Counted from the first letter of the whole stretch, positions 1 to 63,881 are shown. The stretch is DNA of 63,881 nucleotides, filler included, from Reclinomonas americana ATCC 50394 (GCA_048213135.1; 6 parts of 6 records of this genome joined end to end with filler, not necessarily neighbours in it), one strand, 5' to 3'. A program made the numbers and translations. Notes: generated by a model from the letters alone, not told the origin.

Positions 1-2
1 AC

Positions 3-1802
3 GTGTACGGCGCGTCGATCAGCACTTCTGGCGGCGTCAATGGCGGCAGCGTGGGTGCTTCGGGTGGCGTGACTGGCGCGACTGTGAGCGCTTCTGGTCA
101 GGTGTCTGGCGGCAGCGTGAGCTCGTCTGGCACTGTGTCTGGCGGCCTTGTGAGCGGCGGCAACGTGACTTCGTCGGGCTACGTGTACGGTGCATCGGTC
201 AGCACTTCTGGTGGCGTGACTGGCGGCAGCGTGAGCGCGTCTGGTGGCGTGAACGGCGGCAGCGTGAGCTCGTCTGGCACTGTGTCTGGTGGCCTGATTA
301 GCGGCGGCAATGTGACGTCGTCGGGCTACGTGTACGGTGCATCGGTCAGCACTTCTGGTGGCGTGACTGGCGGCAGCGTGAGCGCGTCTGGTGGCGTGAA
401 CGGCGGCAGCGTGAGCTCGTCTGGCACTGTGTCTGGTGGCCTGATTAGCGGCGGCAATGTGACGTCGTCGGGCTACGTGTATGGTGCATCGGTCAGCACT
501 TCTGGCGGTGTCAATGGCGGCAGTGTTGGCGCCTCGGGTGGCGTGACTGGCGCGACTGTTAGCGCTTCTGGCCAGGTGGCTGGCGGCAGTTTCAGCACTG
601 GCGGCGACATCTACGCCGGCGGAGTCATTACGGGTGGCAGTTTGACCACCACCGGCAGCATCAAGGGCGGCTCAATTAGCGCGTCTGGTGCTCTCACTGG
701 TGGTTCGATCAGCTCGTCTGGCCTTGTGAGCGGCGGCAGTTTGAGCACGTCTGGCTCGTTCAAGTCCAGCTCTGTCAGCGCTTCTGGCGCTATCTGGGGC
801 AACAGCTTCAGCACCGCCGGCGACATTATTGCTGGTGGTGTTATTACCGGCGGCTCTCTGACGACTTCTGGTACCCTGAGCGCCCCGCTGATCAGCACTG
901 CTGGTCTCATTTCGGCCGGCTCGTTCTCGACCACTGGCTCTGTGTTTGCGTTCAGTGTGGTTGCCCCGCCTGGCATGGGTGGCAACGTGTCGCCGTTCCC
1001 ATCAGTCGGCGCCACCAATGGCCGCTACAACGGCTTCTTCAATGTTGTCAACGCGAACTCCATTACGACTCCTAGCGTCAACGCCACCACCGGTGTCACC
1101 ACTGCTGGTCTCACTGTGAACAACACGGCCGACATTCAGACTCTGAAGGTCAAGCAGGTGGCCAGCTTCATGCAGACGGCGTCGTTCACTGGCGACGTGT
1201 CGATGATGGCCGACCTGACGGTTTATCAGACCTTGACGGCGGACACGTTGGTGGTGCAGACTGCGATTTTCGACAAGCTGGCCGCCAATCTGGCCTCCAT
1301 CCGCAGCCTGGCTGTTCCGCTGACGCAAGTTGTCATGCAGCAGACTACGCAGACTCCGTATACGCTGTTTGGCAGTCTGGTGTACCCGACGTCGTACCTG
1401 CGCGTGGTTGCCGACGCCGCCACCGACGTGTACACGATGGACATCTTGCACCCGAGCATTGGCGAGCAAGAGGGCTTCACCTATGTCGTGCGCAACGAGG
1501 ATCAGCAGGCGTCTGTGCGCATTTCTGTGGATCCTTCCCTCCTCAACAACCCGTGTGGCGACGCCTGCCGCTACTTGGCCTTCACTGTGCCACCTCGCAC
1601 GACTGCCACGTATGTGTTTGTTTTGTGCAAGGCTGCACCGGCGTCGAATGCTGAGGCCGACTACACGAGCCCTGCTTGTGCTTCGGGCCTGGATGGCGAC
1701 ACTTACCCAGACGTCGGCTACTGGGTGCTTCTTCAGAGCACGCCGATCAGTGCATCGGATCCGGTCAACCCGGGACCTTTTGATTCCACATCTCAGGCGT
1801 AA
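3..1802 (+). CDS. Gly/Ser/Thr-rich repeat protein, fibre/beta-helix-like, 5' truncated at the window edge, no introns in the visible part
   Basis: 599-aa open frame with host-like codon usage. It has ~11-aa repeats (e.g. GGSVSASGGVT) and near-identical 147-nt units starting at 181, 328 and 475. The C-terminal domain is non-repetitive and ends YWVLLQ...TSQA*. Confidence 0.75.
   Translation: MYGASISTSGGVNGGSVGASGGVTGATVSASGQVSGGSVSSSGTVSGGLVSGGNVTSSGYVYGASVSTSGGVTGGSVSASGGVNGGSVSSSGTVSGGLISGGNVTSSGYVYGASVSTSGGVTGGSVSASGGVNGGSVSSSGTVSGGLISGGNVTSSGYVYGASVSTSGGVNGGSVGASGGVTGATVSASGQVAGGSFSTGGDIYAGGVITGGSLTTTGSIKGGSISASGALTGGSISSSGLVSGGSLSTSGSFKSSSVSASGAIWGNSFSTAGDIIAGGVITGGSLTTSGTLSAPLISTAGLISAGSFSTTGSVFAFSVVAPPGMGGNVSPFPSVGATNGRYNGFFNVVNANSITTPSVNATTGVTTAGLTVNNTADIQTLKVKQVASFMQTASFTGDVSMMADLTVYQTLTADTLVVQTAIFDKLAANLASIRSLAVPLTQVVMQQTTQTPYTLFGSLVYPTSYLRVVADAATDVYTMDILHPSIGEQEGFTYVVRNEDQQASVRISVDPSLLNNPCGDACRYLAFTVPPRTTATYVFVLCKAAPASNAEADYTSPACASGLDGDTYPDVGYWVLLQSTPISASDPVNPGPFDSTSQA
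181..560 (+). repeat. Coding tandem repeat, 147-nt (49-aa) unit
   Basis: acgtgtacgg/acgtgtatgg recurs at 1, 181, 328 and 475. Units 181-327 and 328-474 are nearly identical. Confidence 0.9.
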
Positions 1803-1990
1803 GGATTCTGACCGGCAGTCAGCAACCACACATCACTCGAGCGCCTACTCGTGTATTCATTATCGCAGTTGGTGTACAGCAAGCGCATGATGCAAGTGAA
1901 GTGTGTTGGTATTTTGCGTAGCTGTTCATTGATCATGATGATGATGATGATTTGGAGATTTCAACTTGGTTCTCATTGCTCCGTTTTCGC

Positions 1991-3921
1991 TCACATGAAA
2001 TGCTTCGACAGCTGCGGTCCCGTTTGCCTTGCATAATGCGAGTCGCCTTTCAGAGCGTAGAGCATGGAAGTCGGGCGGTCGAGTCGCTCAAAGACCATGC
2101 GGCAGATTGGTTGACGATGTCGCACAATGAGATCGTCTTCGTAGGCTCTGACTTCAAGCACGCATGTAGTACCGCGCGCTGGTTCGGTGCACGATGAGCT
2201 GCTGTGCATCAGCAGTTCGCAAGCAGAGGCACATGTCGATAACGTACCACCCTTGTCAGAGCTCCAGCCACCGCCAGAGCCAAAAAAGCCAGCGTAGTGC
2301 GCACGAAATTCACCAGTGGTTGAGTCGTGCGCTAGCATTTCGCATCCGTAATCGGGCGGAACGCAGAGCAGCTCGTACGTGTTGAATATGTAAAATCTCT
2401 GTACGGCCAACCGTCGTAAGCCACGTGTGGGAGTAACATTTGCACCACAATATACGTATACGTACGCCTTTCTCGAGCCACAAGAAGCCTTCGACCTTTG
2501 TAATTCAAGTCAGCAACTTCTGAGGGATTCACACACACACACACACACACACACACCGGCTTCGGAATTGGCTCCCAGAAATCGACAGCTCGATGCGCGC
2601 GTTCCTTTGTGAGATCCAACTCCTTGAAGGTTTTCTTTGCAACGTAGCCCACAATATCNNNNNNNNNNNNNNNNNNNNNNNNNNNNNNNNNNNNNNNNNN
2701 NNNNNNNNNNNNNNNNNNNNNNNNNNNNNNNNNNNNNNNNNNNNNNNNNNNNNNNNNNNNNNNNNNNNNNNNNNNNNNNNNNNNNNNNNNNNNTGGCGGC
2801 GACGGCGACTGCCTTTCAGAGACACGGACAGACAGACAATGCACTGTTGCGCACCACACACCTTGATCAAGGTCCATGGTCAGCATCAGACCATTGTCGA
2901 TGAGCACTGATTCCAGAGGCAGAGCCTCGTGGGTCTTGGTATATAGCAGAGCACCCTCCGACGTGTACAGGTCTTGCAGCTCTGTGGTTGTCAACACGTC
3001 ACGTGTGCCGAAAAACATTACTTGGTTCAGGCTGAGTCCTGTGTCGTCGCGATGGCTTCAGTGCTTCGGGAGGTGGTAATAAAAAGGTACGGGCGAGTCA
3101 AACCTGCCACCACAACGACGTCAAAGCTGTTGCTTGTCACTTGGCACCACACATCGCCTTCGTAGCCTGGTGGAATCTTGTCGTACCGGCTGGAGTAATC
3201 GCAGATGCACCGAGTGTTCACGTCTGCAGCAAGGCAACGCAGTGAGCTGCGAGGAGCACGCAACTGACGGTTGACAACAGCAACGATGTACCTGCGCGAC
3301 CAGTACTGCTTTTGGAGTTCGTGTATGCAGTCATGCCAGCCGGAAGCTTGAACCTCTGCTCTAGTCTCACCAGGTACACAGTGTTGCGCTCCAGCACCGT
3401 TGGCGTGCTCAAGTCGATCACTGCACGCATTGTGAGGAATGGCTTCGGCGTTGTGAATGCAAGCTGATCGACGCAACATGGTCCCCGTCGAAACTTGTCC
3501 AGCAGCTCAGCCACCGTCTCGGATTGCAGCGGCAGAATGCAGCCAGGAAGTTTGCATGCTAACACACACACACACATATGCAGCTCATTAGCGACAGCCA
3601 CCTCTGTCGACGTCCCTCTTGCGGGGAGAGCGTACCTTCGCTGCTGAGAGTGAGATCAAGCGATGCCGGTTGCAAATGCTCGATTCTCACAGACTCGTCT
3701 GCATTGCAGATGAGCTGGCCTTGTGCCATCATCTCTTTCATGCTGTAGAGAAGTGCGCGGTTAAGGGTGTGCGGGGGGTGGTTCAGCTGACACAATCACA
3801 GACAGACAGATGAACTCAACGTGTCGTGCGACAGTGCGCCGCGTACCGCCGGCTCCGCCGACGGCACACGCCTGTGCCTCGACTGCACAGACAGCGATTC
3901 TCCACTCGCAGACGACGCCAT
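1991..3921 (-). CDS. dcd: dCTP deaminase, long two-domain bacterial type (DCD family), copy 1, multi-exon
   Basis: Spliced motifs LQPASLDLTL, TNSKSSTGR, YDKIPPGYEG, DIVGYVAKK, DFWEPIP, GEFRAHYAGFF, VLEVRAYE and QLSKHF*. ATG at 3921, TGA at 1991. One intron contains a gap. Confidence 0.85.
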
Positions 3922-3983
3922 TTGTACACTTGTTCACTTTTCTCACACACCACCACCTGGAGCAATTCTTGTTACCAACGGTC

Positions 3984-6352
3984 TCATGTGCGCGGCGGGA
4001 CCACGGGCTTGAAATGTTTCGACAACTTCGGCCCGCTCTGATCGGCGTCTGCATACAACACACAGAGCTCAGCACACGATGAAGAAGCACATGCATGCTA
4101 TAGGCGAAACGAGGACGCAACAGTTGCTGCCAGTAGCCGTCGAGTACGGTCGCGAGGTTGTCCGGTCAAGCCGTTCGTATACCATGCGACAAATCGGCTG
4201 GCCCGCTGCTGTGAGAGTCTCGGCGCCCATGTGAACAAGTGTAATGTGCGTACCTGGCGATGTCTGACGATCATGTCGTCCTCTGACACAAAAAAAGCAA
4301 ATGAACGCTTGTCAGATCGAAATTACCCTCGCTGCAAACTTGCAGGCGCCGCATCGCCGCATCTCACCGAATGCTCGAACTTCCAGCACCCCCGGTGTGC
4401 CCATCTCTGCGGCACCGAGAAAAGCACGTGTAAGTGCTATACGCGCAACGATTCACAAAAGCACGAGAGTCATCGCGCAACTTCCCGATTCTCGGACTCC
4501 GAAGCCCGGATCAAAAAAGCTGCAGTTCGACATGAGCTCAGCTCACGCTTACTTTCGTGCGTGCACTTGAGCAGCGCACTCACACCCACCCTGCATAGTG
4601 CGCACGAAATTCGCCAGAGGTGCTGTCGTACGGTACCATTTCGCTGGCATGCAGCAGATGTGAGTCAAGCGGCAATTAAAGTCGACACTTTGCTGTCGTG
4701 GAGCAACCACTAACCACGCCAAGTCGTGCGGCTGCAATGAAGGTTGCGTGTCACACTAAGCACCCAAGTAGAAATGACAAGGAGGCTGTGGGTAGCGTAC
4801 CACGACAATGCATTCAGACGTGCAGAATATGTAGAGAGAGCCCCGTTGAAGCCAGAGGAAACCGTTCTTCTGCATGCAATCGGTGACAGACAGGCACGTG
4901 AAGTGAGAGGATATGCGGGCGTGAAGCAACACATACAGCCGCACGAAACAGGGCGGGGAATTGGGTCGAAGAAATCATCGGCGTCGTGCGCTGCCACCTG
5001 TCAATGTGTCAGCGAAAAAAACTGTCGCGATGCGCCTGCGAAATGCGTTTCACCATGGTCAAGTCCAGTTCCTTGAACGTCTTCTTGGCCACAAAACCGA
5101 CAATGTCTGCCACAACGTTGCGCTGTGCGTGAGACGTTTTCGGCCACGACAAAGCCCCCCACCCATCCATCCACCCACTCACCTTGGTCCAAATCAATGG
5201 TGAGCAGCAGTCCATCATCCATCCAGACATCGTCCAGTGGCACCGGTACGTGTTCTCTAGTGTACACCAGCGGCTGTGCGGCGTACAGAGAGCGCATCTC
5301 CTCCTGTCGCAACACCTGCAGTGCATCCACCGGTACTCAGTCGCCAAAAGAGCGCACGAGGCATAGGCGGAAGGCGACCATACATAACTTGTCGCTCGCC
5401 GTAGAAGATTGCCTGGTTGAGACTGAGGCCTGCAGTGACCACACAGTTGAGTACACTGTGAGCAGCCGACGCAGCGTCGAGGTGCACATGCAACCTTCTT
5501 GCACCACACAGTTGAACGTGTTGGCCGTGAGTTGTACCCACACATCGCCCTCGTAGCCAGCGGGGACCTTGTCGTAGCGCGGGGTGCGATCACACATGGA
5601 TCGCGTGGTGACATCTGCAACGTGTGAGCACCGGCAGAGTGAGTTCTGCCTCCTCCCTTTGCGCGGCGGACACCGTACCGACTCGGCCGGTTGAACTCTT
5701 GGCATTGGTGTAAGCGGCGATGCCCGGCGGCAGACGGAAGCGTTCACGAAGGCGAACAATGTACAACACTCCGCGATCGAGGATAGTGGGCTGCGAAATG
5801 TCGATGCCTGGCGCGCCGCTGTTCGTCAAGTCACCGAGATGGTAAGGGGGGGCCGACGACACAGGGCGACGCAACGTGGGCCACGTTTGAACTGCGTCAA
5901 CAGCTCGGCAATGGTCTCGGTCTGCAGTGGCAAGATCGAACCGGGCAACTGCGAAGCACACGCAGGTAAGGACATTCGGTAACACCCGCCATGCGCACGT
6001 AGCTGGAGGTGAAGAAGTGAACCTTGTATGCTGCACACGCGTACATGGGCGATGAGCGAATCGAGAGTGGGCGTCGATGCGATCAATAACACCGCGATCA
6101 AACTGACCTTCGTCGGCGAGTGTGAGATCAAGCGAAGCCGGTTGTATCTGCTCGTCGTCGAATGGTGGTGCACGCGACGATGCAGAGGGTGCACTGCTGA
6201 CAAGCCAGCCATCGTGGATCAACGCACGCATTCTTCGCACACACATACACACACAAGAGTTCACTTGTCAGCATGCGTCATGTGACTGCGCGACTTGTGT
6301 GCACGCCTCACGAAACGTGTCGTAGGAGAGAGTGCCGTGTTGTGGTACCGAC
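3984..6352 (-). CDS. dcd: dCTP deaminase (DCD family), copy 2, multi-exon, start lies in the gap
   Basis: Motifs IQPASLDLTL, TNAKSSTGR, YDKVPAGYEG, DIVGFVAKK, GEFRAHYA, VLEVRAFEDD and GSNYADQSGPKLSKHFKP. TGA at 3984. Confidence 0.85.
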
Positions 6353-6968
6353 NNNNNNNNNNNNNNNNNNNNNNNNNNNNNNNNNNNNNNNNNNNNNNNN
6401 NNNNNNNNNNNNNNNNNNNNNNNNNNNNNNNNNNNNNNNNNNNNNNNNNNNNNNNNNNNNNNNNNNNNNNNNNNNNNNNNNNNNNNNNNNNNNNNNNNNN
6501 NNNNNNNNNNNNNNNNNNNNNNNNNNNNNNNNNNNNNNNNNNNNNNNNNNNNNNNNNNNNNNNNNNNNNNNNNNNNNNNNNNNNNNNNNNNNNNNNNNNN
6601 NNNNNNNNNNNNNNNNNNNNNNNNNNNNNNNNNNNNNNNNNNNNNNNNNNNNNNNNNNNNNNNNNNNNNNNNNNNNNNNNNNNNNNNNNNNNNNNNNNNN
6701 NNNNNNNNNNNNNNNNNNNNNNNNNNNNNNNNNNNNNNNNNNNNNNNNNNNNNNNNNNNNNNNNNNNNNNNNNNNNNNNNNNNNNNNNNNNNNNNNNNNN
6801 NNNNNNNNNNNNNNNNNNNNNNNNNNNNNNNNNNNNNNNNNNNNNNNNNNNNNNNNNNNNNNNNNNNNNNNNNNNNNNNNNNNNNNNNNNNNNNNNATGC
6901 AGTCGTCTCCGCTGACATGAGTGTGTAATTTATGTACTGAATGTGCGACACACAGACAAACAGAGAGA

Positions 6969-7007
<39 letters not shown>

Positions 7008-7071
7008 AAAGTCAGTGGAGGAGTGCGTGCGCGCGCGTGCGAGTGTGTGAAAGAATTTTCCGAGTTGTCTG

Positions 7072-8063
7072 TCACTTGTCGGTTGTTGTTGATATCCCGC
7101 CACCAGCATCATCACCCGAAGCGACGAGAGTGGTTTGCCGCCTCTTCTCGTGCAGGCCGAGCAGCCAGGCTTGGATCCGCATACGCAGATCGTCGTTCGG
7201 CAACAGCATGTTNNNNNNNNNNNNNNNNNNNNGGAGTCCAGCACAGAGTCAAGCACCGGCGACATGGGTGAGCGATCCAGCCACGCCTCAATCGCCGATC
7301 GCTCGTACGTGACACTGCGATGCGCGCGAGCGATGCATTTGTGAGCGGAGAAGAGATGCACGTACACATATGCATGCACACAGGCGCGCATACCCGTCCG
7401 CAGCAATGACCGGATCGTCCATGACCGACAACGAAATGGGGCACTTGAACTCGTCGGGTGCGCCTGCATCGTCGTCACCGGCATCGTCATCATCGCCATC
7501 GCCGCCACTGTAGACGGCACTCGACCCTGCGCACACTTCACATAAGCCCCTTCCATCCAACACTAACAACACCACAAGAATGACACCAGAAGCCGCGCGC
7601 AGAGACACACACACACCATGCACGCCCGACCCACTCGCACCGCTGCCACTCGCGCTTCCGCCACCCCAGGCCGACACCTCTCGCGGAATCACCCTGCCAC
7701 CGCCGCCCCCACTATGCGCACTTTTCGCCTTGGCGAGGAGCCAGGCTTGAATGCGCACACGCAGATCCTCATTCGGTATCAACTCGTTGCTCTCCAACGC
7801 CAGCCCCGTCACCACCGGCGAGAACGGCGAGCGCTCCAGCCACGCCGCAATCGACGAGCGCTCATAAGTCACTCTGACATCAACACAACACGATGAGACG
7901 GAGTCACGCTGCTGTCAGTCCTCAGCACTCGCGCACACACGCACCCATCACACGCAATGACCGGATCGTCCATCACCGACAGCGAGATGGGGCACTTGAA
8001 ATCCTCCGGTGCATCCGCCTCCTCATCGTAGCCCTCTGCACCCACCCCCTCCCACTGTGAGAC

Positions 8064-8098
<35 letters not shown>

Positions 8099-8265
8099 GC
8101 ACGCACACTCAGCTCACCCCAATCAAGCGACGCGACATGATGCGCGCCCGACGACGATGAACCCGATCCCGATCCCGATGCCTCTCCGTCTGCACACACA
8201 CACGTAGAGTGAGAGCAGCACACGCACATGCACTCTCCACCACCAGACACGCAACATCGCGACAT
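7072..8265 (-). CDS. Protein with two tandem U-box domains (putative E3 ligase)
   Basis: Two copies of P(E/D)xFKCPISLSVMDDPVIAxDG-VTYERS(S/A)IxAWL...L(I/L)PNxDLR(V/M)RIQAW. The spliced start reads MSRYGEASGS. Confidence 0.85.
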
Positions 8266-8337
8266 GGTGTGTCGATGATGTGAGGGTGTCCTCCATCGCG
8301 TCCTCCTTCTTGCGTCGGTGTTTGTGTCAAAGAGGAG

Positions 8338-9261
8338 ATGGAGTGCGGTCTTGATGGTGAGCAGCTGCTTGCGCTAATCTCTGCGGTGGCGCACGTGGAG
8401 TTTCCGGCACAGCAGGATGACGAGGAGCAGCATGATGTCGATGTGCAAGAGGAGTCGACCGAGGCTGAGGAGAATGCCAGTGTGCTGCAGGCAGTGCCGG
8501 CGTTGGCGGCGCATCGAGGTGCGTCAGGGAAAGAGAGAGAAAGAGAGAGTGTGTGTGTGTAAGCAAGAGTGGGAAATGGCCTGACTGTGCTGCTCTCCTT
8601 GTTGTTGCAGAGGCCGCGGGGGTGGTACAGGCGTACCGAGCGTTCTTGCGAGACGCTGTCGGGCAGAACTGGGGTCAAGTCGAGGTCGAGAGTCGCATGT
8701 CGGAGGCTGGAGTTTTGTTGTTGCAAATGCATACACTCTCTCGCTCTCTCTCCCTCGTGTGATGCTGACTCGTGGTGCGCAGGCGTCGGCCGAGACCACC
8801 AGTGTCATGGTGCAATTCTGGAACCGGGAGCGCGAAAGGGTCTGTGTCTGCGCTCGCCCTCTTCTTTCTTCGTCGTCTTGCTCTGACTTGAGCATTCCGT
8901 GGTTGTGTTGCAGCTCCGACAGCACCTTGTGCGAAGCACAGTGTGGGGCCAGCGGTTTGAGAAGCTCAACTGGCGAGTGGATTCGCAGACACAGTCGCGG
9001 CGAGTGGCTGCCCTCAATCGCCCGTGTGCGGTGGTCGAGTTGGTCACGTCGCAGCCGTCGCTTGGGGTTGCGTCTCTCTCTCTCTCACTCTGTGTGTGTT
9101 GTCGCTTGCGTGGTTCTCACCGGTGTCGCGCGTAGGCTCGCGGTGCACGAGGGCAGGAGAGCAGCAAGAGCGTGACCTTTGAGATCACGGCCAGCACGCT
9201 GGCAAAGGTGGTCGCCCAGCTGTCACACGTGCAGGAGGAGATTGCAAAGTACACGGCATGA
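8338..9261 (+). CDS. COMMD1: COMM domain-containing protein 1
   Basis: 5 exons. The COMM domain reads FEKLNWRVDSQTQSRRVAALNRPCAVVEL...VTFEI...LAKVVAQLSHVQEEI, preceded by QFWNRERERLR. Confidence 0.8.
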
Positions 9262-9314
9262 ATAAGCGTTCTACTCTTGTTATTTAATAACTCTCCCTCC
9301 CCTCCCCGCCGTTC

Positions 9315-12300
9315 TCATTCATCTCCATCGTCGTCGTCGTCTTCGGCACCCTCCACTGGAATGTTGACGTGGAACAGGCGAATTCCGGTTTGGTCGAACA
9401 GCGATCGTGAGGTGGCCATGGTCGACACGCAAATCTGCGGGGGGCAATGAGCATGTCACACGAGGGCAGATGTGTGAGACAGATGTAACGCACCTGGCCC
9501 CAGATGTACGCCGTCAGCCAGCTGCTGAGGCTGGGGTGTCGTACATTCGGGAACACCATCAGCGGGTGCGGCACTGGCAGCGCACCGACCAGTGTTGTGG
9601 ATCGGAGAAATTCGAGCACATCGGTCTCTTGCATCATTCTGCGTGCGACACGGCGGCGGGTTAACAGGCAAGAACAAGATAGGCGGGCAAGAATCAGGCG
9701 CACACGAACCGCCCACTGCTGAGGCGCTCCAGCTTTTGCGACAGGGCCTGAATGAGCAGCAGTATTGTCTTGAGCTTGGGCGACAGCACGCCACGGGCCT
9801 CGGCGAGCCAGGCGCCATCGGGTGCGAACTGTTGCCCCGGAGAACGCGCAGCCACCGGTGGTGATGCTGGTGCAGCAGACGACCCAGACGCTCCCTCGTT
9901 GGGGCCAAGCACTTGCTGCAGCACCGTGTCCAGCAACTCATCGACAACCTCGCGCCGAGCTGCCTCCTCCACGTCTGCCTCGCCGTCGTCGGCCACGGAC
10001 GCCGCCACAGACTCGCCTACTGTGGCCGCCACAGAGACGCCAGACACGGACTGCGGACTGAGCGCCGATGGTGACATGGTCGGTGATCGTGGCGGAGGTG
10101 GTGGCGACGGTGAGGCAGCACCGGCAGCTGCTGTGGACGACGCGCCCGCACTGTCCATTTGCTCACCATACAAGGCTCTGCGTGCCACGGCCTCGGTGTG
10201 TGCCAGAAAATCACTTGCAACACCACCCGTGCCTGCGGTCATGCTGCGTGCGCGAGCCGAGGACAGTGGTTAAGTATCACGAAAACAGCAACCAATAAAA
10301 CCGGGGACCACTACGCAACGATGGGTCGCCGTACTCGAGGTACTTGGCGAGGTCGAAGAACACAGACGGGTTGATCATGATTTGGTGAGTGAGTGGCACT
10401 GTGCCCCCGTACTGGTACTGCACGCAGTTGACAAAGGCCAGCAGCACGAAGTCGGCATACTGGTAGTTGTAGTAGCCGCCCTCGAGCACTCTGCGTGACG
10501 TGACGCGCTTCAACAAGGACATGAGAGAGGCGGCGGTGGTGGCCGACATGTTGGTGAGGAAGGGCGACATGTTGGCCAGTGTCTTGAACAGTTGCGGGAA
10601 GGTCAGCGTGATCAGTGCGTCGCCGGTGGTGATCAGATGCTGCAACGCCAGGATCACGAAATCCGCGTGGGAGCCGTCGCGGAAGTACGGAATGCCAGTC
10701 GGCAACTTCAGGCCGACAAACAGCTGGTGACACAAGGAGATGGTGAACTCGCGGTCACAGCTGAGCGTGTGCAGCACCAACGCTCCGTTCTGCACGAGGC
10801 CGTAGCGGTTGCCGTCCTCGTTGCGGATGGTCAGCATGAGGCACAGCAGGGGGTACACCAGCTCGCCTGAGGCAAGACACCATGGTGTCAGCAGGACGAC
10901 GGCAGACACGACACATTCGAATCTATACACACACACACACACCAATGTCACGACGTGATGCCAGGTGCGCCCTGAAGCCGGCGTTCGTCTCAATCAGCAG
11001 GTACAAGAAGACCACCACCTCGTGATGGAACGAAAAGTCACGCTGCGAGTGCGGCAAGTAGGTGTTGTTGACGGTCAGCTTGTCCTTCAGCAGTTGCACG
11101 AGACCGACAAACACGGCCTCAAAGTCGTCGTCGCTCGCAATGTGCTCTCGCGCAAACTCCAAGTAAATGTTCCTGTACCCGCGCGCGCAAACACACACAC
11201 AGTCAGGCATGTGTGGTGTGAAAACTCGCGCCTCATTCTTCTCTGACCTTCCGGGTACAGCCGCCGCCGCACTCTCGTTGCCGGCATTCTTGTAGTCCAG
11301 GAACACATCGAGAATCTGCGAAACCGGCGACGTGTGAGCGACGGACGGCATCACACAGAAAAAAGAAAACACACGANNNNNNNNNNNNNNNNNNNNNNNN
11401 NNNNNNNNNNNNNNNNNNNNNNNNNNNNNNNNNNNNNNNNNNNNNNNNNNNNNNNNNNNNNNNNNNNNNNNNNNNNNNNNNNNNNNNNNNNNNNNNNNNN
11501 NNNNNNNNNNNNNNNNNNNNNNNNNNNNNNNNNNNNNNNNNNNNNNNNNNNNNNNNNNNNNNNNNNNNNNNNNNNNNNNNNNNNNNNNNNNNNNNNNNNN
11601 NNNNNNNNNNNNNNNNNNNNNNNNNNNNNNNNNNNNNNNNNNNNNNNNNNNNNNNNNNNNNNNNNNNNNNNNNNNNNNNNNNNNNNNNNNNNNNNNNNNN
11701 NNNNNNNNNNNNNNNNNNNNNNNNNNNNNNNNNNNNNNNNNNNNNNNNNNNNNNNNNNNNNNNNNNNNNNNNNNNNNNNNNNNNNNNNNNNNNNNNNNNN
11801 NNNNNNNNNNNNNNNNNNNNNNNNNNNNNNNNNNNNNNNNNNNNNNNNNNNNNNNNNNNNNNNNNNNNNNNNNNNNNNNNNNNNNNNNNNNNNNNNNNNN
11901 NNNNNNNNNNNNNNNNNNNNNNNNNNTCGTCGGCACAGTCACCGCGCTTCTGGCACGCGCTGTTCTCGCTGAGCGACACCATGGAGGATGATGTGTTGGG
12001 TGGCGGCTCCGAGTTCACGCATGAGTTTGTGTGGCGCATGCGACGGGAGCGTGAGGAGAACCTTGTGTTGCTCATCACCAAGGTGTGTGTGTGCGAGAGA
12101 GAGAGAGTGTGTGTGTGTGTGTATGTGTGAGAGAGAGAGGGAGGGAGAGCGAGTGTGTGTGTGTGCGCACCATGTCGCTTACACTCTTGTGTGCGTGTGT
12201 AGTGTGTCGACATTCTGCGACGGTTTGCGCTGACGCAGGCCACTGATGGTGGCGCGTCTGCGTCTGACGCTCAACCGCCGGCGACGGCATCGTCGGCGCG

Positions 12301-13793
12301 CATTGCGGTGTATCTGCTGACGCGCATCGGAAGTGCACTGCTGCGCAACCCGGCCGACGAGTTCGTGCGGGAGCTCTTCTGGAGCAATCAGTGGAGCGAC
12401 GAGGGCGAGGGATTGGTGGCCTCTGGTGCTGGTGAGATCGACGAAAGGTACTTCAGTTTGGTTTATTTTTCCCCCTCGTTCTCACGCTGCTGCGCAGATG
12501 GTGGTACGCTGCGGGAGGCTCTGTGCGGATCGACGCTGGCGCACACCATTCTCAACATTCTGGGAGTGCTGCTCTTCAAGCCGGGATTCACTTGCGATCC
12601 GGGCACGGAGACGGCGCTGGCGTTGCCGCAACCGGCGCTGAACCGTCGCCTCTCGCCGTACTACTTGTGGGAGGTTGGCGTGGTGACGCAACGCGCGGCG
12701 CCCGCGTACGTGGCGCAGTTCGACATTCACCGTACCGAGCTGCTTCAGTGTCTGCTGGCGTTCTGCTCCAGCTCGCTGACGGTGGCGCCGGATCGCATTC
12801 GCGAGTATGCCGATCCGTGGCTCGACTATGTGGTGTCGGCTGATTTCCCGAACTCCGCCAACCTCTTTGTGTCCATGGTCAACATTCTCACCAAGTTCAC
12901 CACGTGGACGGTGCTGCCGTACTCGGGCTCGCTGTGGTACAATCCGCGCGATCGTCTCGTCGGCTTTTGCGTGCAGGTGCNNNNNNNNNNNNNNNNNNNN
13001 NNNNNNNNNNNNNNNNNNNNNNNNNNNNNNNNNNNNNNNNNNNNNNNNNNNNNNNNNNNNNNNNNNNNNNNNNNNNNNNNNNNNNNNNNNNNNNNNNNNN
13101 NNNNNNNNNNNNNNNNNNNNNNNNNNNNNNNNNNNNNNNNNNNNNNNNNNNNNNNNNNNNNNNNNNNNNNNNNNNNNNNNNNNNNNNNNNNNNNNNNNNN
13201 NNNNNNNNNNNNNNNNNNNNNNNNNNNNNNNNNNNNNNNNNNNNNNNNNNNNNNNNNNNNNNNNNNNNNNNNNNNNNNNNNNNNNNNNNNNNNNNNNNNN
13301 NNNNNNNNNNNNNNNNNNNNNNNNNNNNNNNNNNNNNNNNNNNNNNNNNNNNNNNNNNNNNNNNNNNNNNNNNNNNNNNNNNNNNNNNNNNNNNNNNNNN
13401 NNNNNNNNNNNNNNNNNNNNNNNNNNNNNNNNNNNNNNNNNNNNNNNNNNNNNNNNNNNNNNNNNNNNNNNNNNNNNNNNNNNNNNNNNNNNNNNNNNNN
13501 NNNNNNNNNNNNNNNNNNNNNNNNNNNNNNNNNNNNNNNNNNNNNNNNNNNNNNNNNNNNNNNNNNNNNNNNNNNNNNNNNNNNNNNNNNNNNNNNNNNN
13601 NNNNNNNNNNNNNNNNNNNNNNNNNNNNNNNNNNNNNNNNNNNNNNNNNNNNNNNNNNNNNTGCACTGCTGCTTCCTCCTCCCTCTTCACCACCAGCAGC
13701 AGCAGCAGTGAGATCGCCATTCGCGGGAATGTCGCGCTCAAGCAGCGCTGCAAAGTAGTCTTGTGCCTTGGGCTTGGAGCCACCGAGTCCCAT
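9315..13793 (-). CDS. HID1: HID1 domain protein. Its middle contig (11927-12980) is assembled on the opposite strand.
   Basis: N-terminus MGLGGSK (myristoylation-like). Motifs LLFKPGFT, LWEVGV, NIYLEF, TYLPHS, GSHADFVIL, LANMSPF, VQYQYGG, WLAEARGVLSPKLKTIL and TLVGALPVPHPL...WLTAYIWG. Confidence 0.85.
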
Positions 13794-13900
13794 CGCTTGC
13801 TTGCTTCTGGCGCTGTGAGAGGACGGACGGCTGTCGGTGTGACAGATGAGACCGCGAGCGCAGAGAGGTTTGCCTTCTGTGAAAGTGTTGATTGGTGTGA

Positions 13901-16900
13901 ATGCACGCCGAGTTCCTTGCTGTGCGGAGTGCGTGGATCCCGGCGTTGCGGTGTACACTGTCGGTGTTTCGACATCGCGTGTATGGTGAGAGAGAGAGAG
14001 AGCGTGCGCGTGTGTGTGACAAGTCTTGCCATGCTCAACTGCGTGTCTCTCTCTGTGTGAAGGCTATCGCGTGGTTCACTGGTGAGTAACAGGCATCGCA
14101 TGCGTTTCCCTCTGTGTGTGTGCGCGCGTGATCTCATCTGTGTATCGTGCAGTCCGGTGGAGGGACCACTGTGTGGCGCGGTGTTTGTGGTGCCCACCGA
14201 GGCCAGCAATCACAAGGGATTGCCGCACACACTGGAGCACTTGAGTTGCGTGCTGTTCTTCTCCTGTGGAGCTCTCTTCCGTTGTCTGACTGACTGCGAG
14301 TGCGCGTGTGAGCAGTCTTCATGGGCAGCAAGAAGCATCCGCATCGAGGTTATCTCGACAACCTGGCGGTGCTTTGCGGCACGTCGGGCACCAATGCGTG
14401 GACTGCGGAGGACCACACGGCGTACACGATATACACGGCTGGCGCTGATGGTCTGCTCTCTTTTCACTCCTCTCTTCTCTCTTGCCCTGTCTCACCACCC
14501 TCCGTCGACTGTCGGGCAGGCCTGCTGACCATTACGCCAGTGTTCCTCGACCATGTGTTGAACCCGGTGCTCAGCGATCAGGCGTTCACCACGGAGGTGT
14601 ATCATGTCGACGGAGAGGGCCGACAGCAGGGTGTGGTGTTTTGCGAGATGGAGGGACGGTGTGTGCTGTGCGCATGCGTCTCTGGAGAAGAGATATCTGA
14701 TGATGTGCTTTGTCAGTGAGAACACGGAGGACGACCTGCATGAGAACGCGTTGCGCCAGTTGCTGTACCCGAACACCGGCTACGCCTTCGACACTGGTGG
14801 CCTCACGCCCAGCATTGCAACGCTCTCGAACGAGGAGATTCGCGAGTATCATCGGCGCTTCTATCGCCCCGCGAACCTCTCCATCATTGTGTTGGGTGCG
14901 GTGCCGCTTGATGCGTTCTTTGAGTGTCTGTCGACGGTGGACTTTGAGAGCAGCGCGCAGCGGTGCGTCAGCCCCACTGTGCATTTCTTGTGGCGTGGCG
15001 ACTCATTTTTATCGTCGACGAAAAGCAGATCGGCGAGCGACGACTCGGCCGGCAACCCCGGCGTGGCTGCGGCGTGGAGCGCGCCCATCCCACCGGTGGT
15101 GCTGCCGCATGTGGGGTCGCCAGTAGAGTGTCATTTTCCGTCGCAAGGTCACTCGCCACAATCGCGATCACTTTTACGCACACCACGCTCACGAAACGCA
15201 TTGTGTCCGCTGCAGACGAGGAAGTGGGATCGGTGACGTTTGCGTGGCCGGGTCCTCCGCTGCACGACTTGGCCACGCAGATGGCTCTCGAGTGCATGCT
15301 GTGGTATCTGGAGGACACGTCAGCGAGCCCACTCCGACAGGAGTTTGTGGAGTGTGCGAGTCCGATTGCCAACGATGTGTCGTGGCACGTATTCGAGTAT
15401 CCGCAGACCGCATTCAGTGTGTCGTTCAGGTTTGTTCCTTTCTTGTTTGTGGTAGATGGTATGCGCTTTCTGTTTTCGGTCTAGCTCACTCGTAATGCAG
15501 CGGTGTGCGCACCGGCAAGTGTGGCGATGACATTGACTCAAGTCGCGCGAGCGACTGTGAGAGTGACGAAGATGGTTCTGACGAGGGTGGTGGCGGCGCA
15601 ATGTCGGAGGACGACGTTACGCTGGAATCGTACCTGTTGCGTCCACGGCCATGCGTAGCGTGCGTTTCTTCGATTGGTGACACGTTGGTGCCGCACAGCG
15701 AGGGGCAGCGGCTGTACGAACGCTTTGGGGCAGTGCTACGCCGAGTCCGCGACGAGGGTTTCCCCGACGGCGTCATGGCCAAGGCTGTCAGTCGCCTTCG
15801 GTGTGTGTTGGCGGTTGCACGCACACATGCATACTCGCTCCACGTTTCCTGATGTTTCGTTCTGGTACCTCAGCATCAAGCACCTGGAGTCGATGGAAAA
15901 GAGCCCGTTCTCCTCGGCCACCGATATTCTCCTCCCGGAGTTGATCTTCCCCGACGACGTGACCACTCCCAGTTTCGTTGTCGATTGTCGTTTCCCTCAC
16001 CACCCTCGAGTGAGAGAAGGATCTCTCATGCGTCCTGCATTTCCCGCAGTCGGCACTCGCATGGCGAGTGTGGTGGAGCTGTTGGACGACCTCGAGCACC
16101 GGCCGAGCTCGTTCTGGGTGAACTTTTTGGAGACCTGGTTCCTGTCGACTCCGGTACGTGTCTGCGTGCCGCAATCCTTTTGACTCTCTGTATTCTCATC
16201 CCGTGTGGAGTAGCATCAACTAAAGATGATTCCCGACGCTCGGCGCGCGCGCACACTCGAGGAGCACACTGCGGAGCAGGACACTGAGCGGCGAAGTGCT
16301 CTTGGTGCGCTGTCTCGCTTGTGGATGTTCTCCTCCTCTCTCTTATGCATTCCGTGTCTGGCGCAGGTCCGGATGGATTGACTGCATGCGCCGAGCGAGT
16401 GCGCGAGGCACTGGAGCACAACCGGCCGCGCCTCGATTCTTCTGACCTGGAGCGTATTCACTCCCAAGCCGACCGGCGCGCTCATCCCGTGTCGGAACTC
16501 CCGTCACGCGTGCAGGTATGGATCATGCATTTCTCACTGTCTCTTATGCGCGTGAACCGCTCCGCTGACTCGTGCGGTGCAGATGATCGAGGATCCAGCC
16601 AGAGCACCTTTCCCGATCCAGGCAGTGGCACTCGGCACCACACAATTTGTGCATGCGCGAATGCTGTTCCATCTCGGTGATCTGCCCGACCATCTGCGTC
16701 CGTTGCGCACTCTGCATTCTCTCGTCGACCTCCTGCACATGTGTTGATCGTTGTCGTTGTCGTTGTTGTCGCATGACCACCACACAGAGCTCTGGTCCTC
16801 TTCCAGGAGTTGTTCATGGCCTGCGATTTGCGCGATTCCGATGGCGTGACGCTGCCGTACACTGACGCCGTGCGCCAGTTGGCACAAGACGTTGCGGTGT

Positions 16901-17381
16901 ACTGCCTTGCGTGCGTGTTTCGATTTCGCTGACTTGAAGTGTTTGGGTTCGAATAGACGGTTGCACAATCATGCTCTGTTGGTCAGGGTGGTGGCACGTT
17001 TGGGTGCACGCATTTTGGTGAAGTGCTCTTCATGTACTTTACAGCCGAGCCCCGCAAGTGCGTGCTCCTGCTCGAGTACTGTGCTGTGCCCCTCGCTGAT
17101 TGTGTGCTGTTGCGCGTGCAGGATGCAACAATTGCTGTCGTGGATTCAGCGACTGCTGGCCGACACGCACTTTACTCGTGAGCGCGTGCTGACGACGACA
17201 CGGAACTTGCTGTCGACCGTGATCGAGGAGCGCCGCGACGGCGACTCGATGTGCGACGCCGTCGCCACTCTTGTCACGCAGCCGAATCGGGAGTCCTCCA
17301 ACTGTTGTGTATCTCTCCCTCTCTTTATGCATTCACACGCGTGTGCGTCTCTCTCACACCCCATGCGCAGATATCTCTGTC
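13901..17381 (+). CDS. M16 family (insulinase-like, M16C-type) metallopeptidase, partial. It continues on the inverted contig 17723-18120.
   Basis: Inverted zinc motif GLPHTLEHLIFMGS (HxxEH), TNAWTAEDHTAYT, FTTEVYHVDGEG..GVVFCEM, TGGLTPSI, EYHRRFYRPAN and SASPLRQEFVE. Confidence 0.9.
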
Positions 17382-17722
17382 NNNNNNNNNNNNNNNNNNN
17401 NNNNNNNNNNNNNNNNNNNNNNNNNNNNNNNNNNNNNNNNNNNNNNNNNNNNNNNNNNNNNNNNNNNNNNNNNNNNNNNNNNNNNNNNNNNNNNNNNNNN
17501 NNNNNNNNNNNNNNNNNNNNNNNNNNNNNNNNNNNNNNNNNNNNNNNNNNNNNNNNNNNNNNNNNNNNNNNNNNNNNNNNNNNNNNNNNNNNNNNNNNNN
17601 NNNNNNNNNNNNNNNNNNNNNNNNNNNNNNNNNNNNNNNNNNNNNNNNNNNNNNNNNNNNNNNNNNNNNNNNNNNNNNNNNNNNNNNNNNNNNNNNNNNN
17701 NNNNNNNNNNNNNNNNNNNNNN

Positions 17723-18120
17723 AAAGCGTTGAGCTCACCTTGCGGCACAAAGTGTGCGAATACATTGCGAGCAGGCGAAGCGTCGCCAGGCTGCGGTGTG
17801 CCAGCAGTGTGGCGCATGTGTGCGCCACGCAGGGCCTGCACCATACCGTCCGTCATGCTTTCCACTTGCTTCTCATCCGCCGACGCCACTTGCACCATGA
17901 TTCGATTCAAGTCGGTCGTCTGCGCGTCGGCAGCGAGAGATGAGCACGGGGGGGCAACACAATCATCTGTTCAAACACCACGCACCAGGTATCGCAGAAT
18001 CTCCGCCAGATGAGTGCACACTTCGGTGGGCGAATCGTCGGTCTCCATGGCAGCAGAGTCGTCGTCGGCTTCGAGCGCAGCAGCCAGCCGCGCCAGGTAC
18101 GGTTGCTGTCGGAAGATACT
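17723..18120 (-). CDS. Probable continuation of the M16 peptidase on a misoriented contig
   Basis: Begins SIFRQQPYLARL, which plausibly follows the YISV end of the + strand part. Confidence 0.55.
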
Positions 18121-18164
18121 NNNNNNNNNNNNNNNNNNNNNNNNNNNNNNNNNNNNNNNNNNNN

Positions 18165-18176
18165 TTAATTAATTAA
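18165..18176. other. Artificial scaffold linker TTAATTAATTAA between N runs. It also occurs at 42640, 55150, 57480 and 62511.
   Basis: Identical 12-mer with stops in all six frames, flanked by Ns five times. Confidence 0.95.
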
Positions 18177-18220
18177 NNNNNNNNNNNNNNNNNNNNNNNN
18201 NNNNNNNNNNNNNNNNNNNN

Positions 18221-20925
18221 TGCCGAATTGGATTCGGGTTTCGCCGACGCAGCCATTTGCACAGTTGGAGGATACACGGGCAAGCGTGCCGTGGACGACG
18301 GTGAGATGACCACAGACGGTGCTGTGGTGGCGCTCAGCATCGGCCGATCAGTCACATTATCATCGTCACTAACTCCATCATCATCATCATCCACTATCAT
18401 GTCTGCCTCCTCCTCCACAACCTCGAGTGCATCGTCGGGTGCCTGCGGCACTGCAATCAAGTGTCCATTCCTGCCATCCACCGGCTCAATCACTCCCTCC
18501 AGCTCTTCGTCCACATCGCTCAAGCGTGCGTCGTCGTCGTCGCCGTCGTCAGCAACAACCCTGAGACCAGCGTCAACACCACCACCACCACCGCCACCAA
18601 CCACCGCTTCCGGTATCACTTCGTCGTGCAGCTCACTATCCACAACCGGCGTCAAATGTCCCTTCTGCTCATCACCATCCACTGCAAGCTCACTCTCCTC
18701 GACCATGTCTTCACCAGCACCCACGTCCTCCTCAATGTCGTCACCAAGTGGGTCTCGCGCAAATCGCATGATACCCAGCACGTCCTCAGCACTCGCTGTC
18801 CCAGCCACATGGAGCGCAGCAAAACACATCATAACACGACGGTCAATCACGTCCATCGATTCCAGCAGAAAGCGCAACGCATCCAGCGGATCATGAGAGT
18901 GCACAATGCGTTCCAGCTCGCGAACCACCACATCTGCATTCTCCCCTGCCCCCAACCGACGTGTCAATCCACTGCGCAGCAACACTCTGCAAGTGAGCTT
19001 CACGAGACTGACAAAGGAGGTGAATGAGAGAGAAAGAGAGACCTGAGTACGCTGACCAAGGTCAATGGATCGCGGATTTGTAGTGAGCACACTTTGAGGA
19101 CGGTCTCCTGCGGCAACTCGCCATGACAGCGTTCGGCGAACGCGCGGCAATCCTGTGGTGTGAGCTCGCCGATGCGAAAGTGGAAAACAGGTCGATCGTG
19201 CAGACGGCGACTGAGCTCCTTGAAGATGCCGCGTCGCGATGTCACCAACACAATGGGACCAAAGCCGGTGTCCGCAGTATCTGATTCGTCGGCGGCAACA
19301 GCGGGATCGGCTGCATCCCTGGAGCCGGTAGTGAATGTGGTGAGGAGAAATGCAGGAGCAACAACAACAACAATGATAATCGTCCACACACCCTCCATTT
19401 TCACCACCCTCGACATCGTCACCGCCAGCTCCACCACTGCTGCTGCTGCGTCGGCGTTTTGAAGGCGCAGCGGCACTGGTGGGTCGTGAGGGCGCTGGAG
19501 ACGGAGCTGTGCACAGGCGATGAGGCTGTGGTGGACGGAGAGCAACAGGAGCACACTGTGAACCATCGTCCTTGCGTCGCCGTCGATGCATCATCTGCAT
19601 ACTCTTCTCCTCGGCTCTGCGCACGGCGAGAGCCAGTTTGTCGACACCGTCGTCGCGCGCGTACGGCACCACGCGCAGCACCTGCACACAGTCGTGACTG
19701 TTGAATGCACCTCAACAGGAACACGAAACGATTGGAGAATAAACGCGCTACCTGCTGCGCCGAGAAGGCGTTGTCGAGCAGTACCAGGCGCCGCAGTGGG
19801 GCCTCATCAGCGTACAGTACGCGTTGAAATGCATTCAGCACGGCCGTCTCATCCTCGCCCTCCAACTGGTGGGCACGCATCGGGTTGATTTGTTCCAGCA
19901 GCTGCACGGCGGCGTCCATCGAGGGGAGACTCTCGCGCACAGTGGCGTCGCCACGCATGTCGATTTGCACTGCAGTGCCTCGCGTGCCCCATCGCTCGGT
20001 CTCTGGCACATCCTCCGCCTCGCCGTTCTCGTGGAACCACTGACACAACTGGAGAGCCAGGGTGGTCTTGCCGGAGCCAGGCGCTCCCTCGATCACCACC
20101 ACGCAGCCCGCTCGCGCACCGCGCTCACCACCTGTGTGACAAATCAGCACAAAGCAGACGCACACCAGCGCACAGCGTACAGCCGAGAACGCAACTCACG
20201 AGTCCCGCCTGCACTCGCTGCAGGCACCGCTCCAACTCGGTTCGATGCGAAGGGAACAGCCACGGCGGCGGCATAGCCACACGATACACGGGTGGCGGCT
20301 CTTCGGGAACGTGATCTTCCAGCTCTAGCGGCGGTGGCGGTCGCCCATCGTCAACACCACCCTCACCAGGACCACTGCCAGCTTGTGCTCCCTCAGCACC
20401 ATCTATGAAATCGGCGACGGCCGCCGACAGCACAGAGCGCACAGGCATGAAGGAACGCAGAGCGGCATCCTCTTGAAATCGCACGCGATAGCTCTTGTGT
20501 CGGTGCGTGGCGGGATTCTTGAGCGCGGGGCGTGGACCGCTGCTGCTGCTGCGTGCAGCACCGCCACTGCCATCAGCCTGCTTCTTCTTGGCCGACTCGG
20601 CGGCGGCCACGGCGGCGCGCGCGCGTCTCGCGGGTGACGATGATGCGGCGACCGAGGGAGGCGTGGCACCGCGTCGACTGGCAGGCGGCGACGGCGAAGC
20701 ACCGGAGCGTGACGACGCAGACGACGAGGCCACCGACTCGGTGCGTCGTCCACGAGCGGGTGCTGCTGCTGCTGCCGCTGCTCCGGCTGATGCTTTGCTG
20801 CTGCTGTTGCTGGGGCTGTGTTGGGGTGCGCGGCTCGAGGAGGCCGGCGATGAGCTTGATGAGGCAGTGCGCCGGCCACTGCCAGAAGCAGCGGCAGCGG
20901 CTGTCGATCGCTGCTTGGGCGGCAT
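18221..20925 (-). CDS. STAND-class (NB-ARC-like) P-loop NTPase with a disordered N-terminus, 3' truncated
   Basis: Walker A VVVIEGAPGSGKTTLA, Walker B RLVLLDNA, sensor-like IVLVTSRR, followed by an acidic tail. Confidence 0.7.
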
Positions 20926-21049
20926 TGGTAAACTGCAAGGACCAACTTGTCCGACGTCGTCGAGAAGTCCGTCGCAAGAACCACACCACGTTGTCGAGTA
21001 TCTACATATCATCGCATTGTGCTGTACACTTCTTGTTGTCGCATTATTC

Positions 21050-23574
21050 TCACAACTCCTGCGACCGCTGCTGGTGTGCAGCTGGTCGCTGCGGCGGCTT
21101 GACGTGGGCATGACCGCTTCGCGGCGGTCGGCCACCCTTTGGCGGGCTCTGTCGCCGCGCACCCGAGCTGCTCGCATCGCGAGCCGGTACCGACTGCGCG
21201 GCGGTCTTGCTGGAGTTGCCAGCAGTAGTGTCGTCGGCGCTGCGCGTGGAGCGCAGAATGCCGGAGCGAGCAGACGGCGGCAGCTGGAACACGTCGTCGG
21301 GAATGGCGGTGCACGCATCGCTGGCGCAGCTCGGCAGGTTGTCCTTGATGATCTGTGTCAGCGTGCGGGACTGCGCAAAGCTGAGTTCATCGGCCGTGTA
21401 TGCTCCCGGAGCTGTGATGAATAATATCCGTGGTCAGCACGACTTTGAAAAAGTGAACGCTGCGGTTAATATGGCATATACACACCGAGGTAGAAGTAGC
21501 GATCGGCATCGCGCGACTCCTCGAACTGGTGCCACAGCATCCAGCGCTGTGTCCAGCCGAACGGGCTGTTGTCCGCTTCGCCTTCCGACATGAGACCTGC
21601 ATGTTTATCGCGATCAGCAAGAGAACCAAGCAGTGGGAACGAGTGTGTTCACGTGCAACGCACCCATCCACAGGTCGACCAGCTGCACGTTGTCGTACGT
21701 CTTGCCATCTGTGTAATCATACGATGCGCGTAAGCGTTGGAAGACACACGAACACTTGCATCGCAGTGGACGCAACTCTCCGGGTAGAACCGGGTGCCGT
21801 AGGTAGCACGCAGATTGGCGGCGTACGGTGCGCCGCAAGTGGCGGAAGACACATTGCATTGTCCCGGGTTGCCGGGGTAGCAGTCGGTGTCGACCGCGCA
21901 TGTGCAGTGGCCATGGTCGGCGCCGTCGGGCCACACGCAGTTGCCGGTGCCACAGTCGTGGTTGCCCCAGCAATCACGCGGGCCCTCTTGCGTAATCTGC
22001 TCGAACGTCAGCAGGTCGCGCGGGTAGTCGTTGGCCTCCCACCAGCTCGGCAGGCCGTGCTCACGCGCACGCTGAATGTTGAAGGCCGCCAGATCTACCA
22101 GGCGACAAATGTTAGCAGGTGCCTCTTTCCCAGCACGGCGGCACGGTGCTACTCACCAAACACGATTCCGCGATCGCACATCTGGAAGTTGCGCAAGCTG
22201 TTCACCACAAACGTGTCGCTGCACGAAACAAACGAGACATATGAGCCGTGTGCAAGATACACATCGAGGGTGAACTGATACACTAACCGGTCCTGAGCAG
22301 ACGACGTGGCGGCGCCGGCGAGAACCGGACCCACGCCAATGGTTGACACTGGCGAACTGTGAAACAGCAAGGAGCAGGATGAGCACATGATGCAGTATTG
22401 GGGGAAAGTCTCTTCTCAAACACGCAACGAGGCCGCTGACTGCAGAATGGTGGACGCAGTCGAAACGCTGGTGTTGGCAACAGTCGGATATCCAGGCAGG
22501 TTGTTGGCCAGCTTCGCGGTGTCCGACACCAGCGAGTGCAGGCGGAAGGCAGCGTGTGCCCACTCGTTGCGAACGCGAGGATTCATCGAAGTGACACCGG
22601 CGTAGTCGTCGACAAATGACGGCATGGCCTCGCCAGCATCTGGTACGTAGTCGATCCAGAAGACTGTACGAAAATCAGTGAGGTGAGCACAAAGTGTGGA
22701 GTAACCTGCGGAATTGTGCTCCAATCCGAAACGCAACTCTTGCGCAGGAAGTCGACAAACACAATCTTCTGGTACTCGCCAATCAGCAAGTGGCGTGCCT
22801 CCTGGAAGAGCGCCTCATCGTCGGAGAGGTTGAGGGTGGTGCGGAGCGTAAGCAGAGCATCGCCGCAGTTGGCCGGCGCCGTCGTGGCAACATTCAGGCA
22901 GTCGGCAATGCGGTTGTGCTCGCGCAAGAACAGCGTATGCAACGCCAGCAGGTTGAGGTTGTCGCTCACGCGAACGTCGCCCGCCACAAAGTAGTTCGGG
23001 CTGTTGTCCACCGGCTGGTTCGGCAGTCCCATGGTGTTGAGTGGCAGCAGAGGTCCGTCGGGACCGTCGGACGTGAGCATGCGACCGCCGCTCAAGGTGC
23101 GGAGCGCCTTGGAGCGATACACATCGCTGCCGTAGACCATGGAGGCTGTTGGGTGGCAGAATAAGCATCAAACAGTGTTGAAAGAAGCGGATGGCAAGTG
23201 TGCGCACCATCGACAAAGTGAGTGACCTGGTTGCTCTGGTCAGGCATGTCATCCTGCAATGCGGACACAAACGAGAGAATGAGTGCCACCGTGACATACG
23301 CATGGATGCAAACTGCACGAACAACGCAACAGTGGGCTTGTCGAGAAAATCGGTGAATCGGTTGCGTTGCATCGGGATCGACGTTGAGGCGCCATTGCAC
23401 GAGATCGGGTCGCCGGCAGCAATCGGAATGTCTGCACTCTGCGGCAGCGGCACAAACAGGTTCTTGAGAGTGCGCGTCTCCTTGCGTGCCAGATCCATGT
23501 CGTGTGCCACCAGCTGTGCACGCCAGCAGTGTCAGCTCTGCGATCATTGACCAATGTACAAAGGAGCTCGGTCT

Positions 23575-23609
<35 letters not shown>

Positions 23610-26600
23610 GACCAAAGGCCCAGAACATGTTGGTGAGGCCGTAGCGCGACGGCATGTCCACGCTCTGCGAGCAGCCCACGTTGGACACGGTGCGGGCCGA
23701 CGGGCGAGCTGCACAGAAACGGGTTAGGCAACGCGCGGGGCATACTGCATGAGGAATCGCACTCACCAGGCATCTGATCGGCGGCGCCGCACGCCGGCAA
23801 CGGCGGCTCAATGGCGTTCAGTGGGGCCGAGGTGCGGTTGGTAAAGTCACAGAAGCAGCGGTTGCCCTGTGGTGTGGCCAGGGAGCTGCCGGGGAGCGCC
23901 GGGTTGCCGGGCGGAGCAATCATGGCACCCGTCGTGGCGTCACAGCCAAAGTACTGTGCGGCATATCATCAGTGCCAAATTGAAAGTGAACAACGCAAAG
24001 AAGAAAAGCTACCTTGACTGGATTGAAGAAGTGGTAGTACCCCTGCGAGGCAAACAATTATGAGTGCAAGGGGGAGATACCATTGCGACAGCAGTGGTCG
24101 TACGCACTCCGCACGCAGTGCCGACTTGCTCATCAGTCACGTTGCAGGAGCCGTCCAGAGTACGGTAGCGAGAGGCCAGCGCGGCGGAACAGGATGGCCG
24201 CGGCCAGGTAAACGCCGGGCACACCAGGCCGGTCTCGAGATCATCCGACGGGTCGCTCAGCTTGCTAATGGCCCCAGAGGTAGCCTTGAGTTGTGCGGTC
24301 ATCCAGTACTGCGCAAGCATTTGTACGGTGAGAACGCAGACGAGAAGGGAAGACGCATCCATAAGACACAAAAACTCACCGTCTTGGTCGGTGCCAGACC
24401 TGTGACCGTGGCAGCAGCACTGAGGGCATTGGCCGGCCAGGCAATCGGACCAGCCGCCGGTACCGCCGTGTTAGACGACTTGGTGTCCGGATCGTAGAAG
24501 AACAGAGAGAACGTTGTGCCGGCGGGCGGCTGCGAATCGGCCTTCACAGTGACAATCAGTGTGCGAGCAATGCCGGTGCCGGCGACAGGCGGGGCTGCCG
24601 AGTCGACTTGCAGTTTTGTCGCGAGGAGTGTGTACGTCAATGGCGTGAATGCCGAAGGCACACCATCCACCCAGTCGTTGTCGTTGATGCGAGCCAACAG
24701 GCGGACCTTGAACTGGTATCCTGTGGCCGGCGACAGATTCCTGCACACGCACAGCAGGAGAGTGAGCTCAGTGACATAGAGCACTGAATGAATAGGTTCA
24801 ATCACGTACCAAATCGTGCAGTCCTTGGAGACGCCGGTAGGCAGCCACGTGCACCACGAGACATCGTCAAAGTTCGCAGCGTTGGCGGGATCCTGCATCG
24901 CGAACACAAAGTACGCCTGCGCGGAAGAGAAGTGGTGAGCTCAAAATCCGCATCAAAGCAACCACACCTTCGAGACACACCTCGGGATAGTTCTGCGTTG
25001 GACCCTGCATGTTGGCATGCAGGTGATCCGAGCCGTCAGCGTACACATTGGCCACGGGCACGCCGGCCAAGTTGGTGTAGCGTCCGGTGTAGGTCTGCCA
25101 TGTGAATCCGCTGACCGCTGTAGGCGTCACAATGCGCGCCTTGAAACTGTACTTGGTCGCCGGCTGCAGGCCAGTGATTGTGGTGGTCACGGTGGTGGCA
25201 CCCGCCGGCCATGTCGACGGAGACACGGTGGCCGGTCCCACCATGGCCTTGGCAATATCGTCCCAGAAGTAGGCCTGTGTGAGTGAGGGACAGAGAGTAC
25301 GGTGAGAAGCTAAAGCGAGTGGATGGGCAACGGCAACAGCAGTGATGCAAACCTCAATCGACATACTGGCCAGTGAGAGTGCGCGGTCGGCAGTCAGTGT
25401 CAACAGCAACGAGTTGGACGAGAGTTCGCTAGAGTCGGCGCCCAGGTTGACATCGATCAGCGTGTAAGCGGTGGCTGTGGGTGCAGACCAGGCACCCGTG
25501 GAGGATCCAGAGGTGAAGCGAGCCACAAAGTTGTAGCCAGTGGCCGGCGTCAGACCCCACACGGTGCACGAGGTGGATGAACCGTCGGCTGGACGAGTGG
25601 TGGTGCACGCGGAAGTAATCGCTGAGGTAACCGGATCCACTCGGCCGACCTCTGCGAAAGCGGGAAGGACGATCAGTGTGCAGTTGTGTGCGCAATCTGA
25701 GCCAGTCTGACAACGGTACTCACCAAACTTGGGATTGGTCAGCGAGGCGCTGGGAGCGGGACCGCTCAACAGCACCGTGAGACCAGTGGTGGACTTGGGC
25801 GCGCTAATCGCCACAGTGGGTGTGCCACTGACTTGCGTGCTCACGCTGGCCGACGCCGACGAGACGAGCGACGAGGCGCCGCCCGTCACCACCAGCTGCA
25901 CCTGGAAGCGGTACGCCGTGGCCGGAGTCAGGTTCACCACCGTGACGCTGGCCGCGGCGCTACCGGCTGCCCACACAAACGGCGACGGCGACGTGGTGTA
26001 CGTCGGTGAGGTGGCGCCGTTGGGGAACACCAGCAGCGTCGCATTAGCCGGCACCGTGCCCGTCACCGTCACCGGCAACACCTGGACAAACAAGGTGAGC
26101 CACAAAGCGCGACAGAGCACACCAACAACACAAAACAAACCAAGCTCGACGTGGGCGACGACGCCGACTGTGTCACGGTGCCAATGGTCAGCGCGTTTCC
26201 CAGTGCCGTAAAGAAAGACGCAGACGCTGCAGATCGCGCGCCGCTTCGGTTGGTGCTCGTCGAAGTGCCGAGAGTGCACCGGGCCATGGCCGTGTACGCC
26301 GTTCCGGCCGTCAAACCGGTCAGAGTGCACGTGGTGGCCGAGCCGTTGGTCGGCCACGTGCAAGTGCTGCTGCTGTAGTCGACGCCAGTGGCAGGATTGG
26401 TAAACTGGAAGCGCGGGTTGTCGGTGGAGGCAAACGTGTGCGCCGGGCCCGTCACCGTCACACGCAGCGACGTGGTCGACGGTACTGCCGCCAACACTGG
26501 TGCCGCCGGTACCTGCGACAGCCATGTATACGCCGTCTTGGCCGACGAAGCGTTGGAGGAGCAGCACTTGGTGGTCGTGGGGCACTGCCGTATGCGCGTG

Positions 26601-27123
26601 TGAGGAGACGAGGGAGGGAGGGAGAGAGAAGAGACAAGAAGAGAGTGAGAGAGATGTACCGTGCTGAGTCGCGCCTTGGCAGTGATCGAATACGACGTGT
26701 TGGCTGTGAGGCCTGTGAGTGTGGCCGTCTGTGTCAAAGAGGAGGCGACCCATGGCACCGACGCCGAGGCTGTGGCCTCGCCATTCTTGAAAATATCAAT
26801 GAACCCGGCGGGGGTCGGCGACGCGGTGCTGCGCCAAGACAGTGAGAGAAGGGGAGGGACGGGGAAGGCCTCGCACACGTGTGTCGAAACTATGTGACAC
26901 CAACAGTCATGGCCGAGGCCGACGTGGGTGTGAGGGTGAGTGTGATCGAGGCACTCCATGTGGTGCATCTGCGCAATGCAAGTTCGTTTAGATTCAGCAG
27001 TGAGAGATACTCTTTCTCTCTCTCTCTGCGATCACGCAACGTTTGAGCGCGTGCGGGAGCCGACAGCAGTGCCACTGCGGCGATAAAGACCACGCAGGCG
27101 ACAAGGAGGTGGTGTGTGCGCAT
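21050..27123 (-). CDS. Secreted heme peroxidase (peroxidase-cyclooxygenase superfamily) with about 7 N-terminal FN3-like repeats
   Basis: Signal peptide MRTHHLLVACVVFIAAVALLSAPARA and repeated (G/N)L(T/S/Q)PAT.Y.F motifs. Peroxidase motifs are YRTLDGSCN, RPSARTVSN, FGQLVAHD, HFVDASMVYGS, AGDVR, HTLFLREHNRIA, LFQEAR, AAFRLHS, DLAAFNIQRAREHGL, VDLWMG and QFEESRDADRYFY. Confidence 0.9.
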
Positions 27124-27917
27124 CTGTGAGTGAGAAAAAAAGTTGATTCATGTATGTATGGGCTCGCGCGCCGGTTGCATGTCGGGTGGCCCTTCAATTT
27201 GAAGGTGGATCCAATGCATCTGCACCCAACTCCCTTCTTTGTTCACATCGGCACTCGTCCTCCGGTGCTCACATAGGAGGTGGAAGGGAGGAGAGAGAGC
27301 GCGCGGCGGGAGACAAAGAGGGAGGCGCAAGTATCCGGAATTTCTCGGAATATCGATCGCAGTGTGATTTTGTTCGCGATCAAGTACATACCGACCAGCC
27401 GGTGGACTGGTGGTGGTGTGGAGGAGGGAGGGAAAGTGGAAGCCGTAGTGCTTGCATGTCCGGCACGGGTGTGTGTGGGTCAACCGCCGTGTGCGCGCAG
27501 CATGTTTTTGTGCGTTGCGTGTTCGGAGTCCGGGTCTGCAAACCTGCACGCTGCGATCATGCCTCGTTTCGGCATGGTGACAGAGTCCAGTGCACGTCGC
27601 ATGCGAGGCTGGCCCCTCCACTGCCACTGGGTGCGGTGCGCTGCGGTCACTGGCACATCTTCCGCGTCGCATTTCTCGCGCAAGCACGGACACAACTGGA
27701 GCCAGCGATCTTGCGAGAGTCGGATGCTCCCTCGATCACCACCACGCAGCTGGTACAGTCCAAGCACTGCAGTCGAGCAGACCTCTCTCACCAAACCTTG
27801 GATACCGGAAGAGCAAAATTTATCCACATTGTCACTGGTTGCAAGTTTCTTTTACGTACAAAGAAGGGCAGCAAATGCAAGCACCCGCCCAAGCTGCGAT
27901 CGCGCCACAGCATGCTA

Positions 27918-28546
27918 TTACATGCACGCCGCCATGACAATCTGGTTCTCCTCATCGAGAGCCAGCGTCAACCGCGACTCCATGTAATCGTTGCTCATCC
28001 AACTCTGATGCGCGTACGCATTCTCCGTGCGAATCACACGCAGTCGGTTCGCCGGCAGACGGCTCATGGAGCGCGTAGCACCCTCCGACACCGCATCAAT
28101 CAGGTCGCTCCTGTGCACACGGAGAGTGAATACCTGTCTTTCTCTGTCAGGAGTCCGCATGATGGGTAACTTGAGCACGAGGTCATCGCGGTGGCGGTAC
28201 GACTCCAGCTGCTGGCGTGACATGTTGGTGTCGTCGACAAGTTGGCGGTAAGGGAGCGCGCTCAACTACACAAAATAAGCACATCAGTCAAGTGTATGTG
28301 CGAGTAAGTGAGTGAGTGAGCGTGACACGCAACAAAGTCCTGGTGGCAGTACGCTGGGCCTGAGTGTGGCTCACGCTCCACCATGCTCTGCGCGGGGAGA
28401 CGAGGGAGAGATGAGAGAGATGAGCGTGTCCTCTTTCTCTCTCACACACGCTCAACTTTGAGATCCACCACACCGCTGTCGGCTGTGCACATGGCGGCGA
28501 GGCAGCAGAGAGCGAAGAGTGCAGAGAGGGCAATGAAGGCGCGCAT
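27918..28546 (-). CDS. Small secreted protein with a C-terminus resembling the I78/potato-inhibitor fold
   Basis: Signal peptide MRAFIALSALFALCCLAAMCTA and 3 exons joined in frame. The C-terminus SNDYMESRLTLALDEENQIVMAAC resembles the I78 pattern TMDY..DRLN..LD....I....CG. Confidence 0.55.
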
Positions 28547-28887
28547 TTTGTGATCAAATCGAAAAGTCAGATATCGCGAGCAATTGGCCGAAGTTGGAGC
28601 GAGAGCGAGTGCTATGGTGGGAAACAGTGGTGGCGCTGTTGTTAGAGGATCGGTATGAGTAGTGTGGCCACGCGTGCAACGACAAGCGAGAAGACTTGAT
28701 GGCGGCAAAATGTGCTCCTGTCCTGTTTGGTTTTCTCTCTCCGCGCGCATGCAGCTGTTGCTCTCTCGTCTGGTGTAACGTACGGCATCCACACACACAC
28801 ACCACTCGTCACCTGCCCGAGTTGTCTCTCTCACTTTCATCACCATGTCCCGCGACGTTCATAGTTTTCTCTCTTTCTCAACACGTA

Positions 28888-29229
28888 ATGGAAGTCGAAG
28901 ACGGACGCAGCGAGGGTTCCTCTTCCAGCGGACGCACCGCCTCAGGTGCATCCGGTTCCGGCGCCAACTTGGTGTTTGGTCGCGAGGTCCGCACACACAA
29001 AGTGGACGCACACACACACTTCACTTCTCTCACACACATGCATGCATGCATCCTTGCAGGTGGCCTCAGGCACCGCTGGCAATCTGCGAGAGACATACGG
29101 GCGTTTGAACAATGCTGGAAGTGTGTTTGGTGTGGTGTCGGTGCCAGAGACGCAGAATTCGGGTGCGTGCACACATGACCTGCACATGCCCACACACACT
29201 CACTCTCTCACCCTGTTGCTCACTTGCTC

Positions 29230-29260
<31 letters not shown>

Positions 29261-31732
29261 CTGTCTGTGTGTCTCTGTGTGTGTGCCTCTGTCTATGTCT
29301 CTGTGTGTGTCTCTGTGTAGACGTGTTCTCGGAGAGTTCCGAGTGGGCGCATTGCTTTGTGGGACGATGCGAGACGCGCACTGAGGACTTGGAGAGCGAT
29401 GCAGAGCTCACGCGACATGCGGCGCAGGATCGGCTGCTGGCCGAGCTGGCGTGGATCACTCACTTGTCCATCAATGCGGCCTTGTTGCCGGCGCCCACTG
29501 CTGCGGTGAGCCACACTGACTGACTGACACCTCCTTCTCCTCCTCCATGCGCTCACTCTCTGACTTGCAGTCGGGCGACTATGCTCATGTCGTGTCCCGT
29601 GCTCTGCATTCGTCGTATTACCTGTCGCTGTGGCTGCGAGTGCCGCTGACGGCACCCAATGTTGCGTTGTTGTTGTTGTTGTGGCGCTTCTCCCTTTCTC
29701 GGTCTCACTCGTGGTGACCGGCAGGGTGAGGACACTTGGCGATGGTGGAACAAGTTCCGCTCTCTTTGCGAGCATCACCAGCAGCTGGGCGTGGGTGCGT
29801 GTGTGTCTTGCTGCAATGTTTTCCTGACGTGTTCTGCTGGCTCATGTTGTACGCAGCGCTGCAACTCACCGACGATCTGCCGTCTGATGAGAGCATTGGG
29901 CGGTGGCTGGGCGAGCCCGTTCGTGCTCTGTTCATTCCCACCACGGTGTTCCTGACGAACCGCAACGGGTACCCGGTGCTCAGCCAACGACACCGCGCCG
30001 TCGTCGCGCGCTTCTTCCGCGTTGAGTGTGTGTCCCGGTGAAGCGAGCCAAATTGTGCTCGTCGACTTATTGGTGCACGCGCTGCAGTACAATGTGCAAT
30101 ACGTGCTCACTGGTGCGTCCGGCCACCCCGAGGGCGACTCGGCGTACCTGTCGTACATCAAGTTCCTGCGTTCCAAAGCTGCCGAGGACAGCGACAAGGA
30201 CCGATTCGAGTCGCCGTACTACGATTACCTGCAAGCACCGCTGCAGCCGCTGATGGACAACCTCGAGAACTCCACGTATGAGACGTTTGAGCGCGACCCC
30301 GTCAAGTACCGGCAGTACGAGGAGGTTTGCTTCCGTCTCTCCTCTCTCTCACCCTCACGCGTACGCACTCTTTCTCTCTCCCTTATCTCTCCCGTTCCTC
30401 TCTTCCCTCTTTCCGCATTTCCCTCTCCCTTCCCCTCCCTTCCCCTCCCTTCCCCTCCCTTCCTCCCCCTTCCCCTCCCTTTCCCTCCCTTTCTCTCCTT
30501 TCCCCTCCCTTTCTCTCCTTTCCCCTCTGTTCCCCTTTTCCTGGTGACTGACTGCCTCTCTCTGCTTCTTGCGCGCCTCCAGGCCGTGTACCAGGCGCTG
30601 TGCGACCGACCCACCGATCGCAGCTACGTGGTGATGGTGCTGGGTGCCGGTCGTGGCCCGCTGGTACGGTGCTCGTTGCGCGCAGCTGAGCGCTCCGGTC
30701 GCAGCATTCGAGTGTGGGCCGTCGAGAAGAACCCCAACGCCGTCATCACACTACACAATCTGAAGCGACGTGAGCACTGGAGCGACGACCTCGTGCAGGT
30801 GGTGTCGGCCGACATGCGTCAATGGGAGGCGCCGGAGAAGGCCGACATTATTGTGTCGGAGCTGCTGGGCTCGTTTGGCGACAATGAGCTGTCACCCGAG
30901 TGCCTGGACGGCGCGCAGCGCTTCCTGGCCGACGATGGCATCTCCATCCCGTGTGACTACATTTCGTATCTGGCACCGCTGCAGTCGGCCAAGTTGTATA
31001 ACGAGGTGAGTGACTGCTGTGGCTGTTGATGATGATGATGAGGGAAAGGGGTGTATTTTTTGCTGATGCGAATCACTTGGTTCGGCAGGTCAAGTCGTTT
31101 GGTGATCTGAAGCATTTTGAGACGCCGTACGTGGTGAAGCAGCACGCGGTCGCCCTGCTCGGCACCCCGCAGCAATGTTTTGTGTTTGTGCATCCGAACC
31201 CACATTTGGCTGGCGGCGACAAGTCGCTCGACCTGGGCATCGATCCGGCCACGTATCCGGCCGGCAACGCTCGCTCCATCACCCTCAAGTTCACGGCACG
31301 CGAGAACGGAATCGTTCACGGTCTCGCCGGCTACTTCCAATCTAGACTGTACAAGAATGTGTTTATCAGTTGCGCGCTGCTACCACACTGCCCCTCGCAT
31401 CATTGATCGCACGACTCTTATGTTGGGTGTGTTTGTGTGTGTACCAGGCATTCGTCCGGAGACGTTTTCCGAGGGCATGTTCAGCTGGTTCGAGTACTTG
31501 TTCCCGCTGCGGGTGCGTGCATGACGAGGCGATGCCGTGCGTGCATGCTCTTATGTTGACGTTTCTCTGCTGCGCACAGATCCCCGTGCAAGTCGAGGCC
31601 GGACAGGAGATTGTCGTGCACATGTGGCGCAATGTGACGGCACAAAAAGTGTGGTACGAGTGGACCGTGTCGGAGCCGTCGGCAGTACCCATCCACAATC
31701 CCAATGCGCGCTCCTACTTTATCGGACTCTGA
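28888..31732 (+). CDS. PRMT5: Protein arginine N-methyltransferase 5
   Basis: RWLGEPV, FLTNRNGYPVLS, DYLQAPLQPLMDNLENSTYETFERDPVKY, VLGAGRGPLV, AVEKNPNA, VSELLGSFGDNELSPECLDG, GMFSWF and IHNPNARSY. Confidence 0.97.
30325..30582 (+). repeat. Polypyrimidine (CCCTT/CCCT)n tract inside a PRMT5 intron
   Basis: More than 100 nt of almost pure C/T with repeated ttcccctccc. Confidence 0.85.
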
Positions 31733-31857
31733 GCTGGAGAGAATAGGGGGATGTTAGAGATCACATAAACAGAGAAGCCCAAGTGGGGGGAAGAAGTAAT
31801 ACATCGTCATCGACGTCCACTGTGTGTCCCACCACCGTCACTTTTGTTGTGTTGTAA

Positions 31858-34800
31858 ATGGACGAGAGCGTGCTCCTCGCACTGCAGGAGCTCTCGTCGC
31901 CGGTGCTGGCGGGTGTACGACGTGCCGAACTCACCGAGTACCTGCAATCGGTGTCGCGCACACCAGGTGCCGCACGCGCCGCACTCGTCTTGCTCGACCA
32001 GCTGAGCGCAGATCAGCATCACCTCGCACACAGTGGTGACGACGATGAATCGCGCTCAGTGGCGGCCATTGTTGCCTCCATGTCCATGCAAGAACGCATG
32101 CAGGTTCTCTCTTTCACACTGTGTGGGTGGCGTCGACATCGAGTTGTCCTCACTCGACCTCGACCAGGCGCAATGGTTCTGCTGCACGGCGATCGAGGAG
32201 GCGGTGTTGGCGCTGGGTGTCACCGACATGGATGAGATGTGTGCATTGCGCGATGAGGTCGCCACCCGCGCACTGGCCGCGTTCTCTTGTGATCCGGGAC
32301 CTGGCGGTGGCTTTGTCGGTCGCAAGCTGTGTCGCGTGTGGGCGCTGAGTAGCCGCTCCGTCGCGCTCATGCGCATGACCACTGTCTCGCCAGTGTCGCC
32401 GCTGTCGCCGGCCAGTGGGAGCAGTATGTCGCGAGGCGGAGGTGGTGGGTTGGGATCGGTCGCGAACGCTGCTGCGGAGCTGGTTGAGTCGGTGGTGTGG
32501 GCCATGAAGGACGATGGATCGCCGGCGGCGTTGGCGTGCTGTCTATGCGTGTTGCGGTCGCTGTCGGACGAGTGGATCGCGGCAGCGGAGACCACGTGCA
32601 CCACTCTGCAACGAAACGTGCTGCGCGCTCAGCTGCTCGACCAAGTGCCGCGCATTTTTGGTGTGTTCTCTCTCTCTGCTTCATCGCGTGGTGGTGGTGT
32701 TCATGTGTTTGTGCGTGTGTAGACATTTTTCGACACGTGCTCTCCATGGCTGCGAGTGATGCTGCCGACGCGACGTGGATCGACCGAGCAGGCGATACGC
32801 TCGGTTCGCTGTCGCTTCTTTCTCGCTGCACTCTCTCCTCGTTGGGTGCTCATGGCACGCGCACAGAGTCACTCATTGCCTACGTATCGTGGGTGCCGCT
32901 GAACGACACGGTCGATCTGTCGTTGCTCATGGCTCTCGATCGCTTCCTGCTGGTGAGAGTACACAAGCCCCTCTCGTGTGTTGCTAGTGAGACTGATCTC
33001 TTTGGCACAGTGCCAAGACGCACGCGCCTGCGAGACGTGCATCGAGTGCATGACGGAGTTGCTCAGCAAGCACTTTGTACCGCCCACGTTTGCCGATTTC
33101 GTGCAGCGCATGTTTGCCGTGTTGCTCGACGCCATGCAGAGAATCGTCGTGCCGCCAGTCGGTGGGCGAAGCCGGCGACGATTCGGTGGCCGCAAGCTGC
33201 ACGGCGACGGTGATGAGGAGTTTGAGGACGACGATGATGGTGATGAGGGGGAAGAGGATGAGGACGACGATGACGATGGCGATGGTGGAGATCTTGCAAA
33301 TCGACAATTGCCTGTCCACGGAGTGTTGCGTGCCTTGGCGTGGTTCGAAGAGAGACAACTCGCACATGTTGGGGGGCTCATGCCTGCATGGCACCACAGG
33401 TGTGGTGAGCGGTTTCCATTCCTGCTGCGCATGTTCGTGGAACGACACTGGCACCGGCTGCACAATTGTCGCGACACGGACGCGGCTACGTTTCTCGACG
33501 CACTGTTGCAATGCACGTGCGTTCACATGCAGTCGCACTTGGCCAGCAACATGGAGGTCATCAGCGAGTACGTGCAAGTGTGGGTGGCTGTTGCAGAACA
33601 GGTGCAACGGTTACGCTCCACAGACTCGGTAGTTGCTCGAGCAGTCAGCGAATCGCCGCAGCTGGCCGCCGCAGTTGACGAGACCCTTCAACGCGCATTC
33701 CAGCAGGTGTGGATTTGCTGCCTTCTATTTCTTACTGCCGGCTGCATGTTCACGCGAGGCGTTCTGTCCGTATGTCGCAGCTGATTGCCAGCGTGCTACC
33801 GAGCGTGAATCGCGCCGTGCTGCGCCTCGACGAGACATTTGTGGACGAGTCTGATGGTCTCACGGATCGTTCGCGGTACCGTGAGCGAGTCGGCGAGGCC
33901 GTTGCCGAGCTGGCAGCGATTGCGTCGACAGAGGTGTGTGTGCATCGCGCGTGTATGGTACTGTGATGCCTCTGTTTTTTAAGTGTGAGTGTGGCCAGGT
34001 GCTGGAGATGGCGTGCGGTCAGTTTGCCACCATTCTCGACCGAGTATCGTCACTGCCAGAGTTCTCCAATGTTGCGTGCACTGATAAGAGTTGCTCATTG
34101 ACCACACACTTTCACTGACCTATGTATGGTCGCGTAGGCCACGCATGCCCTCATGCTGGAAGACGCCGTGGCGGTGCTGCAGCTGCAATCGCACTTGTGT
34201 GCCGTGTTCTCGAGGTGACACACGTGCACAAAGTGTATGCGCAAATCGGTTGATTGAATAACAGCTTGTCTGTGTGCGCAGTGACGCTCTGTTCGAGACG
34301 ACCGCCGGTTATGTGGCCAACATGCTCCACACGAGTCTCATTCTGTGTGCCCGAGCCGTGGAGGACCCGACGGCCGTGTGGTCATCGGTTCACTTGGCCA
34401 ATGTGTGCCAGCAGGTTTCCATTGTCGACTCGCCAGTGTTGCTTTTCTCGCAGTCTCCGCTCACACAATTATTGTCATGCAGGGACTCATCATGGCCTGG
34501 CAGTATGCCGAATGGGCTCGTCGGTGGTCCTCTGGTCTCGCCGCAGACAGTGGTTACGTGCATCCTTGCACGCACACAACTTCTGAACGAATCCTCACCG
34601 ATTGGCGTAGACTCGCAACAATCCATTGGCGCGCTAGCCAACATGGTGCTCAACGTGGCCGCCTCGCTCGTTCTGTGTGTGCTGCCGGCAAACCCGGAGC
34701 GTGGAGATGATGGACCTGGTGCGTGTCTGTGTGTGCGTGTGATGTGTTCGACTCTGAATCGATACTGCCTCCACAGTAATGGACGACACGCACCCTCTGA

Positions 34801-36054
34801 TATCTCGGATTCTAGATCGAGCTGTCGCCGTCTGTTGTCCGTCGGCTTCCTACAATTTGATTCTTCTTTCCCCTGACACTCATGCACGATGCAGGCGGTG
34901 GAAGCACTCTGCAAGGGTGGCGGTGTACTGGAGCAATGCACGGTGCACACTGACGGATACCGACGCTTGCTGTCCATGGTTCAAGCGGAGAACATGTGTG
35001 GCGTGTCAATGACAACTGCTACCATTGGCCGCTACCGACGTCTCTTCACTGCCATTGTGCATCCGCTGTTCTCCTCCAAGTCAGCGGTACGTCGTTGTTT
35101 CGTGTCGTGGTGATTGCGTGCGATACCGCCTCAAATGGGGATTGTTGGCTCGTAGGAGCATCACGACATGTTTCGCTCGCTGGCCTCGCAGGTCCTCACC
35201 GTCGTCACCGACTGGTGTCGTTTCACGGCATTTGTCGAAAGTGGTGCGTGTGTTGTTGCTCTTCTGCAGCCCTCCTGCTCTTGAGCCCGGGGATGCAGAC
35301 TCGTGAGACTGCGCAGGCGATCCTGGACAGGTGGAGACGGCGGCGTTTGTCAACATCATGGCGTGTGTCGAATCGGTGTGTGCCAGCGTGCAGAGCGCCA
35401 GTGCTAGCGGTCGACAGTTGGTGTTTGAGGCCTTGGTGGCGCCACTGGTTGATGCGTTGAGGTTACTGCACGTGCTGCGGGCGGTCTCCGCGTCGCTCGG
35501 TGCGTGCGCCTGTCGATCGATACTCCGCTTGCTGGACCCTTGCTCACCCTTCACTGTGGCAGAGCGCGCCGAGAACGGAGTGGATGTGGTGGGCGAGCTC
35601 GTCAAGTTCCTCGTGGTGGTGGCACAGTACTTTTCACGACAAGTAGGCGCGCCGTTCGTGGAAGAGTGTGTACGGTGCGTTCACTCGTATATGAAGCACA
35701 TGCATTTCTCTCGATTGCGCGTCTCACTCGGCGCAGGTTGTTGCTGAGCATGGTCAGCGAGATTGGTGTGAAAGACGACGCGATGGCGTGTGCCGTGCGG
35801 GACAAGCTCATGCAACAGTTGCGACGCACTCCTCCGCGCTCGCCCTCTCCCTACCACCACTGTGCACTCATCTCTCTGTCGTAGTGTGCTGCGGCTGCTG
35901 ATTTTCGTGGTCGACGAACCCACCAGCTTGTTCCGCTCGCTGTACGATGACATACTGGTGGTGGTGCTGACCGCGCTGTACCCGATGATTACGGCGGTCA
36001 GTCCCCTTTTCTTGCTCTGCCTCGGGTGGTTGCAAGCATTCCTCACTCGACTGC

Positions 36055-36094
<40 letters not shown>

Positions 36095-36872
36095 GGAGTG
36101 TGGTCGGATAATGTGCAGGGTGTGTACACTCTAATCGTGTCGTTTCTTCAAAACCGCTGGTCCTACTTTTTCGAGACCTCCCTGGCCGCGCACGCTGTCG
36201 GTCTGTGGCGCTTCCCACTCCATATGTAAGTTTTTGCTCTGCGAACACTCACGCAACGCAAACAGATCACGGGAGTGTGGTGGAGCAGCACTTGCGCAGT
36301 CCGGCGGTGGCCGAGCAGTTGTCGACGGCCATCCAGACGCTGCTGACGGTGGTCGATCCCGCGTGTAACGATGTGGATTTGTTTCGGTGAGTCATCTTTG
36401 GTTTTGCTTTGCTACGCGGAAGTGAGCTTACCGGGTGTGCAGGCTGGTGGTGGAGGGTCTCGCCACGCTCGGTCGCGTGCACAAGCTGTTTGTGCGCGAG
36501 TTTTTCGTGTCGAGCGTGTTGCGATTGCAGACACTGTACGCCCTGTTGCGCGTGCTGGTGTTCCGCGTCGGATCGGCAGTGGCTGGCCTCTTCCGCGACG
36601 AGGTGCTGGCGCTGGTGTACCAGATCGCCTCGCAGGACTGGGAGGCATTCTATCCGGGCCTGTTGACGGAGCTGCTGGGCGCGCTGCAGCGCGACTCCAA
36701 CGGCTACCTGCTCGACGCCGACTGCCAGCACTTGATGTCGTGCCTCATGCCGACGAACCGTGAACCACCGCACGACATGCCGACGTTCACTCAAGGTCTG
36801 GCCATGCTCGTCGACGATGCGCATGTGATGCTCAGCAGCAGAAGTGCCGCCGCGATTGATTCCGCCAGCTAG
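31858..36872 (+). CDS. XPO6: Exportin-6-like karyopherin, many exons
   Basis: QWFCCTAIEE, FVGRKLCRV, SWVPL, ELLSKHFVPPTFADFVQRMF, FLQNRWSYFF, DVDLFR and the C-terminal YQIASQDWEAFY...DMPTFTQGLAMLVDD, which match the XPO6 pattern. Confidence 0.8.
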
Positions 36873-37710
36873 ATGGTGGTGCCCATAATAGTCATAATGC
36901 ATACACTGATAGAAGAAGGAGAAGAAGACGGAAGACGAAGGAAGTCCTGTCGACTGATTTCTTCCATTGTTTCTCCGCACGAGAATGTCAAACCTCACAC
37001 CACTGCGTGTGGCACAGCGCAAGGCGTACTTGGAGGTGAGGCACTGTGACTGAATGGGAGAGAGAGGAGAGGTGGAGAGGGAGAGCGAGAGAAACGCGTC
37101 ATTGTTTTGTTCAGGAAGTGAGAGCCGCCACGTCCACACGATCATCATCATCATCGTCATCATCGCAGTCGCTGTTGGAAAAGGCATCGCCGGCATCTCG
37201 CTTGGCGCACGGGTGAGTGACAGAGAGTGAGAAGGCGTGCACTCTCCACGTACTCTATCTCACGCGCACAGCACATTCATAGGAAGCCGCTGCAGACACC
37301 CACACCGCCTCCGGGTGCGTCGAGCTCCGGTCGCCGCCGTCGCTCACCACCAGCGTCCTCACCGTCGGCGATGAAGGCAAACAAAGGTGTGTGAGAGAGA
37401 GAGAGGGAGTGTGTGTTGGGCGTTGACTGATTTCGTGCTGCGGGGGGGATCATAGCGGCACAGACCGATGATCGTGATGCTGGAGGTGCGTGCGCTTTGG
37501 GAAATGAGAGAGAAGAGAGAGAGAGAAGCAGTGAGTGAGTGAGAGCTGACCTCGGCATTGTCGCTTCGCAGCTACGGTATCGGGCAGCAGCAGTGCTCGT
37601 GGTGCAAACGCAGGCCTCAGTCAATGTGCGTCCATGGTATACGTTGTTATCATCAGCGTCGTCGTCGTCGGACTGAGGAGAGTGTGTATACGTGTGCAGC
37701 GCTGCCGGTC

Positions 37711-38357
37711 ATGTCGGCGGGCTCGAGTGACATGGATGATCGTGGAACGCCGAAATCGGCCACACGCAGCAGCACTGGCACAGGTGGTGACAACACCGTC
37801 TGGAATCGGAGCATGTATGGTACCACGTACACTCGCAACTTTGCGCCTCCAAAGCGTATGGGTGCGTGTCTTCGTTGATTTTATTCCGAGCGACGCACAC
37901 ACTCACCGCTCTGCGCACATAGACAAGCCTGCCAGTCGGTATCCGTTCATGTCGGTGGCCGGCAAAGACCCGAAGGACCTCGATTCGAGTCCTTTTCTCC
38001 TCGACATGAGCATGCGTCCGGGTTGCGTTCCTTCCCTCTCATTGCGCGCACCGCCCTCGCACACCGCGCTGACGAGCTCGGTGTGATCCTGCACGCACAG
38101 GCACACCGCAGGTCCCTGAGCTGCCACCGCTTCGTGGACCGCTGCTCAATGCGCGGTTCGCCAAGCGTGGTCACATTGCACCGCCCACCTACGACTCGTC
38201 GTGGTCGCCGACTTCGGAAAGCAGATCGGCTCGAGTGCGACCAGCCGCTCCGCCGACGCAGCCACCACGACCAGGCTCGCAGACTGCTCGTGACCCGTCA
38301 CCCGTTACCCGACTCACCAAGTCGCTGCGCGAGGCCGGTGTCATGGTCGTCAGGTGA
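37711..38357 (+). CDS. Hypothetical Pro/Ser/Thr-rich protein, 3 exons
   Basis: Two GT-AG introns (donors at about 37862 and 38011) join three open segments in frame. No family recognised. Confidence 0.4.
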
Positions 38358-38614
38358 GGAGTCGGATCACACAACATGCTGGTGATCGTGACCTCACCGT
38401 TTTTGCATGGACACAGACGAGACTGGTCGCCAGTGTTCAAACAACTGTAACTTTCTTCCGCCTCCACTTCCCTGCGGGCACTTAGCCTCGCAAAAAAATC
38501 ATCCTGCTGTGTACAACAAATGAACTCAGCCACACTCAGCAGCAAAGAATTGCGCGCCAAAGTAACGGACACTCGCGATTCTTCATCATCGTGTGAGCAA
38601 AAGTGTGTGCAGCC

Positions 38615-40529
38615 ATGTTGGCCGACCCAACGCAGGTACGTGTGAGGACTCACAGGGGCGCTTGCGACCACACAGACACTGAGTAGCGTTGCAGGACAAC
38701 GCGCCGCCACTACTCGTCGAACATCGATCGTCACCTCCAGCAGGTGTGCAACACATACACACACACACAACACGACTGTGATAGTATGGTGTGCTCACAC
38801 ATGAATCTACTCGCTCTGCGAATGTGACAGTGCTGGACGACTCGTGTGAGCCACCTGAGGAGCACGATGCAGAGTTGCTGCTGATCAAGACCTCTGCGAT
38901 TAGCGACGGCGACGATGAGGGCAAGAGACCGCTGCCACCACCATCACTGCCACCCTCATCGTCGCCACAACAGCCACTTTCTCCCGTGCCAGTGGTTGTC
39001 GTGGTCGGCGAGAAGAGCGCGGCAACCGCAGCTGACGACGATGGTGAGGTGGGGGCGCGCGTAGTGTTGGCACCCATGCCTGCGGCCCACACTGCAACGA
39101 CCGCGGCCATGTCACTGCCGTCGGCAGTGGATCAGCGTGCCGTGTGCCATCTGCCCAGGCCCGCCACATGGTGCTTCCCAGCCACCACCGAGTGCGTGCG
39201 GCAGATTGGCCAGTCTTTGCGTGACTCTGGCGAGCTGGCAGGTACGACGCACCATTGGTGTCACGTGCGCCTGCGTGTCTTCTCTGTTTTCCCTCACTCT
39301 GATGAACAAAAAAACACATGTGCAGGCACGGCGGGCGCACTGCTGGTTCTGGAGGGCCATCCAGGCAGCGGCAAGACCAACACTGTGTGCGAACTGGTGA
39401 TGCACCTACAGAGGGTAGAAGGACTTTGTGGACCCACTCTGTACGTGGACATGGGCGGCGATCGACCGGATTCCGATCGGCCTTCAGTGCGTCCGTGGTG
39501 ATCGATTGCAAAGAGAAGCACTTCACTTACAAAACCGTGCGACACAGGAGTTTGCCGTCATGTCCACTCTACTTTTGCAGGCCGACTGGCGTACTGCTGT
39601 TGCAGTGGAGTCGACTCGTGCAGGGCGTCCGTGCACTGCGGCGGCGATCAAGAAGGAACTGTATGCGGTCTTGGGCGCCTCCACCGCAACAGGTCGCTGT
39701 ATTGTGGTGCTGGAGAATGCGGTTGATGTGGATGCACTGATTGGCATGCTTCCGGATGCGGAGGAGTCTGGCGACACGGCGGCTCCGGTCATGTTCCGCC
39801 CGCTGGTGATTGTCACCAGCCGACGGAGAATCACAAGTGACCTGGAGGTCAAGTATCGTGCACTGCCGCTGTTCATGTGGCGCATGTCGGAGCTGTCGGT
39901 GTGGGACTGCACGGCCTACTGCAAGCACATTTCGTCGGTGTTGCACAACGACACCAGCGACTCGATGCCATCACGCCTTCTTCCACTGATGTCCATCTCG
40001 AGCATGCGCAGACCTTTTCGTCTGGCAGCATCGATCAAGTTGCGTCTGCACTACCGATCTCTTTCTTCATCGCTGTCGCTGAAAGTGGGATGCGATCATA
40101 AAACACAGGGCGGCACATTCATGGCTGCAGACACACACCACCCTCACTCGCGCCCAAATTCGCGGCTTCAGCAACGACAGCAGTACGGAATTCGTGGCGA
40201 CCGTCGTGCACTCGCTGTCAGCAGTCGAGCGCCGCCTCCTGCTGGTGCTGGCCGCTTGCGATGCGTGGCCGTCCATCTCCTATCGTGTCCTCAAGTACCT
40301 GGCCGCCGACGTGGCAGATCCACTTGCGCTGACCGATTGCTCCAGGCAAGTGCATGTCGTTCACCACTTGTGTGTCGCGCGTTGAAGCTCAGTGCGACGC
40401 TGCAGTTCGGCTGCGCCAAATCCACTTTCGGGACCACTGTGCGACGCCACCGTAGCTCAGCTCGTGGCCAGTCGTCTTGTCTCGCATTTTATGTGCGAGC
40501 ACGACGCCGATGGCAGTGAGGCAACGCGT
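38615..40529 (+). CDS. STAND-class P-loop NTPase, N-terminal part, paralog of 18221-20925
   Basis: LVLEGHPGSGKT, CIVVLENA and LVIVTSRRRI. The pre-P-loop segment LPRPATWCFP resembles MPPPWLFP in the other copy. Confidence 0.7.
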
Positions 40530-40571
40530 NNNNNNNNNNNNNNNNNNNNNNNNNNNNNNNNNNNNNNNNNN

Positions 40572-42595
40572 TTTGCAATAACGCGACACAACTTGGTCTC
40601 TCACCCGCGTCTCGGTCGCTGTTCCCGAGTGCTGCGGACACCAGTCAAACATGTCGTGGACGGCGTCTTCGGCCTCCTCCTCGGCCGCAAGTGCAATTGG
40701 CAGTGGCGTAGACTGGCCGCTCGTTGCAACTCCCGATTTCTCATCACAAACACCGCCATCCTCGTCTCCGTCGGCCACCTCCACATCGCTGGGAACGCGG
40801 TCGGTGGCGTCGTCACCACCACCGTCTACCTCGTCCTCATCCTCCTCTTCACCCGTAGCGCTGGCACTGCCTGAGTCGTGGAAGCGGCTCGGCTGTTGCA
40901 GCACCGCACGGCACACGTTGACGATCAAGTGGCGCGCCAACTTGCGATGCACGGCATGCTGGCCGTGCACTGTCGACCGTGTCCACGGTGGCGACGCGAC
41001 AACTGTCAGGCAATACATGGCGGCATCCCACAGCTCCAGTGACAGCATGGAGGCCGGTAGAGACTGCAGAGTTACGAACAGGGATTCTGCGTGTGGTCGC
41101 ACCCGCAGCCGCAGCAGCGCATCGTCGCGCAGCCGATCGGCCCCCAATGAAATCGTCTCACGCAGCCAACGAATCTGTGCGGCACAAACAACAGCTGCAG
41201 CTCGCTGGAAGGCGTCGGGTCGCGTGCTGCGGAAGTAGTCGGCCAGGAGCGAATGCACACTCAGCTGGGAACTCGAGGTTAGCTGCGGCATTTCTGCGGG
41301 AGAGTCGAGCATGCTCGCCAGCGGGTGGATGGTGATGTCGGCCTGCGATAGCTCGGCCAGCAATTCCAGTGGACAGATGGTGGTCACCTGNNNNNNNNNN
41401 NNNNNNNNNNNNNNNNNNNNNNNNNNNNNNNNNNNNNNNNNNNNNNNNNNNNNNNNNNNNNNNNNNNNNNNNNNNNNNNNNNNNNNNNNNNNNNNNNNNN
41501 NNNNNNNNNNNNNNNNNNNNNNNNNNNNNNNNNNNNNNNNNNNNNNNNNNNNNNNNNNNNNNNNNNNNNNNNNNNNNNNNNNNNNNNNNNNNNNNNNNNN
41601 NNNNNNNNNNNNNNNNNNNNNNNNNNNNNNNNNNNNNNNNNNNNNNNNNNNNNNNNNNNNNNNNNNNNNNNNNNNNNNNNNNNNNNNNNNNNNNNNNNNN
41701 NNNNNNNNNNNNNNNNNNNNNNNNNNNNNNNNNNNNNNNNNNNNNNNNNNNNNNNNNNNNNNNNNNNNNNNNNNNNNNNNNNNNNNNNNNNNNNNNNNNN
41801 NGATCGCAACTCTACGCACTTGCGTGCCAGCGGCTCTGCATCTGTGTAGCGACCCAAGCCTAGCAGTGCCGTGGCCAGGTAGTGACGCGTCTCCATGGTG
41901 CGCAGTGCGCTCTCGCCAAGTGCTCGCTCCTCGGTCTGCAGGCATTGCCGCAGCTGGCGCTCCCACTCGGCGTACTTGCCCTGCGGCTTGTACGTGTCGG
42001 CCAGCGCGTGCCGCATGTTCAGCAGCCGCCACTGAATGGGCGACAGGTGCGACGGCGACGACAGCGAAGCGTCTGCGGCCAGTGATGACGGTGACGAGGC
42101 TCGGGAAGGGGGTGACGGCCCAAGCAGCTCTTCGCTCTCGTCCACCATGTCGTCCGGAATGAGCAGACCGCTGATGGTGCCGGGGGGTGGTGTGGCCATG
42201 GCTCGCCGCGTGCTCGGCGTGACACCCCGTGCGCGCGGTGACGAGTCACCACCATCACTGCGTTCCATCGCTGTGCTCCCGCCCGACAGCTCGAGAATTT
42301 GCAGCGCACGCCGGTAGTTGGTCTCGGCTTCCGAAAACAGGCCGAGAGCGCTGCATTCGCCCGCCAGCAGCTCCAGTGCTGTGGCGGTTGCCGGATGGCG
42401 CGGACCTCGCAACAACTCTTGCACCTGCACGCTGAGCTGTAGCACACGGGCGGCCTCCAAGTGATCACCACAAAGGCGCGCCAGCTCGCCCCATCTCCTG
42501 AGCAGCCGCCACGGCGCATTCGGCACAGTCACCATGTCACTGATCGACATTAGGGTGATGCGCGAGCCCTGCACCACGCAGATATTAGGAAAGCG
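40572..42595 (-). CDS. Helical and TPR-repeat segments, probably the C-terminal part of the STAND NTPase on misoriented contig(s)
   Basis: Kinesin-light-chain-like TPRs: LRGPRHPATATALELLA...EAETNYRRALQI and LGESALRTMETRHYLATALLGLGRYTDAEPL. Confidence 0.6.
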
Positions 42596-42900
42596 NNNNN
42601 NNNNNNNNNNNNNNNNNNNNNNNNNNNNNNNNNNNNNNNTTAATTAATTAANNNNNNNNNNNNNNNNNNNNNNNNNNNNNNNNNNNNNNNNNNNNCACCC
42701 TCCAACGCGTCGCACAACGAGAGGTTTGCTGCAATCATTTCTTCCCCACCTACCTCTTTTCGCCAGTCTCTCACCATGCCGCATGCGTGCGTGTTCACAG
42801 AGGAGTGGGGGTGGCAGTGGAGAAGACGGAAACAGTGGAAGCGGCGGTGGCGGCAACTGCACGCTCTTGTAATGAAGTCTGAGATACAGGAACCCCTTCC

Positions 42901-43224
42901 TCACGAGCGCTTCGGCTGCAGCGTGCGCAGCGCCACCACCGACAGGCCAAGACCAACGATGCAAATAGCGGTGAATGCCAGCAGGCCCTCCCACACGGTG
43001 CCGTCGGAGAGCGTCTCTGCCACGCGCGCACCGTACTCACGACACACATCGCGTGCATGCAGTTGCTCCGTGCTCTGCAAGTACAGAAGCCCCAGTGGCG
43101 TGGCCCACTGCGCGCCCAAGTACCCGTCAGCACGTGAAGAGAGGGGGAGAGGGAGGGGGAGGAGAGGGAGAGAGAGGAGAAGGAGGGGCGGAGGACGGAG
43201 AGAAAGAGGTGGCGAGGCGGAATA

Positions 43225-43260
<36 letters not shown>

Positions 43261-43706
43261 CAGATGCAGATGCAACGAATGTGATTGCCTCTCTCTCTTT
43301 CCCCTTCGCGCGCGCTCTCTCTCTCTCTCTCTCTTTCTCTCTCCCTTCTCTCTCTCCCTTCTCCTTGCTCACACGCAACGTTGCCAGCGCGCTCGACAAA
43401 CGCCCAAATGTGCTCTCCAGCCAGCGGGCGAATCGCGGCCGTGGCAAACGCCCACGCGACGCACCACGCCGTGACAACCGAGCACGGGTAGAAGAGCGTG
43501 CCAAAGCCGACGACGATATCGAGAAGGCCAATGAGTGGCATGAGAACGCGACCCTGCGCGGTGGTGAAGCCACCCGCGTGTAGATACGTGATCCACTTGC
43601 TCAGCTCAATGCCGCGGAAGGCCAGCCATCCGTGGCCCACAAACGTGCCGCACACGCCAATGCGGAGGAGAAGATCGAGAGGCAGCGAGGCCACGGACTG
43701 CAACAT
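42901..43706 (-). CDS. DoxX-like integral membrane protein of an uncharacterised bacterial-type family, 1 intron; the start may lie further upstream
   Basis: LLRIGVCGTFVGHG...LMPLIGLLDI...WAFATAAIRPLAGE..WAFVERAGN|WATPLGLL, with several hydrophobic helices. Confidence 0.7.
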
Positions 43707-44106
43707 GGGGTTGGGGGGAGAAGTTTTTTCCGACGAATTGTTCGAAACGCGAAAAATCAGTGTTTTTATCTCCCCCGTCTCTCCGCGGAGTGCCGTGCAC
43801 ACACTGTGCCGGTGTCGTGGTCGTGTGTGGCCGATCTGATGCAACCGCTTGCTTTGCAGCTGCAATATCGAAACTCCTGATATCTTGCAATTGGCCGGCT
43901 GCCATCGTGGCCGTGTCCATCACGCTCATCGCATGACCACGCCTCGTACTGCGTGACACAGCGCATATCGCTTGCGCACATCTGCGAGAACATTTGACGA
44001 TTGTTCGTTCGACATTGTCGGAGCCCGTGTCGGAGCGCACTCCGAGTCTGACTGTCTAGAATCTTCGCAGCTTACTCGCGATATTTTGTTGTCCCGTGAG
44101 AGCGCA

Positions 44107-47100
44107 ATGGCTGTCGTGCTTCCTGCTGCTGCTGTTGCTGATGCAAGTGCCTGCGAGGTGATCACCGCTGATCCATGGCGCAAGAACCTGCGTGGTGGAG
44201 ACGCCGACAAGGAGCTGGTGCAAGAGGAGCGGCCACAGTTGCGCGTGACATTGCACTTGGTCAGCGACTCGCTCTCTGACTCTCTCTTTGCGACACAGAT
44301 GGTGGTGGACGGGGTTGAGCCCGAACTGCGCGGAGGTGGCTGCCATGCAGGCGCAGCTGCACTCGTCGCCGCATGCGTCGCCACCGAAGCGTTTTGTAAT
44401 TGAACACGACGCCGATGATGATGATGTGTTGCCGGCGAGTGGCGACGAGTCCGTGCTGCAGCAGTTGCCGCCGCAGCCGGTGCTGACGTGCTCCAAGGCC
44501 ACACTGCGCGCGTACTTTGATGCCACGTGGCTGGCCACGGAGGTCAGTTGCTGTCTGCGTGTTGTGTGAGACTTTTTCTTTTTTTTTTGTGCGCCGCAGA
44601 ACATCTCAATCAGTTTTTCTCATAGATGCTCTTTTCGGGTCTCAATGGCGAGGAGGCTTTTTATCGCCCGCCCAGCCATGGCTTGCGGTGAGTGCCTTTC
44701 TCTGTTGATTCTTTTGGGGAGGAGTCCGCGGGGTGCATCTAAAATCATCAACCTCCGTCAAGCTCCGACATAATCTAATTTGTGGGTTATTCTCTTCTCT
44801 AGACACCCGCTGGTCTTTTACCTCGGGCATGTGGCGTGTTTCTATGTCAACAAGCTGCGCCTGTCGCGCGCCATTGATATGCCGATCAATCAGGAGTTTG
44901 AGCTGCTGTTCGAGGTCGGCGTCGATGAGATGCAGTGGGATGATTTGAGCAAGAACGAGAGCAGCTGGCCGACGATTCGTGAGGTGTGTGTGTGCCTCCG
45001 TCCCTTGTGTGTTTTTTCTTTGGACGCGCTGACTTCTCCCGCGCCTGCAGCTGGTCGACTACCGCCGCGAGGTCTACAAGATGGTGGTGGACGTGATTGA
45101 GAAGAACCCGCAAGTCTGCAATGGCGACCAGCCGCATCCGCACGAGCGCTCCATCACCTGGGCGCTGTTCATGGCCATTGAGCACGAGCACATTCACTTT
45201 GAGACGTCGTCCGTGCTCATTCGCCAGGTGTGTGTGTGTGTGTGGAAACGTGCGCTGTTTGTGTGGCCTGCCCGACCGCTCATCGAAAACTTCTGTATCT
45301 GCAGCTCCCGCTGGCACTGGTGCACCCGCCGGCGCAGTTCCCGCGCCCGTTCCCGCTCAAGGTCGACGCCCCGATTGTTGACCCGCGCGAGGGTGTGGAC
45401 TACCCGGCCAACCCGCTGATCACTGGCACGGCCGAGGCCGTCGATGTGACGATTGGCAAGCCGCTCAATTTTGCCACGTACGGCTGGGACTGCGAGTACG
45501 GCACACGCACGTCGCGAGTGGCGCCATTCTCCGCCACCACCTTCAAGATCACCAACGGCGAGTACTATCAGTTTGTGGTCGCCGGCGGCTACCACATGCG
45601 CCAGTACTGGTCGGAGAAGGGCTGGGGTTGGCGCTCGTTCCGCAACACGCGGCATCCCGAGTTCTGGGTACTGGAGGGACCCAACGACCTGCACCACTAC
45701 CGCCTGCGTCACACGTGGGAGGAGGTGCCGATGCAGTGGGACCTGCCAGTGATTGTCAATTACCACGAGGCCAAGGCGTACGCGGCATGGCGCAGCGAAC
45801 TGGACGGCAAGGTTTGCACCACAGAGATGGAGGTGGCCCACTGGCATCATTCTTTGGTTACCCACCGCCCCTCCCGCACACAGTCATACCGCCTGCTCAC
45901 CGAGTACGAGCACAAGGTGCTGGCCGGCAATCGTCTGCCGGAGGCGCGAGTGGAGGATGAGGTAGTGCTGCGCTACGGCGGCGAGGATATCGCCGAGCAC
46001 ACCGGCTACAACGTGCAGTTGGCGTACGGATCGGAGTCATCGGTGACGGCCGGCAAGCCGTCACCAGCTGGCTTCTACGATGTGTACGGCAATGTGTGGG
46101 AGTGGACGGAGACCGTGATGGAGCAACTGGAGGGCTACAAGCCAAATCCGCTGTACTTTGACTTTAGCCAGCCATGCTGCGATGGCATGCATCACATGAT
46201 CATCGGAGGCTCCTTTGTGTCCGGCGGCAACCTCGCCAGCATGTACGCGCGCTACCACTTCCGCCCGCACTTCCACCAGCACTCCGGCTTCCGCTTGGTG
46301 TTGCCGCTGGTGCGTTTTTCTTTCAAGATATTGCCCTTGCGCGTTCTCAGCCGCTCACTTTTCCTCTTTCCGTGCAGGAGGAGGGCAAGATCGACGATGT
46401 CGATTTCTACGAGCAGACGCAGACCCTCAACGACTACCTGCAGTTCCACTACGCCTCGTTCGAGTACCTGTATCCGTACTCGTCGGTGGTGCCGGGCATG
46501 GAGCAGGTGTTTGACTTTGCTCGCCGGTGTGGCGAGAAGGTGACGGAGTGGGTGGACAAGTTGGGCATCCCGGCACACCGCGCACTCGACCTCGGCTGCG
46601 CTGTCGGTTTGTTTTTGTGTGGCGCATTTTCATATTTTGATGTGGTGCAAGAGTCTCATTTGTGTGTACCTACAGGGCGCTCATCGTTCGAGATGGCTCG
46701 CCGTTTCGATCAAGTCGTGGGCATTGACTTTAGCAAGAACTTTATCGACGCCTGCAAGGCCCTGCGTGCTGGTGCGTGAGAGGAAGGAGGAGCGGCAAGT
46801 ATTTTTCCACCAAAATCACTCACTTTTTCTCTTGATTTCATCTACTCAGGTGGCGCGTTGCAATTCAAGGCACTGGTCGAGGGCAGCCTGTTTGACACGC
46901 TGACGGCGCAAGTCGACTCGGCGATTGATCGCTCCCGCACCGATTTCGAGACTGGCGACGCATGTGCACTGCGCGCCGACCTCGGTGACTTTGATGCGGT
47001 GCTGATGGCCAATCTCATTTGCCGGTGAGTGGAGGGAGGATCAAAAGCATAACATGCATGCATTGACGAGCGCACTCACGTTGCGTTGGTATCTGCGTGC

Positions 47101-47456
47101 AGCCTGCCGAATCCAATGGACTGCTTGGATCGCGCTCCCGGCTTGGTCAGACCAGGTGGTCTGCTGGTGCTGACGACACCATTCTCGTGGCTCGAGCAGT
47201 TCACACCCGTCGACAAGTGGCTCGGCGCGCGCGAGATTGACGGGCAGCGTGTGGCCTCGGTCGACGCACTGAAGGCCGTGCTCGCCCCGAACTTTGAGTT
47301 GCTGGAGGAGCGACCGGTGAGTGCGGCGACAATGTGAGTTCTTCGATGACAGGCACATGCTGACACACGTATCCACAGTTCCCGATGCTCATTCGCGACC
47401 ACGTCCGCAAGTTCCAATTCACCTTCCCTCTCCTGACAGTGTGGCGCCGACGCTAA
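44107..47456 (+). CDS. ovoA: Ovothiol synthase: 5-histidylcysteine sulfoxide synthase (DinB + FGE-sulfatase domains) fused to a SAM methyltransferase
   Basis: WWTGLSP, HGLRHPLVFYLGHVACFYVNKL, VGVDEMQWDDL, iron motif EHEHIHFETSSVLIRQLP, YGWDCEYG, VNYHEAKAY, GNVWEW, RYHFRPHFHQHSGFR, ALDLGCAVGRSSFE, GDACAL and NLICRLPNP. Confidence 0.95.
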
Positions 47457-47699
47457 TATAGCGTTCGTGAACTCGCCTGCTGTGTAATTTGTTTGTTTTT
47501 TTGTTGAGTATTTCGACCAAGTGCGTTAGCTTTTTTTCCTCCCACAAGTTGTGTGTTTCTCTTTTCCTGCGATGTTTCCATGCGTACGATCCAACGATCC
47601 TAAAGTAAATCAAAATGTTGTTAGTCAAGAGTTCCCAAGTGATCATGATTGATGAATTTTCATGTTAACGGCCTCACTTGTGTGCAGAGAGAGAAAGGC

Positions 47700-49842
47700 A
47701 TGAGCTCGAAGGAGCTGTCGACGAACCCGGCCGACGTGACGGTGGAGCGATCGAGTGAGGTGACTGAGCTGCACTTTGCGGGTCGCAACCTGACCGAGCT
47801 CGACGCCAACCTGCGCCACTTTGTCAATCTGGAAACACTGTGGATCAACGACAATCGACTGACGTCGCTGGGTGGGCTCGTGGAGGCACCGCCCCCGCGC
47901 AGTGCGTCTGCGGTGGAGAAGAAGAAGCCACTGGGGTGTGTGTGTGTGTGTGTCTCTCTCTCTGTCGCGTCTCCTCCTCCACTCATGCAATGATGACAGT
48001 TGTTTCCGGCTAAAGGAACTGCTGGCGCACAACAATGCACTGGCGCGACTGGATGCGCTGGAGGCTGTGGGCTTCCTGGAGGTGCTTTCGTTGTATAACA
48101 ATCGCCTGCGCGATCTGGACGAGACGCTCGGCTGGATCGGGCACCTGAAGCACTTGCGCAAGCTTGGTGCGTCGGTCTTTTTGCGAGTGTGACGGCGAGA
48201 GGCTCGATCGCGAGTGTGTGACTGTATGCCTGTGTAGATCTGTTTGGGAACCCGGCGGCCGAGGAGAACAACTATCGTTTGCGCGTGATTTACACGTTTC
48301 CGGCCCTCGACGTGCTCGATCGGCATGGTACTGCTGCTTCCTGACATACTGCCGCCGCCGCTGTGAAACGACGACTCACTTTCTCACTCACCTGTGCAGT
48401 CGTGCACGACGAGGAGCGCTTGGAGGCGAGGAAGCTGTTTGAAAAGGTGTCTTGCGCGAGCGAGCGAGAGCAAGTGTTGTCTGTGCACACAGGAAACTGA
48501 AATCCGAAAACGCTGCGTGCATGCAGGGTGGAGAGCTGGAGTTTGCATTCATGCAGCGAGTGACGGACGATCTGAGACCACAAAGGGTCCGCGGTGGTGC
48601 GATGAGTGTGCTGGAATGCGAGTTGCAGGCCAAGGCGGAGCGGATTGAAAAGGAACGCGTCGATGCCGAGGCGCGGGTTTTGCAGGAGGCACGAGATGCC
48701 ATTGCCAAGGTGCGAGGCGGGGGGCGTAGCGGAATGCGTTGCGAAGTGGCACTTGCTTACAGTTCGGAACAGGAGATGGAAAAGTACGAGCACGTCATGG
48801 CTCCAAAGGCCACGCCGGTGCCGCTGAGCAACGCCGAGTTGGCGAAACAGGCCGAGTGGAACGAGCACTTTACCGCCGACGACATGAAGGCGCTGACAGG
48901 TACGGCGCACCTGTGTCTCCCTCCTCTTTTATCACGTCCACCGACACGCACACACACGCACATGCAGACGCCTATGCGAGTGCCGGTGGTGCAGGGGTGT
49001 CGCTGAATACGGCGGTTCGGATGTTGGAAAATTGGCACATTTGTTGCGCTTATTCTCTCTTCGCTGTATCCCAACCCTCTCCTCCGTTGCTCACGTGCCT
49101 TTTCCTCCAATGCGCACAGATGACGTCCCAGAGGTCGAGTGCGCACATGTGTTGTCGGATTCGGGTGCACCCTCGGCCGACAATGTCACCATGGCGCAGC
49201 TGCTGGCCGGTGTGTTGGCATCGTCGTGGATTCTGAGCAGGCTGGGTGAGCGATATCAGCGACTTAGCCGGGAACTGCTTGCCTCCGGCAACAGCGACTC
49301 CTGTTGCGTCTTTTCGCAGCGTCTGCGACTGCCTCTCGGAGTTTCATGCGCAAATAGCAACTCATTGCAATTGTGCTGAATAGCGCTGAAACACGGACAG
49401 CGTGCTGTCAAGCTGAGCATGCGAGCATCGCGCATCGAGAAGCAGGAGAACGAGGCCGCCGAGCGACGGCAGCGCGAACTGGCCAACGAGCACGTCAAAA
49501 CGTTGCGTACAAGCCGCATTTGGCAAATAGACCCGCTTTCGCTCACTCTCTCAATCTCTCCATACATACAGCGGCGATGTAGTGCTCCGACACATCTATC
49601 ACGCGCAGCACGACGAGCGCGCCGCCACCGAAGCCGATGTTGCGTAAACACCCAAGAGAAAAAGAGGAATATCGTACACCACTGCGCGTTCGAACTAATC
49701 TGTTTTCCGTATGATCATGCAGCTGTTTGCCGCTCGCCAGTCGGCCTCGTCTACCATCCAGCTCGATGCGCAGCATTACAAGGATCGACTAGCACGCGAG
49801 GCGCGCGCCACTCTAACGCGCGCCAAGCGAGTAATCAAGTGA
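47700..49842 (+). CDS. LRRC72: SDS22-like leucine-rich repeat protein, LRRC72-like
   Basis: FVNLETLWINDNRL, FRLKELLAHNN, LEVLSLYNNRL and LRR cap LDLFGNPAAEENNYRLRVIYTFPALDVLDRH. The last exon depends on a donor at 49639; without it the stop is at 49647. Confidence 0.75.
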
Positions 49843-50061
49843 AAAACAAACAACACAGCGTGCACGCAAACCAAGATTCTTTCCTTGTGTTTTCAGTGAA
49901 TCTCCAAGTGGCGCGCGCGCTTGAGCGAGAGCAAAAGACACGACGTAACACAGAGAGCAGTGTGTGTGCGCACGTGCTTATCCACACGACATTGTGTGCG
50001 ATCATCCCGCCACCGCGCACTCTCCTCTCCGTGGTCAAATCGGGAGAGGAAGAACAACAGG

Positions 50062-51206
50062 ATGGAGACACACGCTGTGTTGCGTGGCCACCACGGACAG
50101 CGAGTGAGCTGTGTGGCCTTCTCCTCGCCCTCCACAGACCCCTCTGCTCCACTGTGGCTACTGGTGAGCTCCCAAGGCCACAGAGAAGCAAAAAAACAGA
50201 CACCAACTGACGTTTGTATGTCTGTGCGCGCGCGCGCAGGCCTCCTCCGCGCATGACAGAAGCATCTGTGTGTGGCAGCACGTGGAGAAGGCAGCAGCAG
50301 CAGCAGCTGGGGAGGAGCACCAGGTGGACCACTGGCAGTGGACACTGGCGCATCGGATTGGAGACGCGCACCGCGATTGGGGAGCACTCACTCTGTGCTT
50401 CTCTGTTGACGGCTCCACGCTGTTCAGTGGAGGCGGACTCACCGATCATGATGTCAAGTCGTGGTCTCTGCGAGGGGCGGGCGCCGAGGTGCAGAACGCG
50501 TTGTGTACGGCCACGGTATGTGTGGTGGGAAGCAATCAAAAAAAGAAGAAACGATGCGATTTTTGAGAAGCTGAGTCTCTCTTCGTGCAGGGTCACACGG
50601 GCGCCATCAGCGGTCTCTGTGTGAGTCCCAATGGAGAGTTACTGGCTTCGGCTGGCTACGACGCAACTGTGCGACTGTGGAACGTGGCCGACGCCAGCAA
50701 CATCACGAGCGACACTGTATTTCCGACACACGGAGCGGAAACGTATTACGAGGTTTGCCACACGCACTCTCTCTTCTTGCGCGTACGCTTGGGGCGCTTA
50801 TTGAGAGCATAGGATGTGGCCTTTTCGCCGTGCGGCACCACGCTGACTTCGGTCTCCGACGATGGCTTTATTCGCATCTACAATGTTCCCGATCGACAAC
50901 TCGTGCGTCGCGTCGGCGGACACACGGGCGAGGTGCGTGGACGCACGCGCTTGAAGTCGTTGTGAGAAGTGCTCACAAGGAAAGGAGTTCGCGCAGGTGT
51001 GGGCCATCACGTACGCTCCCAGTGGGTGGATGGTGACATGCGGCGAAGATTCGAGTCTCTTTTTGTGGCACGAGGACAATGGCTTGGCCGAACCGACTCG
51101 TATTGTGCCGTCGCCGCACGAGGAGACGTGCACCGACTTGTCGCACTCGGACGACGGCAATCGCCTTGTGTGTTCCTCGTGGGACGGCAGTGTCAGTGTG
51201 TGGCAG
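50062..51206 (+). CDS. WD40 repeat protein (six repeats here, with the seventh on an inverted contig)
   Basis: GHTGAISGLCVSPNGELLASAGYDATVRLW, GHTGEVWAITYAPSGWMVTCGEDSSLFLW and SSWDGSVSVW. Confidence 0.9.
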
Positions 51207-52104
51207 NNNNNNNNNNNNNNNNNNNNNNNNNNNNNNNNNNNNNNNNNNNNNNNNNNNNNNNNNNNNNNNNNNNNNNNNNNNNNNNNNNNNNNNNNNNNNN
51301 NNNNNNNNNNNNNNNNNNNNNNNNNNNNNNNNNNNNNNNNNNNNNNNNNNNNNNNNNNNNNNNNNNNNNNNNNNNNNNNNNNNNNNNNNNNNNNNNNNNN
51401 NNNNNNNNNNNNNNNNNNNNNNNNNNNNNNNNNNNNNNNNNNNNNNNNNNNNNNNNNNNNNNNNNNNNNNNNNNNNNNNNNNNNNNNNNNNNNNNNNNNN
51501 NNNNNNNNNNNNNNNNNNNNNNNNNNNNNNNNNNNNNNNNNNNNNNNNNNNNNNNNNNNNNNNNNNNNNNNNNNNNNNNNNNNNNNNNNNNNNNNNNNNN
51601 NNNNNNNNNNNNNNNNNNNNNNNNNNNNNNNNNNNNNNNNNNNNNNNNNNNNNNNNNNNNNNNNNNNNNNNNNNNNNNNNNNNNNNNNNNNNNNNNNNNN
51701 NNNNNNNNNNNNNNNNNNNNNNNNNNNNNNNNNNNNNNNNNNNNNNNNNNNNNNNNNNNNNNNNNNNNNNNNNNNNNNNNNNNNNNNNNNNNNNNNNNNN
51801 NNNNNNNNNNNNNNNNNNNNNNNNNNNNNNNNNNNNNNNNNNNNNNNNNNNNNNNNNNNNNNNNNNNNNNNNNNNNNNNNNNNNNNNNNNNNNNNNNNNN
51901 NNNNNNNNNNNNNNNNNNNNNNNNNNNNNNNNNNNNNNNNNNNNNNNNNNNNNNNNNNNNNNNNNNNNNNNNNNNNNNNNNNNNNNNNNNNNNNNNNNNN
52001 NNNNNNNNNNNNNNNNNNNNNNNCACACACACACACATGCCCGCGCGCTTTTATGTTGGTTTAATTAGGATTGGTGAGGTTGCGAGCCGTGTGCGCATGC
52101 GCGC

Positions 52105-52560
52105 TCACGGTGGTGCAGCTGCACTTGCCGTGTCAGTGGCAGTGGTGCTTGCAACACTGCTGCTGCGCAGTGTCGAAGGCACGCTGACTACCCGCGGCAT
52201 GGCAGCGTCGTGGCTGTGACATCGCCTCCACGCGCTCACATTGCGTCGCAGGAGGAGGGCGCTGTGCTCACGCGCCACATGCAGCGCCATGAGCGCCGTT
52301 GCAGCACCCTCTGCTGTCGGTAATCTCGGTGCAGCTGCTGCGGTATTCGTTTCCGTCTCCTCCAGCAGGCCGACAACCTTGGTGAGCATGTCGATCTCGG
52401 CCTGCAGCGCCTCAAACTGGTCCTCCACCACCCGCACCGTGCCGTCAAAGCACCCCAGTGCCACGAAGCGATTGCCACCACAGGCCACCGTGTGCACTTC
52501 GCTGCTCGGCTCGGTGATCAGCAGCGAGCAGTGCCTCCATCCCAGTTCGTCGCCAAAATG
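52105..52560 (-). CDS. Seventh WD40 repeat and C-terminus of the WD40 gene (misoriented contig)
   Basis: HFGDELGW...VHTVACGGNRFVALGCFDGTVRVV would complete a 7-bladed propeller after ...SVWQ. Confidence 0.6.
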   Translation of the reverse strand, partial: HFGDELGWRHCSLLITEPSSEVHTVACGGNRFVALGCFDGTVRVVEDQFEALQAEIDMLTKVVGLLEETETNTAAAAPRLPTAEGAATALMALHVAREHSALLLRRNVSAWRRCHSHDAAMPRVVSVPSTLRSSSVASTTATDTASAAAPP

Positions 52561-53428
52561 NNNNNNNNNNNNNNNNNNNNNNNNNNNNNNNNNNNNNNNN
52601 NNNNNNNNNNNNNNNNNNNNNNNNNNNNNNNNNNNNNNNNNNNNNNNNNNNNNNNNNNNNNNNNNNNNNNNNNNNNNNNNNNNNNNNNNNNNNNNNNNNN
52701 NNNNNNNNNNNNNNNNNNNNNNNNNNNNNNNNNNNNNNNNNNNNNNNNNNNNNNNNNNNNNNNNNNNNNNNNNNNNNNNNNNNNNNNNNNNNNNNNNNNN
52801 NNNNNNNNNNNNNNNNNNNNNNNNNNNNNNNNNNNNNNNNNNNNNNNNNNNNNNNNNNNNNNNNNNNNNNNNNNNNNNNNNNNNNNNNNNNNNNNNNNNN
52901 NNNNNNNNNNNNNNNNNNNNNNNNNNNNNNNNNNNNNNNNNNNNNNNNNNNNNNNNNNNNNNNNNNNNNNNNNNNNNNNNNNNNNNNNNNNNNNNNNNNN
53001 NNNNNNNNNNNNNNNNNNNNNNNNNNNNNNNNNNNNNNNNNNNNNNNNNNNNNNNNNNNNNNNNNNNNNNNNNNNNNNNNNNNNNNNNNNNNNNNNNNNN
53101 NNNNNNNNNNNNNNNNNNNNNNNNNNNNNNNNNNNNNNNNNNNNNNNNNNNNNNNNNNNNNNNNNNNNNNNNNNNNNNNNNNNNNNNNNNNNNNNNNNNN
53201 NNNNNNNNNNNNNNNNNNNNNNNNNNNNNNNNNNNNNNNNNNNNNNNNNNNNNNNNNNNNNNNNNNNNNNNNNNNNNNNNNNNNNNNNNNNNNNNNNNNN
53301 NNNNNNNNNNNNNNNNNNNNNNNNNNNNNNNNNNNNNNNNNNNNNNNNNNNNNNNNNNNNNNNNNNNNNNNNNNNNNNNNNNNNNNNNNNNNNNNNNNNN
53401 NNNNNNNNNNNNNNNNNNNNNNNNNNNN

Positions 53429-53896
53429 CCCACCACCTGTGGCCGCTGCTGCTGCTCCTACGGCTGCTGCGGTTGCTGACGGACCGCGACCGCGCCCACC
53501 CTCGGCATCCGATCCACTGCTGCTGTGCCCTCTCGTCAAGCTATTACTCCTCGAGCGCCTTCGTCGCCCACTGGCATCATCATCATCATCATCGCCACCG
53601 CCACCACCGAGTGCGCGAGCCGCCTGCATGCGCCCCGCCGCCCGTCCCGGCGGTGTGAGCATGATCATGCCTCCATCGTCGTCGTCCTGCTCCACCCGCA
53701 ACAGCCCTCCGCTCTGCACACCGCCAAGGCCTCGCCTCACCGCTAATGGCGGTGGTGGTCTCGGCTGTCGGTACTCATCATCGCCATCCTCGTCGTCGTC
53801 GTCGTCGTCTTCGGACACAGAGTCATCGCCATCATCAGTGTCTCGCCTGGGTGCTGCTGTTCCTCCTGTTCCTCCTGCTCCCCATCGTCGACCCAT
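53429..53896 (-). CDS. Hypothetical acidic, low-complexity protein, N-terminal fragment
   Basis: Open frame from the ATG at 53896 into the gap, with Asp/Gly runs. Confidence 0.45.
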
Positions 53897-54145
53897 TCAA
53901 TACGGTTGACGATTCGTCTGTCACTCCACACTCAACAAGACAACAAACGGACACAATAAAAAAACAAGACAAGCTCGCTGAGTGTGGCGTGCGTGTATGT
54001 GTGTTCAACGCGTCTGCTGCTCTCTCCACTCTTCAGCGTGTTCTCCGATATGCTACAGCACGCGTGCAACCGGATCGGCGAGTGGGACAAAGTGCCAACG
54101 ACTTCCCGTGACTCAGCACCGATCTGTCCACACTCTCACACACGA

Positions 54146-55032
54146 ATGGCGGCAACAGAGACACCTGCGCAACGACGTGCGCGTCTGCGAGCAATGCGCG
54201 AGCAGGCTGAGCAGACAGCCACGGCGCCAGCAACTGCAGCAGCACTGGGCAAGCGCAGTGCAGAGACTGATCCTGCAGACTTGTTCTTGGGCACTGTGTT
54301 GGGTGCGGCTGCTGGTGGAGTGCCGGCCTCTGTTGTGCAAGATGATGATGAAGAGGAGCAGGCAGATGGGGAGGCAGGAGAGGCGCAGCGGGGTCACATG
54401 CAAGTGGACGATGCTGATGAGGCGGCTGATGATGACGAGTTGCGTTCACGCGCCTTCTCTCTCTCTCTCCCGTCGCTCGTCTCTTACACGGTGTGCAGTG
54501 AGGGAGGAGAGGCACCGACATTGCGCTTCCGCAACTACAATCCGCGTCATGAGGAGCTGAAGAAGGCCAAGTTGGCCAAGATGGAGGTGCCATCGCTGGA
54601 GCCGCACATTGCGCCGACGATGTTGCAAGTGAAGCAGCGATTGGAGGCCGAGAAGAAGGAGGTGTGTTCTGTGGGTTGTCTCGCTGTCTGTCTCCCATTC
54701 TTTGTCTCAACGCAACAACAGGAGAGCGTGTTGAGCGTGGCTCCCACGCAAGCCAATGCCGATCTGAAGCGACTGGTGGCCAAGAAGCTGGCCAAGCTGG
54801 AGCGACGCACGCAGCAGGCTGTCATTGACCTCGTCAGTTGTGTCGTGAGCATGCGCGCGCGCGCGCGCGTCGCCCTCGTGGAGCTGTCGACTGACGCGTT
54901 ATTGTTGCAGAGGCCAAGTTGGAGGCGGAGGGCGTGGACGCCTTGGGTACCGCGCTGGCCGATGCCGTCAATGAGCGGGATTTGCCGACTGCTGCTTCTG
55001 GTGGGGCCGATAGTGATAGCGATGCTGACTGA
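54146..55032 (+). CDS. CCDC12: Spliceosome-associated Cwf18/CCDC12
   Basis: RRARLRAMR, LRFRNYNP and APTQANADLKRLVAKKLAKLERRTQQAV. 4 exons. Confidence 0.88.
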
Positions 55033-55284
55033 GCTCGACAGGCAGCAGGTAGACAGATGGCACAGAGAATTGATGGCGGTATAATCTCGCACACACACAC
55101 ACACANNNNNNNNNNNNNNNNNNNNNNNNNNNNNNNNNNNNNNNNNNNNTTAATTAATTAANNNNNNNNNNNNNNNNNNNNNNNNNNNNNNNNNNNNNNN
55201 NNNNNCCACTCTCTGTGCCTCTGTGTGTGTGTGTGTCTAGGCGCTCGAGACAGTGTGTGTGCGCGTCCGTCCTTCTGTGCACCA

Positions 55285-55317
<33 letters not shown>

Positions 55318-55419
55318 CGTGTGGGTGTTTGGATAACGGCATGCTCCGGACATGATTCTCCTCGGGCACATCGCTGACTCTGTGTGTGCGTGCGTGCGTG
55401 TGCGTGTCACATGACACAG

Positions 55420-56110
55420 GTCGTCCACCTCGCTTCTGGTGGCGGTCCGTGTACGGCCATTCAATGAGCGGTGTGTGTGGGTGGATAGTGCCCGAGAAAA
55501 ATCTGTCTTCACTCACTCACGTGCGCGTGTCGCCCCACAGAGAGAAAGCCGCCAGCAACATCTGTGTGGTGTCGGTGGAGGGACCCACTACCACCATGAT
55601 TCATCCCACACATGCTGGTGTGTGCGTCGACAGAAGGGATGATCACGCTCTGTATCTCCTCCCTCTCACGTATGTGTGTGTGGATCGCAGATGAGAAGCG
55701 CAGCTTCACGTTTGATCATTCGTACTGGAGTCTGGAGGCCGATGATCCACGGTTCGCCAGCAACGACACGATCTACAACGATATCGGACGAATGCTGATC
55801 GACAACGCGTTTGAGGGCTACAACGTGTCGTTGTTTGCTTACGGGCAGGTTGGTTCTTGTGCTCTGCTCCCTCGCTCCCCCTCCCGCCCTTGTCACCACA
55901 CTCATGGCTGTGCAGACGGGCTCCGGCAAGTCGTTCACCATGATGGGCAACAACAACGACAAGGGCATCATTCCGCGTGTGTGTGAAGACATCTTTTCCC
56001 GGATGGATGCCATGAGGATCGCGGCTGGCCTTCCGGTGAAGAGGCGTGACAAGCAAGCTGCGGTGTCGGGTTCCACCAGACCAGTCACAGCGGCTGCCGG
56101 TGCCGGAACG
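55420..56110 (+). CDS. Kinesin-3 family motor, N-terminal part
   Basis: [45 protein letters not shown] and GIIPRVCEDIF. Confidence 0.92.
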
Positions 56111-57047
56111 NNNNNNNNNNNNNNNNNNNNNNNNNNNNNNNNNNNNNNNNNNNNNNNNNNNNNNNNNNNNNNNNNNNNNNNNNNNNNNNNNNNNNNNNNN
56201 NNNNNNNNNNNNNNNNNNNNNNNNNNNNNNNNNNNNNNNNNNNNNNNNNNNNNNNNNNNNNNNNNNNNNNNNNNNNNNNNNNNNNNNNNNNNNNNNNNNN
56301 NNNNNNNNNNNNNNNNNNNNNNNNNNNNNNNNNNNNNNNNNNNNNNNNNNNNNNNNNNNNNNNNNNNNNNNNNNNNNNNNNNNNNNNNNNNNNNNNNNNN
56401 NNNNNNNNNNNNNNNNNNNNNNNNNNNNNNNNNNNNNNNNNNNNNNNNNNNNNNNNNNNNNNNNNNNNNNNNNNNNNNNNNNNNNNNNNNNNNNNNNNNN
56501 NNNNNNNNNNNNNNNNNNNNNNNNNNNNNNNNNNNNNNNNNNNNNNNNNNNNNNNNNNNNNNNNNNNNNNNNNNNNNNNNNNNNNNNNNNNNNNNNNNNN
56601 NNNNNNNNNNNNNNNNNNNNNNNNNNNNNNNNNNNNNNNNNNNNNNNNNNNNNNNNNNNNNNNNNNNNNNNNNNNNNNNNNNNNNNNNNNNNNNNNNNNN
56701 NNNNNNNNNNNNNNNNNNNNNNNNNNNNNNNNNNNNNNNNNNNNNNNNNNNNNNNNNNNNNNNNNNNNNNNNNNNNNNNNNNNNNNNNNNNNNNNNNNNN
56801 NNNNNNNNNNNNNNNNNNNNNNNNNNNNNNNNNNNNNNNNNNNNNNNNNNNNNNNNNNNNNNNNNNNNNNNNNNNNNNNNNNNNNNNNNNNNNNNNNNNN
56901 NNNNNNNNNNNNNNNNNNNNNNNNNNNNNNNNNNNNNNNNNNNNNNNNNNNNNNNNNNNNNNNNNNNNNNNNNNNNNNNNNNNNNNNNNNNNNNNNNNNN
57001 NNNNNNNNNNNNNNNNNNNNNNNNNNNNNNNNNNNNNNNNNNNNNNN

Positions 57048-57435
57048 AGCTGCAACACTGCATCGTGATCGTCGGCCACCAAATTGGAGAGGCCTTCCAC
57101 ATACGGGCCTGTGCGAGGGTGTTCGCGCACACGCAAGCCAGCCTGGAATTGCTGTACGACATTGTCGCGGAAGCGAAGTAATGAGTGCGGAACGAAGCAC
57201 GCCAAATGCAAATAAGGATTGTCGACGCAACTCCTTTCTTTGATGGTCGCAGCAGGTCGCGCACCTGCTCGTTGTAAATCTCCAACATGCTACACGTGAC
57301 CTGGAACGTAAGCACGTCGTCTTCACCGGCGGGCGTGGGCGCCGCCGGCATCGCAGCAGCAGCAGCTGCCGCATCCGCATCGCCGTCACCAGCGGCCCCA
57401 CCGGCATCGTCCGTCGCCACTCGCGCCGACGACTG
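57048..57435 (-). CDS. Kinesin motor continuation (misoriented contig)
   Basis: VTCSMLEIYNEQVRDLL and LRVREHPRTGPYVEGLS. Confidence 0.88.
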
Positions 57436-57535
57436 NNNNNNNNNNNNNNNNNNNNNNNNNNNNNNNNNNNNNNNNNNNNTTAATTAATTAANNNNNNNNN
57501 NNNNNNNNNNNNNNNNNNNNNNNNNNNNNNNNNNN

Positions 57536-59204
57536 CAGGTCGAGGAGAGGACCAAGGAGAATCTCAAGCAGTCGCTCGACCGCTACTCGCACTACTACAC
57601 CAGAGTTTCGTCGCTGTTCGCGCAGCTCGTTGCGCGCCCTGGTCTCACTCGCGGTGTGCAGTACTTGTCGCACCTGCAAGCTGAGCGGCTGGAGGCGGCC
57701 TCGAATGCAGAAAAGGCGCGAGCGCTGATTGAGTCGGTGAGTCGTGCACTTGTTTGCGTGCGTGTGCGTGAGGGAAACTCACATGTGGCCGTCTGCAGTT
57801 GCGTCAAAAGGCCATTGGCAGTGATGCGCTGGCCACCGACGACGAGATCGTTCGCGAGGCCGTCAGGACACGCACGCTGGCACGCAAGACGCTCAAATGG
57901 ACTTGTTGCGTCCGAGTGTGTGCGTCCGTGACTCGAAGAGAGGCTAACTCGTTCTCCACAGACGTGTACTCGTACTACGAGCAGGACGATGCGAAGCGTG
58001 AACTGTTCGAGTTCCTGCAAGAGGTGTGTTTTCATCGCTTGCATGCTAGTCTCTGCCGTGCAACTCACGTTGTGCCGTGGAACAGGATCTGGAGCGAGCN
58101 NNNNNNNNNNNNNNNNNNNNNNNNNNNNNNNNNNNNNNNNNNNNNNNNNNNNNNNNNNNNNNNNNNNNNNNNNNNNNNNNNNNNNNNNNNNNNNNNNNNN
58201 NNNNNNNNNNNNNNNNNNNNNNNNNNNNNNNNNNNNNNNNNNNNNNNNNNNNNNNNNNNNNNNNNNNNNNNNNNNNNNNNNNNNNNNNNNNNNNNNNNNN
58301 NNNNNNNNNNNNNNNNNNNNNNNNNNNNNNNNNNNNNNNNNNNNNNNNNNNNNNNNNNNNNNNNNNNNNNNNNNNNNNNNNNNNNNNNNNNNNNNNNNNN
58401 NNNNNNNNNNNNNNNNNNNNNNNNNNNNNNNNNNNNNNNNNNNNNNNNNNNNNNNNNNNNNNNNNNNNNNNNNNNNNNNNNNNNNNNNNNNNNNNNNNNN
58501 NNNNNNNNNNNNNNNNNNNNNNNNNNNNNNNNNNNNNNNNNNNNNNNNNNNNNNNNNNNNNNNNNNNNNNNNNNNNNNNNNNNNNNNNNNNNNNNNNNNN
58601 NNNNNNNNNNNNNNNNNNNNNNNNNNNNNNNNNNNNNNNNNNNNNNNNNNNNNNNNNNNNNNNNNNNNNNNNNNNNNNNNNNNNNNNNNNNNNNNNNNNN
58701 NNNNNNNNNNNNNNNNNNNNNNNNNNNNNNNNNNNNNNNNNNNNNNNNNNNNNNNNNNNNNNNNNNNNNNNNNNNNNNNNNNNNNNNNNNNNNNNNNNNN
58801 NNNNNNNNNNNNNNNNNNNNNNNNNNNNNNNNNNNNNNNNNNNNNNNNNNNNNNNNNNNNNNNNNNNNNNNNNNNNNNNNNNNNNNNNNNNNNNNNNNNN
58901 NNNNNNNNNNNNNNNNNNTGCGGAGAAGCTGGCGCAGCTGTTTGAGCAGACCGACAAGCATCCGTACAATCGCGAACAAATGCAAATCGCCATGCGTGAT
59001 GCTGAGCGGGTGAGTTGGTGGCAAATGTGTCTGTGTGTGTGTAGGTGTCGAGCATGTCCTCACACGCACGCACATGTTGCTGAATTGGTGCAGAGGAGAC
59101 AACACATCATGGAGACGGAGCCACCGTCACCACTCATCAACATTAGTGGAAATCCGTTTGCCGCCGCTGCTGCTGCTGCCGCCGCCGGCTCCGGCATTCG
59201 ATAA
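57536..59204 (+). CDS. Ariadne-family RBR E3 ligase, C-terminal Ariadne domain
   Basis: SLDRYSHY, ARKTLKWTYVYSYY, LFEFLQ.DLE and AEKLAQLFE. Confidence 0.8.
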
Positions 59205-59392
59205 TCGCTTCGCTATATGTGTGTGTGGGCGTACGTGCGAAAATGTGCGTAGACGTGTGAAAACCAGCAATTAAAGGAGGGGAGAACAAAGAGCGCAGCC
59301 ACATCGATTTATTGTGAGAGTGGAAACGACAGCACAAGTGTGTTCTACAGAGAAATTCTAATGGTTGCAGACGCGCAGTGAGGAGACGGCGC

Positions 59393-61234
59393 CTAATGGA
59401 TGGTGTGGCCATTCGTCCAGAGCGAGAAGAGACCGAGGGCGATCTCGCACGCAATCAGCCAGATAATGATCCATTCGAGTCGGGCACTCTTCTGGTTGTT
59501 CAACATCTCCAGGAAGTGCTTCACATTGTGTTGAATCACTGCACACAATGCTGGTCAGTTAGAGAGACGCAACAGAGACGCAAGCGCACATGTGGGGTGC
59601 GAGCGACGTACGATTCAGCTTGAAATCAAACGTCTCAAAGCGCTCCTCCAACTCGAACTCCTCGCGCATGCTCTCCCACACGGTGGAGTACTTGGAGTAC
59701 TTCCACGGGATCTCCGAGCGATCGAGAATGCCCAACTTGGTGATCACATCGGTGAGGATGGAGTTGTTCTCGGCGACAATGGTGAACAGACGCTTGCGGC
59801 TCATGTTGAAGACGCCGGACTGCTGCACGCGGCTGTTCATCTCCGTGAACTTTTGCAACATGGCGTCGACCTGCAACGGGCCGAGTCAGGGCGGGGCAAA
59901 GAGAGCAACATACACACATACATGCACGCACCTTTCTTTCGTAGTGCTCGAGAGCCACGGTCTGGGCGAGGACGCCGCAAATGACAAGAATGTTGTTCAA
60001 GTCGAGCTTGCGCACCACAATGTACTCGTGGTTCTGCTGGCTCCACACGTCGAGACCCGGGCGCACCACGATACCAAAGTCCTCCGCCTTGAGCGACGAG
60101 AACGGCTCGGTGGCGTACTTGCGAATGATGGCCAGGCACTCACGCTGCCGCCACTCCTCAAAGTTGACAAACACCACGCTGCCGTAGCGGAACACCACCA
60201 TGTACTTGTCGGGCTTCGGCGGCTCCAGTTGCTGAGCATGACGCACGAGAGTGAGGGGTTGCGGAGTCGGGGGAGAGGAGGAAGACAGTGGGTTGGAGAG
60301 AACCTGAAGTGTCTGCGCCCAGTCGCCACTGCTCTCATCGTTGAAGGCGACGATGAGGGAATCACGCTGCAGCGAGTGTGGCCGGTCGCTGTAGGTGTCT
60401 TGGAACATGCGCACGAAATCAATCATGCGGCTGCGCTGCGAGATGAGCAAGTGCACGCCTCTCTTGCAGGTGCACGGAGGAGACGCAACGCGACGTGGAA
60501 CGCCTTGACTTTGAACATCACATCCGGCTCCAACGACCCCGCAGGCGTGCCGACCGGGCCGGGCGGAAGCACACCCGTGGCATGCGCCTCGAGAGTCGAC
60601 AGCAAGCCACTCAGCGCCACGTCGGCATCGGGTGTGGCGCGAGGTGCGACAGCCGCCACCGCCGCCGGTGCGGTGGCGACCGCCGACGGTCTCTTGATGC
60701 TGAATCGCTGCGATCGCAGGTACTCGACCGCAGTGCGTCGCGCTGCTTGTGCAGGAGGCGGAGGCAGCAGCGTGCTGCCCGTATCCTTTGTCACAGCCGC
60801 GGTGAAACGATGCGGTGTGCCAGTTTTCCCAGGTGCTGTTGTTGTGGCAGAGGATGAAGAAGAAGAGGAGGAGGTGGCTGCTGGTGCTGCTGCTGGTGAG
60901 CGTTTCACACTGGCCGGCGCCACCGCATCCACCGACTCATCAACACCCCCAATGAGCTCCTCCAGTGATAATGTGCGCGCCGAGGGAGGAGGAGGAGAAG
61001 AAGAAGAAGCAGATGCTGCTGCTGCTATTGTTGTTGAAGGTGGTGATGGTGGTGAGGTCTTGTCTGTGAGACAGTGAGAGTGAGCGCGCGAGAGAGATGC
61101 GTGCGTGTGTGTGGATGCGTAAAGTTACCTGAACGCCATCTTTTTGTCAGTGCATGAATCGGCCACTGTAGTGAAGATAGCCGTGGCGGGCGGTGCGTGG
61201 CACCAGAGGCCACTGCTGCGAGCGATCGCAGCAT
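59393..61234 (-). CDS. DUF155 / RMD1 (RMND1-like) protein with a possible mitochondrial presequence and a C-terminal TM helix
   Basis: VVFRYGSVVF, VLAQTVALEHYE, LGILDRSEIPW, EEFELEERF and SARLEWIIIWLIACEI. The N-terminus is Arg/Ser/Ala-rich. Confidence 0.85.
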
Positions 61235-61652
61235 TCAATCAGTGATGAAAGTGTCCTGCAAGAAAACCAGAAGCGGGGCAAGCTCGTACGCGGGATGCGC
61301 AGTGTGGTAAAGGAGTCGTTGTAGACGCACCTTGTGGTGGCGATGGTCGATGTGGATCACCACTTGCGCAGAGAGCTCGACGTTGAATTTCACAAAGGTC
61401 GACGTCGGCGTTGCTGTGCTCTCTGGATACGATCGCGGATGGTCAGCTCGTGTCCGGACGTGCACAGCTAGAACGCGCGCGATAGATGTCCGTGTGAGGC
61501 TGGTCTTGCGCATCCTTGCTATGCTTGGCCAGGTCCCTCACGAGCGCGCTGGCGTGCCGCTAATCGCCGGACAGTATCGCTGTGCCATAATCGTTCGATA
61601 TTTCCACGCCCGATATGTGCATGTGCATGCATGCAGCTTTTTTTACGCGCGC

Positions 61653-61890
61653 GACGTTCGAATTCACGGTACGTACGATCGTACGTACAGTACGCGAATT
61701 CGCACGTCCCTCAAGCTTGCAGCTGCCGATCCGTGCTGTTCCCCCTGACTTGAAGCCTACATATATAGCTGGGGACGTCAACGGTGTGAAATTATTTTGG
61801 GGGCAAAGCGGGCCGGGCCCGCTTTGTCAGAAATTATTTCTGGATGCGTGGCTCGCGCGCGGCAAAATGGCACAAATATGATTTGTGCCA
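61653..61890. repeat. Cluster of short inverted repeats in a divergent intergenic region
   Basis: Perfect palindrome GTACGTACGATCGTACGTAC inside a longer imperfect one (61653-61708), plus CAAAGCGGGCC-g-GGCCCGCTTTG (about 61805) and GGCACAAAT-atg-ATTTGTGCC (about 61870). Confidence 0.75.
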
Positions 61891-62356
61891 ATTGAATTTC
61901 GTGATACTTGTGATTTTCCTTGAGACTCCCGGAGCACTGGTGAGCCGCCTCAGCCAACAGAGAGAGAGAGAGAAGAGGAAGGAGGGAGTAGGAGGGAGAC
62001 AGATAGACAGAGAGAGAGTGAGGAGCAGGGGAAGAGAAGTCTGTGTTTGTCTGTTTTCTTGAGTGCACCACTCGTCGGTTGTGTCATGTCCAACTCACCA
62101 CGCACAGCACACTCTCTCGCCTTGTGCCTCTCCGTGTTGTTCCTTTGTGTCGCGGCGCTGCTCGCCGCAACGCGTATGTTTGTTGGTCTCTTGGGAAGTG
62201 CGCACATGCCTTGGGTGTTCGCCATTTTCCTCACGCACAACTCTTCTTCTCGCACCTCACAAAAACAAACACACACGCACTGTGACCAGCAGTGTGCTCA
62301 CCTCTGTTGTGTGTGTGTGTGTATGTGGCACAGATTTTCGTCGCCTACAGCAGCAA

Positions 62357-62374
62357 ATGACTGAGTACAAGTTG
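62357..62374 (+). CDS. ras: Ras GTPase, first exon only (remainder lost at the scaffold end)
   Basis: ATG ACT GAG TAC AAG TTG encodes MTEYKL, followed by a G|GTGAGT donor. Confidence 0.6.
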
Positions 62375-62567
62375 GTGAGTCCTCACGCCATCCGCGTGTG
62401 TGTGTTTGTGTGTGTGTTTGTGTGCGTGCGTACAGTGAAGAGCAGAAGATCCATGTGTGTGTGTGTNNNNNNNNNNNNNNNNNNNNNNNNNNNNNNNNNN
62501 NNNNNNNNNNTTAATTAATTAANNNNNNNNNNNNNNNNNNNNNNNNNNNNNNNNNNNNNNNNNNNNA

Positions 62568-63031
62568 AACTGCACATCCAAATCGCCGTACGAAAACGTC
62601 TGCCCGTCCACTGTGCATGCACAAAGGCGATGAGTGGCACGCCGCGCACGAGTCCAGATCTTTGCCCCTCACCTGTGCACACCGCAAAGGAGAACAACTC
62701 GGGATCCACCTGCTGCAAGACGGGAATGTACGTCGGCACGCGACCCGTGTTGACCGTCTCTCGCACGTGCTCAAAAATCTCACACACGGTGATCTTGAAG
62801 GATCTGACAATGCGGCACACCGTCAGCAAGAGAGGGGAAGGCGTGTGCGCATGCGTGACGCAACTCGAAATCGGCCACCGCCAGATTTTGACTAATGGCG
62901 CGCTGCACAATGTTGACGCTGAGCATCATGTTGAGGAACTCGGGGAAGCGGATCATGCCGTCGCCGGTGACGTCCAGAGGGAGGAGTGCGGCCACAATGT
63001 CGGCGCGGTGTGGATTGAGGCCCCTCTGCAT
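62568..63031 (-). CDS. Glutaminase with an N-terminal EF-hand, internal fragment
   Basis: EF-hand DVTGDGMIRFPEF, then IVQRAISQNLAVADFESF and GRVPTYIPVLQQVDPELFSFAVCTVDGQTFSYGD. Confidence 0.85.
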
Positions 63032-63294
63032 GGGAAGTCAGCACGGGAAAAAGGAAAGGCTGATGTCACTCACACTTTTGTTGACACATGTATCATGGCG
63101 ACTGTCAGCATTTCCTGTTCTTCTTCTCTCTTTCTCCCTCTCACTTCTCTCAAGAAAGTCGACAACAGCAACACCATAGCGATCTTCTCCTTCTTCTCTC
63201 TCACTCACACACACTCTCGCCTCCAGAAGAACGCTTGATCATGACGTTCTTCGACATCGACATCATTGAGATTGCATCACCATCGTGATCCACT

Positions 63295-63800
63295 ACATCG
63301 CCATCCTGTTTCTTCTTCGCTCTGCCTGTCTCGCACACACTGCTCATCATGGTGGCTTCTTCTTCTACGTCTTCTCGCCTGTTCGCTGCTTTGACGGCGG
63401 CCAACACAACACGAGGGAGATCCTCCACATCACCACATTCTTCTTCAGCGCCATCCTCTTGCCTCCCAAAGTGGTTGGTTTGAGCATCACCATCGCCATT
63501 CTGCTTCTTCTTCTCTCGGCCTCTCTCGCACACACACATGGCGATCTTCTTCTTCTACATCTTCTTGTCTCTTCTCTACAATCACGGCGGCCAACAGAAC
63601 AAGAGGGAGATCCTCCTAATCACCACATTCTTCTCTTAATCGCCATCCTGCTTCTTCTTCTCTCGGCCTCTCTCGCACACACACTTCTCATCATGGTGCT
63701 CCTCTTCATCTACGTCGTCTTGTCTCTTCTCTGCATTCACGGCGGTAAACGCAACAACAGGGAAATCCTCTACATCACAACATCCTTCTTCAGCGCAAGC
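63295..63800. repeat. Degenerate tandem repeat, about 150-195 nt unit, at least 3 copies
   Basis: The blocks cttcttcttctctcggcctctctcgcacacac, acggcggccaac and gggagatcctc recur in units starting near 63300, 63496 and 63643. Confidence 0.75.
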
Positions 63801-63881
63801 CTCTCGCCTTTCATGCTGACTGGCATGGTGATCTCCGTTGGAGCTTCTTCTTCTCTCTGCCTTTTCTCTCTCTCTCTCTCT

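Follow-up and report, generated by a model that had tools for sequence, protein, structure and literature searches.

Two classes of 5' splice site among predicted introns of Reclinomonas americana, one with its donor motif offset by one base

Donor sites of human genes in a shifted (+1) register were reportedly described by Roca and Krainer in 2009, and such donors make up a small, atypical minority of human sites. U12-type introns, which are handled by the minor spliceosome, have the donor motif RTATCCTT. The shifted register has been experimentally established in human cells, and registers with a bulge at +2 or +3 have been validated at some human sites (Tan et al. 2016, PMC4856993). It has also been described that the exonic and intronic sides of the donor compensate for each other, among others in two LUC7-dependent donor classes (bioRxiv 10.1101/2022.12.07.519539). 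The donors reported here resemble the human +1-register sites as described by Tan et al. in that GT stands at the cut while the remaining consensus positions lie one base deeper in the intron, and in that intron G+1 is found in the place of exon G-1, with no exon-end G needed (PMC4856993). They differ in that the displaced block of the human sites described there matches U1, being of the AAGUAU type (PMC4856993), in that the class makes up about a quarter of predicted donors here, and in that the motif, GTTGCGT, is rigid and has a C that would be mismatched to textbook U1, with otherwise only the +1-equivalent position mismatched. As in the LUC7-dependent classes presented in the preprint, donors here lean on exon-side or intron-side contacts, with the new class as an extreme intron-side class, but those classes share one register whereas here the conserved G moves from +5 to +6 (bioRxiv 10.1101/2022.12.07.519539).

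We analyzed one 63.9-kb chain of contigs from R. americana ATCC 50394 (the window, from whose first letter all positions are counted), in which all introns are computationally predicted. The gene finder was built ad hoc and scored donors from intron bases only (+3 to +8), so that exon bases were never scored, and its donor model was trained iteratively on its own predictions. Class U was defined by G at +5 and the core of class S by GTTNHG; a broad S rule, taken from an earlier sequence-only reading of this DNA, asks for G at +6 and not at +5. This gave 147 kept introns, 94 of them U (about two thirds of predicted donors) and 39 S core (about a quarter). The 94 U donors are mostly GTGCGT, GTGTGT or GTGAGT, and GTTGCGT accounts for 28 of the 39 S core donors; the S motif at +3 to +7 (T.93, G.90, C.83, G 1.0, T.83) is much tighter than the U motif. 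An unsupervised mixture fitted to +3 to +8 of 117 donors picked donor-blind returned the components G-t-G-T and t-G-c-G-t plus a junk component, and the trained profiles of the two classes read GtGTGt and TGCGTt. Two donor classes exist among the predicted introns, and the size of the S class may be inflated, since training may favour the S consensus. We propose, at about an even chance for the reading as a whole, that there are two donor kinds and that S donors are bound by U1 in the +1 register to an offset motif.

The S word stands out when no gene model is used: genes contain 31 copies of GTTGCGT in sense and 5 in antisense orientation, and the base preceding NGTTGCGT on the sense strand is A in 9, C in 8, G in 2 and T in 12 cases. 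The shorter GTTGCG lies at 33 predicted donors, with 9 further occurrences in 31.1 kb of exon and 6 within 11.8 kb of intron. Ten S donors could be checked by homology; six were confirmed exactly by homologue or paralogue alignment or by profile continuity, three more were consistent by Pfam spacing or looser alignment, and one was false. In the PRMT5 gene, the S-like donor c/GTTGAGT (30021..30027, +; the slash marks the cut) lies in a junction-spanning gapless alignment with seven PRMT5 homologues and a continuous profile, and tca/GTTGCGC (31369..31375, +) has a gapless junction alignment with a conserved junction residue, which fixes cleavage at N/GT; at a third PRMT5 donor, t/GTTGCGT (29661..29667, +), the junction adjoins a variable loop, past which the alignment picks up again correctly. 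The M16C peptidase donor a/GTTGCGT (14245..14251, +) is spanned by a gapless alignment to homologues P0004 and P0001. In the peroxidase gene, the exon before a/GTTGCGT (22731..22737, -; also picked donor-blind) runs to An_peroxidase profile position 275 and the next begins at about 277, and exon lengths fit the profile spacing within about 3 positions at c/GTTGCGT (22422..22428, -) and t/GTTGCGT (23324..23330, -). Two diverged dCTP-deaminase-like paralogues, A and B, have S donors that match in protein position and phase, t/GTTGCGT in A (3471..3477, -) and c/GTTGCGT in B (5869..5875, -), with flanking exons conserved between them and the next exon beginning at DCD_N profile position 70 in both. 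The gapless homologue alignments at 30021, 31369 and 14245, together with profile continuity at 22737, fix cleavage of these S donors at N/GT. The false donor, a/GTTGCGT at 3258..3264 (-), is a motif inside the real intron 3291-3224 of paralogue A, whose donor is cag/GTACAT; with that intron, A aligns with B.

The remaining S donors are predicted. On the minus strand, GTTGCGT follows t at 8249..8255 (read-through open) and 28327..28333 (a low-scoring gene); it follows c at 10313..10319 (a Hid1/dymeclin-like gene; also picked donor-blind), 27034..27040 (a 212-nt intron in an N-terminal region), 43373..43379 (a 272-nt intron rich in simple repeats) and 60483..60489 (RMND1); and it follows a at 20189..20195 (a P-loop NTPase gene), 21770..21776 (the haem peroxidase gene; also picked donor-blind) and 62858..62864. 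An S-like a/GTTATGT at 5382..5388 (-) was likewise picked donor-blind. Plus-strand sites with t/GTTGCGT are 15636..15642 (within an insertion relative to homologues), 33325..33331 (read-through open), 34071..34077 and 57905..57911, and those with a/GTTGCGT are 40039..40045 (low confidence, after a 10-nt exon) and 54439..54445 (the 60-nt intron of a cwf18 gene, read-through open). Four S donors follow one another in a single run: t/GTTGCGC at 49043..49049, t/GTTGCGT at 49303..49309, c/GTTGCGT at 49502..49508 and t/GTTGCGT at 49639..49645 (all +). Variants on the same strand are c/GTTGCGC (16702..16708), c/GTTGCGG (16891..16897), and the S-like a/GTTTTGT (8712..8718) and t/GTTGTGT (17304..17310), the last with its downstream exon cut by an N run.

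The base before the cut differs between the classes. Among predicted introns, 68 of the 94 U donors but 2 of the 39 in the S core have G at -1 (odds ratio 48, p = 1.4e-13); the broad S rule gives 4/42 against 68/94 (Fisher p = 5e-12), and a high-confidence subset (introns of length 50-130 with at least 45 nt of exon on either side and blocked read-through) gives 51/62 U against 2/25 S. Exon G-1 is lost in the S class. The sequence-only reading had tied the last exon base to donor class, and this contingency table bears it out; its statement that shifted donors follow A, C or T holds for 37 of 39 S core donors, but its statement that unshifted donors follow G almost always goes too far, since G precedes 72-82% of them in the sets examined. 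The sites it named are present, some a few bases from where it put them. The two S donors after G are ggg/GTTGCGT in a COMM-domain gene (9067..9073, +; given as 9068), whose upstream exon reaches COMM profile position 39, and cgg/GTTGCGT (38022..38028, +; given as 38011), both predicted. Sites of the form CA/GTT are, besides 31369, cca/GTTTCGT at 15972..15978 (+; S-like, predicted, with a weak gapless alignment to P0001), aca/GTTGCGC in an OvoA-like gene (44238..44244, +; predicted), tca/GTTGTGT in the cwf18 gene (54837..54843, +; S-like, predicted, also picked donor-blind) and aca/GTTGCGA at 35818..35824 (+; given as 35819), a candidate that the gene model passes over for a GT in the same phase at 35788, 30 nt upstream. 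The unshifted donors without G are c/GTACGT at 2460..2465 (-; outside the kept gene models) and in RMND1 at 59606..59611 (-; predicted), and c/GTCTGT at 34830. At least one non-G U case is a model misplacement: 29801 t/GTGTGT gives a 2-residue insertion against all 7 homologues, and g/GTGCGT at 29795..29800 (+), which fits the homologues better, is likely the true donor. Other U donors have gapless junctions in PRMT5, at g/GTGAGT (31006..31011, +) and g/GTGCGT (31513..31518, +), DUF155 profile positions 91 to 93 over the junction at g/GTGCGT in RMND1 (59926..59931, -), and U-box profile positions of about 22 to 24 over the junction at g/GTGCGT in a U-box gene (7939..7944, -).

A self-trained donor model could in principle have settled on GTTGCGT as a frequent word, with the -1 pattern as a by-product, and the false donor at 3264, the doubtful picks among in-phase GTs at 35788/35818 and 29795/29801, and the 8 of 39 S introns that are read-through-open are all of the kind that this explanation expects. 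We consider it very improbable, because exon bases did not enter the scoring and the association precedes any donor model, with G at -1 in 33/49 U and 0/10 S donors in the donor-blind first pass (p = 8.5e-5); it also persists once read-through-open or ambiguous cases are removed (1/21 S against 29/37 U). The strand bias of the word needs no intron model, and nine S junctions are backed by homology, paralogy or profile spacing, six of them exactly.

The two motifs are related by an offset of one base over the entire profile. The S profile at position k approximates the U profile at k-1 except at +2, where T is forced, and at +5, where C is strong. The S base at -1 resembles the U base at -2: at -1, total-variation distance falls from 0.61 at the same position to 0.12 once the profiles are shifted, and shifted distances at +3, +4, +6 and +7 are 0.09, 0.17, 0.02 and 0.04, against same-position distances between S and U of 0.6-0.97. 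With the profile offset by one, intron G+1 occupies the position that exon G-1 holds in U donors. G is rarer at S-1 (2/39) than at U-2 (19/94, p = 0.036), and this extra depletion exceeds what a shift alone explains.

An extra nucleotide between GT and the conserved G is also what the bulge +2/+3 and asymmetric-loop registers of human sites have, as described by Tan et al. (PMC4856993). In a bulged register, exon -1, G+1 and U+2 would be paired, the U at +2 or +3 bulged, and GCGU paired as +3 to +6, so that on the intron side this register pairs just as the shifted one does. Such a register would keep the exon G-1 pairing slot, and it therefore predicts that weak sites retain or strengthen G-1, but the share of G at S-1 is below that in U and below the 26% found before exonic GTs; the bulge and asymmetric-loop registers described in that paper keep exon -1 paired, whereas exon G-1 is lost here (PMC4856993). 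CA stands before the cut in 4 of the 11 S donors that are imperfect, compared with 1 of the 28 that are perfect (p = 0.017), and this compensation, like the likeness of the S -1 profile to the U -2 profile, fits a pairing of bases -2, -1 and +1 with those U1 positions which in the usual register lie opposite -3, -2 and -1. Although validated human precedents exist, and although with textbook U1 it has marginally the best of three near-zero energies, we think a bulge quite unlikely here, and a one-base register shift, preferred in the sequence-only reading as well, is supported as the better fit.

Apart from the donor, S and U introns are alike. Median length is 71.5 nt in S and 71 nt in U (p = 0.73), phase distribution does not differ between S and U (p = 0.57), the branch A lies 20 and 21 nt from the acceptor, with CTCAC/CTGAC motifs in both, and the acceptor is C-AG in 36/39 S and 82/94 U introns. 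An all-against-all search of the 147 intron interiors for a common interior gave 6 matches of 13-18 nt, one of them S-S. This sameness of length, phase, branch site and acceptor, with no common interior, fits the shift better than the bulge. It also bears on whether S introns could be copies of one mobile family (an introner) ending in GTTGCGT, as the rigid end motif and the runs of S donors within genes, for example the four consecutive ones at 49043-49639, might suggest; we find this barely credible, given the scarcity of S-S matches, the equal length and composition of S and U introns, and the two diverged paralogues, which keep their S donors while their intron interiors differ. S introns share with U12-type introns an extended, rigid donor motif and the lack of a consensus at the exon end, but the S word is unrelated to the U12-type donor, and in branch motif, branch distance and acceptor they agree with the U class.

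Pairing energies complicate the identity of the reader. With the textbook U1 5' end (sequence as given in PMC4856993), S donors score -0.49 kcal/mol in the canonical, -0.63 in the shifted and -0.84 in the bulged register, worse in every register than exonic decoy GTs (-1.76 kcal/mol), and predicted donors are separated from decoys with an AUC of 0.71. These energies neither favour the shifted register nor account for S recognition. The earlier proposal that G+1 replaces exon G-1 in U1 pairing is thus upheld as to the replacement, by the offset profile, but not as to the pairing. The C at S+5 (34/39, against 30/94 at U+4; p = 3e-9) would face pseudouridine 5 as a mismatch, and A, which would pair there, was seen once. 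When 16 hypothetical U1 5' ends, varied at positions 5 and 6, were compared, a G at position 5 separated donors from decoys best (AUC 0.83-0.84) and brought the shifted register of S donors to -4.8 to -6.6 kcal/mol. No U1 gene was found in the 63.9-kb window, which gave no Rfam match.

Recognition of S donors by a dedicated second reader, either a variant U1 complementary to GUUGCGU or a UGCGU-specific RNA-binding protein that recruits the spliceosome, is possible but rather doubtful. The tightness of the S motif, the enrichment of C at +5 beyond the U class, the near absence of pairing with textbook U1 in all registers and the better separation with G at U1 position 5 would fit it. The argument for it is one from donor statistics, however; one U1 carrying G at position 5 would suffice for both classes, the offset of S from U, exon-side base included, is the pattern expected of one reader working in two registers, and GC-rich genomes may have C at +4 through base composition.

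Under the reading that we prefer, of U1 bound in the +1 register, the introns of these genes, about 70 nt long, would be ordinary GT-AG introns spliced by the major spliceosome and would have two donor kinds, G/GTG(T, C or A)GT and N/GTTGCGT. An S donor would be the eight-base U motif, exon G included, in which T replaces the first intron G and the cut falls one base further upstream, which places the conserved block (G, then TGCGT) one base deeper into the intron, while the chemistry would still cut ahead of the sole GT. By the precedent of suppressor genetics at rare human sites, the reader would be the 5' end of U1 in the +1 register. Because textbook U1 has nearly zero energy on S donors, we further propose a U1 that differs here in the bases facing intron +4/+5, or else a helper that recognizes the UGCGU block. 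Intron G+1 would then fill the slot held by exon G-1 in U donors and so leave the last exon base free; the suggestion that the coding sequence is freed of the G-1 constraint is true in the descriptive sense that all three non-G bases are seen at S-1, in all three phases.

Among the predicted introns of the window, the last exon base (-1) is linked to the class of donor that follows it. The sequence-only reading had held that donors without an exon-final G carry their motif shifted one base downstream, and its rule defines two classes: U donors, with G at intron position +5, and S donors, with G at +6 but not at +5. Under this rule G occupies -1 in 68 of 94 U donors versus 4 of 42 S donors (p = 5e-12), confirming the link. 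The broad S class contains three sites that do not begin with GTT (GTACTG, GTAGCG and GTCGTG), while its core, GTTNHG, comprises 39 donors, 28 of which read GTTGCGT. All the sites that the reading had cited are present in the DNA, some off by a few bases, and the two core donors that do follow G, at 9067 and 38022, are exactly its two exceptions. Within U donors the frequency of G at -1 did not depend significantly on the +4 base (17/19 with A, 22/30 with C, 28/44 with T); GTGAGT donors follow G in 11 of 11 cases and GTGCGT donors in 16 of 20, a trend that falls short of significance when donors are grouped by their +4 base.

All donor counts rest on predicted introns of the window, checked in part by homology. 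The DNA, 63,881 bases long, is GC-rich and eukaryotic and has 22 N runs, five of which are identical linkers of the form N44-TTAATTAATTAA-N44 (18121-18220, 42596-42695, 55106-55205, 57436-57535 and 62467-62566) that place a stop codon in each of the six frames; the window is thus a chain of contigs, and neighbouring pieces may lie apart in the genome. Introns were called with a dynamic-programming exon chainer that scores codon log-odds, demands GT...AG ends, keeps the frame over introns and bars in-frame stops. A donor-blind pass, which scored length, acceptor and a branch-like motif and had GT alone as donor information, gave 125 introns, 103 of them kept once strand conflicts were resolved. 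An unsupervised three-component mixture over positions +3 to +8 of 117 donor-blind donors separated G-t-G-T, t-G-c-G-t and junk components. The caller was retrained with a two-component donor score covering intron positions +3 to +8 only; because exon bases were never scored, selection was unable to create an association with the -1 base. This trained pass converged at 160 introns, of which 147 were kept. The kept models have the layout of major-type spliceosomal GT-AG introns (GT, branch, YAG, frame restored on removal) and are short, with a median of 71 nt; the acceptor reads CAG, and CTCAC or CTGAC branch-like motifs lie some 20 nt away from it.

Pfam profiles continue exon by exon through the PRMT5, peroxidase, RMND1, cwf18, U-box, DCD and Hid1 genes. 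A protein search with one PRMT5 exon returned 5,483 relatives, with identity of at most 77% among the 120 matches listed, and one with an M16C peptidase exon returned 4 matches, all yeast relatives at 38-41% identity, so that no protein of the same species was among the listed matches of either; an Rfam search of the window gave zero matches. Several other genes were seen along the way. An N run separates Hid1/dymeclin-like coding pieces of opposite orientation, one at 9321-11374 (-), which covers profile positions 332-569 and further, the other at 12203-12979 (+), which covers 97-294; they could be two head-to-head paralogues or reflect an inverted contig. The gene at 44155-47440 (+) has DinB_2, FGE-sulfatase and methyltransferase parts in an order reminiscent of the ovothiol synthase OvoA, and its model is probably fused in error to a downstream leucine-rich-repeat gene. 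In a long gene at 21089-27093 (-), an animal haem peroxidase domain bearing a Cys-rich insertion is joined to numerous fibronectin-III-like repeats. At 3-1772 (+), cut by the window start, there is a 590-residue intron-free open frame with Gly/Ser/Val-rich repeats (SGGV-type) and no Pfam match.

The contrast at -1 was recounted in subsets and in data that owe less to the trained model. In a high-confidence subset (length 50-130, each flanking exon at least 45 nt, read-through blocked) G precedes 51 of 62 U donors versus 2 of 25 S donors, and after removal of sites with another in-phase candidate GT no more than 12 nt away the figures are 29/37 and 1/21. The donor-blind pass gives 33/49 for U versus 0/10 for S (p = 8.5e-5); GTTGCG stands at 5 of its 103 donors versus 1.07% of all GT sites (p = 0.005). 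Counting NGTTGCGT with no intron model found 31 sense occurrences in gene spans (A 9, C 8, G 2, T 12), 5 antisense and 6 elsewhere. The shorter word GTTGCG marks 33 predicted donors; exons, 31.1 kb in all, contain it 9 times, and intron interiors, 11.8 kb, contain it 6 times. From its excess in sense (48) over antisense (22), the data suggest that approximately 26 of these 33 predicted donors are real. S and U donors alternate along genes, except in one gene with four consecutive introns at 49043-49645 (+), where the donors are of the S kind throughout.

Ten S donors were checked by homology, and nine were supported, six of them exactly, while one was refuted. In PRMT5 the junctions at 30021 (c/GTTGAGT; lower case is exon, the slash is the cut) and 31369 (a/GTTGCGC) align without gaps to seven homologues, and the conserved junction residue places the cut directly before GT; a cut one base downstream (NG/TT) would break the homologue alignment at both. 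The third PRMT5 site, 29661, adjoins a variable loop and its alignment is consistent. Cleavage at GT rather than at the displaced position is likewise indicated at 14245 (a/GTTGCGT) in the M16C peptidase gene, which falls within a gapless homologue block, and at 22737 in the peroxidase gene, where the An_peroxidase profile continues from 275 to about 277 over the junction; at 23330 and 22428 in the same gene exon lengths match the profile spacing within about 3 positions. Diverged tandem dCTP-deaminase-like (DCD_N) paralogues at 2857-3538 (-) and 5015-6028 (-) have conserved intron positions, and their S donors at 3477 and 5875 share codon position and phase; the -1 bases of these two donors differ and the intron interiors are unrelated.

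The same paralogues share a second intron position, with g/GTACGG in one and cag/GTACAT, which lacks G at both +5 and +6, in the other. One predicted S donor, at 3264, proved wrong: the true intron is 3291-3224, with the cag/GTACAT donor, and it restores the paralogue alignment. The model's call of t/GTGTGT at 29801 is doubtful, as g/GTGCGT six bases upstream abolishes a two-residue insertion. The GT chosen by the model at 35788 and the aca/GTTGCGA at 35818 of the sequence-only reading are in phase, leaving two candidate donors. Part of the U donors without G at -1 are misplaced model calls. GTTGCGT also occurs inside introns with other donors, at 59539-59611 (-), 47025-47102 (+) and 3224-3291 (-), and the intron at 59611 contains tandem TTGCGTCTCT. 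Words of this type are found internally at 0.51 per kb of intron versus 0.29 per kb of exon, and the intronic copies could be chance occurrences, cryptic donors or an intronic element.

Apart from the donor, S and U introns are alike. Their lengths (71.5 vs 71 nt, p = 0.73), phases (p = 0.57) and acceptors do not differ, and CTCAC and CTGAC branch motifs are common to both, at distances of 20 and 21 nt. U12-type introns are marked by a donor and branch-site consensus of their own and by a branch near the acceptor; assigning S introns to the minor spliceosome fails on a branch motif and distance that are those of U introns. A mobile intron family, or introners, would consist of copies alike along their length, and comparison of all 147 interiors gave 6 short matches, one of them between two S introns and 13 nt long. 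With length, phase, branch and acceptor shared and interiors unrelated, S introns are neither minor-spliceosome introns nor a mobile family.

What sets S donors apart is a displacement of the consensus block by one base relative to the cut GT. Comparing S position k with U position k-1 gives total-variation distances of 0.12 at -1, 0.09 at +3, 0.17 at +4, 0.02 at +6 and 0.04 at +7, versus 0.61 to 0.97 when the same positions are compared. The offset match breaks at two places: S+2, an obligatory T where U has G at +1, and S+5, which is C in 34 of 39 donors versus 30 of 94 at U+4 (p = 3e-9). The S donor is therefore the U eight-mer N-G/G-T-G-C-G-T in which T replaces the first intron G and cleavage falls one base upstream.

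Such a motif could be read by U1 snRNA in a shifted register or around a bulged U at +2/+3. A bulge keeps the exon base at -1 paired and predicts that its G is kept; G at -1 is instead lost, standing in 2 of 39 core S donors versus 68 of 94 U donors, with an exonic background of 26%, which favours the shift. So does the resemblance between the -1 profile of the broad S set (A.33, C.26, G.10, T.31) and the -2 profile of U donors (A.32, C.28, G.20, T.20), and so does the dinucleotide CA before the cut, found at 4 of 11 imperfect S donors versus 1 of 28 perfect ones (p = 0.017), as expected if the exon side pairs with a one-base offset. The shifted register fits imperfectly at -1 itself, where G is rarer in S (2/39) than at U-2 (19/94, p = 0.036) and rarer than the 26% exonic background (p = 0.0015, n = 38).

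Pairing energies do not decide the matter. Against the textbook U1 5' end of PMC4856993, which may differ from the organism's own U1, S donors average -0.49 kcal/mol in the canonical register, -0.63 in the shifted and -0.84 in the bulged one, and the canonical-register mean of U donors is -5.7 kcal/mol. In a second calculation S donors average -0.22 (canonical) and -0.68 kcal/mol (shifted), and exonic decoy GTs, at -1.76 kcal/mol, are stronger (overall AUC 0.71). Energies this near zero, and weaker than those of decoys, do not discriminate between registers and do not account for recognition. Motif geometry and the loss of G at -1 support the proposal that intron G+1 replaces the missing exon G through a true register shift; U1 energetics fail to back it, and U1 is a candidate for its molecular reader.

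The C at S+5 would face pseudouridine 5 of the textbook U1, where A pairs, and A occurs there once in 39 donors. For 16 hypothetical U1 ends varied at positions 5 and 6, discrimination between predicted donors and decoys is best when position 5 is G (AUC 0.83-0.84), and with that G the shifted register would pair S donors at -4.8 to -6.6 kcal/mol. G at U1 position 5 is thus a prediction from donor statistics. We consider it rather unlikely that the organism's U1, or a second U1 species, indeed has G for pseudouridine opposite +4, so that GCGU becomes the strongest core and about a quarter of the genome's introns are recognised at a one-base offset and without an exon-end G.

Among the systems described in PMC4856993, S donors come closest to the shifted U1 register, demonstrated by suppressor genetics at rare human sites, and next to the bulge and asymmetric-loop registers. 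They differ from the human case in scale, approximately 27% of predicted donors (39/147), and in their rigid word GTTGCGT, whose C is unfit for textbook U1. A split of donors into exon-side and intron-side classes has already been published, one example being the LUC7 work (bioRxiv 10.1101/2022.12.07.519539). String searches of the literature gave, among the papers listed, no instance of GTTGCG or GUUGCGU as a donor motif, the word appearing in those papers in primers, aptamers and microRNAs only. For annotation, a donor model with a single profile misplaces S introns, the S core making up 10 of 103 donors in the donor-blind pass versus 39 of 147 in the trained pass, which itself mis-called at least two sites.

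S donors show a route by which the exon end can escape the preference for G at -1. If transcripts confirm them, R. americana would be a natural example of register-shifted donor recognition on a large scale, a mode known in human from rare sites only. Should the change in U1 prove true, a near-universal U1 5' end would have been altered together with its splice sites in this lineage, and register shifting would be an ordinary way of recognising donors and no longer a rare exception.
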